A stretch of 32,000 nt of DNA from Pyrobaculum calidifontis JCM 11548. GTDB lineage: Archaea > Thermoproteota > Thermoprotei > Thermoproteales > Thermoproteaceae. Under the pieces are notes generated by a model that was given only the letters and a program-made list of their open reading frames with translations, was not told the DNA's origin and searched no databases. Positions 1-32,000 of the stretch are shown piece by piece. Within the stretch, counting starts at the first letter, position 1, and every line of letters begins with the position of its first letter. The DNA is taken from assembly GCF_000015805.1 (NCBI RefSeq), contig NC_009073.1, positions 690,001 through 722,000 on the forward strand, in the 5' to 3' direction. A program made the translations under genes and the position numbers.

Positions 1-107
1 GGGCCTTCTACCCCGCGTTGTACCTCCGCCCGGAGTACGCCGGGTTGGCCATGGCGCTGAGTAGCATCTCAGTCACGTTGAACGCCCTGAGGCTTAGAAG
101 GGCGTAG
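1..107 (+). CDS. C-terminal 34 codons of a heavy-metal P1B-type ATPase; the 5' part lies outside the window
   Basis: Reading from nt 3 gives AFYPALYLRPEYAGLAMALSSISVTLNALRLRRA, with stop TAG at 105-107. The AMALSS-SV-NALRLRR tail is typical of the last TM helix and C-terminus of CopA/ZntA-type pumps. It is absent from the ORF track because the window edge truncates it. Confidence 0.7.
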   Translation, partial: AFYPALYLRPEYAGLAMALSSISVTLNALRLRRA

Positions 108-531
108 GGGTGTGGGGGCGGGGGAGGGGCATCTCCCGCCAGCCGTGTGGGTAGAAGTGTAGTGGCAGGGAGGGGGGCGTGGGGCTGTGCCACGTGAGCT
201 GGCCCAGCGCGGCCAAGATGAGGAGCACCAGCAGTAGGGCGAGGAAGGTGGCCAACATGCCGGCCTTTGCGAGGGCGGATAGGGTGTACAGGGCGGCGAG
301 GAAGCCCAAGAGGAGTGCGAGGGGCGCGGCGAGTAGTAGGAGGAAGGGCGCCGCCACGGCGAGGGCGCCTATGGACAGGGCGGTCAGCACGGCGCCCGCT
401 ATGAAGGCTATGGGGGCGAGGATTATGCCTAGCAACACCCCGAGGGGGTTGACGGCCCTCCCGGCCAGCAGGCTCATCAGAGCCCATAGGAGGACCCAGA
501 ATCCCACCAGCCAGAGCAAGAGGTCAACCAC
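94..531 (-). CDS. small polytopic membrane protein, function unknown
   Basis: 145-aa ORF with a GTG start, almost entirely hydrophobic helices (LLLWLVGFWVLLWAL..., LLLLAAPLALLLGFLAAL...). It starts 22 nt downstream of the catalase stop on the same strand. Two other overlapping ORFs (8..487 -, 179..535 +) are Arg/Pro-rich and look spurious. Confidence 0.5.
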   Translation of the reverse strand: MVDLLLWLVGFWVLLWALMSLLAGRAVNPLGVLLGIILAPIAFIAGAVLTALSIGALAVAAPFLLLLAAPLALLLGFLAALYTLSALAKAGMLATFLALLLVLLILAALGQLTWHSPTPPSLPLHFYPHGWREMPLPRPHTPTPF

Positions 532-553
532 GTAGAAAAAAGAACTTGGAGGT

Positions 554-1450
554 TTAGAGGTTTATTCCCAGTCTCTTGGCGATTCTCTCAAAGTCGTCTT
601 TGTATAGGCCGGGGGCGAATTCCTCGGGGACTTCTGGTAGTTCTAGGTATTCTCCTCCCTCGGGAGGTCCGTCGTGTACTTGTAGCGGCTGGCCGTCGGC
701 TGGGTGGGCTCCCTTCCAGATTTTTTCTATGTCTTTGTAGTCGCTTGGGCTAAATCTGTACAGTGTCCTGTGTACTCCCATTTTCATGTACTTGGCGGCT
801 TCTGGGAATTTGGAGTCCTCTATCTTGGGTATGGGTAGCATTCTCCACACTTCTACCCCTGTCAGAGCCTCTAGGGCTTTGCCGTATGCCATGGCGTGTA
901 CGCCGCCGCGCACCAGTAGGTAGCCGATCATTTCCCGGGCCACTGGGTTGTCTGTCATCTCGTATACCCTGATTTTGGCTAGGCGTGCCCCAACCTCTAG
1001 GAAGAAGTTGTATAGGAAGTCTAGCACTAGGTTGCCGCTTACGAATATGTAGTCGCCGCGCCACGGCGTTCCGTGGGAGTCCATGGGGAAGGCGCCGAGG
1101 CCTGTGTTTATCGCGTGGTAGGTGTTTCTCACGTCTTTTAGGGGCTTTAGTGGGGCTTGGTCTGGGGGCGCCGGCTTTGTGGAGCCCACATATAGGGCGT
1201 TTACCACGGCGGATACCAGCTCGATGTGACCGAGTTCCTCTGTGGCTATGTTGGAGACCAGGTCTCTAAAGGGCTTTATGGCTGGGTTTTTGTGCATGCG
1301 GAAGTTGAAGGATTGGTAAGTGTACGTCATCAACGTGTTCATTTCCCCAAATCTGCCCCCAAGCAACTCGCTGACGGCTGCCGCGGCGTTGGGGTCAGGC
1401 TCTTTTGGAGCTGGCAGTTGTATTTGGAGCCGGTCTATTCTTAGGTACAT
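554..1450 (-). CDS. manganese (non-haem) catalase
   Basis: 298 aa. N-terminus MYLRIDRLQIQLP...ELLGGRFGEMNTLMTYTYQSFNFR...ATEELGHIELV is the di-Mn catalase four-helix-bundle signature, including the EELGH metal ligands. TATA-like CTTATAAG (1471-1478) lies about 24 nt upstream of the ATG. Confidence 0.95.
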   Translation of the reverse strand: MYLRIDRLQIQLPAPKEPDPNAAAAVSELLGGRFGEMNTLMTYTYQSFNFRMHKNPAIKPFRDLVSNIATEELGHIELVSAVVNALYVGSTKPAPPDQAPLKPLKDVRNTYHAINTGLGAFPMDSHGTPWRGDYIFVSGNLVLDFLYNFFLEVGARLAKIRVYEMTDNPVAREMIGYLLVRGGVHAMAYGKALEALTGVEVWRMLPIPKIEDSKFPEAAKYMKMGVHRTLYRFSPSDYKDIEKIWKGAHPADGQPLQVHDGPPEGGEYLELPEVPEEFAPGLYKDDFERIAKRLGINL

Positions 1451-1453
1451 GCC

Positions 1454-1489
1454 ATTAACTTCGAAAATACCTTATAAGTATTAACTTCG
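1454..1489. promoter_or_regulatory. two exact ATTAACTTCG direct repeats bracketing the catalase TATA box
   Basis: The copies at 1454-1463 and 1480-1489 (26-bp period) flank CTTATAAG (1471-1478). A related TTATTAACTCAGTTAA lies at 1508-1523 and a 6-bp-stem hairpin AGTGGGctaaCCCACT at 1535-1550. Confidence 0.5.
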
Positions 1490-1613
1490 TTAAAAAACGT
1501 GGCACATTATTAACTCAGTTAAATGGGAATATCGAGTGGGCTAACCCACTTCGCGTTAACGATGTTAATGAGGCCGCCGACCGCGGGAGTGCCCCCGACC
1601 GCCTCGCCGAGGC

Positions 1614-2636
1614 TTAGAGAAGTAGGTATAGAAATGCGCCTATTAGCAAAAGCAGAGTTACATATCTCCTAAGCCTGGTCTTCTGCACAGCTGCGCCAGC
1701 CGCCGAGACCGCGGCCACGTGGAATACGCCGAAGAGGAACATTGCGAGAAATCTCTCTAAAGGCGTGGCTAGGAGCGCCAGTGCCAGAGTTCCGGCAATC
1801 CCTAGGAAGGGGAGGAGGCAAGGCAGAGACAGAAACGGCGAAAATGCCCCTGCTAGAAAGTCTGAGCCCTTGGACAGCTTGTGAAATAGAGTCTGCACCC
1901 TCCAGAGAGGCGCCCGCGGGCCCAGCAAATACGCGGCGCCGAAGAGGGCGATTAAGGCCGCGGCTGTGTACTTGTCTAAGACAAGTGGCGCCCCCAATAG
2001 CGCCAGAGCTGCGGCCCACGCGGCGTAGCCTGTAGCCGCTCCTAGGAAGTAGACGTAGAGCCTCCTCCTGGTAGATGCCAAGGCCAGGGGGACTATCACA
2101 CATGGCGAGGCGGCTGACGCCGCGCCTAGCGCCGCCGCAATCGCCAACGCCGTGGCTGGCGAGCTGGCAGCCGGCTGTAGAGGAGTTGGGCTAGTGGCGT
2201 TCTTTATAAATGAGAGAAACTGCTCGGGGGGCAGGGCGCCTAGCAGATATCCTCTGAGGTATACCTCGCCGGCATCTGCCTCTAGCACAACCACCGTGGG
2301 GGTTGCCAAGATGGGGAAACGGCCGCGGCCGTCTACCTCTACTACGCGTATCTTGGTGGCTCCCGAAGTGGTTAAAGAACCGTTGAGAAAGGTCAAGGAC
2401 GCGCCCTCGACTACTAACGCCCTCTGAGCATATGCCTCCACGTACTGCACCTCTCTGGCGTCCCGCTTTTCGAAACGGACAGCGGCTAAGAAGGCTTGGA
2501 CTTGTGCATCTTTGAATGTGACTTCTTCCATGTATTTACAGCCTGGGCAGTTGGGTTGCCAAAAGTATATCACAGTTATGTTGCCCGCTGTAAGGAGCAG
2601 GGCTAGGGTTAGGACTGCTAAGAGTACACGCGCCAT
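1614..2636 (-). CDS. thioredoxin-fold domain fused to a DsbD/CcdA-type thiol-disulfide transporter membrane domain
   Basis: Signal anchor, then the WQPNCPGC thioredoxin motif. The C-terminal half is polytopic with two PC-containing helices (ASPCVIVPLA, LSLPCLLPFLG) as in CcdA/DsbD. I chose the second Met (MARVLL, 2636), which overlaps the upstream gene by 19 nt; the track start is 2681. Confidence 0.8.
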   Translation of the reverse strand: MARVLLAVLTLALLLTAGNITVIYFWQPNCPGCKYMEEVTFKDAQVQAFLAAVRFEKRDAREVQYVEAYAQRALVVEGASLTFLNGSLTTSGATKIRVVEVDGRGRFPILATPTVVVLEADAGEVYLRGYLLGALPPEQFLSFIKNATSPTPLQPAASSPATALAIAAALGAASAASPCVIVPLALASTRRRLYVYFLGAATGYAAWAAALALLGAPLVLDKYTAAALIALFGAAYLLGPRAPLWRVQTLFHKLSKGSDFLAGAFSPFLSLPCLLPFLGIAGTLALALLATPLERFLAMFLFGVFHVAAVSAAGAAVQKTRLRRYVTLLLLIGAFLYLLL

Positions 2637-3085
2637 ATAGTGCCGTTTTCGTAGACCAAGTAATAGCCGGGCCCTTCCCACGTCGTGGGGTCTGTCTCGG
2701 CGTGCGGCAACGCCAAGCCTCTAACGCCGTTCTTGGCTAAGGCCGTAAAAGCCGAGACTGGGACATGTCCCTCTATGAACAAGCCCCCCTCTACCGCAAT
2801 TGTGTGGCAGGACCACAGCCTTTCTGGCACGCCGAGTTCTTTCTTCAGCTCCTGAAGCTTCTGGGGGTCTAGGACTGTCACTTCCACTGCGAAGTACTGC
2901 CTAAGCTTGGCCAAGTATTTTTCACAACAGCCGCAGGGCGGGGCATAGTAGAATTTCACTGAAGAAAATGGGGGTTTCTCCTGTGTCTTTTCGCTTGGGG
3001 GGTATGTGTAGAGCTTTAAGGCTGTTGTCATGATTATCGCTAAGATGGCTGTGACGAGGATCAGAGTTGCCGTTTGCTTTCTCAT
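2618..3085 (-). CDS. DUF411 / CopG-like copper-binding protein with N-terminal membrane anchor
   Basis: The motifs PPCGCCEKY ... LWSCHTIAVEGGLFIEGHVPV match the DUF411 (CxCC, SCHT, EGHVP) signature. TATA-like ATTTATT (reverse complement of 3105-3111) lies about 23 nt upstream of the ATG. Confidence 0.8.
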   Translation of the reverse strand: MRKQTATLILVTAILAIIMTTALKLYTYPPSEKTQEKPPFSSVKFYYAPPCGCCEKYLAKLRQYFAVEVTVLDPQKLQELKKELGVPERLWSCHTIAVEGGLFIEGHVPVSAFTALAKNGVRGLALPHAETDPTTWEGPGYYLVYENGTIWRVYS

Positions 3086-3118
3086 AGGCGCGACTGAGAT
3101 GTGGAATAAATGACTACC

Positions 3119-3158
3119 GTGAAACCCTGAGCGGCGGTGTTTTTCACCTGTGTGAAAC
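3119..3158. promoter_or_regulatory. GTGAAAC / GTTTTTCAC / GTGAAAC boxes in the divergent DUF411 and micro-protein intergenic region
   Basis: The boxes lie at 3119-3125, 3139-3147 and 3152-3158. On the minus strand the first reads GTTTCACGGTAGTCATTTATT, a box 7 nt upstream of the TATA of the DUF411 gene. Confidence 0.5.
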
Positions 3159-3214
3159 TTTGGCGGAGACGGGTTTCTCGTAGGGTTTAAAGCTAGCTAC
3201 CAATTTTGGTGGCC

Positions 3215-3448
3215 ATGAGCAAGTTGCTGGTGTTGGTGGCGTTGGTGTTTGCGGTGTTGGCGTATGCGCAGTGTCCTATGTGTGGTGGCTGGTGGTGGGG
3301 CGGTGGTTGGGGGCCTGGGATGGGTTGGTGGGGATTTCTCTGGGCCTTGCTAGGGCTGGCTTTGGCTGTGTTGTTTCTGCTGTTTATTGTCTTTGCCCTT
3401 TTCTGGCTTTATAGGCAGATTTTCAAGGGGTCTCAGCCGCACCACTAA
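3215..3448 (+). CDS. 77-aa secreted/membrane micro-protein with a CPMC motif and a Gly/Trp-rich segment
   Basis: MSKLLVLVALVFAVLAYAQ (signal-like), then CPMCGGWWWGGGWGPGMGWWG, then a TM helix. ATG 3215 lies about 26 nt downstream of TTTAAAG (3186-3192); the track start TTG 3206 is less likely. Confidence 0.55.
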   Translation: MSKLLVLVALVFAVLAYAQCPMCGGWWWGGGWGPGMGWWGFLWALLGLALAVLFLLFIVFALFWLYRQIFKGSQPHH

Positions 3449-3841
3449 TCTCCCGGACCTTTTTTCTAGGTAAACAAGCTCTTTTTCGGCAAGTCTCTGC
3501 GCGGCTCTCCACGCCCTTAGTTTGTTAAGTCCTAGTTCCTTGGCTACTTCGGACAGCGACACCTCTCCCCCCTTTTCATAGACCTTGATATATATCGACC
3601 GGTCGGGCTCTCGGAGGAGGTTTATAACAGCGGCGGGTAGGCCCTGGGTCTGCTGTCTAGTTGGTTTAAACCCTCCTGTATAAAACACGTCTAACAGGGC
3701 GGTGGTAAGTAGAGTTAAGAGGAAAAATACTGGGAGCATGGGCGATGGGAAGCGGCACAGTGGACACATGAGGGAGACATGGAGGTAGTCTAAGACTACG
3801 GCGGCTACGGCGGCGAAGGCCAAGAGGGGGGCCAATCGCAT
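3350..3841 (-). CDS. membrane-tethered winged-helix transcription regulator (two N-terminal TM helices, CPLC motif)
   Basis: The N-terminus has two hydrophobic helices flanking CPLC. The C-terminus reads IYIKVYEKGGEVSLSEVAKELGLNKLRAWRAAQRLAEKELVYLEKRSGRLVV, which is wHTH-like. TATA-like TTTTATG (reverse complement of 3861-3867) lies upstream. The 3' end overlaps the convergent gene 3215..3448 by 99 nt. Confidence 0.65.
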   Translation of the reverse strand: MRLAPLLAFAAVAAVVLDYLHVSLMCPLCRFPSPMLPVFFLLTLLTTALLDVFYTGGFKPTRQQTQGLPAAVINLLREPDRSIYIKVYEKGGEVSLSEVAKELGLNKLRAWRAAQRLAEKELVYLEKRSGRLVVRLRPLENLPIKPEKGKDNKQQKQHSQSQP

Positions 3842-3867
3842 AGTCCCCGTTGCGCATACTCATAAAA

Positions 3868-3906
3868 GTTTCACTGCCCCGACACCGCACCTCCCGGTGG
3901 TTTCAC
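3868..3906. promoter_or_regulatory. two GTTTCAC boxes in the divergent wHTH and Met-rich-protein intergenic region
   Basis: The boxes lie at 3868-3874 and 3900-3906. The second reads GTTTCACGGCAGGTATTTACC, the same box-7 nt-TATA layout as the DUF411 promoter. The first abuts the TATA of the wHTH gene in the opposite orientation. Confidence 0.5.
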
Positions 3907-3940
3907 GGCAGGTATTTACCCACGTGGGAACGTGTCGACC

Positions 3941-4576
3941 ATGGTGAATAAGACTGGTATAGGATTGGCGGTAATCGCGTTGGCGCTTGCGGCGTTGGCG
4001 GCCGCGGCGTGGTGGGGCTCGTGGAATAGCCCACCTTATGGAGGCATGATGGGCGGTGGAATGGGAGGTGGAGGCATGTGGGGCAGGCCGGCCGGCGTCC
4101 CAATGGGCATGTATGGAGTGGGGGGTTGCCCTATGGCGGGGTGGGGCGGCGGATTGTATGTAAATGATAGCAATGTTGTAGAGTATGTAAAACGGGTTAC
4201 TGGGTATGAGGTTATTTCTGTGGAGAAGTACAGCAATGGCTACTACGTAGTTGTGGGTATCGGCGGCGCCCCTCAGCGCGAGGTTTTGGTGTTCTTCAAC
4301 GGCGTTATACATCCGGAGCCCCAGTCTATGATGTGGCTTGGGTCTCCCATGCGGATCTCTGAGGAGGAGGCTAGGCGTATTGCGGAGAGCTGGCTAGCCA
4401 GCCGCTTCCCAGGCGCCGTGATTGAGGAGGAGTACACGTTCCCCGGCTACTACACCTTCCACTTCGAGGTGAGCGGCGATATGCAGATGTTGAGCGTCAA
4501 CGGGTACAGCGGCGCGGTGTGGTTCCACAGCTGGCACGGCAAATACCTCGGCGAAGTGTTCCCAGAGGCCCATTAA
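3941..4576 (+). CDS. secreted Met/Gly-rich protein with a C-terminal PepSY-like domain (candidate Cu(I)-binding protein)
   Basis: Signal anchor, then GGMMGGGMGGGGMWGRPAGVPMGMYGVGGCPMAGWGGG. The C-terminal ISEEEARRIAESWL...YYTFHFEV...LSVNGYSGAVWFHSWHG resembles PepSY. ATG 3941 lies about 24 nt downstream of ATTTACC (3914-3920); the track start is GTG 3932. Confidence 0.7.
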   Translation: MVNKTGIGLAVIALALAALAAAAWWGSWNSPPYGGMMGGGMGGGGMWGRPAGVPMGMYGVGGCPMAGWGGGLYVNDSNVVEYVKRVTGYEVISVEKYSNGYYVVVGIGGAPQREVLVFFNGVIHPEPQSMMWLGSPMRISEEEARRIAESWLASRFPGAVIEEEYTFPGYYTFHFEVSGDMQMLSVNGYSGAVWFHSWHGKYLGEVFPEAH

Positions 4577-4631
4577 ACCCCACCCTTTTCTCTTTCTGTC
4601 AAATTTTTAAACGTGCCGTAGTACTTCTTCA

Positions 4632-5135
4632 ATGAGGGGGTCTGAGGTGGCCTATAGGGCGCTTTTGGGGAAGATTTACGCGGAGGGCCTCGTGGGGGAT
4701 GTGGGCGAGTTGGCCGTCGTGTACGACAAGACGCCTAGCTGTGTGGCCATGGCCGCGGCTGTGGGGGCGTCGTCTAGGGCGAGGGTGGAGTTTTACGCGT
4801 CGGACGAGTTCGACGTGGACGTGGACAACGCCCTCCTTCTGATGAGTCCCCACTTGGAGGGGCTGGGGAGGCGCGCCGTCGCTGTCTTGAGGAGGGTGAG
4901 GAAGTTCGCCGCCCTTCACACGCCTATCTTCTACTACTTGGATGGGGTAGAGGGTGTGGAGGAGGTTTTGGCGGGGAAGGAGGTGAGGTTTGCCGTTAGG
5001 GAGACGCCGGGCGAAATCACGTTTTACAGAGTGTACGTGGAGGGGGGATCTCTCAAGGCCGTGGCGTACGGCGTGAGGAAGCTCACGGCCGAGGAGTTGA
5101 AGATTGTGAGGAGGTACGAGGCGGAGAAGGAGTAG
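4632..5135 (+). CDS. hypothetical protein
   Basis: 167-aa ORF with balanced composition, an A/T-rich box (AATTTTTAAAC) about 25 nt upstream and a T6 run downstream. I recognise no motif. Confidence 0.6.
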   Translation: MRGSEVAYRALLGKIYAEGLVGDVGELAVVYDKTPSCVAMAAAVGASSRARVEFYASDEFDVDVDNALLLMSPHLEGLGRRAVAVLRRVRKFAALHTPIFYYLDGVEGVEEVLAGKEVRFAVRETPGEITFYRVYVEGGSLKAVAYGVRKLTAEELKIVRRYEAEKE

Positions 5136-5149
5136 GGCGTCTACGTCTG

Positions 5150-5155
5150 TTTTTT
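5150..5155 (+). terminator. oligo-T archaeal terminator candidate
   Basis: A T6 run (CTGTTTTTTGCG) lies 15 nt after the stop of 4632..5135. Confidence 0.45.
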
Positions 5156-5192
5156 GCGCGGTGGCTAATTATTCCCGCGTGGGCTGTGGTGC

Positions 5193-5504
5193 ATGGAGGT
5201 TTTTGAGGTGGAGGTTTTCCCGCCTGCCGTCGTGCTTAGGAGCAGGGACGGGAGGTTCGCGGTGGAGGTGGATGGGTATAGGGTGTTTGGGCGGTCTGAC
5301 TTTGCCTGGCACCCGCTGGCCGGGTACATCTCCCGGCGCCACTTCGCAGTGAAGAGGGTGGACGGGTCCTACTACGTGGTGGACTTGGGCAGTACAAACG
5401 GCACTTTTGTGAATGGGGTAGATATAAGGGGGCGCGGCCTCTATCCCCTGAAGCGCGGCGACGTGATCAACGTGGCGGGGGTGGTGGAGCTGGTGGTGGA
5501 GTAG
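5193..5504 (+). CDS. FHA (forkhead-associated) domain protein
   Basis: GRSDF...ISRRHFAV...YYVVDLGSTNGTFVNG matches the FHA core (GR, SRxH, D-GS-NGT-VNG). A TATA-like TAATTATT lies about 25 nt upstream. Confidence 0.85.
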   Translation: MEVFEVEVFPPAVVLRSRDGRFAVEVDGYRVFGRSDFAWHPLAGYISRRHFAVKRVDGSYYVVDLGSTNGTFVNGVDIRGRGLYPLKRGDVINVAGVVELVVE

Positions 5505-5509
5505 CGCTC

Positions 5510-5533
5510 GACAAGCGCAATAGATTTATATCG
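5510..5533 (+). promoter_or_regulatory. GACAAGCGCAAT box plus TATA (copy 1)
   Basis: GACAAGCGCAATAGATTTATATCG lies about 17-40 nt upstream of ATG 5550. The 12-mer recurs exactly at 7928-7939. Confidence 0.45.
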
Positions 5534-5549
5534 CGGGGCAACTTTTTCT

Positions 5550-5933
5550 ATGGCCTCGCGGCACGTTGGAGGCCTCGTGTTTGTTGGATTAATGTTTCTG
5601 GGAATGGGGCTTGGTCTCCTAGTGGAGAGGCCTGACGTGGGGCTGTTTGTAGGCATGGGCTTGGGCTTTATAGCAATGGCGTTTCTCAGAGGGGGCGCTG
5701 AAGAAAAGGGCGCCGAGGCTACGCCTCGCCCGCCGTCTCTTCCCGCTGGTTCTTCTGGGGGCCGGTTTGGGGCCGCTCTCCTCCTTGGGCTTGGCGCCAT
5801 CTTCCTGGCGCTTGGTGTTGTGCAATTGCTCGGCTTGGCGGTGCCGGAGAGGGTGGTGGGTGCTCTCTTTCTAGTGGCGTTGGGTCTCGGCTTTCTCTGG
5901 TGGGGGGGGGGGGGCCTCTGCCCTGTGGGCTAG
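5550..5933 (+). CDS. polytopic membrane protein, unknown function; a G13 tract sits near the 3' end
   Basis: 127 aa with four hydrophobic segments around a charged loop (GGAEEKGAEATPRPP). A TATA-like GATTTATATCG lies about 24 nt upstream. Confidence 0.6.
   Translation: MASRHVGGLVFVGLMFLGMGLGLLVERPDVGLFVGMGLGFIAMAFLRGGAEEKGAEATPRPPSLPAGSSGGRFGAALLLGLGAIFLALGVVQLLGLAVPERVVGALFLVALGLGFLWWGGGGLCPVG
5902..5914 (+). repeat. homopolymeric G13 tract inside the 3' end of CDS 5550..5933
   Basis: tgg-ggggggggggggg-cctc; I counted 13 consecutive G. It encodes the WWGGGG segment 6 codons before the stop. Confidence 0.8.
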
Positions 5934-6646
5934 AGTAGGTTGAGCTCTCCTAGGCCCATTATCTCTGCCTGTTTTTGGAGGGCTTGCACCACGCGGGGGG
6001 TTACGTGGTATTTGACGCCCGTGGCGAAGTACCGCTCGGCTAGTTGTGTGGAGATGCCGAGGCGCTTGGCCGCCTGTTCCACGAGGGGCGTGGGGTTTTC
6101 GTAGAAGTGGGCTAGGGAGTTTTCCAGCTCTTCGACTGCGCGGAACACCTCTTGTCTGTCTGCCTTGGGGGAGGCGGCGAATACGGCGTAGACGAGGGGG
6201 GTTCCGAATTTCTCCCGCCAGGCCTCTCCCACGTCGGCTATGTGTGGGCGCCCCGCGTCTACTAGGCGCAACGCGTCGTCGCCTATTACTAGCACGCCTG
6301 CGTATTTGGCGAAGGCGCCGTCTAGGGTGGCCACCCGCTGTAGCTCTATCCCCATGGCGGCCTTCAGTGCGAGGGCGCTTACCGTGGTGTCTTCCACTGC
6401 GGCGTATCCCGCGCCGCCGCCTTTGAAGAGGCGGGAGGATATCACGGGCCCGTCGCTGTACACCGCCAGCCTTGGCACCACTGGGAGTCCGTGCCTGGCG
6501 GCTAGGGTGACTGGGACAAAGCCGCAGCAGGCCTCGCCTGTTAGGAGTAGCTGGGCTGAGGCGAGGTTTGAGGCGGGTATGGCGGCTACTCTGGCGCGGT
6601 GGAAGAGGGGGTCGTTGTGGGCGTATTTCAGCCTTACTACTTTCAC
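5930..6646 (-). CDS. mqnA: MqnA/MqnD-family (PF02621-like) menaquinone biosynthesis protein, futalosine pathway
   Basis: 238 aa. The periplasmic-binding-protein-like layout with LVIGDDALRL, ADVGEAWREKFGTPLVYAVFA and a C-terminal ...YF...VKYHVTPRVVQALQ resembles MqnA. It sits 16 nt downstream of a radical-SAM Mqn-type gene. MqnA versus MqnD cannot be settled by eye. Confidence 0.6.
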   Translation of the reverse strand: MKVVRLKYAHNDPLFHRARVAAIPASNLASAQLLLTGEACCGFVPVTLAARHGLPVVPRLAVYSDGPVISSRLFKGGGAGYAAVEDTTVSALALKAAMGIELQRVATLDGAFAKYAGVLVIGDDALRLVDAGRPHIADVGEAWREKFGTPLVYAVFAASPKADRQEVFRAVEELENSLAHFYENPTPLVEQAAKRLGISTQLAERYFATGVKYHVTPRVVQALQKQAEIMGLGELNLL

Positions 6647-6662
6647 GCCCGTTTTACGCCTC

Positions 6663-7742
6663 CTATATATATCTAATTATTCTGTGGAAGGTGTCCCGCT
6701 CGGCGGGTCTTTTGCCCACTTCTCTCGCTATGGCGGCCAGCTCCTCTGGCGTGGCGGAGTGGGGCGCCCCGGCCGACCTCAGCACGGCCTCGTTGTACAT
6801 GGTGCCGACAAGGTCGTTGGCCCCCGCGAGGAGTAGCGTGGAGGCGAGCTTCTTCCCCACGGAGAGCCAGTAGGCGGCTACCTTTAGCCTGTCTAAGAGG
6901 ATTAGGCGGGATATGGCCACCACTTTTACGTCGTATGTGGCTGGGGCGGGGCCCTTCACGACCCCCCTCTTGTACAACTCGGTGTTTTGCGGGTTGTACT
7001 TCACGGGTATGAAGAGGAGTACCCTCCCGGTCTTTTCCTGTAGCTCTTTTACGCGGAATATGTGGTCTACCACGTGGCGGTCCTCTTCTACGTGGCCGTA
7101 GAGCATTGTGGCGTTGCTGGGGATCCCCAGCTCGTGGGCCACCTCGGCTATCCTGATCCACTCTTCGCCGGATATCTTGTGTGGCGCCACCACCCTCCTC
7201 ACCTCTTCTGCGAATATCTCGGCGCCGCCGCCCGATATGGCGTCTAGCCCCGCGTCTTTCCACCTGGAGAGGACTTCTCGCCAAGACATGTGCCACAGCT
7301 TGGCGTAGTAGTCCACCTCGGCCATGGTGGGCCCCTTTATTACCACGCGGGGGGCGGCCTTCTTGACGGCGGAGAACAGCTGGTCGAAGTACTCGGGGGT
7401 TAGGAAGGGGTTAAAGCCGCCGTTTATGTGCAACTCCGTGACGCCGCGTTGCTCCACGGCTTGTCTCACTGCGGCGGCCACTTCCTCGGGCTTACGCACA
7501 TACGCGTCGGGGCTCCCCGGCAGGCGGTAGAAGGCGCATATGGGGCACTTGGCCACACAGACGTTGCTGTAGTTCACCACGATGTTGTTGACGAAGGTCA
7601 CCACGTCGCCGTAGAACTTCTGCGAGACGGCGTGGGCGGCCTGGGCCAGCGTGAACATGTCCGCCTCGCGCATCAGCGCCTCTGCGTCGTGCCTAGAGAG
7701 CCCCCTAAGGGCGGCCTCCACCACGTCTTCTGGCTTGAGCAC
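6663..7742 (-). CDS. radical-SAM enzyme of the MqnC/MqnE (CofH-like) family
   Basis: NYSNVCVAKCPICAFYR carries the CX3CX2C cluster, and the length (359 aa) and C-terminal PAERDTFHRIIR motif are typical of futalosine-pathway radical-SAM enzymes. GTG start, with ATTTATTAAATAG about 25 nt upstream. Confidence 0.85.
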   Translation of the reverse strand: MLKPEDVVEAALRGLSRHDAEALMREADMFTLAQAAHAVSQKFYGDVVTFVNNIVVNYSNVCVAKCPICAFYRLPGSPDAYVRKPEEVAAAVRQAVEQRGVTELHINGGFNPFLTPEYFDQLFSAVKKAAPRVVIKGPTMAEVDYYAKLWHMSWREVLSRWKDAGLDAISGGGAEIFAEEVRRVVAPHKISGEEWIRIAEVAHELGIPSNATMLYGHVEEDRHVVDHIFRVKELQEKTGRVLLFIPVKYNPQNTELYKRGVVKGPAPATYDVKVVAISRLILLDRLKVAAYWLSVGKKLASTLLLAGANDLVGTMYNEAVLRSAGAPHSATPEELAAIAREVGKRPAERDTFHRIIRYI

Positions 7743-7927
7743 TTGGTTACGAATTCCCTATTTAATAAATCTCGCCGGGCACTGCCGAGAGCGTGTAGGC
7801 CAGGTAGCGGGGGAGGTCGGTAGCTCGTGCACAGAGGCCGCTTATCTACTGACCGCATATCGAGACGTCAGACATTCACCGGCCGGTACAGGGCTGGAGG
7901 CCACCGGCTCCTAGACCTCTCACAGTT

Positions 7928-7955
7928 GACAAGCGCAATGAGTAAAGATTTTTAA
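7928..7955 (+). promoter_or_regulatory. GACAAGCGCAAT box plus TATA (copy 2)
   Basis: GACAAGCGCAATGAGTAAAGATTTTTAA lies upstream of the coiled-coil gene. Confidence 0.45.
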
Positions 7956-7956
7956 C

Positions 7957-8559
7957 TTGTGTGAAGTGGTTTGTGTGTCTGTTGAGCTGTTGCTCACAGC
8001 CATTGGGACAATAGGCGCTGTGGCGGCCTCAACAGCCTCTCTTGCCTATTGGCTCGGCAGAAAATTCGCCGAGATAGAGAAGAAGTTCGAGTATGTGGAT
8101 AAAAAGTTTGAAGAAATTGATAAGAGGTTTGAAAGAATCGATAAGAGGTTCGAAGAGATGGACAAGAAGCTTGGAGAAGTTATCAAGAGTATCTTGGAGC
8201 TTGAAGGGAGGTTTGACGAGCTGGCCCAGGCTACTCGTGACCAATTTGAGTTTTTTGCTGAGTTTTTGGGTTTTAGGGGTGTTCTTGAGGCGAGGGATGT
8301 GGATTTTGTCAAGGGGGAGTTGGCTAGGCTCGCCCGCCTCAACCCCCTCACCGAGGAGGAGTTGAGGAGGATTAGAGAGCTTGTGGAGAAGGAGGAGCTC
8401 ACCCTGGAGGAGGCTGACGAGCTTAGGGAGCTGGCTAGGAAGTTTGTAAAAGAACATGGCGACAGGCCGGGCGCGTGGAAGCTGTTGATATACGCCTCGA
8501 TAATGAGGGGAATCGCTCTGAGGAAGAGGGGGCAGAGGGAGGGTAGTCGGACCTCTTGA
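7957..8559 (+). CDS. membrane-anchored coiled-coil protein with five tandem heptad (21-bp) repeats
   Basis: One N-terminal TM helix, then EKKFEYV DKKFEEI DKRFERI DKRFEEM DKKLGEV and further acidic helices. The start is uncertain: TTG 7957 in the track, with GTG 7966 or 7975 fitting the TATA at 7944-7955 better. Confidence 0.7.
   Translation: MCEVVCVSVELLLTAIGTIGAVAASTASLAYWLGRKFAEIEKKFEYVDKKFEEIDKRFERIDKRFEEMDKKLGEVIKSILELEGRFDELAQATRDQFEFFAEFLGFRGVLEARDVDFVKGELARLARLNPLTEEELRRIRELVEKEELTLEEADELRELARKFVKEHGDRPGAWKLLIYASIMRGIALRKRGQREGSRTS
8077..8181 (+). repeat. five tandem 21-bp repeats encoding (D/E)K(K/R)(F/L)xxx heptads
   Basis: The units are gagaagaagttcgagtatgtg, gataaaaagtttgaagaaatt, gataagaggtttgaaagaatc, gataagaggttcgaagagatg and gacaagaagcttggagaagtt. 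Confidence 0.85.
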
Positions 8560-8645
8560 CGACTTGTCGTAGACGGCTCTCGTCGCTGTCTTACTGGGCT
8601 CTGCCCGGCGCCGCTTGATTTATATGTGCCAACTGTCTCCCCTCT

Positions 8646-9704
8646 GTGGAGGTTCCCACAGTGGATGAAATTGAGGAGCTTCTGAGGGCCGACTTGTGGG
8701 AGCTCGGGAGGCGGGCCTTCGCCATTCGCGCCAAGCTGTATGGCGACGTGACTACGTTCATCTCTAACATGATTTTGAATTATACGAACGTCTGTGTGGT
8801 TGGGTGTAGTTTCTGCGCCTTTTACCGCCCGCCGCGGCACCCCGAGGTGTATACCTACAGCGTCGAGGAGGCCGTTAGGAGGGTGTTGGAGGTGGACGCG
8901 CGGTATGGCATTAGGCAGGTCTTGGTGCAGGGCGGGGTAAACCCTGAGATTGGGATTGAGTACTTTGAGGAGCTTTTTAGGAGGATTAAGGAGAGGGCGC
9001 CGCACATCGCCATTCACGCCTTATCGCCCCTTGAGGTAGACTATCTCTCTAGGCGGGAGAGGATGTCGTATAGAGAGGTGTTGGAGAGGTTGAAGGAGGC
9101 TGGGATGGAGTCTATGCCTGGGGGTGGCGGGGAGATTCTCGTGGACGAGGTGAGGCGGTTGATTGCGCCGAGGAAGATAGACGCGGAGACTTGGCTTAGG
9201 ATTATGGAGGAGGCTCACAGGTTGGGCATTCCCTCCTCTGCCACAATGATGTACGGCCACGTGGAGAGCCTCCGCGACGTGGCGTTGCACATGCGCAAGA
9301 TCGCAGAGCTTCAGGCCAAGACTGGGGGCTTCATGGCCTTTATCGCGTGGAACTTTGAGCCGGGGACTAGCGAGCTGGGGAAGAAGATCCCCTACCCAAA
9401 GACTTCGGCGACTCTGCTCAGGATGGTGGCGGTGGCCAGGATCGTCTTTAGGGACCTCATACCGCACATTCAGACGGGGTGGCTCACCACGGGCCCCGAG
9501 ACGGCCCAGTTGGCCATGTACTTCGGCGCAGACGACTTCGGGGGGACGCTGTACGAGGAGAAGGTCCTCGAGTGGAAGAGGGCCGAGGCCCCCATCGACC
9601 GGCGGGAGGACGTGGCAAAACTCATAAAGTCGGCTGGGTTCAGGCCGGCGGAGAGAGACAACCTCTACCGCATTATACCCGGCGAGGAGTACCGAAAAAC
9701 GTAA
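8646..9704 (+). CDS. radical-SAM enzyme of the MqnC/MqnE (CofH-like) family, paralogue of 6663..7742
   Basis: NYTNVCVVGCSFCAFYR carries the CX3CX2C cluster. It is colinear with 6663..7742 (e.g. GIPSSATMMYGHVE vs GIPSNATMLYGHVE; PAERDNLYRII vs PAERDTFHRII). GTG start about 25 nt downstream of GATTTATATG. Confidence 0.85.
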   Translation: MEVPTVDEIEELLRADLWELGRRAFAIRAKLYGDVTTFISNMILNYTNVCVVGCSFCAFYRPPRHPEVYTYSVEEAVRRVLEVDARYGIRQVLVQGGVNPEIGIEYFEELFRRIKERAPHIAIHALSPLEVDYLSRRERMSYREVLERLKEAGMESMPGGGGEILVDEVRRLIAPRKIDAETWLRIMEEAHRLGIPSSATMMYGHVESLRDVALHMRKIAELQAKTGGFMAFIAWNFEPGTSELGKKIPYPKTSATLLRMVAVARIVFRDLIPHIQTGWLTTGPETAQLAMYFGADDFGGTLYEEKVLEWKRAEAPIDRREDVAKLIKSAGFRPAERDNLYRIIPGEEYRKT

Positions 9705-9724
9705 ATACTTATGCGTAAAAAGGT

Positions 9725-10039
9725 TTGATGCAAGTTATCTTTTCTGTTGTAAAGAGGTGCCCCAATTGTGGAGATGAGGTTGTTGTAGAAGTTGAGAAGA
9801 AGTCCCCCGTGGTTGTTAATTGTCGGCGGTGTGGCTCACAAGTGGTGGTGGGGGTGGAAGAGCTGGTGGAGGAGGTGAGGCTTTTTGACTGTGAGGTACG
9901 TGACTGGGATCGTATCGCTGCTCTAAGCGGCAAGGCACAGCAGATGGTTTTACAAGCTGTGGAGTCTGGGAGGGCTCCTCGGGAGCTTTTGCCGCTTTTA
10001 GTGAAATTGAGAGATGTTGGGGCTTTGGTATGTACCTAG
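9725..10039 (+). CDS. small zinc-ribbon protein
   Basis: CPNCGDEVVVEVEKKSPVVVNCRRCG forms a CxxC...CxxC ribbon. The stop overlaps the next gene's ATG by 10 nt. Confidence 0.5.
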   Translation: MMQVIFSVVKRCPNCGDEVVVEVEKKSPVVVNCRRCGSQVVVGVEELVEEVRLFDCEVRDWDRIAALSGKAQQMVLQAVESGRAPRELLPLLVKLRDVGALVCT

Positions 10040-10935
10040 AGTTTCCCGCGGTATATAGATTTTTCAAGGAGTATATAGAGGCGTCGGGTGGCATTTTTGA
10101 GCTTAAGAAGGCCTTGGATTGGAGTGTGTGGTACGCTGTGAAGTGGTGGAGGGAGCTTGTGGATGCCGGTGCGCATCGTACCCAGAATACTTTTGTGAAG
10201 GCGTTGTACAACGCGCTTTTGACTAGGGGGATTATTGACGAAGAGGGAGGGGTTAGGAGAGATGTTAAAAAGCCTGAGATGCCCAAGGGTATATATGCCC
10301 GGGAGTGGGTTGAGCTACATCAAAATTTTGACAGTATCGACGTAGTGAAGGTCGCCAGAGATGAGGTGGATAGAAATGTCTTAGACTTGTTTTACAGCGA
10401 TTTGCAGATTCAGGGCTGGCACCGCATTATGATTAAGACGTTTTTTAAGGCTGTGGGAATGCGGAATGACGGTGCCGTGTTGGAGCCCTACAGCAGAGAG
10501 GGCCACCTTGCCGTGCTGTACTTCGAGGATTATAGGCCTCGGCTTTATGTGGGCTACGACTCAAGCCCGTCGCTTGTAGAGCTGGCCAAGAAGACTGCGC
10601 CTGAGGGAACTTTTGTTACGGCAAACTCCGCGTGCGATGTGTCGGGGCGGTTTGACGTAGTTCTCCTCGTGGAGAAGATGCAGTGGTTTCCTGACCCAGC
10701 GAGGGAGCTGGAATGTATTTGGCGGGCCATGGCACCAGGCGGGAGGTTGTATGTGGCGCAACCCGTTGTGGAGTCTATGCCAGGGTACTTGGCCATACAT
10801 GCCGCATTAGGCGCCATACACGTATATTCGTGGAAAGACGTAGAAAACCTCTTGCAAATGCATTTCAAGCTGGAGAGACGGCTGATAAAGACTATGCCCT
10901 TCTATGGCGCTGTGTGGAAGCGGGAAGAAAGTTAG
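10030..10935 (+). CDS. class I SAM-dependent methyltransferase-like protein with a degenerate motif I
   Basis: The C-terminal half (VGYDSSPSLVELAKK...FDVVLLVEKMQWFPDPARELECIWRAMAPGGRLYV) resembles Methyltransf_11/25 post-I to motif III regions. The N-terminal 150 aa are unrecognised. Confidence 0.5.
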   Translation: MYLEFPAVYRFFKEYIEASGGIFELKKALDWSVWYAVKWWRELVDAGAHRTQNTFVKALYNALLTRGIIDEEGGVRRDVKKPEMPKGIYAREWVELHQNFDSIDVVKVARDEVDRNVLDLFYSDLQIQGWHRIMIKTFFKAVGMRNDGAVLEPYSREGHLAVLYFEDYRPRLYVGYDSSPSLVELAKKTAPEGTFVTANSACDVSGRFDVVLLVEKMQWFPDPARELECIWRAMAPGGRLYVAQPVVESMPGYLAIHAALGAIHVYSWKDVENLLQMHFKLERRLIKTMPFYGAVWKREES

Positions 10936-10952
10936 CAATACAGGCCGAACCC

Positions 10953-12062
10953 CTAGTACTCTACGATTTCTAGCTTTAACAGCTTTGCCACTGCCTTGAC
11001 CTCCTCGGTCACGTCCCCCGGGATAAAGACGTGGTGGTTTGCGGGGGCCTTGGCGGCTACGTCGCCTATTTCTACCAGCGCCTGTGTTCTACAGGCGCGT
11101 TCTATGAAGTTCCCGCTTTTCAGCACCTTGGCCACGCCTATGACGATCTTGTCCATCCTGGGCGAGAGGGATACGGCGGTGTAGATGTCTTCGGCGAGCT
11201 CCCCCGAGAGGCCGTGCGGATACCCGGACTCGAAGTGCGGCATTGTTCTCCAGCTCTTCACCATGTCGAGCGATATGGTGCAGTGGGCGAAGGCGGCTTG
11301 CCTTCCCTTGGCGTATACCACGTTGGCTATCCAGCCGGGGCGCCCGGTCAAGCGCCTGGACATCAACATGGCGAAGCCAGCGGCTAAGTCCCCCTCGCAC
11401 GCCACAGTGTAGCCCTCGGCGTTTAGGAGGGCGAGGGCTAGGCAGGGGGTCACCTTGTTCCTCATGAGATAGGGGAAGCACTGGATGGCGGCTAGGTCCC
11501 TCCCCGCGGCGAGGTCTCTGAGGGCCGCCGTTATCTTGGCCACTTTCTCGTCGTCGAAGGTCTTAAGCGCGGCGGAGTCGGGCGGGGCGGCCTCCACCGC
11601 CTTTTCAAAGTCCTCTATGGAGACCACCTCCACGTCCCACTGGAACCTCTGCCGCGCAGCGGCGGCTTGGGCCGTCTCTCTGCCTATGAGGAGGGCCTTT
11701 GCCCCCAGCAACGCCGAAGCGGCGTCGGCGACTCTCTTGGCCTTTTTCAACGTGTCTTCGCACTGGGCGTAGGTGGGGCAGTGGAAGACCACGGCCGGAA
11801 TGCCCATGGCCTCTAGCTCTGCCCTGGTGTGGAGGGCGCTTGCGAAGCTGTTGTGTTCTCCAAAGCCCACGAGCACAGCCGCCTTTGCGCCCGTCTGCGT
11901 CACAAGCTCCACCGCGTCCCACGTGGTGCCGCCTGTGGCGTGCACGATAAGCGGCACTTTGCCCACTGCGCCGGGGGCCGCCTCGCCTACCGTCCGCTTG
12001 ACCAGCTCTGAAACTTCTGCCGCAAAGGAACCGTGTAGAGGCGAGGCCAAGACCACCGCCAC
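10953..12062 (-). CDS. L-fucose/L-arabinose isomerase-like family protein
   Basis: 369 aa. A Rossmann-like N-terminal part and a C-terminal ...GYTVACEGDLAAGFAMLM...FAHCT... resemble the metal-binding core of sugar isomerases (COG2407-like). The ORF is solid; the function is tentative. GTG start. Confidence 0.5.
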   Translation of the reverse strand: MAVVLASPLHGSFAAEVSELVKRTVGEAAPGAVGKVPLIVHATGGTTWDAVELVTQTGAKAAVLVGFGEHNSFASALHTRAELEAMGIPAVVFHCPTYAQCEDTLKKAKRVADAASALLGAKALLIGRETAQAAAARQRFQWDVEVVSIEDFEKAVEAAPPDSAALKTFDDEKVAKITAALRDLAAGRDLAAIQCFPYLMRNKVTPCLALALLNAEGYTVACEGDLAAGFAMLMSRRLTGRPGWIANVVYAKGRQAAFAHCTISLDMVKSWRTMPHFESGYPHGLSGELAEDIYTAVSLSPRMDKIVIGVAKVLKSGNFIERACRTQALVEIGDVAAKAPANHHVFIPGDVTEEVKAVAKLLKLEIVEY

Positions 12063-12080
12063 GGGCCCCAGGCCGCCCGC

Positions 12081-12096
12081 CTATATAACTTTTATG
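12081..12096. promoter_or_regulatory. shared bidirectional TATA region for divergent genes 10953..12062 (-) and 12116..13021 (+)
   Basis: CTATATAACTTTTATG lies about 23 nt from the minus-strand GTG (12062) and 23-30 nt from the plus-strand ATG (12116). Confidence 0.5.
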
Positions 12097-12115
12097 CACA
12101 GGTTTTCTCGTTGGC

Positions 12116-13021
12116 ATGAAGATTTACGTCAACTTTGAGCTCCCCGAAGAGGCGCGTAGGCTCTTAGAGGGGTTTGAAGTGGTGGGCCCCGGCGGAGACT
12201 TGTCGGAGGTGGAGGCGGCATTGGTGACTAGGCTCACGCCGGAGGAGTTGGCTAAGATGCCCAGGCTCAGGTTTATACAAGTGGCGCTGGCTGGGCTAGA
12301 TCACCTCCCGTGGGAGCACATTCCTCCCAACGTGGTGGTGGCGGGCAACGCGGGGAGTAATGCAGACGCCGTGGCGGAGTTCGCGCTGGGCATGTTGCTG
12401 GCGGCGTATAAGAAGATTGTTCAGTACAACGAGCGGATGAAGAGGGGGGAGTACGACCGGGTCTACGCCGTCCCCATGCTTAGGGGGAGGAAGGTAGCCG
12501 TCCTGGGGCTGGGGGAGATAGGGACACGCGTGGCTAAAATCCTCGCGGCGCTGGGGGCAGAGGTCTGGGGCTTCTCTAGGTCGAGGAGGGAGGGGCCGTG
12601 GCGCTTTACCACGAGCCTCGAGGAGGCGCTCCGGGGGGCCTCCGCCGCCGTGTGCGCCCTCCCCCTCAACAAGCACACCAGAGGGCTGATACGGTACGAG
12701 CACCTGGCCCTGATGGCAGAGGACGCCGTCTTTGTCAACGTAGGCCGCGCTGAGGTGGTAGACAGGGAGGGGGCCTTACGCATTTTGAAGGAGCGGCCGC
12801 GGTTTGTCTTCGCAAGCGACGTGTGGTGGGGGAGGAACAACTTTGCAAAAGACGCCGAGTTTTTCGCTCTCCCAAACGTGGTGGCCACCCCCTGGGTCGC
12901 CGGGGGTTACGGGAGTGAGGAGGTTTGGAGAGAGATGGCTGTGGAGGCGGTCAAAAACCTCTTGGCATGGGCCAGGGGCGAGACGCCGAAGAATATCGCA
13001 AAAAGGAGCGACTACGTTTAA
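12116..13021 (+). CDS. D-isomer-specific 2-hydroxyacid dehydrogenase family protein (atypical: TPW instead of TPH)
   Basis: NAD-binding VAVLGLGEIGTRVAKILAALGAEVWGFSRS (GxGxxG) and NVGRAEVVD (catalytic Arg region). The usual TPH(I/L)(A/G) His motif reads ATPWVAG. Confidence 0.85.
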   Translation: MKIYVNFELPEEARRLLEGFEVVGPGGDLSEVEAALVTRLTPEELAKMPRLRFIQVALAGLDHLPWEHIPPNVVVAGNAGSNADAVAEFALGMLLAAYKKIVQYNERMKRGEYDRVYAVPMLRGRKVAVLGLGEIGTRVAKILAALGAEVWGFSRSRREGPWRFTTSLEEALRGASAAVCALPLNKHTRGLIRYEHLALMAEDAVFVNVGRAEVVDREGALRILKERPRFVFASDVWWGRNNFAKDAEFFALPNVVATPWVAGGYGSEEVWREMAVEAVKNLLAWARGETPKNIAKRSDYV

Positions 13022-13043
13022 ATAGAGATACGAGTAGGGCAGT

Positions 13044-13373
13044 GTGAGCAGGCTGGTGATATTCGACCTTCTCCACGGCGAGGTTATCCGCCTGTTGGAG
13101 CGCTGGGGAGAGCGGAGGCTGGCTTCTGAGGTGGAGAGGGCTGGGGAAAGCCACGACGTCTACACTTTCTTAGACAGGGCTTTTTCTATGTACTACGCCG
13201 AATATGGCGGAGTTAACTGTAGGTGGCTTAGGGAGGAGCTACAGAGGGACTGGGACCGGGTGGTGGGCGTAGTCCTCCCGGCGTTGCTCCGCCAGTACCT
13301 ATCCGCCCGCCGCCGCGGCGGGAAAGGGGGAGAGGAGGCAGTTGAAGAGCTTAGGGCGTCGACTTGGGCGTGA
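13044..13373 (+). CDS. hypothetical protein
   Basis: 109-aa ORF with a GTG start about 22 nt downstream of TTTAAATAGAG. Its stop overlaps the next start (TGATG). No recognised motif. Confidence 0.5.
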   Translation: MSRLVIFDLLHGEVIRLLERWGERRLASEVERAGESHDVYTFLDRAFSMYYAEYGGVNCRWLREELQRDWDRVVGVVLPALLRQYLSARRRGGKGGEEAVEELRASTWA

Positions 13374-13606
13374 TGCAGTCGGACGTTTCTGCGGCGATGT
13401 TGAAGAGAGTGGAGGAGCTCCAGCGCCTGGCCGAGAGCATAGCCGAGCACCACCCCTACTGGCCCACGTTGTACTTCACCCTGGAGCTGTTACGCCGGGT
13501 ACTCGAGAAATGGCACAGCGACTTCACCCGGGAGGAGCTTGAGGAGCTTAAGTGGCTCGTGGAAAAGGTGGCCGACTCGGTGGCCAAGATACCGCCGAAG
13601 GATTAG
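13373..13606 (+). CDS. hypothetical helical protein
   Basis: 77 aa from ATG 13373 (track start TTG 13364), translationally coupled to 13044..13373. Confidence 0.5.
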   Translation: MQSDVSAAMLKRVEELQRLAESIAEHHPYWPTLYFTLELLRRVLEKWHSDFTREELEELKWLVEKVADSVAKIPPKD

Positions 13607-13758
13607 TCAGATCCGACAGGGGTCACTTCACAGCTCCGTTGCGGCACACATCCTCACTAATACTATATTGCTCAGCCCTTTATATCTTTTCGCCACCCAG
13701 CGGCGCTCCCTCGGCTAGCCAAAGCCGTAGCAGAGGGGGCTCTGGACGTGGTCTGCGT

Positions 13759-14007
13759 TTACCCTACCACCGGCTCAATTTGACAAACCTTCTTCTCGCC
13801 TGTATGCCAAGTAACGGCTCTATCCCTCTCTCCGCGGGGTATCCACTTCTTTTGAAATTCGGCGAAGGGTACACACTCCACTTCTATACACGCGTCGCGG
13901 TCTACATACGCGACACATACTATGTGTCTGTCGGCGAAGCGGGAGGCCCAGTCTACCTTGCGGCGGCGAAGAACAGGGGCCGCCCCTGCGGCTAACTCAC
14001 TCGCCCC
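13759..14007 (-). pseudogene. start-less ORF remnant abutting the AT-rich island
   Basis: 82 sense codons (GASELAAGAAPVLRRRKVDWASRFADRHIVCVAYVDRDACIEVECVPFAEFQKKWIPRGERDRAVTWHTGEKKVCQIEPVVG*) have protein-like composition. A TGA lies immediately upstream, and the only ATG/GTG/TTG is a late internal GTG. It was missed by the ORF track. Confidence 0.3.
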
Positions 14008-14208
14008 TCACCTCCGCCCTCAAGCCGCCCCTCTCCACCACCACGTCGAATGGTCAAATCATGGTATTTGCTAGAGCTCTTTGTTCTGTTATGATCTTTA
14101 TTTACATTTACGCTTTCACTAGGAAAGAATAGGTTAAGTATGTAGCCAGGTAGGACAAAAACAAAGCCGATATAAGTCAGAAAAAATAGTATAAAAATAT
14201 GCCTATAT

Positions 14209-14862
14209 TCATGAATAGTCTTGTCTTACATTTCTAGCTCTTTCCGTCCTAAATTGGACAAGTTTTATAAGTTCTCTATATAGATCCCTTATCTCGTTTT
14301 CACCAAATCCTAGAGATCCTAGCACAAATTTTTCCATCTCTAACCTTTCTAGTCTTTCTGCCTCATTCTCTATATCTTTAGGTCTAAGCCTAAGCATATT
14401 ATTGACAGTATCAAGGAATTCACTAAACTTATTGTTTTCTCTAAGATGTTTTTCTAACCATATTGGATTGATTATCGGTATTCTTTCATAGTCGGTCGTC
14501 TTAATGTCGAGAACTCCCTCTCCCAAGCTAGTTTGTCCAATTAACTCCATACCAATATATGTTATGACAGAATTTACTACGGCGAATAGTACTTCAGGAC
14601 TAACTCTTCCTCTGAATTCGTCTTTTATATAGCCTATGTAAAGTCTCTGATGGAACTGGGCATCGACAACTCTGTTTAGTAATACCCCATAATTTTTGTG
14701 TATGCCTTTCCTAAATATGAGTAGCCCACCTGAAGTATCAGTTAGTTTAGTCCAGTTATTATTGTTAACGATTTTATTATATAATGTTGAAAACTTTCTT
14801 CCATTACTAGTTACATATTTCTCTTTGACAAAATTTTCTGCCCATGCAAGGTACTCTCTCAT
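14209..14862 (-). CDS. C-terminal target-recognition (TaqI_C-like) part of the N6-adenine DNA methyltransferase, separated from the catalytic part by a frameshift
   Basis: LFAVVNSVITYIGMELIGQTSLGEGVLDIKTTDYERIPIINP resembles the conserved C-terminal block of type II/IIG gamma-MTases. This frame stays open upstream to about 15099, so the annotated Met is probably not a true start. Confidence 0.6.
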   Translation of the reverse strand: MREYLAWAENFVKEKYVTSNGRKFSTLYNKIVNNNNWTKLTDTSGGLLIFRKGIHKNYGVLLNRVVDAQFHQRLYIGYIKDEFRGRVSPEVLFAVVNSVITYIGMELIGQTSLGEGVLDIKTTDYERIPIINPIWLEKHLRENNKFSEFLDTVNNMLRLRPKDIENEAERLERLEMEKFVLGSLGFGENEIRDLYRELIKLVQFRTERARNVRQDYS

Positions 14863-15062
14863 TCCATAATCAGTAACATTATTTACGTCGTCGACCCAAA
14901 TTACATAATCTTCTTTCTTTAGAGTAGGTAGGGACTCTATTTCATAGGTAGAATTTTCTATGTGTCTTGGCGTTATTAACCTTCTTAAGTATTTTTTACT
15001 AATGGTTAAAGTTGTCCTTGGTTGGATCGTTTTTCTTACTACAAGATCGGTCGGTGTTTCTT

Positions 15063-16577
15063 TTACATATTCCCAATACTTGATGGTAAATAAAATATAT
15101 CATCTGCATTAGTAGTTAAGCCCCGTCGTATATCGATTATTTCGCCCAATAATATCAACCTATTATCATTATTATTTACAAAGTTCTCTACGAGATTTAA
15201 ATAGAGTTTTGGTCCTCTTAGTATGCCCAGTCTGCCTATTTTTGTCTCTATCTTTTCTATAAAATCTTTCTTTACTGTAACTACTCTATGCTTTTCGTTT
15301 TCGCATATGTTCAATTCTTTATTCTTAGCAACCGTGCAATTATCAAATTCATAATATAGTTCCATTATTCTCTTGTAATACTGCATGTTTGCCATGAAAT
15401 CGTTTGCAGGAGGGGGATCACCTATTAGTTCTCTAAGACTCTTCTTTAGAAAAACGAATCTCACGTCATAATTGCTCTGTGCTGTCATCTCAGCAATTAT
15501 TATGTTGGTTATTACCGCTGCGTCTTCAAACCATCTTTCAACCAGAGACTCAATGACATATTCGACACTGAAGTTTTTAAAAAGCCACTTCTTTAAGGGG
15601 GCCCCATATTCGGCATTGAGCCAAGAATTCTCAACAATAAAGCCTAATCTACCATTTTTCCTTAGTAATTTACCTCCTCTAACCAGAAAGTACGCGTAGA
15701 TTGATGCTCTCTCATCCCAGTTTTCAATATCTTTGACGTAATTTAATAAATTCTCTTTATATTGTTTATCATAAAATGCGAGAGCCATCTCTACTTGTTT
15801 AGTATAGGGGGGATTAGCCACAACGTACGCATAGTCTGAGCTGAGATTTATTTTAAAGAAATCATCGTGACATATTTTGGGTACATATTTGTATCCCTCT
15901 TTTATTTTTTCTAAGGCTTGTATGTAAAGATTTATCTTCGCAAGCATTGATGCTAATCTATCTATGTCAACTCCTTCTACGTATTCATATATAGGCATCT
16001 TCAATTTATCAAGCTCTGTACTATAGAAGATCTTCCAATAGTTTAGAGCTCTGACAAGGAAAGTACCAGAACCACATGCCGGGTCTAATAATTTATCGGG
16101 CTTGCCATATTTTTTAAATACGCCAGTAAGTATCAAATCTACGATTTTTGTATCTGTGTAATGTTGTCCTAGCAAGTGTCTACGTTCTTCATAAATGAGT
16201 CCTTCGAAGACTCTTCCTATAACGTCCACGCTTATATCGCTCCACTTTATCTGGTTGAGATACCTGACTATTTCCTTGAGCTTAGGAAGCGATGTGAGCA
16301 TAAAGGGTAGTCTATCTACAGTATTTACGCCGAAAATCTCTTCAAAGTCGCCTGTTTTACTTATAGCATAATTAAATAGCTCGTTAGCTATATTTTTAAA
16401 ATACTCCGGGTCTTGCGCATTCTCAATAGGCTTTATAGATTCTTGAAGTTTGGTTGCCATATCCGCATCAATACTTTGTAAAACTAGATAGAAGAGAAGT
16501 TTCATTGTAAAGGTATAAATTTGCTCCTTCAGAAGTAATTTGAGGAAATTGCGAAGCTCAGCGTCGTTTCTGGGCAT
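15063..16577 (-). CDS. gamma-class N6-adenine DNA methyltransferase, catalytic part (Eco57I/TaqI-like N-6 DNA methylase)
   Basis: Motif I LLDPACGSGTFLV and motif IV VVANPPYTKQ are in gamma order, and a downstream RRGLTTNADDIFYL block is present. The ORF ends in ...PSSIGNM*, while the coding signal continues in another frame. Confidence 0.85.
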   Translation of the reverse strand: MPRNDAELRNFLKLLLKEQIYTFTMKLLFYLVLQSIDADMATKLQESIKPIENAQDPEYFKNIANELFNYAISKTGDFEEIFGVNTVDRLPFMLTSLPKLKEIVRYLNQIKWSDISVDVIGRVFEGLIYEERRHLLGQHYTDTKIVDLILTGVFKKYGKPDKLLDPACGSGTFLVRALNYWKIFYSTELDKLKMPIYEYVEGVDIDRLASMLAKINLYIQALEKIKEGYKYVPKICHDDFFKINLSSDYAYVVANPPYTKQVEMALAFYDKQYKENLLNYVKDIENWDERASIYAYFLVRGGKLLRKNGRLGFIVENSWLNAEYGAPLKKWLFKNFSVEYVIESLVERWFEDAAVITNIIIAEMTAQSNYDVRFVFLKKSLRELIGDPPPANDFMANMQYYKRIMELYYEFDNCTVAKNKELNICENEKHRVVTVKKDFIEKIETKIGRLGILRGPKLYLNLVENFVNNNDNRLILLGEIIDIRRGLTTNADDIFYLPSSIGNM

Positions 16578-16652
16578 TTTAAACCCTCTTTCGCTAAACC
16601 ACCTATCAATAAGCTCCTTAACTTTAGCATTCCTCTTGTATTCGCTCTCAAG

Positions 16653-17798
16653 TTGTCCGACTCCATTAGAAGCACCCTCCTCAATAAGGCTCCTAAGAGT
16701 CTCAATAACCTCCTTGCTCAGATCGAGAGTCTTGCCGTCACAAAACTACTCTGGGGAAGAAACACCTCTGCTGTAAGAAGGCTAGCCGCCGCAACCTCCC
16801 TATTAAGACATTACAAGGTAATATACTTTGATACAGTGTTGTCTAGCTTTATAAAGGCAAATCTTCTAACTGAAGAGATCGGTGATGTAAAAAAACTATT
16901 TGAAATTATGGGCGAAAATGTAATAGCAATAATGGGGAGAGATCCACCTCGGGAGCCTAAAGAGGTAATGAACCTAATGGGGGAATTAGTTGCAAAAAGA
17001 GAATACGAGTTCCTAACAGCAGAAGAATACTTGCAAGATAATATAGACCTAAGCATTAGATGCATAAAGAATCTACATTGGGCGCTATGTCTTGGTGCTG
17101 TTTACCTATTAGAGAGACTTATAATAAAACATAGAGATAAAATTGGCGATATAGATATTAAAAGTTTAATAGAAGAATTAATCAAAAATCACGAATTAGT
17201 ATATAGATTCCCTATCCATCTATTTTCACAAATTAAAAAATTCGAACCAAGGGAACCATCTAGTTATTGGCAAAAAGTTTCTAATAAATACAGTGAGATT
17301 TATAATAAGCTTGAAAACACATATCTTAATACTAATGCGGCAAAATTTATAAAAGTGATAGAGGCGAGATATGTGGACAACAAATATAATAGCTACGAAG
17401 ACGTTTTAAAGAATACGTTTAGAGAAAGGGAAGATAAATACTATTATTATAGAGTCAATAAACCTACTGATACGTTTTATACGCAACTTTTGCAATTTAT
17501 GATAGGCTTTAGAGAGCTTGACACTTTTGATATAGAAGGCAAATGGTTCGCTCAAGGCGTACAATGGGAGGATTCGTTAGCAGAAATTAGAAGATGTCTA
17601 GAGTATATCAAAGGTAGAAAGAAAGCCGGGAAAGGTAGAAAGAAAGACGAGATAACTGAAAGAATCAATACATTTATGATGCGTATCTTCCCAAAAGAAA
17701 AAGATAAAAAGGACTTAGTAGCGGAGTGTGGAGAGAAATGTGCAAAAGCTCTAAAATATATGAAAAATTTTATGGAACTCATAGTGAAACAGCCCTAG
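16653..17798 (+). CDS. orphan hypothetical protein of the AT-rich island (helical, Lys-rich C-terminus)
   Basis: A 381-codon ORF in AT-rich DNA, where long ORFs are unlikely by chance. No motif recognised. The true start is probably downstream (GTG/TTG about 16834-16839 or ATG 16909), because the first 30 or so codons overlap a coding-looking minus-strand frame. Confidence 0.55.
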   Translation: MSDSIRSTLLNKAPKSLNNLLAQIESLAVTKLLWGRNTSAVRRLAAATSLLRHYKVIYFDTVLSSFIKANLLTEEIGDVKKLFEIMGENVIAIMGRDPPREPKEVMNLMGELVAKREYEFLTAEEYLQDNIDLSIRCIKNLHWALCLGAVYLLERLIIKHRDKIGDIDIKSLIEELIKNHELVYRFPIHLFSQIKKFEPREPSSYWQKVSNKYSEIYNKLENTYLNTNAAKFIKVIEARYVDNKYNSYEDVLKNTFREREDKYYYYRVNKPTDTFYTQLLQFMIGFRELDTFDIEGKWFAQGVQWEDSLAEIRRCLEYIKGRKKAGKGRKKDEITERINTFMMRIFPKEKDKKDLVAECGEKCAKALKYMKNFMELIVKQP

Positions 17799-18020
17799 TT
17801 AATAGTAGATATCTCATGGGGGGAATTCTTTGATATTTAAAAGCGGTGGACAAGGAGAATGTTTAAAGTGAGTGTAGAGAGGCCAAGTTATAACTACTTT
17901 GGCAATCTATTAGTTTCACTGGGGGCAAGAATTGCCGGATTTTAAAAGCTCACGCGTATCCCTGTTTGCGTCATGTCGTATCAAAAGTAGTTTTATATTA
18001 TGGTTATGTCACGGTGTAAT

Positions 18021-18863
18021 ATGAGTCTGCGTAGGCCAACTCTACGGGATGTAGTTGAGGTGTTGGAGTCTATAGCTCCGCCTAGTTTAGCTATGGAGGA
18101 GCACAGAAATAGGCTGGGCTTGGTGGTAGGTCCTCTCCACGGCCTTGAGGAAGTGGCCGTGGAGAGAATAGGCTTTTCTCTAAACCCCTCTATTAGGGCC
18201 ATTAGGGCGGCTGTGGAGAGGGGGGCGCAACTCCTAGTGGTACACCACGAGTACTTCCTCTTTCCCAGGGCGGAGGACTCTGCGCCAGTTATATACAGCT
18301 ATAGGGATAGAGTGCTTGAACTTCTGCGCAGGCACCGCCTCTACCTCTACGCCGCTCATACAAACTGGGATTTCGCCGAGGGAGGCAACTTTGACACACT
18401 AGCCCGCCTCCTGGGGCTTGAGGCTAGGCCGTTGCCTTTGAAGCTGGGAAACTTGGTGTTGAAAAAGGCGGTGTTAGCAGCAGAGCTTCCTCGTCCAATG
18501 AAGCTTAGGGAGCTGGCGCAGTACGTCAAAGAGAGGCTGGGCTTGAGGCACATAGCCTATGTCGACGGGGGTAGAGAGGAGGTGAGGAGAGTGGCCTTAT
18601 CGACGGGGGGCGGCTTCTTTGTAGATTTCGTGGTGCAGTTGGCGGACTTGGGGTTCGACGTCTACATATCGGGAGAGCTGTCTGAGGAAGCCGCAGAGGT
18701 GGCTAAAGACCTCGGCATAGGCCTAATAGCGGCTACTCACTACCAAACTGAGTACATAGGCATGGTTGAACTACGTAGGCGGACAGAAGAGGAGCTAAGG
18801 CGGAGGGGTTTACAGGCAGAAACCTTTGTCATAGACACAGGCGTGCCCTTTGAAATCACGTAG
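18021..18863 (+). CDS. NIF3-family (DUF34) dinuclear-metal-centre protein
   Basis: MSLRRPTLRDVVEVLESIAP...LVVHHE...AAHTNWD...ATHYQTE follows the NIF3 pattern of His/Glu metal ligands. ATG 18021 lies about 28 nt downstream of TTTTATATTA; the track start is 18000. Confidence 0.8.
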   Translation: MSLRRPTLRDVVEVLESIAPPSLAMEEHRNRLGLVVGPLHGLEEVAVERIGFSLNPSIRAIRAAVERGAQLLVVHHEYFLFPRAEDSAPVIYSYRDRVLELLRRHRLYLYAAHTNWDFAEGGNFDTLARLLGLEARPLPLKLGNLVLKKAVLAAELPRPMKLRELAQYVKERLGLRHIAYVDGGREEVRRVALSTGGGFFVDFVVQLADLGFDVYISGELSEEAAEVAKDLGIGLIAATHYQTEYIGMVELRRRTEEELRRRGLQAETFVIDTGVPFEIT

Positions 18864-19029
18864 TCTTCGTACGCGCCGTCTTGTCAAACTTCCAGTGAGG
18901 AACCACTAAGGCATTAGCTCGCTTTACGCTTCGTGTTCCTTTCCATAGTTCTACTGTTGATACTATAAATGCTACATTTAGCAATCTAATCTGCGGTATA
19001 TGCAATTAAGGCTAAATAAATTATCAACT

Positions 19030-19144
19030 TTTTCTAAAATCTTAAATTTTACCGTCAAGTATAACGGGATGGCGTCTTAGTCCATTTCGATGAAGACATT
19101 TTCAGCGCTAATGGCAAGAATTTTCTAAAACTTTCGTCAACTAT
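19030..19144 (+). repeat. imperfect direct repeat pair in the AT-rich spacer
   Basis: TTTTCTAAAAT...CGTCAAGTAT (19030-19062) and TTTTCTAAAAC...CGTCAACTAT (19121-19144). Confidence 0.6.
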
Positions 19145-19326
19145 TGACCCAGAAACAAACACCTTCTTACACTTGCAACAGCGTTAATCCACATCTAATG
19201 AAACTGGAGACGGCCCCTTGCCCCTACCTCATTAGGCACAGAGAGACGGACTAGCCGCCACCACATCACAAATACTTTCACTCTACTCCCCCTTTAACAA
19301 CATATACATTGGAAATTTAAAGTTTT

Positions 19327-19338
19327 AGAGAGCTCTCT
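19327..19338. promoter_or_regulatory. perfect 12-bp palindrome AGAGAGCTCTCT upstream of the first gene of the cluster
   Basis: It is self-complementary and lies about 30 nt upstream of the TATA-like ATTTTTAG (about 19366-19373), which is about 25 nt upstream of GTG 19392. Confidence 0.4.
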
Positions 19339-19391
19339 CTATGTAACATCTTGTAAGCATTAAGAATTTTTAGAGGCTTGTTCGTTGTGGC

Positions 19392-20075
19392 GTGGGTGGG
19401 AGGGATGTTGACCCGTGCATCTTCCTCTCTGTCCATGTGGAGGACTGGGTGGGGGCCTTCGGCGAGGCGATTGTGAAAGTAGCAAAGTGCATGAACATGT
19501 CCCTAGAAGAGTTGGTGTCCTACGTCGCACATTCCCCTCCGCAGGCCACGACCGTCGCCTCCCTCTTGTGCAAGGCGGCCAACTTCGGCCGGGTCTGTCA
19601 ATACGCTGTAACGGGCAGGCCAAGCGGCTACGCCAGACTGCAAGTGCCCTACGTCGATGTGGAACAGGATCCGCGGCTGTCGCGGAAGCTCGTGACGCTG
19701 TCCCCATGCGCCTTGGTGGACGCAGACTTGGCCGCCTCTAGGCGGTCTCTGCCGCCGTCCCGCTACCCTCCCAACAAGTGGAGGCTAGAGGCGCCGTTGA
19801 TATACCGCCTCGGGGGGATAAAGGCTCTTAGGGTAAGGCCGTGGGAGACCCTCCGCCGACTCCTCTGGGAGAGGGAGCCTTGGCTTGTTGAGCTGTACCG
19901 CGAAAAGGGCGTCGTGTACATCGCGAACCAAAGGTGGTGTTTTGGGAGGTGCCGCCGCCAAGTCCATCTGGCCGAGTGGCTTGTTTGGCTAGACACGGGG
20001 AGACTGGTGGGCGTCCCTGTGGAAACACGGCGTGTGTCCACGGAATTTAATTCCGTGGTCACCCGCGGTGGGTGA
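19392..20075 (+). CDS. hypothetical protein, first gene of the cluster
   Basis: 227-aa ORF with a GTG start about 25 nt downstream of a TATA-like box, exactly at the AT-to-GC transition. No secure motif. Confidence 0.5.
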   Translation: MGGRDVDPCIFLSVHVEDWVGAFGEAIVKVAKCMNMSLEELVSYVAHSPPQATTVASLLCKAANFGRVCQYAVTGRPSGYARLQVPYVDVEQDPRLSRKLVTLSPCALVDADLAASRRSLPPSRYPPNKWRLEAPLIYRLGGIKALRVRPWETLRRLLWEREPWLVELYREKGVVYIANQRWCFGRCRRQVHLAEWLVWLDTGRLVGVPVETRRVSTEFNSVVTRGG

Positions 20076-20085
20076 AGGCGGGGCC

Positions 20086-20835
20086 ATGGACGTGGCGGCG
20101 CTGAAGCTTGTCAAGCTGGCCGCCCTCGGCTGGGAGCTCCGTCTGTACCACGTGCCCCGGCGCTTCGACGAAAACGTGGCGAGGGCCCTTGTCAGGCCTG
20201 CGGCGGAGGTCAAGGCGGCTTGCGCCTCTCGCCACCTCCTCCTCTTCTACCTAGTGGAAGTGGGGAAGTACGCCTTTGCCTACGCCCTTGCGGACCCAAC
20301 GCTATTCCCCGGAAAGCAGGCTGGCCGCCTCAAGGCCGTTGACCCAGCCATATGCCCCACTGCCACTGTCGTAAAGAGGGGGGTGGAGGGACTGGCCTCC
20401 CTCTACGAGGCCGCGGTGCGCTTCGAGGGAGCGCCGCCAGCGGCGCTGAGCGTGACGCCACTCCTCATGTTCCCCACACTGTGCCAAAGGCCAACGCCGG
20501 CCCTAGAGCCGTTGTGCAAAAGAGCACAGGCGATAAGGGAGGTCATAAAGCGGCCAATTGCCCTAGAGCCGCTGGGCGGCAAGCCGCAGAACGGCGCGGC
20601 CGACGCCAGCCGCCTTGAAACAAACGATGTACAGAAGAGCGGCGCTGGCAGACAGAGGGGTAGCTCTGGTGTCGCAGAATTGGCCAGCGGCTCTGTTACC
20701 GCAGAGTCAGCAGGCGCCGCCGCTGACGGCGGCTCAGCCTCTAACGCCGTGTCTGCTGAACTGTGCGGTTGCCGCGTTGACGCTAGATGTCTGGCTTGGC
20801 TTTGCCGCGCCGTGTGTGGCTGTGGGGGAGTTTGA
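20086..20835 (+). CDS. hypothetical protein with an Ala/Gly/Ser-rich C-terminus
   Basis: ATG 20086 lies 10 nt after the previous stop (track start 20032). The last 80 or so codons are low-complexity and overlap ORF 20615..21154, so the real 3' extent is uncertain. Confidence 0.45.
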   Translation: MDVAALKLVKLAALGWELRLYHVPRRFDENVARALVRPAAEVKAACASRHLLLFYLVEVGKYAFAYALADPTLFPGKQAGRLKAVDPAICPTATVVKRGVEGLASLYEAAVRFEGAPPAALSVTPLLMFPTLCQRPTPALEPLCKRAQAIREVIKRPIALEPLGGKPQNGAADASRLETNDVQKSGAGRQRGSSGVAELASGSVTAESAGAAADGGSASNAVSAELCGCRVDARCLAWLCRAVCGCGGV

Positions 20836-21154
20836 GGTTTTGGATAGGCTCTGCTCATCCGGCCCAATTGCGCTGGCGAGGCTCTGCGCGGCCTTCGCCC
20901 TCTTGAAGGCCCTTGAGGGGGCGAGGGGAGGCTACGTGGTGGTTAGGGCCTCCCTAGCCAGGGGGGTCGTGGAGGAGTGGCGCGGAGGCGCCTTTAGGAC
21001 CGCCGTAGAGGAGGCCCTACCCCACGTGGTGAAGAGGGTTAGGGCGAGGCTGGGCAGAGGGCCGGTCAGAGTGGTAGAGGCCAAGATTGCCCTAGCCCAA
21101 CTCGTCGAAGAGGAACTGCTGAGGGTAGCGAGAAGGATGGGCCTTTGGGTTTAA
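20615..21154 (+). CDS. hypothetical protein; the helical C-terminal 110 aa may be DNA-binding
   Basis: The convincing part starts near GTG 20816/20822 (VGEFEVLDRLCSSGPIALARLCAAFALLKALEG...). The start could lie anywhere in 20615-20822. Confidence 0.45.
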   Translation: MKQTMYRRAALADRGVALVSQNWPAALLPQSQQAPPLTAAQPLTPCLLNCAVAALTLDVWLGFAAPCVAVGEFEVLDRLCSSGPIALARLCAAFALLKALEGARGGYVVVRASLARGVVEEWRGGAFRTAVEEALPHVVKRVRARLGRGPVRVVEAKIALAQLVEEELLRVARRMGLWV

Positions 21155-21177
21155 CTTCTCTCACACACAAGGAGGGC

Positions 21178-21762
21178 GTGATAGTCCAAGTCTGGCATTC
21201 AAAAGGAGGCACCGGCAAAACAACTGTAGCCACTTCGCTGGCCATAGCGCTGTCAAAGTCTTGGGGCCGCACACTCTACGTGGAGGTGGGCCCGGTGCCC
21301 GTGGGCGTGAAAATACTGGGCGTTGAGGCGGACGGCAAGGTGCACGAGGGCCGCGGCGATGTCCTTGCTGTGTACTTGGAGGACGACTCTCAACTTCCTC
21401 AGCTGTTGGAGAAAGTGGGCAACGACGTCATGGCCGTTGTCGTTGACTACCCGCCTTGCATTAAGCCGGGGGAGGGCGGCCTGCTTGTGCCAGTTGCGGA
21501 CTGGCTCTCCGCCTCGACGCTTGAGAAGACGAAGGCGAAGGTCGCGGTGTTGAACAAAGATAGGGGCTTTGAGTTCAAGCTGACAACGGCGTCTGAGGTG
21601 GTCAAGCTACCCTTCTCCTACGCCGTGGAGAGGGCTGTGGCGGAGTACGTCCCGCCGGTGCTTGTGAGGCCCGCCTCGCCTGAGCACAAGCAGTTTGTCG
21701 AGGGGATACGCCGCCTCGCAGACAGAGTCATCGAGCTGGCCGGCCTCAAGAGGGGGCCATGA
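21178..21762 (+). CDS. ParA/MinD/VirC1-family P-loop ATPase
   Basis: The N-terminus (V)IVQVWHSKGGTGKTTVATSLA carries the deviant Walker A KGGxGKT, and VVVDYPP is Walker B-like. GTG 21178 is preceded by GGAGGG; the track start is TTG 21145. Confidence 0.8.
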   Translation: MIVQVWHSKGGTGKTTVATSLAIALSKSWGRTLYVEVGPVPVGVKILGVEADGKVHEGRGDVLAVYLEDDSQLPQLLEKVGNDVMAVVVDYPPCIKPGEGGLLVPVADWLSASTLEKTKAKVAVLNKDRGFEFKLTTASEVVKLPFSYAVERAVAEYVPPVLVRPASPEHKQFVEGIRRLADRVIELAGLKRGP

Positions 21763-22160
21763 GACGTCTCATCGACGCGTCGGCGGCCGTGCTCTCGGCC
21801 GTCCTATCGCCTCTGCTGAAGAGGCGGGGGAGGGAGCCGCTGATTTACCGCCTTCTTCGCGAAGAGGAGAGGAGGTTCAAGAGGGAGTGGCGTAGGCCGC
21901 TCCGCATTACGGAGAAGTTCAAGCCCGGCTGGCGCGACCAAGAGGCCTGGCGCCTGGCGAAAATGTGCAAAAACGCCGACTCCTGCTACCCGAGGATACG
22001 CTACCTGCTGTATAAACACGGCCGCGCCGTTGTGGAGTGGCTCAACTCGCTGTCCCACAGACGCGTCGACATAGACGCCGCTGTGAGGGTGGCTGTGAAG
22101 TACAGCCTCAAGTCGAGGCAGGTGGAAGACTGCGTAAAGCTTGGCCTCTGCGAGGTATGA
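21759..22160 (+). CDS. hypothetical basic protein
   Basis: 133 aa, with ATGA overlaps at both ends (ParA-like gene upstream, ATPase gene downstream). Confidence 0.5.
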   Translation: MRRLIDASAAVLSAVLSPLLKRRGREPLIYRLLREEERRFKREWRRPLRITEKFKPGWRDQEAWRLAKMCKNADSCYPRIRYLLYKHGRAVVEWLNSLSHRRVDIDAAVRVAVKYSLKSRQVEDCVKLGLCEV

Positions 22161-24094
22161 TCTCCTGGCTTCGCAACTACTACAAGTCTGTCCCCGCCAT
22201 CCTCTTCATAGTGCTACTCGCAGGCGTAGCCTTCCCACCGCTCTTCTTGGCGGTCGCCGTCGGCATACTACTCGTCGGCGAATACCTCTTCCTCAGACTG
22301 TCCAGAGAGCCTCTTGAGCCAGAGAAAGAGGAGCGCAAGCTGGGCGACGTCGCCGCCTCATACGACCCGCGTCGCCGTTGTTATCACTTCTTCTGGCGAG
22401 TAGAGCCCCTCTACACTGCCCTGGGAAGGGAGGCGCTGCCATTGGTACACCACATGTTGAACGCCGCGTCGCTTAGGGAAAACGAGGCACTCGCCTACAT
22501 CCACTCGTACTCCAAGTACCTACGGTTCACAGTCTGCAAAACCGACGAAGACACGGCGCTGAGGAGGGCACTGGAGGTGGAGGAGGGCCTCAAGACCCTC
22601 TTCGTCATGAAGAGGGTAGAGGAGCCGCCCCTCTGCTCTATCAAGAAGCCTCCCCGCGCCCCGCTTTACATCGCCGCCGTAGTCCTCGCCGTGGTTGCCC
22701 TAGCCTCCACAGCAAGCCCCTACATCGCCCCTCTGCCCCGCTGGGCCGCCCCGCTCTTCGCCTTGCCCACCGCCCTCGCCCTCTGGGCTAAGTGGAGGTG
22801 GTTCGAGAGGGCGTACTGCGTCTCTCCCCTGCCCCTAGAGGCCATGTCCTATAGGTTTGACGACCTTGACCAGAGGGCGGAGGCCCTCGACGGAAACGCT
22901 GTGCAGGAGGCGTCTTCCCTCAGCCGCGCGATGGGGCACTGGGCCGTCGTCTTTAAGAAGATGCCCGAGGCCGTCGCCTACCAAAAATACGGGAGGAAGC
23001 TGGTGTCGATTAGGGAGGACGAGAAGACTACGCGGGAGGTGCAGAAGTACTTGGCCATGCGGGAGAGGATTCAGAGGGGGGAGTCCTACATCTACGTCAA
23101 AGTGTTCGGCGAAGCCGACTACCACGGCACCACCACCCACTTGCGGAAAGACCCCATCTCCACCGCCGTGTTTTGGCAGCTAGACCTCTGGCACGACGCA
23201 CTTTCGGGCGGCCTAACCCGCTTCCCCATCTTCTACGGCGGCGCCCACCTGGAGAGCGGAAAGAGGTACGTGACGCTGGGCGAGGAGCACGTGACGAGGA
23301 GAGAGGTGACAATAGACGTGGACTCCCTCCCCGCGCCGCACTTGTTGATATTCGGCGGGTCTGGAATGGGGAAATCGAAGACAATGGCCTGGCTGTTGAG
23401 GCAGTTCCGGGACAAAGGAGTTAGAATCGCAATTATCGACCCCCACGGGGACTACCGCTGTACTGCTGAGGAGTTCGGCCTTGTGGACCTTCCCAAGAAC
23501 GCCCTGCCTCCCCTCGACGAGGCGTCCTACGCCAAAATCGCCGCTGAGTTCGGCATGTCCGCCGGCGAGGCGTTGGAGAAGCTTGGCTTCAAGGTGCTGA
23601 GAGAGGTGCCGGAGCAGTACAGAATATCGCTCTTGGGCCTAGACCCGCTACGCCAATCTTTCTTGGTGACGGCGTGGTTGTTGTACGAGTTGAACAGGGT
23701 GAAGGACGAGCACAGGGAGAGGCTTGAGCGGGTCGTTGTGGTGGATGAAGCATACCTCGCCAGGGGGCCCGTCCTTGAGATGCTGGAGTTTATGGCCCGG
23801 GGCGCTAGAAAGTTCGGAATGGCCGTCTTCCTCATCACCCAGATGCCCGGCGACATACCCGAGGCGCTTAGGAACATGGCCTCCCTAATGCTGGTATTCG
23901 GCGGCAATTGGACGTATTTGAACCACGTCCGCGAAGTCCTTCGCCTAACGGCAGACGACATGTCCTGGCTTATGACTGGGAGGGCGCCGAGGGAGACCGG
24001 CGGCATGGTAAGAGTGCTGGCGGTACTCGCGCCTGGCTCAATCAAGAAGAAGCTGGAGATACAGCTCCCGTCAGACGTCTTCGAATGCGCATGA
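22157..24094 (+). CDS. membrane-anchored FtsK/HerA/VirB4-superfamily ATPase (CedB/VirB4/TraG-like candidate)
   Basis: There are two hydrophobic hairpins (AILFIVLLAGVAFPPLFLAVAVGILLVG; LYIAAVVLAVVALAS...PLFALPTALALWA). These are followed by Walker A LLIFGGSGMGKSKT, IAIIDPHGDY and Walker B RVVVVDEAYL. ATG 22157 forms an ATGA overlap with the upstream stop. Confidence 0.8.
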   Translation: MISWLRNYYKSVPAILFIVLLAGVAFPPLFLAVAVGILLVGEYLFLRLSREPLEPEKEERKLGDVAASYDPRRRCYHFFWRVEPLYTALGREALPLVHHMLNAASLRENEALAYIHSYSKYLRFTVCKTDEDTALRRALEVEEGLKTLFVMKRVEEPPLCSIKKPPRAPLYIAAVVLAVVALASTASPYIAPLPRWAAPLFALPTALALWAKWRWFERAYCVSPLPLEAMSYRFDDLDQRAEALDGNAVQEASSLSRAMGHWAVVFKKMPEAVAYQKYGRKLVSIREDEKTTREVQKYLAMRERIQRGESYIYVKVFGEADYHGTTTHLRKDPISTAVFWQLDLWHDALSGGLTRFPIFYGGAHLESGKRYVTLGEEHVTRREVTIDVDSLPAPHLLIFGGSGMGKSKTMAWLLRQFRDKGVRIAIIDPHGDYRCTAEEFGLVDLPKNALPPLDEASYAKIAAEFGMSAGEALEKLGFKVLREVPEQYRISLLGLDPLRQSFLVTAWLLYELNRVKDEHRERLERVVVVDEAYLARGPVLEMLEFMARGARKFGMAVFLITQMPGDIPEALRNMASLMLVFGGNWTYLNHVREVLRLTADDMSWLMTGRAPRETGGMVRVLAVLAPGSIKKKLEIQLPSDVFECA

Positions 24095-24906
24095 ACGGCG
24101 AAGAGGTGAAGAGGGAGGCCGTGAGGAGCTACACGGGCCTACCCACCTACGACGTGATGAGAGAGGACTGGCGGCGTGAGGCGTACACGCCGCTTTTGTC
24201 CGCCGTCGGAAACTCGCCCGATAATCCACAAGGCGCGCCAGAGTTGTCACCACAATCGCCGCCTCTGTCGGTTTCTGTCAATCCGTCCAATAGCCCACAA
24301 AGCGTCTCAGCCACGCCAGAGCCGTCCCCACAGCCGCCACCCGCACCTCTGCCGCCATCGCCGCATCCCACGCCGCTTTCGCCCTCCATCGAGGAGCTTA
24401 GCGGCGTGGTGGTGAGGACTGGTGTCCTCTTCCGCCGCTACTACCTCAAGCTGAAAGACGCAGAGGCTAGGCCGGGCGATGTCCTCGTCGTAGTGGGCCG
24501 GGACTGGTACGTCCTTAGGCCTGCGCCAAAGGCCGATGTGTGGGTCGGAGACGGGGTGATAAGGCTGAGGGGGGAGGCAGTGCGCTTCTCCCTCAACGCC
24601 ATACCGCAAAAGCTCTTGCTAGACTACGCGGCGCAGGTGGCGTGGGGCAAGACGGCCCTCGTTGCGGTGAGAGTGCCCCGCGCCAGGCTGAAGTGGCCCA
24701 GGCGCTACGACCCAGAAGTATCACCGTTTGCCAGAGACCTCGCAGAGATAGCACAGTCGCCGGCCCTCGTTGCCCTTGTGCGCCTTTCGGACAAGGGAGC
24801 CAAGAGGACTGCCCTTTCTTGGCTCTCCAAGGGCGCTTATGCCTACTGCCATGCCGTGAATCAACTGTTGCAGTCAATCGGCGTGGGGGTTAGGCTGATA
24901 TGCTAG
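24091..24906 (+). CDS. hypothetical protein with a Pro/Ser-rich linker
   Basis: ATG 24091 overlaps the ATPase stop (ATGA). It contains PELSPQSPPLSVSVNPSNSPQSVSATPEPSPQPPPAPLPPSPHPTPLSPS between two globular parts. Confidence 0.6.
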   Translation: MNGEEVKREAVRSYTGLPTYDVMREDWRREAYTPLLSAVGNSPDNPQGAPELSPQSPPLSVSVNPSNSPQSVSATPEPSPQPPPAPLPPSPHPTPLSPSIEELSGVVVRTGVLFRRYYLKLKDAEARPGDVLVVVGRDWYVLRPAPKADVWVGDGVIRLRGEAVRFSLNAIPQKLLLDYAAQVAWGKTALVAVRVPRARLKWPRRYDPEVSPFARDLAEIAQSPALVALVRLSDKGAKRTALSWLSKGAYAYCHAVNQLLQSIGVGVRLIC

Positions 24907-25655
24907 AGCTCGTGGTGGGCGGCCTAATCGAGCGTAATGCGGATTACGTCTACACCTTCTGCCCCACCGAGCGCTACACGGGCATCGGAGTGTCTCTCGA
25001 GCCAGAGGCGTCCATGCTCATATACGCCCTCACGGCGAGGTACAACCAGCCCATCCACATCACTCACACTAGGCAGTTGAAGGACTGTACGTCCCCCATC
25101 TGTCTTTTGTTTCAATACGCCGACCTTGAAGACCTCAAGGTGGAGAGGGGAGAGGCGACGTACGTGGCGCCGGTGGTAGACCCAGCCTCCCTCGTCGTGG
25201 CCATTGCCCTTGCCTACGCCCTTGAGCGCAGGCTGAGGGGCGGCTGGCTTGTGGAGGTGTACAGCGACGCCTGGCCACAGCACGTCGACGTTTTGCTATA
25301 CCTCAAGGCCTTGAGGGGCGTGGTTAGGATTTACACCACCACCCTCTCCGAGCGGGCAATGGCCGCAGACCGCGTCGTGGTAAACCACGCCTTCAAGGCA
25401 GAGGCACTGGGCCTCAAGGAGTATAGGGGCTACCCGTGGTGCACCCCGCCCACCGCCCCGCCGCCAGGCGTAGAGGAAGAGGTAGAGGAGCTGGTGCGCA
25501 CGGCTGTGGAAAGCGGCGGCTTTATCTCTCTAAAATATGCATTAGAGCAGTTCGGCCAGAGGGCCGTGGCGAGGGCCATAGCCCTCGGCCTTTTGCGTTA
25601 TGATCCAACGACGATGTCCCTCAAAGTCACAGAGGCCGCCCTAGGCCGTGGTTGA
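24900..25655 (+). CDS. hypothetical protein with a possible C-terminal wHTH
   Basis: 251 aa, with a 7-nt overlap with the upstream gene. The C-terminal LVRTAVESGGFISLKYALEQFGQRAVARAIALGLLRY is HTH-like. Confidence 0.55.
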   Translation: MLELVVGGLIERNADYVYTFCPTERYTGIGVSLEPEASMLIYALTARYNQPIHITHTRQLKDCTSPICLLFQYADLEDLKVERGEATYVAPVVDPASLVVAIALAYALERRLRGGWLVEVYSDAWPQHVDVLLYLKALRGVVRIYTTTLSERAMAADRVVVNHAFKAEALGLKEYRGYPWCTPPTAPPPGVEEEVEELVRTAVESGGFISLKYALEQFGQRAVARAIALGLLRYDPTTMSLKVTEAALGRG

Positions 25656-25824
25656 GGTAAAGAGGAAGGGCATCGCGGCGAAGCTAAGGCCGGCCACGCT
25701 GGAGGGAGTCCAATGCCTATACGTGGACGTGAACTCGGTGGCGGCGGCGCTCAGCGACCCGGAGGAGCTCTTCCGCTCAATGGCCAGCTTTCCTGGCCGC
25801 GCAGTCCTCGTCATAGACGCTTGA
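25648..25824 (+). CDS. 58-codon ORF, in frame with the next ORF across a single TGA
   Basis: GTG 25648 overlaps the upstream stop by 8 nt. The ORF ends ...GRAVLVIDA-TGA, and the same frame continues as HESHLPLARRY... (25837..26103). It is below the track's size cut-off. Confidence 0.35.
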   Translation: MVEVKRKGIAAKLRPATLEGVQCLYVDVNSVAAALSDPEELFRSMASFPGRAVLVIDA

Positions 25825-25836
25825 CACGAATCGCAT

Positions 25837-26103
25837 TTGCCCTTGGCTAGACGCTACTTAGAACTGTGCAGGAAGTGGATGGTGGAGCGCATCTTGTCGG
25901 AGTTCAAACCCGCCGAGGCCCTCGCCGCAGAGCTGGCATGCCGAGACGGTTGTGCCGTCCTCAGCAGAGACGTGGGTGTGGTTAAGGCGGTGGGCAACTG
26001 CGGCGTGCCAGTGTTTTTGTTTCTGCGGGGCCGCCTTTGGCTTGTGGAGGCGGCCACGGCGCACTCCGCCGCGTCCAGCGAAAGCTTTAAGGCAATTGCG
26101 TGA
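25837..26103 (+). CDS. hypothetical protein (possible PIN-like C-terminal half)
   Basis: 88 aa from a TTG start. AEALAAELACRDGCAVLSRDVGVVKAVGNCGVPVF resembles the C-terminal strand-helix-strand of PIN-type nucleases (weak similarity). Confidence 0.4.
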   Translation: MPLARRYLELCRKWMVERILSEFKPAEALAAELACRDGCAVLSRDVGVVKAVGNCGVPVFLFLRGRLWLVEAATAHSAASSESFKAIA

Positions 26104-26366
26104 TGCGCGACGCGTCTGTCGTCTTCATCTTCGCGGGCTGTCCTCCAGAGGAGCTTCTCGAGCTAAGGCGCTTTGGCTATCTGCTGGTCTCAACGGCGGA
26201 TTGCCAAGGCGTAGAAAAGGCGGTCGACGTCAAGGCCTACGTCCGGGGCAAATTCGCAGTGGTGGTAGGAGACGCCGAGCTGGCCAAGAGGCTGGACGTG
26301 GGGTGCATGGCGTGGGAAGAGGCGTTGGACTTCTTAAGGTGTGCTCGACGTAGAGGAGAGGGTTAG
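26100..26366 (+). CDS. hypothetical protein
   Basis: 88 aa, with a GTGATG overlap with the upstream stop. No recognised motif. Confidence 0.45.
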   Translation: MMRDASVVFIFAGCPPEELLELRRFGYLLVSTADCQGVEKAVDVKAYVRGKFAVVVGDAELAKRLDVGCMAWEEALDFLRCARRRGEG

Positions 26367-26567
26367 GGCCGATGCCGCGTAGTAGGGCCCCATGCGCTGG
26401 CCGCCTTGGCCAGCAACCGCCTCTCCAGCCTTGCCGCGTATGGGCCTTAGCCGCCAGCCAAGACAGCTTAACGCGACTTGCCGCCACACGGCAATGCCAT
26501 CGGCAGTGGACTATAATGAGTTCGACAGACGGCAAGCGAAAAAAAATAGGGGCAGGTTCTCTACGCC

Positions 26568-28067
26568 ATGTATAAACTGGAGTGGGATATGAGGGCTAGG
26601 TGGCTCTTCGCGGCGGCTTTGGCTGTGGCTGGGCTTTGGGCTGGGTGGACTGTCTACACTTGGCCTCACGTGGTGCAGTTCGTGCCCTCGTTCGCCGTGG
26701 CCTACAGCAGAGGGCTGGGCCAAGAGGTGGTGGTACAAGTGGTGAACCAGTCGGGCCACCCGGTGGACTTCTGCGCCTCGCTGATAGGCTGGTTTCCCAA
26801 CGGCACCCTCGCAAAGCTAGACGACGTGTGCGGCAGAGGAGAGGCAAAGGCAAACGTGGAGCGGTTTAGGAAGTACGCAGAGGCTTGGAAAAACTCGCCG
26901 GGGGAGGTGGGGGTAATAGTACTGCTGACATACGTCAACGGCACAACCCCAGACGGGAACTACACACTGGCACGCACGGCGAAGAGCTTCACAATACAGC
27001 CGGGCCGAGTGCTGAGGGGAGAGAGCGTGAGAGCCACGATAAAAGTCAAGGGAAAGCCCCCCACCCAGCCGCCCAAGGGCAGACAAGCCGCCGCTCTGGC
27101 ACTGCAGAGTCCGGGGCAAATGGCCCTACAGAGCTGGCCACCGGGCATGATGGCCCAGTGTATAACGGGGAGTGTAGTAGTCTGCTACTACTGGATATTG
27201 GACACAGTCTACGTGAATCAGACCAACACAGAGATACCGCTGGTGGCGGCTAGAGTGTCCACTGGGTGGGAGGCCTCACTGATAAATGATGTATACGTCA
27301 ACTATGTCCTAGCCGCCTCTAGTAGCAACTACGTCTACTTTTCAGGCGGAGCGGCGATCACGTATGTCGTCAACGGCGTAAGCATGCCCCAAGGCTACTC
27401 CGCTGACATATACACACTTGCTATCAGTGACAGCTCCTTCAAGTTGAGTAAAGGACTAACGATGATTCCCTATCAGCAAGGCCCCGGTATCGTCGTTGTT
27501 GGCTTTAAGGGCGACTACGCCGTTGCGCGTTATAGTGAGGTTCAATGTATCGTATCTATTGGGGCTTCCTGTGCTCCAACCAACTACTACGCCATCTTGT
27601 ACATGGTAAGGCCTAACGTTACTAATCCTACGTCCTACGGCGAGGTGTTGTCTCTGAGCAGCTATGTGGGCGACATGTTCAACTTGGTATCTAAGTACTG
27701 GAACAACCACACAGAATACGGCGGATCTGACGTAAGCGTAAATTCCATTACCACGGTCTCTGAGAATAACGGCATAAATATTTTGGCATTGGGAATACCG
27801 CTTATAAAAGAGCCACAAGATACAATAGTAGTGAATACCGCGTTAAATTTAGCCGTTGGCGTAGGCGCCAGTACACAAATTACCGCATTAGGAACAGCTT
27901 CCGCTGCGCTAAACACAAACAATCCGAAGTACTTCATATACGCCGTGTACTACCTGCCCCCCGTGAAGTTTGAATACCAAGGCGGCTATTACCCGCTCCC
28001 CTCGCTGTTTGTAGACTTCAGAGTGGGTGTTTCAACGCTTGACAGAGACGCAGAGGGCACGACGTAG
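26568..28067 (+). CDS. large secreted/membrane-anchored beta-rich protein with many N-glycosylation sequons (candidate surface or pilus-associated protein)
   Basis: N-terminal anchor MRARWLFAAALAVAGLWAGWTVY, with multiple N-x-S/T sequons (NGT, NYT, NQT, NVT, NHT...) and Ser/Thr/Asn/Val-rich composition. An A8-containing TATA-like box (GAAAAAAAATAG, about 26537-26549) lies about 25 nt upstream of ATG 26568. Confidence 0.7.
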   Translation: MYKLEWDMRARWLFAAALAVAGLWAGWTVYTWPHVVQFVPSFAVAYSRGLGQEVVVQVVNQSGHPVDFCASLIGWFPNGTLAKLDDVCGRGEAKANVERFRKYAEAWKNSPGEVGVIVLLTYVNGTTPDGNYTLARTAKSFTIQPGRVLRGESVRATIKVKGKPPTQPPKGRQAAALALQSPGQMALQSWPPGMMAQCITGSVVVCYYWILDTVYVNQTNTEIPLVAARVSTGWEASLINDVYVNYVLAASSSNYVYFSGGAAITYVVNGVSMPQGYSADIYTLAISDSSFKLSKGLTMIPYQQGPGIVVVGFKGDYAVARYSEVQCIVSIGASCAPTNYYAILYMVRPNVTNPTSYGEVLSLSSYVGDMFNLVSKYWNNHTEYGGSDVSVNSITTVSENNGINILALGIPLIKEPQDTIVVNTALNLAVGVGASTQITALGTASAALNTNNPKYFIYAVYYLPPVKFEYQGGYYPLPSLFVDFRVGVSTLDRDAEGTT

Positions 28068-28097
28068 GAATTTGAAAAACACCTACTTTCCCCCTCC

Positions 28098-28103
28098 TTT
28101 TTT
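28098..28103 (+). terminator. oligo-T terminator candidate
   Basis: CCCCCTCCTTTTTTCG lies about 30 nt after the stop of 26568..28067. Confidence 0.45.
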
Positions 28104-28225
28104 CGTCGGCTTTGTCCCATACACGTCGCGTAGCCTACCTAGGCTGAGCGACACTTGTGGTGCAGAGCAGTAAAGCGGCGGTTATTGAGGAGCAAAGACT
28201 TTTTCCAGCGTAAGAAATCTCCTAC

Positions 28226-29164
28226 GTGGGCAAGAGGAGGGAGGGGGACCCCCTGGAGGGCCTGGAGGGAGTGGGGCCAAAGACGCTGGAGCGGCTTAGG
28301 GAGCTGGGGGTGACGTCTGTGGAGCATCTGGCGGAGTTCACTGTGGAGGAGCTTGTGGAGGCTGGCGTGGAGTACGACCGCGCCGTCAAGATCCTCCAGC
28401 AGGCAATACAGCGCGTCGGCACGACGCGTCCCATGACCGCGAGAGAGCTTAGGACGCAACAGCGCAGGGCCTTCAAAACCGGCGTCTCGGAGTTCGACGA
28501 GAAGACTCCCTGGCGCGGCATACGCGAGGCCTTTATCTACGAATTCGCGGGGGAGTTCGGCGCGGGGAAGTCCATGCTGGCTCACCAGCTCTCTGTTGCG
28601 GCCCTCGCCCAAGGCTTCACCACGCGTGTGGTGTACATCGACACGGAGGGGACATTCAACGACGGCCTCGTCGAGGCTGTAGCGAAGAGGTTCAACTTCG
28701 ACGCCGACAAGGCGTTAGAGGCAATCGTCGTCTATCAGCCCGCCAACGTTGTCCAGCTTGAACAGATTGTGAAGTTCGACCTGCCAAGACACATCGCCGA
28801 GGGTTGCCGCCTCGCCGTAATCGACACCATTACTGCGCTGTACCGCGCCGAATTCGTTGGGAGGGAGATGCTGGCCGCCAGACAGCAACGCATCCACTAC
28901 CTCGTGGACTGGCTGAGGAGGCATGCCAGGACTTTTGGGCTAACGTCGGTGCTCACTAACCAGGTCATGGACGTGCCAGAGGCCTTTTCCGTGGGCAAGA
29001 GGCCCGCCGGCGGCAACGTGTTGGCACACGCGGTAAACGCCAGGTTCATGATGTCCCGGCCCAACAAGGCAAAGGCGGAGGGCTACATGTGGCCGCTGGA
29101 CGTGCCGGGGATGCCCCCCGACGTGAGGATTGACTACCGCATCACAGATGCGGGGCTGGAGTAG
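28226..29164 (+). CDS. RadA/Rad51-family recombinase paralogue (full length, with N-terminal HhH domain)
   Basis: The HhH region reads LEGLEGVGPKTLERLRELGVTSVEHLAEFTVEELVEAGV. Walker A is FAGEFGAGKSM (canonical RadA has GEFGSGKTQ) and Walker B is LAVIDTITALYRAEFVGREMLAARQQ. The C-terminal VLTNQVMDVPE...PAGGNVLAHAVNARF is colinear with RadA. Confidence 0.9.
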   Translation: MGKRREGDPLEGLEGVGPKTLERLRELGVTSVEHLAEFTVEELVEAGVEYDRAVKILQQAIQRVGTTRPMTARELRTQQRRAFKTGVSEFDEKTPWRGIREAFIYEFAGEFGAGKSMLAHQLSVAALAQGFTTRVVYIDTEGTFNDGLVEAVAKRFNFDADKALEAIVVYQPANVVQLEQIVKFDLPRHIAEGCRLAVIDTITALYRAEFVGREMLAARQQRIHYLVDWLRRHARTFGLTSVLTNQVMDVPEAFSVGKRPAGGNVLAHAVNARFMMSRPNKAKAEGYMWPLDVPGMPPDVRIDYRITDAGLE

Positions 29165-29325
29165 CCCTTTACCTTTTCTATGTCAAACCGCCGCCGGCGC
29201 CGTCAAAAGCGGAGAGCCAATTGTCCTTCTCGGCGGCTATCCAGCGCTTGGCAAAGTTGAACCCGCCGCCTCAGCCTATACAGCCTTGATAAGCACACTT
29301 TACCAAGTTTTCTTTGTTTCTACAA

Positions 29326-30216
29326 ATGTCCATGAGACCTGAGTACTTCTTCCACCTTGTCGTTGCGGCTGAGGGTAATGCCCTTGTCACCGGCCTCCCC
29401 GGCTCTGGGAAGACGACGCTTGTGAAGAGGGCTCTCTCAAACGTTCCCAGGGATTTTGCCGTGGTTGTGCTGGATACGGCCGGCGAGTTTCGCAGGTGTG
29501 ACTACGCCGGCCCGTTCTCGGTCAACCCGCTTGAGCTACCGCCTCTCCAGCTGGTGGAGGTCTTGGAAGAGTCTCTGCGCGCCACATATGGGGAGTACGC
29601 CTACGTGTGGACGCCGGCCATGTCCGAGGTGTTGCTAATGGCCGCCCAGAGGGCGCGCACTCTGGCGGAGGTATACGAGAGGGTGTTAGAGGCCGCGCCG
29701 CCCCACATGGTGGACACCGCCCTCGCAGTTAGGAGGAGGCTCCTCCACTTCGCGAGGCAATTTGAAGCCACAGACGTCCCAGTGGAGGCTGGCAAGTCCA
29801 CTTGCGTGGACATATCGGCGTTGGACAGAGTGGCCCGTGTCGCATACGTCCTAACGCTGTTGGAGCTACACCGCAAGGCGCACAACGTCATCTACGTCGT
29901 CGACGAGGCGCACCGATTCTTCACCACGTACTACCCACTCCTCGTGGACCACTTGAGGACGGGGAGGCACAGCGGCCGGTTCTTCGTCCTGCTAAGCCAC
30001 TCGCCGAGGGAGTTCGCTAGGCACATGGGCTACGTCAAGGTGTGGGTGAGATTCCCCGAATTCGACATGGACCAACGGCAAGGCGTCCACTGGCACCCCT
30101 CAGTGGCGTATGTGACGGTGTACGCCGCGTCCAAGAGGTCCGCGGCGGCTCTTGCCGCATTGGGCGTGCCTCTCAGAGGCGCCAAGGCGGAGTTCGCCAT
30201 GGAGGTAACGCCGTGA
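29326..30216 (+). CDS. soluble HerA/VirB4-like (DUF87-type) P-loop ATPase
   Basis: Walker A NALVTGLPGSGKTTL, then VVVLDTAGEF and Walker B VIYVVDEAHRFF. ATG 29326 is chosen (track start TTG 29314). Confidence 0.75.
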   Translation: MSMRPEYFFHLVVAAEGNALVTGLPGSGKTTLVKRALSNVPRDFAVVVLDTAGEFRRCDYAGPFSVNPLELPPLQLVEVLEESLRATYGEYAYVWTPAMSEVLLMAAQRARTLAEVYERVLEAAPPHMVDTALAVRRRLLHFARQFEATDVPVEAGKSTCVDISALDRVARVAYVLTLLELHRKAHNVIYVVDEAHRFFTTYYPLLVDHLRTGRHSGRFFVLLSHSPREFARHMGYVKVWVRFPEFDMDQRQGVHWHPSVAYVTVYAASKRSAAALAALGVPLRGAKAEFAMEVTP

Positions 30217-30797
30217 GTCGGGCCAATAGGCGCGCCGACCCCCTCCGCATAGCCCTTGAGAGGCTTAGGCGGGACTTCCCCGGGAAAAGCCGCTCTTGGA
30301 TCAAAAGGGCTTTGTTGAGACTGCCGTATGTGCGTGAAGTAAGAGATGGCCTCTACGTCGTGGAGGGCGTGAGGGAGCTGGGGGATTGGAAGCCCCTCTA
30401 CCAAGTGTGGTGGAGCGGGCGGGAGGGGCGTTGGGAGTGCACGTGTTATTATTCGACGTGGGGGTGGAGGAGGCGGAGGGGCATATGCACACACGTGGCC
30501 TCTGTCCTCCTCTATCGCCGCTTCAAGAGGGCGGTGGAGGCAGTTGAGAACCGCCCCGTCTACTTCGCATCAGCTGAGGTGGAGTGTGTAAACGTGAAGG
30601 TGAGGGGGTCGCTGGAGCACCGCATCACCCCCCTCGAGAAGGCTGGGTCGCTCCTCGACTTCGCCAGGGGGAGGCGGTATGTAGTTTACATAATCGCCGA
30701 GGGGCCGTCTGCCGAGCTGTTGTGCGACGGGTCGCCGGTGGAGCTGGCGTGGGAGAGGCTCAGCCTAAAAGTGGCCAAGGCCCTCCTAGAGGGCTGA
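30213..30797 (+). CDS. SWIM zinc-finger protein
   Basis: WECTCYYSTWGWRRRRGICTHVASVLLY fits the SWIM pattern CxC-x(n)-CxH. GTG 30213 forms a GTGA overlap with the ATPase stop; the longer track ORF from 30042 would overlap the ATPase gene. Confidence 0.7.
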   Translation: MSRANRRADPLRIALERLRRDFPGKSRSWIKRALLRLPYVREVRDGLYVVEGVRELGDWKPLYQVWWSGREGRWECTCYYSTWGWRRRRGICTHVASVLLYRRFKRAVEAVENRPVYFASAEVECVNVKVRGSLEHRITPLEKAGSLLDFARGRRYVVYIIAEGPSAELLCDGSPVELAWERLSLKVAKALLEG

Positions 30798-30820
30798 GGC
30801 GCCCCTAGAAGACGGTCGGC

Positions 30821-30999
30821 GCCTTTTCCCGCAGTCCTCACATAGGCTTTCTCCAGACGCCTTTCTCCCTCGACGTCTTTTCCCACGGCCCTTGCGCCGT
30901 CTCTCTTCGACGTATTCTCCCGCAGTTTTTACGCCGTGTTTACGTAGCGTGTGTCCACTATTGTTCTTCTGAGGCTTTCAGGGGCGTTGGGTTTTTCCC
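30821..30999 (+). promoter_or_regulatory. repeated pyrimidine-rich boxes upstream of the pilin-like gene
   Basis: CGACGTCTTTTCCCACGG (30871-30888) and CGACGTATTCTCCCGCAG (30908-30925) match at 14/18 positions. Related TTTTCCCGCAG (30824-30834), TTTCTCCC (30862-30869) and TTTTTCCCC (30992-31000) are also present, the last at the TATA position for ATG 31020. Confidence 0.45.
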
Positions 31000-31019
31000 C
31001 TTCGGCGTAGGCCACTCCC

Positions 31020-31481
31020 ATGCCCAAACCCGCGTTTGCGGCAGTGGCGCTGGCCGCGCTTGTGCTGGCACAGCTCGCAGTGGCGCAGGCCACAACTACG
31101 CCTGCCAGCGGCGGCGGTGGCGGCGGCGTTACCAGCGTGGAGTTTTGGCAGAACATCGCCTCTGGCGTGGGGAAGTGGCTTAGGGCAATATTCGCCATCG
31201 CCTTCTGGTCTTCTCTCATCTTGTTGACCTTCTACGCCATTATGACCCAAGTGGCGCCCTCCAAGGTCTTCCGGCTGGGCGCATTGGTGGACCTCATCGA
31301 GAGCGTGAAGACTGTGTTGTTAGGCATCTTCGTCTTCACAGCCTCCGTCACCGGCATTATCGCAGGCGTGGCGGCCATAGCCAACGCCTTCGGCGCCTCC
31401 TTCGGAGTATCGCCAATCGACGTAGTAAACGCCCTCATATTCCAGCCAATAGTAGACATGGTAAAAGTGGTAACTGGGTAG
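31020..31481 (+). CDS. VirB2/TrbC/CedA1-like conjugative-type pilin candidate
   Basis: Signal peptide MPKPAFAAVALAALVLAQLAVAQA, then TTTPASGGGGGG. Two long hydrophobic helices (WLRAIFAIAFWSSLILLTFYAIM and TVLLGIFVFTASVTGIIAGVAAIANAF) are joined by a charged loop. This is the helix-loop-helix hairpin architecture of T4SS pilins. The call rests on architecture only. Confidence 0.55.
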   Translation: MPKPAFAAVALAALVLAQLAVAQATTTPASGGGGGGVTSVEFWQNIASGVGKWLRAIFAIAFWSSLILLTFYAIMTQVAPSKVFRLGALVDLIESVKTVLLGIFVFTASVTGIIAGVAAIANAFGASFGVSPIDVVNALIFQPIVDMVKVVTG

Positions 31482-31485
31482 GGCA

Positions 31486-32000
31486 ATGACGCTTACCTCA
31501 AACACGCCCCTTTTTTCCACCTCTCCTTCCCTCTCCTCGCCTACTCCCTCGCCCTCCCTAGCCCTCTTCCTCCCCTCCACAGGCATACCAGTGCTGGACG
31601 TGGGGCTGGCTGTGCTGGGGGCCATGGCCACATACGGCGCAATTCTCTGGCTCATGGGGGTTAGGCGCCTTAGGGAGGAGGCTGTGGACGCCTTTCTACA
31701 CGCCATATTCGGCGCGGCGCTGTTCGCAGTGGCCCTCGTCATTGGGAACTTGGCGGTGCAGGCCGCTTCGGCCTACTACGACTATGCCAATGTAAGCAAA
31801 TTGTGCTTCAACCTCGCCGGCCAGCCGAGCTTGCTCGACGACTATAGGCGCTGGATTAACGCCACTATGAGGTGCGCCGCGGGCAACTTCTCAAGGTACG
31901 CAGACGCCGCCGCGGCCACACTGTCTGACATGTTCACCGGCGTGGCTGTGCTCGGCTTGCTCCCCGTGGTTCAGCAGTTCGCCTTCTCCTTCATGCAGAT
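31486..32000 (+). CDS. polytopic membrane protein, 5' part only (VirB6/TrbL/CedA-like candidate); runs off the window
   Basis: ATG 31486 lies 5 nt after the pilin-like stop, and the frame is open to nt 32000 (171+ codons; absent from the track because no stop is reached). The sequence begins with a Ser/Pro/Thr-rich N-terminus, then reads GIPVLDVGLAVLGAMATYGAILWLMG, FLHAIFGAALFAVALVIGNLAV and FTGVAVLGLLPVV. Confidence 0.5.
   Translation, partial: MTLTSNTPLFSTSPSLSSPTPSPSLALFLPSTGIPVLDVGLAVLGAMATYGAILWLMGVRRLREEAVDAFLHAIFGAALFAVALVIGNLAVQAASAYYDYANVSKLCFNLAGQPSLLDDYRRWINATMRCAAGNFSRYADAAAATLSDMFTGVAVLGLLPVVQQFAFSFMQ

What the first reader, a model, noticed from the sequence alone, without database searches (positions are those of the whole stretch)
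19392..32000. Plus-strand-only cluster that looks like an archaeal conjugation / DNA-import (T4SS-related, Ced/Ted-type) machine
Seen in sequence: about 12.6 kb of same-strand, tightly coupled genes start at an AT-to-GC transition just after a 0.5-kb non-coding spacer and run off the window. Its recognisable parts are these:
- a small ParA/VirC1-like ATPase (21178-21762);
- a 645-aa ATPase with four predicted TM helices and HerA/VirB4-type Walker motifs (22157-24094);
- a 499-aa secreted sequon-rich protein (26568-28067);
- a divergent full-length RadA (28226-29164);
- a second HerA-like ATPase (29326-30216), translationally coupled to a SWIM zinc-finger protein (30213-30797);
- a signal-peptide-bearing two-helix hairpin protein with VirB2/TrbC pilin architecture (31020-31481);
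- directly after it, a polytopic membrane protein (31486 onward) in the position and shape of VirB6/TrbL/CedA.
About half the ORFs have no motif I can recognise. Established knowledge (from memory, to be checked): Sulfolobales use the Ced system (CedA, CedA1/A2, CedB) to import DNA. Conjugation-like pili built from VirB2-like subunits have been reported for Aeropyrum pernix and Pyrobaculum calidifontis, the latter under the name Ted. Crenarchaeal conjugative plasmids carry VirB4/TraG-like ATPases but no recognisable relaxase. Inference: this cluster is such a machine. The added recombinase, SWIM/ATPase pair and ParA-like module are not part of the minimal described sets, so their roles may be new. 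I saw no relaxase, integrase or replication gene in the visible part.
Basis: partly seen in the sequence, partly recalled or inferred. Interest (0 to 1): 0.9.

Follow-up and report, generated by a model that had tools for sequence, protein, structure and literature searches.

The report
Published Ted DNA-transfer pilus locus

Summary
The window comes from Pyrobaculum calidifontis JCM 11548. Eight of the cluster's proteins looked up by exact sequence, plus TedA read from a contig of the same species, equal its GenBank entries ABO08180-ABO08192. The 153-aa hairpin protein (31020-31481) is TedC (WP_011849449, Pcal_0765), the pilin whose filament was solved by cryo-EM (PDB 8DFT). The next gene is TedA (Pcal_0766).

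Beltran et al. 2023 (PMC9905601) defined the Ted system on this locus. They already listed the ParA/VirC1-like ATPase, the recombinase (called "Rad50") and the HerA-like ATPase as conserved neighbours. A 2025 paper named a TedD. The finding is therefore already known.

What I add:
- About 12 genes keep their order across up to 85 related loci.
- The "Rad50" is a RadA/Rad51 paralogue clade that lacks the FxxA phenylalanine.
- An invariant SWIM protein is coupled to the small ATPase.
- A lineage-restricted protein has four invariant cysteines and a winged helix.
- A conserved small gene carries a nonsense codon only in P. calidifontis.
- A roughly 5,000-aa membrane and helical protein is coupled to tedA just beyond the window. 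It appears in none of the papers searched.

The parts
18864..19391 (.). AT-rich non-coding spacer upstream of the cluster; probable promoter region
   Evidence: 528 nt at 39.6% GC against 60.6% for the cluster. It contains TATA-like TTTAAA/TTTTTAGAG strings. No Rfam or tRNA hit.
19392..20075 (+). g01, 227 aa, unknown function; first gene of the cluster
   Evidence: No Pfam or PHROG hit. 87% identical in L011. Weak relatives (27-36%) sit at the left end of type-2 loci.
20086..20835 (+). g02, about 249 aa, unknown; accessory
   Evidence: Found only in close Pyrobaculum relatives: L011 78%, L015 45%. No family hit.
20816..21154 (+). g03, about 112 aa, unknown; accessory
   Evidence: Called as 112 aa in L003 and 104 aa in L011. 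No significant family hit.
21178..21762 (+). ParA/MinD-family (VirC1-like) ATPase, 194 aa, ABO08180
   Evidence: Pfam CbiA E 9.9e-6, 26.0 bits against a 25.4 cut-off. Deviant Walker A KGGTGKT. 72% identical in Thermoproteus sp.. Published as a conserved VirC1/ParA-like Ted neighbour.
21759..22160 (+). g05, 133 aa, very basic (net +16); overlaps ParA and TedB by 4 nt each; candidate DNA-binding partner of ParA (inference)
   Evidence: Composition, overlaps, 54% identity in Thermoproteus sp.. No family hit.
22157..24094 (+). Membrane-anchored FtsK/HerA/VirB4-class ATPase, 645 aa, ABO08182; most probably the published TedB
   Evidence: Pfam DUF87 1.5e-13, TrwB_AAD_bind 9.7e-7, HerA_C, AAA_10, P-loop_TraG. 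NCBIfam CedD 2.2e-10, and VirB4 and HerA models, all far below cut-off. Two TM hairpins. Walker A and B present.
24091..24906 (+). g07, 271 aa, with a Pro/Ser-rich linker and a conserved C-terminal half; unknown
   Evidence: C-terminal half 53-55% identical in L009 and L007, about 30% in type-2 loci, found in 78 of 85 loci. No family hit.
24900..25655 (+). g08, 251 aa, ABO08184: alpha/beta N-domain with four invariant Cys plus a C-terminal winged helix; lineage-restricted core gene
   Evidence: Invariant C21, C63, C68, C181. AF2 pLDDT 82.4, pTM 0.73. Only the winged helix matches known folds; nothing at E<=0.001 in PDB or BFVD. 19 hits at E<=0.001 among 1.84 billion representatives. 71% identical in Thermoproteus sp..
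25648..26103 (+). g09/g10: one conserved gene of about 138 aa, split here by an in-frame TGA at 25822-25824
   Evidence: The TGA replaces a conserved Trp (DAWHE). The ORF is continuous in 47 of 47 other loci and split in the window and L003. No Pfam hit.
26100..26575 (+). g11 (26100-26366) and g12 (26372-26575): small ORFs, accessory or doubtful
   Evidence: No homologue in L007, L009 or L011. No family hit.
26568..28067 (+). g13, 499 aa, ABO08187: species-specific, probably secreted glycoprotein
   Evidence: N-terminal hydrophobic stretch and 7 sequons. Its 90% cluster has one member. Absent from every other locus. GC 53.9%.
28226..29164 (+). Full-length but divergent RadA/Rad51 paralogue, 312 aa, ABO08188; the paper's 'Rad50'
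   Evidence: Pfam Rad51 8.4e-38 plus HHH_5. NCBIfam RadA 188.9 bits against a 259 cut-off and 165.5 against 361. Aligns end to end with 1PZN and 2BKE; the FxxA Phe is replaced by Pro. The clade recurs in type-2 loci.
29326..30216 (+). Small soluble P-loop ATPase, 296 aa, ABO08189; the 'HerA-like' gene and possibly 'TedD'
   Evidence: Pfam AAA_16 7.8e-9 with weak T2SSE, TrwB and DUF87. NCBIfam VirB11, TadA and VirB4 hits at the P-loop only; CedD E 0.051. PADLOC mad8 2e-11. 74% identical in Thermoproteus sp. and 56-60% in type-2 loci.
30213..30797 (+). SWIM zinc-finger protein, 194 aa, ABO08190; overlaps the ATPase gene by 4 nt
   Evidence: C76-x-C78-x13-C92-x-H94 is invariant. Pfam SWIM 15.8 bits against a 19.6 cut-off. 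Always follows the small ATPase.
30816..30937 (+). Three imperfect 31-nt direct repeats in the spacer upstream of tedC; possible regulatory sites
   Evidence: Conserved in L011, absent from the short L009 spacer.
31020..31481 (+). TedC, VirB2-like conjugative-type pilin, 153 aa, ABO08191 / WP_011849449 / Pcal_0765
   Evidence: PDB 8DFT E 7.5e-64, 111 of 112 identical. Accession identity. Signal peptide LAVA|QA.
31486..32000 (+). TedA (VirB6/CedA-like polytopic protein), first 171 of 310 aa, ABO08192 / WP_011849450 / Pcal_0766; cut by the window end
   Evidence: Full length read from L001 2506-3438. About 7 hydrophobic segments. Published HHpred link to CedA and VirB6. Here only a weak T4SS_pilin hit at residues 39-89.

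Best explanation
This is the chromosomal Ted (Thermoproteales exchange of DNA) locus of Pyrobaculum calidifontis JCM 11548. It is a T4SS-derived pilus machine for moving DNA between cells.

Shown:
- TedC (31020-31481) is the subunit of a VirB2-like, lipid-containing pilus solved by cryo-EM from this organism.
- It has a Sec-type signal peptide.

Published by profile comparison: the next gene, TedA, is a VirB6/CedA-like polytopic membrane protein.

Shown here:
- A 645-aa ATPase of the FtsK/HerA/VirB4 class, anchored by two TM hairpins, lies upstream.
- About 12 genes keep their order across related loci.

Inferred mechanism:
- The membrane ATPase, docked on TedA, drives pilus assembly and DNA translocation.
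- The small ATPase with its SWIM partner, the ParA-like ATPase with the basic 133-aa protein, and the Cys4/winged-helix protein recruit or process the DNA substrate.
- The dedicated RadA paralogue handles the single strand for recombination.
- The fast-evolving exposed parts (TedC, TedA, the giant downstream protein, the species-specific 499-aa glycoprotein) mediate contact and partner specificity.

Direction of transfer is assumed by analogy with Ced (import). It has not been shown for Ted.
For: Identity with the published locus:
- TedC matches PDB 8DFT at 111 of 112 residues, E 7.5e-64.
- Exact sequences equal ABO08180-ABO08192 and WP_011849449/50 of P. calidifontis JCM 11548.
- The paper assigns Pcal_0765 = WP_011849449 = TedC and Pcal_0766 = TedA, places a VirB4-like TedB upstream, and shows ParA/VirC1-like, recombinase and HerA-like neighbours.
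- TedD is named in the same locus.

Domains.

Operon-like coupling.

Conserved order (ParA, g05, TedB, g07, g08, g09/10, small ATPase, SWIM, TedC, TedA, giant):
- in Thermoproteus sp. and other Pyrobaculum;
- in a divergent second locus type.

Divergence pattern, window against Thermoproteus sp.:
- cytoplasmic parts: 69-74% identical;
- TedC 47%, TedA 37%, giant protein 32%.

Host-like composition: 60.6% GC against 58.1% for the flank.

No sign of a mobile element or close mobile relatives:
- no integrase, relaxase or replication domain in the cluster proteins scanned;
- no tRNA gene in the window;
- no close homologue on plasmids or viral contigs.
Against: - No genetic or biochemical evidence shows that Ted moves DNA in any direction; the authors say Pyrobaculum is not genetically tractable.
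- My HMMER-level tests could not reproduce the TedA-VirB6/CedA link.
- The large ATPase scores with HerA as well as with VirB4, CedB and CedD, in every case only around the P-loop and far below family cut-offs.
- Its AF2 model was too poor (pLDDT 46.8) for a fold test.
- A conserved gene (g09/g10) is broken by a stop codon in this very strain, so at least one conserved part is dispensable for pilus formation, or is read through.
- The right end of the locus lies beyond the data I could reach.
Confidence: 0.9

Rival explanations
1. The cluster belongs to an integrated, self-transmissible conjugative element (ICE or integrated plasmid) that exports its own DNA. It would not be a domesticated host system for chromosomal DNA import.
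For: - The flanking genes differ between species: NIF3 and a restriction-modification island here, a radical-SAM/DUF92 neighbourhood in Thermoproteus sp., and a 1,464-aa AAA protein in L011.
- The locus abuts a 36% GC foreign island.
- A second, divergent locus type exists in the same genus. In a P. aerophilum assembly both its ATPases are fragmented, which looks like a decaying element.
- Type-2 loci are very abundant in metagenomes.
- Accessory genes (g02, g03, g11-g13) vary between close relatives.
Against: - No integrase, relaxase, replication gene, tRNA or att-like repeat was found in 32 kb of window or in 10-kb flanks of related loci.
- GC content equals that of the host.
- No relatives on 72,556 plasmids or in IMG/VR.
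- The paper reports TedC in all five Thermoproteales genera and argues for domestication.
- The region to the right of the giant gene was not seen.
Confidence: 0.07
2. The pilus and its machine serve adhesion, aggregation or protein delivery rather than DNA transfer. The recombination genes would be neighbours by coincidence.
For: - No DNA-transfer assay exists for Ted.
- The locus encodes a large glycosylated ectodomain protein and a species-specific secreted glycoprotein.
- P. calidifontis is prone to aggregation.
Against: - A RadA paralogue clade co-occurs with the locus in both locus types.
- Also present are a ParA/VirC1-like ATPase, a winged-helix protein and a SWIM protein.
- The homologous Ced system imports DNA, and its ATPases CedB and CedD are required.
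- The paper attributes aggregation in this organism to separate TasA-like bundling pili.
Confidence: 0.05
3. The ATPase, RadA and SWIM genes form a HerA-type DNA-repair or anti-phage defence module that merely sits next to a pilin operon.
For: - Both ATPases hit the PADLOC mad8 model, and the large ATPase also hits the HerA defence models.
- The best PDB sequence matches of the large ATPase are HerA-type helicases.
- A restriction-modification island lies 2 kb upstream.
Against: - All these hits are limited to the P-loop region and fall below any family threshold.
- No NurA, Sir2 or other effector partner is present.
- The ATPases keep strict synteny with tedC, tedA and the giant gene in every locus long enough to show it.
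Confidence: 0.02

Closest known systems
Ted system of Thermoproteales (Beltran et al. 2023, Nat Commun 14:666, PMC9905601); TedD added by PMC11823120 (2025)
   Same: It is the same locus in the same organism. TedC equals Pcal_0765/WP_011849449/PDB 8DFT and TedA equals Pcal_0766. The upstream VirB4-like ATPase and the ParA/VirC1-like, recombinase and HerA-like neighbours match the published description.
   Different: Nothing differs in kind. Points not in the papers' text as searched:
- the recombinase is RadA/Rad51-family, not Rad50;
- the SWIM partner;
- the Cys4/winged-helix protein;
- the g09/g10 gene and its nonsense codon;
- the giant gene downstream of tedA;
- a second locus type.
I could not determine which of the two ATPases the 2025 paper calls TedD.
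Ced system of Sulfolobales/Desulfurococcales (CedA, CedA1, CedA2, CedB, plus CedD and CedE; PMC11868833, PMC11823120)
   Same: The functional logic is the same: a VirB2-like two-helix pilin, a VirB6-like polytopic protein and membrane-bound FtsK/HerA-class ATPases. Ced is shown to import DNA.
   Different: - There is no usable sequence similarity. NCBIfam CedB and CedD models reach at most 42 bits against cut-offs of 600-700.
- TedC has a cleaved signal peptide, whereas CedA1 is unprocessed.
- Ted loci add a ParA-like ATPase, a RadA paralogue, a SWIM protein and a giant protein.
- No UV-induction or transfer data exist for Ted.
Bacterial conjugative type IV secretion systems (VirB/Trw/F)
   Same: VirB2-like pilin with stoichiometric lipid, VirB6-like protein, VirB4-class ATPase and a VirC1-like ParA ATPase.
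   Different: - No relaxase, no VirB7/9/10 outer complex, and no clear VirD4 or VirB11 (only weak P-loop hits for the small ATPase).
- It is chromosomal and presumably moves host DNA.
- The pilus lumen is narrower.
Eukaryotic Shu2/SWS1 SWIM proteins paired with Rad51 paralogues (PMC5727457)
   Same: A CxCxnCxH SWIM protein is encoded beside and coupled to a RecA-superfamily P-loop protein, in a locus that holds a Rad51/RadA paralogue.
   Different: This is a resemblance only. The partner ATPase looks FtsK/HerA/VirB-like rather than Rad51-like.

Membership tests
Ted system (Beltran 2023) | TedC: the VirB2/CedA1-like pilin identified from the cryo-EM map of P. calidifontis pili (WP_011849449, PDB 8DFT) | tested here: met
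   111 of 112 residues identical to 8DFT, E 7.5e-64. The exact sequence equals ABO08191/WP_011849449. The one difference is Gly129 in the genome against Ala in the PDB entry.
Ted system (Beltran 2023) | Cleavable Sec signal peptide on TedC with site AVA|QA | tested here: met
   The sequence reads ...AQLAVAQATTT... at residues 17-27. The paper states the same site. Cleavage itself was not tested here.
Ted system (Beltran 2023) | TedA: a 7-TM CedA/VirB6-like protein encoded directly downstream of tedC | tested here: met
   The gene starts 4 nt after tedC. The full-length 310 aa equals ABO08192/WP_011849450. About 7 hydrophobic segments.
Ted system (Beltran 2023) | Homology of TedA to CedA/VirB6 (published HHpred probability 98.6) | tested here: inconclusive
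   HMMER-level searches found no VirB6 or TrbL hit in Pfam or PDB. The only signal is a sub-threshold T4SS_pilin hit at residues 39-89 (E 0.012-0.035). HHpred was not available.
Ted system (Beltran 2023) | TedB: a VirB4/CedB-like ATPase upstream of tedC | tested here: met
   645-aa ATPase with Walker A and B. Pfam DUF87, TrwB_AAD_bind, AAA_10 and P-loop_TraG. NCBIfam VirB4-type, CedD and CedB hits below cut-off. Whether it is closer to VirB4 than to HerA is unresolved; the AF2 model was unusable.
Ted system (Beltran 2023) | Mediates intercellular DNA exchange | not testable with these tools
   No experiment exists for Ted. The inference rests on Ced genetics.
Ced system (CedB / CedD equivalogs) | Score above the NCBIfam equivalog cut-offs (CedB 700 bits, CedD 600 bits) | tested here: not met
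   The best scores are CedD 39.8-41.7 bits and CedB 16-23 bits for the large ATPase family, and CedD 12.2 bits for the small ATPase. This agrees with the paper's statement that Ced and Ted components share no recognisable sequence similarity.
Bacterial conjugative T4SS / ICE | Relaxase, and for an ICE also an integrase, att repeats or a tRNA target | tested here: not met
   No such domain in any ORF of the cluster. No tRNA, no Rfam hit and no flanking repeats. The right boundary beyond the giant gene was not seen.
RadA (archaeal recombinase, NCBIfam PRK04301 / TIGR02236) | Score above the equivalog cut-off; HhH N-domain plus ATPase core; FxxA polymerisation motif | tested here: not met
   188.9 bits against a 259 cut-off and 165.5 against 361. 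The architecture is full length (HHH_5 plus Rad51) and aligns end to end with 1PZN and 2BKE. The motif Phe is Pro here and is absent in every Ted-linked copy whose sequence covers that position. It is a RadA-family paralogue, not the canonical RadA. Whether a canonical radA exists elsewhere in this genome was not tested.
Rad50 (the label used in the 2023 and 2025 papers) | SMC-like ABC ATPase with coiled coil and zinc hook | tested here: not met
   The only recombinase-type gene in the cluster scores Rad51 8.4e-38 and no Rad50 or SMC family. The papers' description ('coats 3' tails, strand invasion') fits RadA.
SWIM zinc finger (PF04434) | CxCxnCxH motif; Pfam gathering score of 19.6 bits | tested here: inconclusive
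   The motif CTCx13CTH is present and invariant in three homologues. The HMM score is 15.8 bits, below the cut-off. UniProt names the protein 'Zinc finger, SWIM domain protein'.
ParA/MinD family (VirC1-like) | Deviant Walker A KGGxGK[ST]; Pfam CbiA above its gathering score | tested here: met
   KGGTGKT at residue 9. CbiA scores 26.0 bits against a 25.4 cut-off. Specific kinship to VirC1 was not tested.

The most novel reading that the evidence does not exclude
The published three- or four-gene Ted set may under-describe the machine. The real unit would be a conserved module of about 12 genes. Its undescribed members would be working parts of the apparatus:
- a roughly 5,000-aa protein translationally coupled to tedA, with a polytopic N-terminus, a 700-aa glycosylated ectodomain and more than 2,000 aa of intracellular helical region. 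It could be the envelope-spanning or cytoplasmic scaffold, or a mating-pair stabiliser, standing in for the missing VirB8/9/10 or F-TraG-type functions;
- a Cys4 plus winged-helix protein;
- an ATPase-SWIM pair;
- a dedicated RadA paralogue clade lacking the FxxA motif.
Probability: 0.45. Interest if true: 0.6.

Novelty: already known. Interest (0 to 1): 0.22.

Why it matters
The locus matters as the archaeal, chromosomally domesticated relative of bacterial conjugation machinery, but that point was made in 2023 on this very sequence.

What remains open is how such a system works without a relaxase, an outer complex or a clear coupling protein. The conserved but undescribed genes catalogued here are concrete candidates for those missing functions:
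- the giant TedA-coupled protein;
- the Cys4/winged-helix protein;
- the SWIM partner of the small ATPase;
- the g09/g10 gene;
- the FxxA-less RadA clade.

They give specific targets for structure prediction of complexes, pilus and membrane proteomics, and cryo-ET.

The analysis also corrects a label that is spreading in the literature: the recombinase is a RadA paralogue, not "Rad50".

Tried and rejected
- **AF2 model of the 645-aa ATPase.** Built from 8 sequences, it reached pLDDT 46.8 and was not used for fold search.
- **Genome-contig scan with the TedB profile.** It returned only one true relative, and the P. calidifontis genome itself did not appear.
- **Reaching the end of the giant gene.** The word-indexed protein search with its first 1,000 aa gave one partial hit. 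The metagenome scan with residues 2501-3022 gave none. The C-terminus and the right boundary of the locus stay unseen.
- **TedA against the giant N-terminus.** BLASTP found no similarity.
- **Internal repeats in the giant helical region.** None found.
- **PIN-domain guess for g09/g10.** I read a D...E...D pattern by eye, but Pfam does not support it, so I dropped it.
- **Cas4/Csa1 hits of g08.** They are weak (E 0.0015-0.07), cover the linker region and were judged spurious.
- **Shared promoter or operator motif.** None was found upstream of the four transcription units.
- **PHROGs.** No informative hits apart from a weak terminase P-loop match.
- **Plasmid and IMG/VR searches.** No informative hits.
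- **Supplementary tables.** The papers' tables that would say which ATPase is TedD are not held.

Full report
**1. What is there**

The + strand from 19392 to the window end carries an unbroken series of ORFs.
- Most junctions are 4-8-nt overlaps or gaps of at most 23 nt.
- Three larger gaps (158, 161 and 222 nt) precede the RadA-like gene, the small ATPase gene and the pilin gene. This suggests four transcription units.
- The cluster follows a 528-nt spacer of 39.6% GC. It is itself 60.6% GC, like the chromosome further left at 58.1%.
- Between the two lie a NIF3 gene (18000-18863) and a 36% GC island (about 13.5-18 kb). The island carries an Eco57I/MmeI-type N6-methylase.
- No tRNA or Rfam family is present in the window.

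**2. Identity**

The 153-aa hairpin protein at 31020-31481 matches the pilin chain of PDB 8DFT at 111 of 112 residues (E 7.5e-64).

Exact-sequence look-up places eight cluster proteins, and TedA read from L001, in Pyrobaculum calidifontis JCM 11548 as ABO08180-ABO08192. The adjacent NIF3 protein (ABO08176, 280 aa) falls in the same 90% cluster as the window's longer 287-aa ORF. The pilin is WP_011849449 and the next protein is WP_011849450.

Beltran et al. 2023 (PMC9905601) report the following:
- They identified WP_011849449/Pcal_0765 from the cryo-EM map of P. calidifontis pili and named it TedC.
- They named the downstream 7-TM protein Pcal_0766 TedA (HHpred 98.6 to CedA, distant to VirB6).
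- They named an upstream VirB4-like ATPase TedB.
[quoted passage not shown] The window therefore contains the type locus of a published system.

**3. Gene-by-gene check**

- **ParA-like (21178-21762).** Deviant Walker A KGGTGKT. Pfam CbiA is just above its cut-off.
- **Large ATPase (22157-24094).**
  - It has Walker A and B motifs and two TM hairpins.
  - Pfam gives DUF87, TrwB_AAD_bind, HerA_C, AAA_10 and P-loop_TraG.
  - NCBIfam gives CedD, HerA, VirB4-type and, in homologues, CedB hits. All are confined to the P-loop region and far below cut-offs.
  - A family profile finds HerA-type helicases first in the PDB, with VirB4 only at E about 1.
  - HMMER therefore cannot place it within the FtsK-HerA superfamily. 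The AF2 model was too poor to help.
- **Recombinase (28226-29164).**
  - It is RadA/Rad51-family: Pfam Rad51 8.4e-38 plus HHH_5.
  - It aligns end to end with P. furiosus and S. solfataricus RadA.
  - It falls below both NCBIfam RadA cut-offs.
  - No Rad50 or SMC domain exists in the cluster, so the papers' 'Rad50' is a mislabel.
- **Small ATPase (29326-30216).** It has Walker motifs and weak VirB11, TadA, VirB4 and mad8 hits.
- **SWIM protein (30213-30797).** It overlaps the small ATPase gene by 4 nt. It has an invariant CxCx13CxH motif, though Pfam scores it just under the cut-off.
- **499-aa protein (26568-28067).** It has an N-terminal hydrophobic stretch, 7 sequons, lower GC (53.9%) and no relative anywhere.

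**4. Comparative genomics**

Loci came from encoding-contig look-ups and one metagenome scan.

The order ParA, g05, TedB, g07, g08, g09/10, small ATPase, SWIM, TedC, TedA, giant gene is shared with a Thermoproteus sp. MAG. Identities to the window are, in that order, 72, 54, 51, 53, 71, 60/61, 74, 69, 47, 37 and 32%.

A second, divergent locus type has g08 at 43-47% identity and TedB at about 30%.
- It is abundant in metagenome contigs (152 matching stretches).
- It occurs in a P. aerophilum assembly and in a Thermofilaceae MAG.
- Its order is g01-like, two ParA-like genes, TedB, g07, g08, small ATPase, SWIM, g09/10, RadA paralogue, TedC, TedA, giant gene.

Among 85 loci anchored on g08, contig length permitting, g07 is present in 78, the small ATPase in 79 and SWIM in 61.

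Cytoplasmic components are far better conserved than exposed ones. That is what one expects if the exposed parts determine partner specificity (inference).

**5. New details**

- **(a) g08 (24900-25655).**
  - It is a lineage-restricted family, with 19 hits at E<=0.001 among 1.84 billion representatives.
  - It has four invariant cysteines and a confident AF2 model (pLDDT 82.4).
  - Only its C-terminal winged helix matches known folds.
- **(b) g09 and g10.** They are a single ORF of about 138 aa in 47 of 47 other loci. In P. calidifontis a conserved Trp codon is TGA (25822-25824), both in the window and in an independent metagenome contig.
- **(c) Ted-linked RadA paralogues.**
  - They form their own conserved group across both locus types, with the signature KTGVxEFDEKTPWxG...GEFGAGKSM.
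  - All lack the phenylalanine of the FxxA polymerisation motif.
  - This suggests a specialised or mediator role rather than canonical filament formation (inference).
- **(d) The giant gene just beyond the window.**
  - It overlaps tedA by 4 nt.
  - Its length is 5,058 aa here, 4,857 and 5,085 aa in relatives, and 355 + 2,594 aa in the P. aerophilum-type locus.
  - The 3,022 residues I could read show 5-6 TM segments, then a 700-aa Trp-rich ectodomain carrying all 22 sequons, then another TM segment.
  - More than 2,000 aa of A/E/L/R-rich, repeat-free helical sequence follow.
  - It has no Pfam or PDB relative.
  - Neither the 2023 paper's text nor any paper in the library mentions it.
- **(e) Repeats upstream of tedC.** Three 31-nt direct repeats lie there and are conserved in the closest relative.

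**6. Mechanism**

- **Shown.** TedC builds a VirB2-like lipid-containing pilus (published structure). The gene set and its order are conserved.
- **Published inference.** TedA is the VirB6-like membrane platform and TedB the VirB4-like motor. By analogy with Ced, where CedA, CedB and CedD are required for import, the system exchanges chromosomal DNA for recombinational repair.
- **My inference.**
  - The small ATPase with SWIM, ParA with the basic g05 protein, and the winged-helix g08 protein handle substrate DNA.
  - The RadA paralogue receives the strand.
  - The giant protein and the variable secreted protein act at the cell-cell interface or as a scaffold.
- **Unknown.** The direction of transfer and the nature of the substrate.

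**7. Rivals**

- **An integrated conjugative element.**
  - For it: non-syntenic flanks, the adjacent foreign island and the existence of decaying type-2 copies.
  - Against it: no integrase, relaxase, att site or tRNA; host-like GC; and no plasmid or viral relatives.
  - The right boundary was not seen.
- **A pure adhesion or secretion role, or a HerA-type repair/defence module.** Both are less likely because the recombination and DNA-binding genes keep strict linkage with tedC, tedA and the giant gene.

**8. Verdict**

Novelty: already known. Interest is low for the finding as stated. Moderate residual value lies in the undescribed conserved components, above all the giant TedA-coupled protein.

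Noticed in passing
just right of the window (starts about window-equivalent 32415); L001 3435-12501, L009 17667-21905, L011 19101-21932: A giant gene overlaps the tedA stop by 4 nt. It is 5,058 aa in P. calidifontis-type contigs, 4,857 aa in Thermoproteus sp., 5,085 aa in another Pyrobaculum, and split into 355 + 2,594 aa in a P. aerophilum assembly. The part I read has 5-6 TM segments, a 700-aa ectodomain holding all 22 sequons, another TM segment, then more than 2,000 aa of A/E/L/R-rich helical sequence. It has no Pfam or PDB relative and no paper searched mentions it.
   Followed up: partly
window 25648-26103 (TGA at 25822-25824): A conserved Ted-locus gene of about 138 aa is split in P. 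calidifontis by an in-frame TGA that replaces a conserved Trp (DAWHE). The ORF is continuous in 47 of 47 other loci. The stop is also present in an independent metagenome contig (L003). It may be a pseudogene, a read-through site or a split gene.
   Followed up: yes
window 28226-29164; L042, L049, L060, L062, L082 and others: The Ted-linked recombinase belongs to a distinct RadA paralogue clade shared by both locus types (46-53% identity). Its signature is KTGVxEFDEKTPWxG, and the Phe of the FxxA polymerisation motif is replaced. The papers label this gene 'Rad50', but it is RadA/Rad51-family.
   Followed up: yes
L012, L013, L028-L093 (metagenome and MAG loci): A second, divergent type of Ted locus (g08 43-47% and TedB about 30% identical) is abundant in metagenome contigs (152 matching stretches). 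It has two ParA-like genes, and the small ATPase and SWIM genes come directly after g08. In the P. aerophilum assembly both ATPase genes are fragmented.
   Followed up: partly
window 24900-25655: This 251-aa core protein has four invariant Cys (C21, C63, C68, C181), an alpha/beta N-domain with no significant fold match, and a C-terminal winged helix. The family has only 19 hits at E<=0.001 among 1.84 billion representative proteins.
   Followed up: yes
window about 13500-18000: A low-GC island (36% against about 58-61%) carries an Eco57I/MmeI-like N6-adenine methylase (15063-16577, minus strand) and unannotated ORFs (14209-14862 minus; 16653-17798 plus). It looks like a horizontally acquired restriction-modification island. 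No flanking att-like repeats were found.
   Followed up: partly
window 30816-30937: Three imperfect 31-nt direct repeats (TCGxCGxxTTxTCCCxCxG...) lie in the 222-nt spacer upstream of tedC. They are conserved in the closest relative (L011) and absent from the short Thermoproteus spacer. They may be regulator binding sites.
   Followed up: partly
window 26568-28067: The 499-aa, probably secreted, sequon-bearing protein is an ORFan: its 90% cluster has one member and it is absent from all related loci. Its GC is 53.9% against about 61% for its neighbours. In L011 a different 334-aa gene occupies the same position, which makes this a variable slot in the locus.
   Followed up: partly
window 31020-31481, residue 129: The genome encodes Gly129 in TedC, as do all 22 contigs read that carry the exact protein. 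PDB 8DFT has Ala at that position. The cause may be a model-building choice or a strain difference.
   Followed up: no

Follow-up and report, generated by a model that had tools for sequence, protein, structure and literature searches.

A divergent full-length RadA/Rad51 paralogue recurs in Thermoproteales DNA-exchange loci and is a candidate recombination mediator

The locus for the Ted (Thermoproteales exchange of DNA) system of Pyrobaculum calidifontis JCM 11548 carries a divergent full-length paralogue of the recombinase RadA/Rad51. The gene lies at 28226-29164 on the forward strand of the window, by which we mean the whole stretch of 32,000 nucleotides that was analysed, and belongs to a clade, designated T3 here, that constitutes a non-housekeeping family of full-length RadA/Rad51 paralogues recurrent in Thermoproteales Ted loci. 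This family was not described in the literature that we searched. The Ted locus itself was already known, as was its authors' proposal that DNA import is coupled to homologous recombination through a co-localised "Rad50 recombinase" (PMC9905601). Here we document the identity of the paralogue, its residues, its neighbours and its distribution, and discuss the role that it may have.

Results

A full-length member of the RadA/Rad51 superfamily

The ORF begins with GTG and specifies a product of 312 aa, which an exact-sequence look-up equates with ABO08188.1, WP_011849446.1 and UniProt A3MU71; from the consecutive accession numbers relative to the pilin TedC, its locus tag should be Pcal_0762. 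The Pfam Rad51 profile (PF08423) covers residues 83-310 (E 8.4e-38, 130 bits against a cut-off of 22), and HHH_5 (PF14520) matches residues 10-59 (31 bits, cut-off 27). The latter match defines a helix-hairpin-helix (HhH) N-terminal domain (28253-28402, forward strand), where the AF2 model has helices spanning residues 9-64. The PF14520 match is absent in T3 members of clade b and of Vulcanisaeta, in which the HhH domain is degenerate. Residues 9-312 are colinear with the RadA proteins of Pyrococcus furiosus (1pzn) and Sulfolobus solfataricus (2bke), and in Foldseek the AF2 model (pLDDT 87.9) aligns with full-length RAD51/RadA filament protomers at TM 0.81-0.85. With a RecA-type ATPase core bearing Walker A and B and a Rad51 profile match, the protein is a member of the RadA/Rad51 superfamily. 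Profiles, alignment and superposition thus all uphold the original prediction, which was of a divergent RadA of full length that keeps its HhH N-domain and is colinear throughout. Searches with PADLOC and PHROGs returned generic RecA/UvsX-like or P-loop matches only.

A retained catalytic set and an altered polymerisation interface

The paralogue is 31-33% identical to S. solfataricus and P. furiosus RadA. With canonical archaeal RadA (1PZN, 2BKE; TIGR02236/NF003301) it has in common the HhH N-domain, the RecA core, Walker A and B, the catalytic Glu, L1, L2, the ATP-cap residues and a TM of at least 0.8 to filament protomers. The differences are discrete. Walker A reads GEFGAGKSM (residues 109-117; 28550-28576, forward strand), in which the P-loop is intact but the Gln after GK[ST] is gone (GKSM for the canonical GKTQ), and TPWRGIRE (residues 94-101; 28505-28528, forward strand) stands in place of LLGGGIET, with FDEKTPW[RGK]G[ILV]R as the family signature. 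Both segments had been singled out as altered, are located as quoted, and are kept in more than 100 homologues, so that they represent family signatures and not noise. There is also a 4-aa deletion past the Walker A helix and a 2-aa insertion in the C-terminal hairpin, and the Lys-rich N-tail of Thermoproteales RadA is missing. The replacement of His by Asn in the GGH motif was discarded as a paralogue signature, since canonical RadA of Pyrobaculum, Vulcanisaeta and Thermofilaceae has GGN too, as do many further RadAs.

The FxxA polymerisation motif in the linker of canonical RadA corresponds, in an alignment with T1, S. solfataricus and P. furiosus RadA, to a degenerate P69-M-T-A72 (28430-28441, forward strand). 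The Phe is present in every canonical sequence aligned (S. solfataricus, P. furiosus, Pyrobaculum, Vulcanisaeta and Thermofilaceae RadA) and is replaced both in T3 and in a second group of full-length homologues, T2. The strand that receives this Phe in RAD51 has changed as well, from VAYARA to IVVYQPA in the paralogue, and the donor substitution (F to P/V) and the acceptor substitution (A to Y/I) vary jointly in T2 and T3. Accessory RAD51 paralogues have typically lost the FxxA Phe. Retained, on the other hand, are the P-loop, Walker B, the catalytic Glu (IDTEG), the L1 arginine, an L2 of normal length, the ATP-cap Asp and the HhH N-domain. The L2 region, TNQV...KRPAGGNVLAH (28955-29029, forward strand), is of near-canonical length; pLDDT is low at residues 250-270, where a flexible DNA-binding loop is expected. 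At the level of sequence, then, the paralogue is shown to retain what RecA-family ATPases need for binding ATP and ssDNA.

Neither housekeeping RadA nor RadB, aRadC or Rad50

The two NCBIfam models for RadA separate the paralogue from the housekeeping protein: it scores 165.5 bits on TIGR02236 (cut-off 361) and 188.9 on NF003301 (cut-off 259), against 513 and 504 bits for canonical RadA of P. oguniense. In P. oguniense TE7, this canonical RadA (WP_014348026) and two T3 copies are encoded on one chromosome, and canonical radA has a housekeeping context, beside genes for UDG and a TYW2-type methyltransferase. The missed cut-offs, the absent FxxA Phe and the coexistence with canonical RadA exclude a housekeeping identity. 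The second, canonical radA that the original prediction called for is therefore found within the genus, and the opposite outcome that it had envisaged, a lone radA syntenic to the housekeeping gene, does not describe P. oguniense. We infer from the congeners that P. calidifontis also has a canonical RadA; JCM 11548 has no entry among the 15 members listed of a 148-member Pyrobaculum RadA cluster, and P. calidifontis was not among the genomes returned by our genome scan for RadA-like genes, the patterns of which miss T1 genes.

RadB and aRadC/Ral are paralogues with a RecA core that occur alongside RadA and modulate recombination. The window protein falls below the cut-off of the RadB model TIGR02237 (77.2 bits against 172) and far below those of KaiC-family models (best matches 28-32 bits, cut-offs 232-248), and it has an N-terminal HhH domain, which the short archaeal paralogues RadB and aRadC/Ral (Sso2452, SsoRal1) lack. 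Neither identity can therefore be upheld. Rad50 is likewise excluded, as a protein of 312 aa with a Rad51 fold has no SMC/ABC head, coiled coil or zinc hook, and Rad50 is typically longer than 800 aa. No Rad50-type Pfam family (SMC_N, AAA_23, Rad50 hook) was detected in the window ORFs scanned or in the genes called on homologous contigs.

The paralogue lies in the Ted locus

The gene is located three genes upstream of that for the pilin TedC (Pcal_0765, PDB 8DFT) in P. calidifontis JCM 11548, the strain in which Ted was described, and the surrounding cluster is thus the published Ted system. All the genes named here are on the forward strand. A ParA/MinD (VirC1-like) ATPase (21145-21762; Pfam CbiA/AAA_31, NCBIfam ParA) is followed by TedB, a VirB4/HerA-type ATPase (22037-24094, with a gene call that starts at 22157; Pfam DUF87, TrwB_AAD_bind and HerA_C, NCBIfam, L005 gene calls), and by two small conserved genes of 88 aa each, h88a and h88b (25837-26366), recognised by phmmer and jackhmmer. 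These two accompany the RadA paralogue in Ted loci, and h88b is also upstream of the non-Ted copies of the P. aerophilum group. Next is a 499-aa protein with a hydrophobic N-terminus and no Pfam match (26568-28067), which is kept in the divergent Ted locus L076. Downstream of the paralogue, a 300-aa P-loop ATPase akin to the ATPase domain of TedB/HerA (29314-30216; Pfam AAA_16/AAA_22, jackhmmer; start at 29314 TTG or 29326 ATG uncertain) is likely the "HerA-like helicase" of the Ted papers, and stays beside the SWIM gene described below in L012, L072 and L076. The adjacency to secretion-type ATPases, as first reported, is accounted for by this protein, TedB and the ParA-like ATPase. The cluster continues with TedC (31020-31481; WP_011849449 by exact-sequence look-up), for which the signal-peptide cleavage AVA|QA agrees with that published (PMC9905601), and with the N-terminal part of TedA, the VirB6/CedA-like channel (31486-32000; a 310-aa gene in L003; PMC9905601), which runs past the end of the window.

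A "rad50" gene of the Ted locus was reported in Pyrobaculum and Vulcanisaeta (PMC9905601, Beltran et al. 2023), and both the label and the link to homologous recombination were repeated in a later paper (PMC11823120). The supplements of the Ted paper do not name the gene. Given that no Rad50-like gene was found in the locus, the label most likely denotes Pcal_0762 itself, in this very strain and locus; the reported taxa and the proposed coordination of import with recombination are also the same.

The intergenic region upstream holds the two elements ascribed to it, an oligo-T run and an inverted repeat. Archaeal transcription terminates at oligo-T runs, and the T6 run at 28098-28103 (forward strand), 31 nt past the stop codon of the 499-aa gene, is plausibly such a signal. 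The inverted repeat AGCCTAccTAGGCT (28132-28145) fares less well: repeats with 6-bp stems occur at about 2.7 per kb in the window, and this one was not found upstream of orthologues, so that we regard it as a chance occurrence and not as an operator.

Two related groups, with recurrent linkage of T3 to Ted

Full-length RadA paralogues form a large family in Thermoproteales and Thermofilales, and are not the rarity that they had been taken for. In a neighbour-joining tree (Kimura distances, 100 bootstraps), T3 has a bootstrap of 99 and is spread across Thermoproteales; a clade that takes in every T2 and T3 locus along with five unclassified representatives reaches just 30%, and the tree does not resolve the deep nodes, including T2 monophyly and a separation of T2 plus T3 from canonical RadA (T1). 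The T2 group of Thermofilales and Thermoproteales (for example Infirmifilum WP_460024245, named RadA by NCBI) comprises the nearest relatives of T3, at 42-46% identity. T2 proteins are likewise of full length, lack the FxxA Phe and adjoin SWIM genes. In contrast to T3, they retain GKTQ and the QLPxxxGG loop, pass one of the two RadA cut-offs (313-330 bits), and are accompanied by a short SWIM form, sometimes near a true HerA and not near Ted.

In four divergent lineages, P. calidifontis among them, T3 genes are located within or close to clusters of Ted/VirB4 type. In the Pyrobaculum MAG loci L012 and L042 the paralogue is part of a transfer cluster. Clade-b loci L072 and L076 (49% protein identity) share this Ted gene set but arrange paralogue, ATPase and SWIM gene differently (ParA, TedB, AAA, SWIM, h88a, sec499, h88b, RadA-paralogue, TedC, TedA). 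In the Vulcanisaeta-type loci L062, L069 and L077 the paralogue abuts a T2SSE ATPase, ParA and VirB4. The gene is thus found in homologous clusters elsewhere, at seven loci in other lineages, and its absence from them, which the original prediction had considered, is not what we observed. Co-location of T3 with tedA, tedB and tedC is kept in independent lineages, as expected of a Ted accessory, but not universally. The copies in P. aerophilum, Pyrobaculum sp. WP30 and P. oguniense (copy 1), at 80-82% identity, are not beside Ted or SWIM genes, and neither are any of the Thermoproteus copies; these non-Ted orthologues have TATA-box promoters of their own. The proposed co-occurrence with transfer genes therefore holds for the seven loci and fails for the P. 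aerophilum group and Thermoproteus, from which it follows that the protein cannot belong to Ted alone. RadA goes unmentioned in the T. tenax genome paper. We do not regard as pseudogenes the RadA-like ORFs that are split in Vulcanisaeta JCM drafts; T2-type genes are split there too, and sequencing frameshifts are the likelier cause.

A SWIM zinc-finger gene is the recurrent neighbour

The gene that follows the 300-aa ATPase encodes a SWIM-type zinc-finger protein of 194 aa (CTC...CTH) that carries an additional beta domain at its C-terminus (30213-30797, forward strand), recognised from the CxC..CxH motif, alignments and an AF2 model (pLDDT 86.6). The ATPase stop codon and the GTG start of this gene overlap (GTGA). 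We collected 240 homologues, part of which NCBI names "SWIM zinc finger family protein". Pfam SWIM matches to the partners are sub-threshold (E 0.007-0.04, 0.007 for the window protein); C[STD]C-x(14-17)-C[TS]H, mostly with CTHVAAV, is invariant in the 19 partners aligned. A SWIM gene occurs within 4 kb at 10 T3 loci and 13 T2 loci, a long form with T3 and a short one with T2, and in six loci the SWIM gene and the 3´ end of the T2 gene share 7-19 nt. Neither a PDB profile search nor Foldseek matched the SWIM protein to Shu2/SWS1, with nothing significant beyond the motif.

Discussion

We propose that the T3 paralogue is a recombination mediator that works with the SWIM protein at Ted and passes transferred ssDNA to RadA, much as Rad51 paralogues act with SWS1, and we regard the case for this reading as evenly balanced. 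In this model, Pcal_0762 would form no long homofilaments through the canonical interface, and would engage ssDNA handled by the Ted machine. Its partners would be the neighbouring SWIM protein (Pcal_0764) and perhaps the HerA/VirB4-like ATPase encoded between them. As a mediator, it could nucleate, cap or stabilise canonical RadA filaments, such that imported DNA would be recombined into the chromosome. The parallel with eukaryotic Rad51 paralogues and SWS1/Shu2 is one of analogy. A second parallel is DprA of bacterial transformation, a dedicated mediator at a DNA-import machine that hands ssDNA to the main recombinase; here the analogy with RecA loading is functional only, as the fold of DprA is unrelated to that of the paralogue.

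The eukaryotic Shu complex (SWS1/Shu2 with SWSAP1, Csm2-Psy3 or RFS-1) likewise contains a Rad51 paralogue that coexists with a main recombinase and is linked with a small SWIM protein of the CxC...CxH type, a link that in the archaea consists of conserved or overlapping gene adjacency alone. The archaeal paralogue keeps an HhH N-domain and the full catalytic set, unlike most Shu-complex paralogues, which are highly degenerate. One could go further and suppose that T2 and T3 with their SWIM partners are an archaeal counterpart of the Shu complex, possibly its forerunner, and that T3 together with the HerA/VirB4-like ATPase was recruited to Ted, channelling ssDNA into RadA recombination. We offer this wider scenario as speculation and think it unlikely.

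A different possibility is that the paralogue is itself an autonomous, Dmc1-like strand-exchange recombinase for Ted DNA, with a modified interface of its own and separate from RadA filaments. The complete catalytic and DNA-binding set would fit such an enzyme equally well: the ATPase, the DNA-binding elements and the HhH domain are all kept, conservation in the family is strong, the AF2 model agrees with the active-filament conformation of RAD51, and the joint change of donor and acceptor in T2 and T3 could define a new self-interface and not a loss. Loss of the Phe is, however, what one generally sees in accessory paralogues, and the T3 protein is always accompanied by canonical RadA. Moreover, its recurrent SWIM partner is a hallmark of eukaryotic accessory Rad51-paralogue complexes, which are positive mediators (PMC6316741). 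On balance we consider an autonomous recombinase unlikely.

It is also conceivable, although in our view improbable, that the gene is cargo or a maintenance function of an integrated conjugative element and serves donor-DNA processing or homology-driven insertion in place of host repair; the Ted-like cluster, or certain of its copies, would then be mobile. Copy number would be consistent with mobility: there are two copies in P. oguniense, three in one Pyrobaculum MAG (two of them adjoining Ted-like genes) and four of T3 type in V. distributa JCM 11216 (L046, L050, L060, L068), in which T2-type L030 is a fifth RadA-like match. A primase and a VirB4/TraG-like ATPase lie near L074 and L075, and the 300-aa AAA partner weakly matches the PADLOC mad8 model and a phage terminase family. 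Against this, no integrase-type Pfam match was found among the ORFs scanned at 19-32 kb of the window, the window has no tRNA gene, the base composition of the cluster resembles that of its surroundings, and the order of genes in the locus is kept, on the chromosome, in divergent lineages. The Ted system is, according to its authors, domesticated (PMC9905601).

Two further explanations appear very unlikely to us. The short Sulfolobus paralogue Sso2452 reportedly limits RadA activity, and Pcal_0762 might similarly be a negative regulator, an anti-recombinase that restrains RadA and perhaps restricts recombination of foreign DNA. It is encoded at a DNA entry machine, and without the polymerisation Phe and with its interface altered, it could cap or poison RadA filaments. 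Sequence does not separate inhibition from stimulation, however, and the eukaryotic Rad51 paralogues associated with SWIM proteins act positively (PMC6316741; PMC11339404). Finally, a general second RadA placed beside Ted by chance would explain the orthologues of the P. aerophilum group and Thermoproteus, which sit in unrelated metabolic or housekeeping contexts, but not an adjacency that persists to about 42-49% protein identity in four or more sub-clades, with gene orders otherwise rearranged, or the agreement with the taxa of the published "rad50".

The "Rad50 recombinase" of Ted, a name that has been carried into later archaeal DNA-exchange models, is most likely a paralogue of the Rad51/RadA family. 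This correction shifts the step that can be assigned to the protein, from end tethering or resection to control of the presynaptic filament. The Ted organisms are described as genetically intractable (PMC9905601). Full-length RadA homologues in Thermoproteales and Thermofilales fall into as many as three classes; two of these lack the polymerisation Phe and go with class-specific SWIM proteins. Should a complex underlie this pairing, prokaryotes would have their first known system akin to SWS1 and a Rad51 paralogue; if true, it would provide small thermostable proteins for structural work, and would bear on the origin of the eukaryotic Rad51-paralogue mediators. In the organism itself, Pcal_0762 is a candidate for the factor that may hand DNA imported by Ced/Ted systems to recombination.

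Results

The open reading frame at 28226-29164 (+) is real, with a GTG start and a 312-aa product identical to ABO08188.1, WP_011849446.1 and UniProt A3MU71 of Pyrobaculum calidifontis JCM 11548 (exact-sequence look-up); the UniProt entry is labelled 'RadA'. As the original prediction held, the protein can be aligned over its full length with P. furiosus and S. solfataricus RadA and keeps the N-terminal HhH domain (Pfam HHH_5, residues 10-59, above the cut-off), followed by a Rad51 domain (residues 83-310, E 8e-38). An AlphaFold2 model with 18 family members as input (pLDDT 87.9), when superposed on full-length filament protomers of RAD51/RadA, gives TM 0.81-0.85, with ~29% identity. The altered Walker A, GEFGAGKSM (residues 109-117), and the TPWRGIRE segment (residues 94-101) were found again in more than 100 homologues. 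The proposed upstream oligo-T is present (28098-28103). The inverted repeat at 28132-28145 also exists, but 6-bp-stem repeats occur at ~2.7/kb here and this one was not found upstream of orthologues, so we give it no weight.

A search of 5.8 billion proteins, a representative search, a one-genome-per-species scan and a neighbour-joining tree (181 sequences, bootstrapped) yield three tiers of full-length RadA homologues. Members of T1, the true RadA, share 50-57% identity with S. solfataricus and P. furiosus RadA, score 513 and 504 bits against the two NCBIfam RadA equivalog models, and occur in Vulcanisaeta, Caldivirga, Pyrobaculum and Thermofilaceae. T2 proteins (Thermofilaceae, Vulcanisaeta and Thermoproteaceae MAGs) are 38-42% identical to the same references and 42-46% to the window protein; at 292-330 bits they pass one cut-off. 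T3, the clade of the window protein, occurs in Pyrobaculum, Thermoproteus, Caldivirga and Vulcanisaeta, with 30-33% identity to the references and 100-189 bits, below both cut-offs; the window protein itself scores 165.5 and 188.9 bits against cut-offs of 361 and 259. The T3 clade has 99% bootstrap support; support drops to 30% for a clade that unites all T2 and T3 loci and takes in five unclassified representatives, the deep neighbour-joining nodes being unresolved. Judged by these sequence relationships, the window protein is a RadA/Rad51 paralogue and a member of a layered family.

In P. oguniense TE7, T3 is not the sole kind of radA: T1 (WP_014348026) is found on the same chromosome as two T3 copies (L008, L010). 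The canonical Pyrobaculum RadA gene is surrounded by housekeeping genes. P. calidifontis itself presumably has a canonical RadA.

Several observations concern T2 and the draft genomes. T1 and T2 lie within ~3 kb of each other on Thermofilaceae contigs L041 and L047, and the T2 gene and true RadA are 2-8 kb apart on one contig in Thermofilaceae and related MAGs (L041 512-4707, L047 4540-8656, L061 1638-11655). NCBI names the T2 protein WP_460024245 (Infirmifilum) 'RadA' because one of the two equivalog cut-offs is passed, and the annotation therefore conflates T2 with true RadA. True HerA helicases (HAS-barrel, DUF87, HerA_C) are encoded 7-8 kb from T2 genes (L043 1532-3616, L063 17080-18579), hinting that T2 is linked to end-resection machinery. 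V. distributa JCM 11216 has five RadA-like loci. RadA-like genes are broken into two or three adjoining ORFs in the Vulcanisaeta JCM drafts (L064, L066-L069); since T2-type and T3 genes are split alike, sequencing frameshifts are likelier than pseudogenisation.

When T1, T2, T3, S. solfataricus and P. furiosus RadA are aligned, T3 retains the P-loop, Walker B (LAVIDT), the catalytic Glu (YIDTEGTF), the L1 arginine (YRAEF), the ATP-cap Asp (LDVPG) and an L2 of near-normal length. The polymerisation motif, F-x-x-A in every T1, S. solfataricus and P. furiosus sequence, has in contrast become V/A/P-x-x-A/L/V across T2 and T3, the window protein having P-M-T-A. The strand equivalent to RAD51 'VAYARAF', which lines the pocket for the Phe, is IFYARAY in T1 but IVVYQPA in T3. 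Relative to canonical RadA, T3 is also 4 residues shorter in the QLPxxxGG loop and 2 residues longer in the C-terminal hairpin, and lacks the Lys-rich N-tail. A GGH-to-GGN change is not diagnostic, as Thermoproteales T1 has GGN too. From the alignment, the window protein is a member of the RecA family that is probably active in binding ATP and DNA, and its protomer-protomer interface is remodelled; it would form no canonical homofilaments and would instead serve as an accessory factor.

The ORF at 31020-31481 is WP_011849449.1 (PDB 8DFT; exact-sequence look-up), which Beltran et al. (2023; PMC9905601) described as a conjugative-type pilin and named TedC (Pcal_0765). The 'transfer-like cluster' of the original prediction is therefore already in the literature as the Ted (Thermoproteales exchange of DNA) locus. 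It runs from a ParA-like ATPase (21145-21762) through the VirB4-type ATPase TedB (22037-24094), two unannotated genes, two 88-aa genes and a 499-aa protein to the RadA-like gene, then a 300-aa ATPase (29314-30216), a 194-aa protein (30213-30797), TedC and TedA. The 300-aa ATPase is kin to the TedB ATPase domain (jackhmmer), matches the PADLOC model mad8 (E 2e-11), and may correspond to what has been called 'HerA-like helicase' or 'TedD' in published work.

Other features of the region were also recorded. Both 88-aa genes (25837-26366) are conserved across divergent Ted loci, and one, h88b, also occurs 1.5-3 kb upstream of non-Ted T3 copies in the P. aerophilum group, adjoining a ParA-like gene (L002 6667-6894; L006 8272-8514; L009 8246-8488), where it may be a leftover of ancestral Ted linkage. 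A giant ORF without Pfam match directly follows tedA: in a P. calidifontis-type contig it has 5058 aa (L003 3435-12501+), which places it just past window position 32000, downstream of TedA, and its counterpart in L076, a divergent Ted locus, has 5334 aa (14450-20954+). Being 3' of tedA in both, it is a conserved Ted neighbour; 'colossal surface layers' of hyperthermophilic archaea are reportedly the subject of a 2026 preprint. At 14000-18000, GC falls to 0.33-0.39 against ~0.6 in the surroundings. This stretch, which holds a Type II/IIG-like N6 DNA methyltransferase (15063-16577, minus), a methyltransferase-like fragment (14209-14862, minus) and an unannotated 381-aa ORF (16653-17798, plus), probably represents a restriction-modification island gained by horizontal transfer.

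All ORFs of more than 70 loci were searched with the window's proteins. Of the 28 T3 loci examined, 10, from at least four sub-clades, are part of a Ted/VirB4-type cluster or adjoin one, so that the window gene is not absent from homologous clusters elsewhere. Besides P. calidifontis, these are two loci of one Pyrobaculum MAG (L012, with RadA paralogue, 300-aa-type ATPase, SWIM gene, TedC and TedA; and L042, where Ted genes are present too), the 'clade b' metagenome contigs L072 and L076, the Vulcanisaeta-type loci L062, L069 and L077 (in the last, T3 adjoins a T2SSE ATPase, ParA and VirB4), and L074 and L075, with a VirB4/TraG-like ATPase and a primase ~7 kb from T3. At 49% protein identity, L076 has the same gene set as the window with the RadA paralogue, ATPase and SWIM gene reordered (ParA, TedB, two genes, ATPase, SWIM, h88a, 499-aa protein, h88b, RadA paralogue, TedC, TedA, giant ORF). 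Ted linkage was not found for P. aerophilum (L002), Pyrobaculum sp. WP30, P. oguniense copy 1 or any Thermoproteus locus. Linked and unlinked loci together indicate an association that is old and recurrent, not obligatory.

We also compared promoters (window 28190-28225 and L012 about 6120-6153 versus the upstream regions of L002, L006, L008, L013 and L015). Non-Ted-linked copies have a TTATAAAA-type TATA box (TTATAAAA/TTTAAAT) at about -27, ~27 nt 5' of the start codon; Ted-linked copies do not, and have a CTTTTTCC or GTTTTTCC element in its place, which hints that the two groups differ in regulation.

The 194-aa protein carries a SWIM-type zinc-finger motif, CTC-x16-CTH, and its gene starts within the stop codon of the ATPase gene (GTGA); this translational coupling is always seen in Ted loci. 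SWIM homologues lie within 4 kb of a RadA-like gene at 10 T3 and 13 T2 loci, and at six T2 loci (L038, L043, L044, L053, L055, L061) the 3' end of the RadA-like gene and the SWIM gene share 7-19 nt. A long form (~190-200 aa, with a C-terminal beta domain) pairs with T3 and a short form (107-145 aa) with T2; none was seen beside T1 alone. The family has 240 detectable members, some called 'SWIM zinc finger family protein' by NCBI, with a sub-threshold Pfam SWIM match. Neither a PDB profile search nor a Foldseek search of the AlphaFold2 model (pLDDT 86.6) returned relatives. In a profile comparison, the match to a human ZSWIM7 sequence is confined to the 31-residue motif (57% probability), which does not argue for a specific relationship. 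We found no paper linking an archaeal RadA paralogue to a SWIM protein in the literature searched.

Discussion

The paralogue family, Ted context, SWIM partner and residue changes, taken together, favour a recombination mediator, a reading to which we give an even chance. The RadA paralogue and the SWIM protein, perhaps with the adjacent ATPase, would engage ssDNA handled by Ted, and the paralogue would promote RadA filaments. The complete catalytic set, and a donor motif that has changed in concert with the acceptor strand, would also fit an autonomous, orthogonal recombinase for transferred DNA, which we consider unlikely. Genomes with multiple copies, and primase and VirB4 neighbours, could point to a gene of a mobile conjugative element, but no integrase (ORFs scanned at 19-32 kb of the window) and no tRNA were found, making this improbable. 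An anti-recombinase, compatible with the altered interface and a position at a DNA entry machine, is very unlikely. Equally so is a fortuitous neighbourhood, which the recurrent Ted linkage of T3 contradicts.

Ted loci of Pyrobaculum and Vulcanisaeta have been said to 'carry the rad50 recombinase genes' (PMC9905601), the wording 'ParA or Rad50' returns in a 2025 paper (PMC11823120), and both depict the Ted-locus 'Rad50 (recombinase)' as coating ssDNA. The supplements of PMC9905601 do not name the gene behind 'Rad50', and we found no Rad50-like gene at the Ted locus among window ORFs and homologous-contig gene calls. Ted-linked T3 genes occur in the same two genera. Given this absence, the UniProt 'RadA' label and the matching genera, we infer that the published 'Rad50' is the window's Rad51-fold gene. 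The name is probably a slip that has since spread into later models, and the ssDNA-coating description suits RadA/Rad51. Already in print, with the wrong gene name, are the cluster itself, the position of the gene in it and the idea of coupling; new relative to the searchable literature are the correct gene identity, the division of full-length RadA homologues into three tiers, the finding that T2 and T3 have lost the polymerisation Phe, and the class-specific SWIM partners.

The most novel interpretation, in which the RadA paralogue and its partners form an archaeal module resembling Shu and attached to the DNA-import apparatus, we consider unlikely. According to work cited in PMC7776575, ThermoDBP has taken the place of canonical SSB in Thermoproteales; speculatively, a lineage-specific mediator would suit such a replacement.

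Follow-up and report, generated by a model that had tools for sequence, protein, structure and literature searches.

The gene Pcal_0765 of Pyrobaculum calidifontis, recorded as a hypothetical protein, encodes the published Ted pilus subunit TedC

We report that the open reading frame at positions 31020..31481 (+ strand, stop codon included) of the window, i.e. the whole analysed stretch of 32,000 nucleotides of Pyrobaculum calidifontis JCM 11548 DNA, is tedC (Pcal_0765), the gene for the 153-aa pre-pilin TedC; this is a rediscovery, and the pilin has been known since 2023. In Beltran et al. 2023 (Nat Commun 14:666, PMC9905601) WP_011849449 (Pcal_0765) was named TedC and identified directly from a 4.0 Å cryo-EM map (PDB 8DFT) of a filament sheared from P. 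calidifontis cells; this filament is the lipid-containing pilus of the chromosomal Ted ('Thermoproteales exchange of DNA') system, and TedC is its VirB2-like subunit. It has been shown that the extracellular, lipid-containing filament is built from repeating TedC subunits, and we are highly confident in the complete reading in which tedC provides the major Ted pilus subunit, made and assembled by the proposed Sec/T4SS-like route and with a proposed role in DNA transfer. An earlier note on this DNA had proposed a VirB2/TrbC-like pilin beside a VirB6-type gene and named CedA1/TedC-type pilins for comparison; the proposal is supported, the protein being TedC itself (exact match to WP_011849449.1). 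The same note had stated that a protein never found in filaments would speak against a pilin, and the TedC chain has been solved within an extracellular filament (8DFT).

The case can be read as a positive control, in which topology taken from the raw sequence (signal peptide, hairpin and an adjacent polytopic gene) recovered a VirB2-like pilin whose NCBI label is still 'hypothetical protein' and which matches neither a Pfam nor an NCBIfam model. TedC is one of only two archaeal conjugation-type pilins with a structure. It points to a T4SS that hyperthermophiles have domesticated for exchanging chromosomal DNA, and it allowed a bipolar tetraether lipid to be viewed directly inside a protein assembly for the first time; all of this was published in 2023. 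The present analysis adds family support for the A22|Q23 cut, a sequon-rich hypervariable linker, a relative in which a second copy of the pilin is fused to TedA, and a conserved giant downstream gene.

The predicted product is letter for letter the same as ABO08191.1 / WP_011849449.1 / UniRef100_A3MU74 in an exact-sequence look-up, and ABO08191.1 / WP_011849449.1 carry the record name 'hypothetical protein' (Pyrobaculum calidifontis JCM 11548). When the PDB sequences were searched using phmmer the single match was 8DFT chain A ('Pilin protein', 112 aa), which aligns with residues 38-149 with 111/112 identities and E=7.5e-64; the only mismatch is an Ala in the PDB chain at a position where the gene, as well as all 27 close homologues, has Gly129. 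The protein and its genomic neighbours are the same as those of the TedC described for the Ted system, with no difference at the gene level. The reading frame starts with ATG and the ORF list has an in-frame stop three codons upstream, and therefore a longer alternative start is excluded. Moreover, a Logan-assembled contig (L006) carries tedC and is identical to the window over 3020/3020 overlapping bases. A chance ORF is excluded by the 82-89% conservation of its helices in 27 close homologues and by the presence of the protein in the filament (8DFT). The 153-aa ORF described earlier is thus real, and its start, length, hydrophobic N-terminus, T-rich stretch and six glycines were all confirmed.

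TedC begins MPKPAFAAVALAALVLAQLAVAQATTTPASGGGGGGVTSVEFW, and according to the hydropathy profile a hydrophobic segment covers residues 3-22 and is followed by QATTTPASGGGGGG. Residues 1-22 (MPKPAFAAVALAALVLAQLAVA; 31020..31085, +) were annotated as a Sec-type signal peptide with a probable cut at A22|Q23 on the basis of hydropathy, conservation and the published SignalP result, in which a signal peptidase I site is predicted at 20-AVA|QA-24 with a cleavage probability of 0.97 (PMC9905601); TedC has both the hydrophobic h-region (residues 5-22) and the conserved predicted cut site of a cleavable Sec signal peptide. None of the diverged TedC homologues departs from A22 and Q23, and each has A, V or I at position -3, while residue 24 varies across the family (A, Q, S, T, L). 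Because of this pattern signal peptidase I most likely cleaves after residue 22 (AVA|QA), and a cut at AQA|T is disfavoured since a Q at -1 breaks the rule of small residues at -3 and -1. The signal peptide seen previously is therefore retained, but its end, which had been put at AQA, is likely two residues off; the mature N-terminus predicted from it, TTTPAS..., has to give way to QATTTPAS..., which we consider the most likely one given the A22-Q23 invariance and the published SignalP result. Mature VirB2 likewise starts with Gln (PMC9905601). In the filament model 8DFT residues 1-37 are lacking and the solved chain begins at residue 38.

Between the predicted cut and the first helix lies a disordered and hypervariable linker of the mature pilin (residues 23-37, QATTTPASGGGGGGV; 31086..31130, +), as indicated by cryo-EM, pLDDT and the homologues. 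These residues are disordered and invisible in the cryo-EM map, the atomic model starting from residue 38 (PMC9905601); the linker has a pLDDT <50, and residues 17-39 are of very low confidence in the full-length AlphaFold model. It includes the hexa-glycine tract (residues 31-36; 31110..31127, +), which is encoded by GGC GGC GGT GGC GGC GGC, a near-perfect trinucleotide repeat. In the 27 close homologues with an intact N-terminus the linker length varies between 3 and 16 aa and the longest Gly run between 0 and 7, and the pairwise identity of the linker is 26% compared to 82% in α1 and 89% in α2. The set contains linkers of three types, i.e. TTTPAS-Gn as in the window, an N-x-T sequon type followed by Gn, and a minimal type with 3-5 residues; linkers bearing N-x-T sequons are present in 13 of the 27, and distant members of the TedC family also have N-x-S/T sequons and Gly runs at the linker position. 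The hexa-glycine segment, which the earlier note had put forward in characterizing the pilin, is present, but it varies at the strain level, as one form of a hypervariable linker, and does not define the family.

We suggest that the linker extends flexibly from the outside of the pilus, is probably glycosylated and would be dispensable for assembly. The exterior position and the glycosylation are proposed because diffuse peripheral density of the pilus was described as 'consistent with glycosylation' (PMC9905601), and because of the membrane topology, in which the N-terminus is outside after Sec and the positively charged K82/R85 turn inside. It is conceivable, although we hold it to be unlikely, that the hypervariable linker acts as a glycosylated determinant on the pilus surface, by which it is decided between which strains or species mating can occur. 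If true, the TedC linker would replace the glycan-based specificity of Ups pili, which are absent from Thermoproteales, and the (GGN)n repeat would be a slippage-prone means to vary the length of the glycine run.

The remaining part of mature TedC is predicted to be helical. Strongly hydrophobic stretches were detected at residues 53-76 and ~95-128, with Kyte-Doolittle maxima of 2.1-2.3 in a 19-residue window. Based on the AlphaFold models and hydropathy, helix α1 comprises residues 40-78 with a hydrophobic core at 53-76 (31137..31253, +) and helix α2 runs from residue 82 to ~123-128 (31263..31403, +); the α1-α2 turn A79-P80-S81 (31254..31262, +) is present in both AlphaFold models, and a third helix, α3, spans residues 132-152 (31413..31475, +; AlphaFold models and PMC9905601). 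The start of α2 is amphipathic and charged (K82, R85, D91, E94 and K97, i.e. K82..K97), followed by the hydrophobic core at 95-128. For the mature part of TedC the AlphaFold model has a pLDDT of 78 with helices at 40-78, 82-123 and 132-152, and the model of the full pre-protein (pLDDT 62) has the same elements plus a signal helix. The hairpin of two hydrophobic helices that had been proposed from the sequence stands, while the third helix (132-152) had been missed; of the 22 residues described as a charged loop, most belong to the amphipathic beginning of α2, and the turn itself is ~3 residues in the AlphaFold models.

With the mature-part model as query, Foldseek against the PDB gave one significant match, 8DFT (E=2.8e-11, TM 0.56), the title of which is 'Cryo-EM structure of conjugative pili from Pyrobaculum calidifontis'. 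For the model of the full pre-protein the same search against the PDB found nothing, 8DFT included. In the structural comparison that the earlier note had suggested, Foldseek against VirB2-type and archaeal pilins, 8DFT was retrieved with the mature model and VirB2 was not matched. According to the published structure most contacts to the lipid in 8DFT come from α1, α3 is an extra helix that is absent from CedA1 and from bacterial plasmid pilins, and each TedC subunit is associated with one bipolar membrane-spanning GDGT-0 tetraether lipid (1:1), the head groups of which face the lumen and the outside (PMC9905601). The lumen of the TedC pilus is the narrowest among known conjugative pili, yet wide enough for ssDNA (PMC9905601).

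Two other identities were considered for a small protein of this topology. Hydrophobic hairpins are common among small membrane proteins and no Pfam/NCBIfam family matches TedC, which would agree with an ordinary integral membrane protein, bitopic or polytopic, whose signal peptide is cleaved off and which has no filament role; TedC was, however, recognised from the density of the filament itself, the solved chain matching it at 111/112 residues, and on account of the 8DFT filament we rejected this identity, which we regard as having next to no probability. An archaeal type IV pilin, matured by a prepilin peptidase, would share the hydrophobic N-terminal segment, and the host archaeon makes several kinds of pili. 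Against this identity, TedC has no [K/R]-G/A prepilin site (the N-terminus reads MPKPAFAAV), whereas its conserved A-x-A|Q site suits signal peptidase I; its N-terminal hydrophobic segment, which in type IV pili forms the core of the filament, is missing from the filament model, and the protein is all-helical with three helices and lipid-bound. Neither a class III signal peptide nor a retained N-terminal helix was found and the type IV pilin was rejected, its probability being negligible in our judgement. The previous statement that the protein is not an archaeal type IV pilin was consequently right, the prepilin site being absent and the filament model starting at residue 38.

As a VirB2-like pilin TedC can be compared with CedA1 (Aeropyrum pernix / Sulfolobales, 8DFU), which is also a chromosomal 'domesticated' VirB2-like pilin of a lipid-containing pilus and is likewise encoded beside a CedA/VirB6-like channel gene. 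The two share no detectable sequence similarity, and the TedC family profile misses 8DFU. CedA1 has no signal peptide, is unprocessed and has two helices, whereas TedC has a signal peptide and three helices; moreover, CedA1 binds two diether lipids and TedC one tetraether lipid. Judged by these searches, the relation of TedC to CedA1 is one of fold and system only, and CedA1 is not a sequence-detectable orthologue.

With the bacterial pilins VirB2 (A. tumefaciens T-pilin, 8EXH) and TraA/TrbC, TedC has in common a stoichiometric lipid and, probably, the helical hairpin. In these pilins a Sec signal peptide is removed by signal peptidase I, as predicted for TedC, and they are genetically linked to VirB6 and VirB4 homologues, as is TedC (the homology between TedA and VirB6 being taken from PMC9905601). 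TedC differs from VirB2/TraA/TrbC in having the extra α3, a tetraether lipid and a narrower lumen, and also in being chromosomal, with no relaxase known and a presumed import direction. The sequence profiles of the VirB2/TrbC/TraA family (Pfam PF04956, PF05513 and PF18895) did not match TedC, nor was there any match to these pilins in NCBIfam or by Foldseek from the TedC model. By architecture, lipid stoichiometry, processing and neighbourhood TedC probably works like a VirB2-type pilin, while sequence profiles do not place it in that family; homology of TedC to VirB2-type pilins is argued in PMC9905601. The caution that the assignment was one of topology and not of sequence was apt, the relationship to VirB2 being structural, as published, with no profile match.

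A word-indexed search identified 28 close TedC homologues with identities of 72-95%, nearly all of them from hot-spring metagenomes of the JGI. The exhaustive family-profile HMMER search among 1.84 billion representative proteins yielded 14 clusters at E<=1e-3, and a family this narrow fits the published restriction to Thermoproteales. A22, Q23, P80, R85 and K97 are invariant down to 25-30% identity. Noise aside, no Pfam family was found at E<=10 for TedC or any of 29 aligned sequences; PspC, which appeared at E ~0.2-0.5, was rejected as noise, and NCBIfam gave no TedC match. Searching the PDB sequences with the diverged TedC family profile retrieved 8DFT alone and neither CedA1 (8DFU) nor VirB2 (8EXH). 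The genome contigs gave no relatives in a profile search with the TedC alignment or in a search with a 685-aa ATPase ORF.

The gene downstream of tedC is tedA (Pcal_0766), of which the 5' part, 171/310 codons, is present (31486..32000, +; assigned by position, L006 and L001), the end of the window cutting the gene. The tedC TAG stop and the tedA ATG at 31486 are separated by a 4-nt spacer, and the polytopic membrane protein gene that had been noted directly downstream is thereby confirmed and is TedA. On L006 the full tedA encodes 310 aa with ~7 hydrophobic segments. The window TedA is 78% identical to the product of a 303-aa gene that follows tedC in the metagenome locus L001, and tedA is located directly after tedC also in L001-L005. 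In PMC9905601 Pcal_0766 was named TedA and reported to be a homologue of CedA (HHpred 98.6%) and a distant one of VirB6; our searches for a link between TedA and CedA/VirB6 by Pfam, NCBIfam and PDB phmmer gave nothing convincing. Pfam T4SS_pilin aligned with TedA residues 39-89 at E=0.012, which is under the cut-off, and hhalign of the TedC alignment against TedA detected no pilin-like N-terminus in TedA (probability 0.2, with a shallow profile).

Upstream of tedC ~85 nt (30935..31019, +) hardly differ between the window, L001 and L002, in contrast to the DNA further upstream and the linker-coding DNA, which diverge; the conserved stretch is a probable tedC promoter and 5' leader. It is preceded by a 194-aa gene (30213..30797, +) with a weak SWIM zinc-finger match (Pfam SWIM E=0.011, under the cut-off), the GTG start of which overlaps the preceding stop as GTGA, and genes of 189-195 aa occupy the same position upstream of tedC in L001, L002, L003 and L006. 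Then follow, in the upstream direction, a 300-aa P-loop ATPase (29314..30216, +; AAA_16/AAA_22 in Pfam and NCBIfam), which resembles VirB11/VirB4/TrwB models in the Walker-A region only and whose position is kept in all related loci, and a RadA/Rad51-family recombinase paralogue with an N-terminal HhH (28226..29164, +; Pfam Rad51 E=8.4e-38, HHH_5 E=3.7e-07), also kept in related loci.

Further upstream a 645-aa ATPase of the HerA/FtsK/VirB4 superfamily is encoded (22157..24094, +; Pfam, NCBIfam and PDB), by which the tedC locus includes a VirB4/HerA-type ATPase. Its matches in Pfam are the DUF87/HerA central domain (1.5e-13), TrwB_AAD_bind (9.7e-07), AAA_10 and the TraG P-loop; in NCBIfam there are partial matches to CedD, VirB4, TraC and CedB, and in the PDB HerA helicases at ~1e-06. 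The ATG start overlaps the preceding stop as ATGA, and the protein is 643-645 aa in relatives. We consider the product of 22157..24094 the best candidate for TedB, a sequence-based assignment in which the data do not separate TedB from TedD, an ATPase added to the Ted locus in a 2025 paper (PMC11823120), or from the published 'HerA-like helicase'. A ParA/MinD-family ATPase at 21145..21762 (+; CbiA 9.9e-06 in Pfam, ParA_partition 2.2e-07 in NCBIfam) is the published 'VirC1/ParA-like' gene (PMC9905601). The content of the locus in the window, with ParA-like, HerA/VirB4-type and RadA-like genes upstream and tedA downstream of tedC, agrees with the published Ted locus (PMC9905601), and the gene order around tedC is kept in four independent related metagenomic loci. 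No tRNA genes or Rfam families were found in the window.

We propose a route by which TedC might be made and used. From sequence and conservation, the pre-protein would be inserted by Sec and cut by signal peptidase I at A22|Q23, leaving the flexible T/G-rich linker (residues 23-37), probably glycosylated, on the outer pilus surface. The hairpin subunits would form a pool in the membrane, where the α1-α2 turn (P80, R85) would be on the cytoplasmic side, and in the filament this turn would be on the lumen side. By homology only, the VirB6-like TedA together with a VirB4/HerA-type ATPase would constitute a minimal T4SS-like machine that extracts the pilin and polymerises it with lipid. By homology to T4SS/Ced, the pilus would pass single-stranded chromosomal DNA from one cell to another, to be used in recombinational repair, probably in the import direction as for Ced in Sulfolobales, and the RadA-like and ParA-like genes of the locus would fit such a transfer. 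The role of TedC in DNA transfer is inferred by homology.

It could also be that the filament is real but serves adhesion, aggregation, biofilm formation or non-DNA transport, and that the T4SS-like genes only assemble it. In the searchable literature we found no genetic or biochemical DNA-transfer assay for any Ted system, and the lumen was described as 'considerably narrower' than that of other conjugative pili (PMC9905601), while the published lumen estimates still allow ssDNA. An adhesive role would fill a gap, as Thermoproteales are without Ups aggregation pili (PMC9905601), and an exposed hypervariable linker with glycosylation sequons is typical of adhesion/recognition surfaces; P. calidifontis has, however, dedicated bundling pili for aggregation (cited in PMC9905601). 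RadA-like, ParA/VirC1-like and HerA/VirB4-type genes occur in conserved order at the locus, and in Sulfolobales DNA is taken up through the homologous Ced system, which argues against a purely adhesive or non-DNA function. We consider such a function improbable and favour the role of the TedC pilus in DNA transfer.

Downstream of tedA, in every related locus and on the window-identical contig L006, there is a giant ORF of 4534-5085 aa that starts with a 4-nt overlap. It has ~6 N-terminal transmembrane segments followed by an A/L/E/R-rich body; its first ~3000 residues had no Pfam, NCBIfam or PDB match, and it is not mentioned in the main text of PMC9905601. Finally, a 431-aa gene comes after a normal tedC in a related lineage, represented by NCBI MAG GCA_038741575.1 and five other contigs. 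Its product carries a separate signal peptide and joins a TedC-like domain to a TedA-like channel; the identity is 41% across the full length of the mature pilin for the former (E=4e-19) and 44% for the TedA-like part (E=3e-60). As judged from these alignments the 431-aa gene is a direct sequence-level fusion of a pilin and a VirB6-like protein in a Ted system, and this parallels the remark in PMC9905601 that the N-terminus of CedA resembles CedA1.

Several relatives of the Ted locus in the window encode a 431-residue protein, here P0032, which has its own signal peptide and in which a TedC-like pilin domain is fused to a TedA-like channel. The gene (6001..7296 in loci L003, L004 and L005; NCBI MAG GCA_038741575.1 contig JAVYKV010000014 and Logan assemblies) lies directly 3' of a separate tedC of 159 codons. 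Over residues 43-151, the window TedC shares 41% identity with the pilin domain (E=4e-19); the channel part is TedA-like with 44% identity (E=3e-60). P0032 was found on six contigs and is therefore not an assembly artefact. The TedC-like domain of P0032 is absent from the window's own TedA (Pcal_0766, from 31486, plus strand), and an hhalign comparison of the TedC family with this TedA found nothing (probability 0.2). The Pfam model PF18895 (T4SS_pilin) gave a weak, sub-threshold match to TedA residues 39-89 (window 31600..31752; E=0.012, 16 bits with a cut-off of 26.6), and the stretch touched corresponds to the first two hydrophobic helices.

A giant ORF of 5058 residues begins approximately 1.4 kb past the window end, as seen in L006 (3435..12501), a contig 100% identical to the window that carries the full tedA. 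Its counterparts in the relatives start at 11364 (L001), 11390 (L002) and 7293 (L003) and are 4534-5085 residues long, and in every locus the ORF and the tedA stop overlap by 4 nt. Roughly six TM segments are present within the first 240 residues, followed by a body rich in A, L, E and R; for the first ~3000 residues no match was obtained in Pfam, NCBIfam or PDB sequences. The ORF may encode a part of the Ted operon that has gone undescribed; the main text of the 2023 cryo-EM paper on the TedC pilus (PMC9905601) is silent on it.

Almost no changes are seen in the ~85 nt 5' of the tedC start codon (window 30935..31019) when the window is compared with two metagenomic relatives, whose TedC proteins share 74-86% identity with its own; this region is more conserved than the DNA coding for the linker, the hypervariable N-terminal stretch of mature TedC. 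It contains GGGGCGTTGGGTTTTTCCCC, with a stretch of Ts from about -30 to -24, and may serve as a regulatory element or as promoter plus leader. Within tedC itself (31020..31481, plus strand), codon 129 (window 31404..31406) specifies Gly in the context SFGVSP, and the deposited chain 8DFT_A has Ala at this position. Among the aligned natural homologues position 129 is Gly in 25 of 27 and Asn in the other two, with Ala in none (0/27). The mismatch seems to have arisen in model building or deposition and not from a difference between strains.

With respect to the other genes of the locus, the product of 28226..29164 (plus strand) belongs to the RadA/Rad51 family (Pfam Rad51, E=8e-38, plus HhH), and no match found for it here points to a Rad50-type protein. 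Passages of the 2023 paper (PMC9905601) assign "Rad50 recombinase" genes to Pyrobaculum Ted loci and mention strand invasion; given this mention and the family match, "Rad50" may, as far as these passages go, be a slip for RadA/Rad51. The ORF at 26568..28067 (plus strand) encodes a protein of 499 residues that matches no family and has a hydrophobic segment at its N-terminus, and in the metagenomic relatives L001 and L002 its slot holds a gene of 334-335 codons with a faint Peptidase_M48 match; the slot appears variable. Two genes are over-extended at the 5' end in the mechanical ORF list: for 30042..30797 the likely start is GTG 30213 (194 residues; GTGA overlap with the previous stop) and for 22037..24094 it is ATG 22157 (645 residues; ATGA overlap), both lengths matching those in relatives.

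Neither tRNA genes nor Rfam families were detected across the whole 32 kb window. A low-GC island at about 14000..18000 (GC 0.33-0.39 vs about 0.6 elsewhere), probably horizontally acquired, harbours a gene for a 504-residue N6-adenine DNA methylase/Eco57I-type restriction-modification protein (15063..16577, minus strand). The ORFs on either side of this gene (14209..14862, minus; 16653..17798, plus) match no family. Upstream of the Ted locus are also ordinary housekeeping genes, a Mn-catalase and two radical-SAM CofH/MqnC-like paralogues (554..1450, minus; 6663..7742, minus; 8646..9704, plus).
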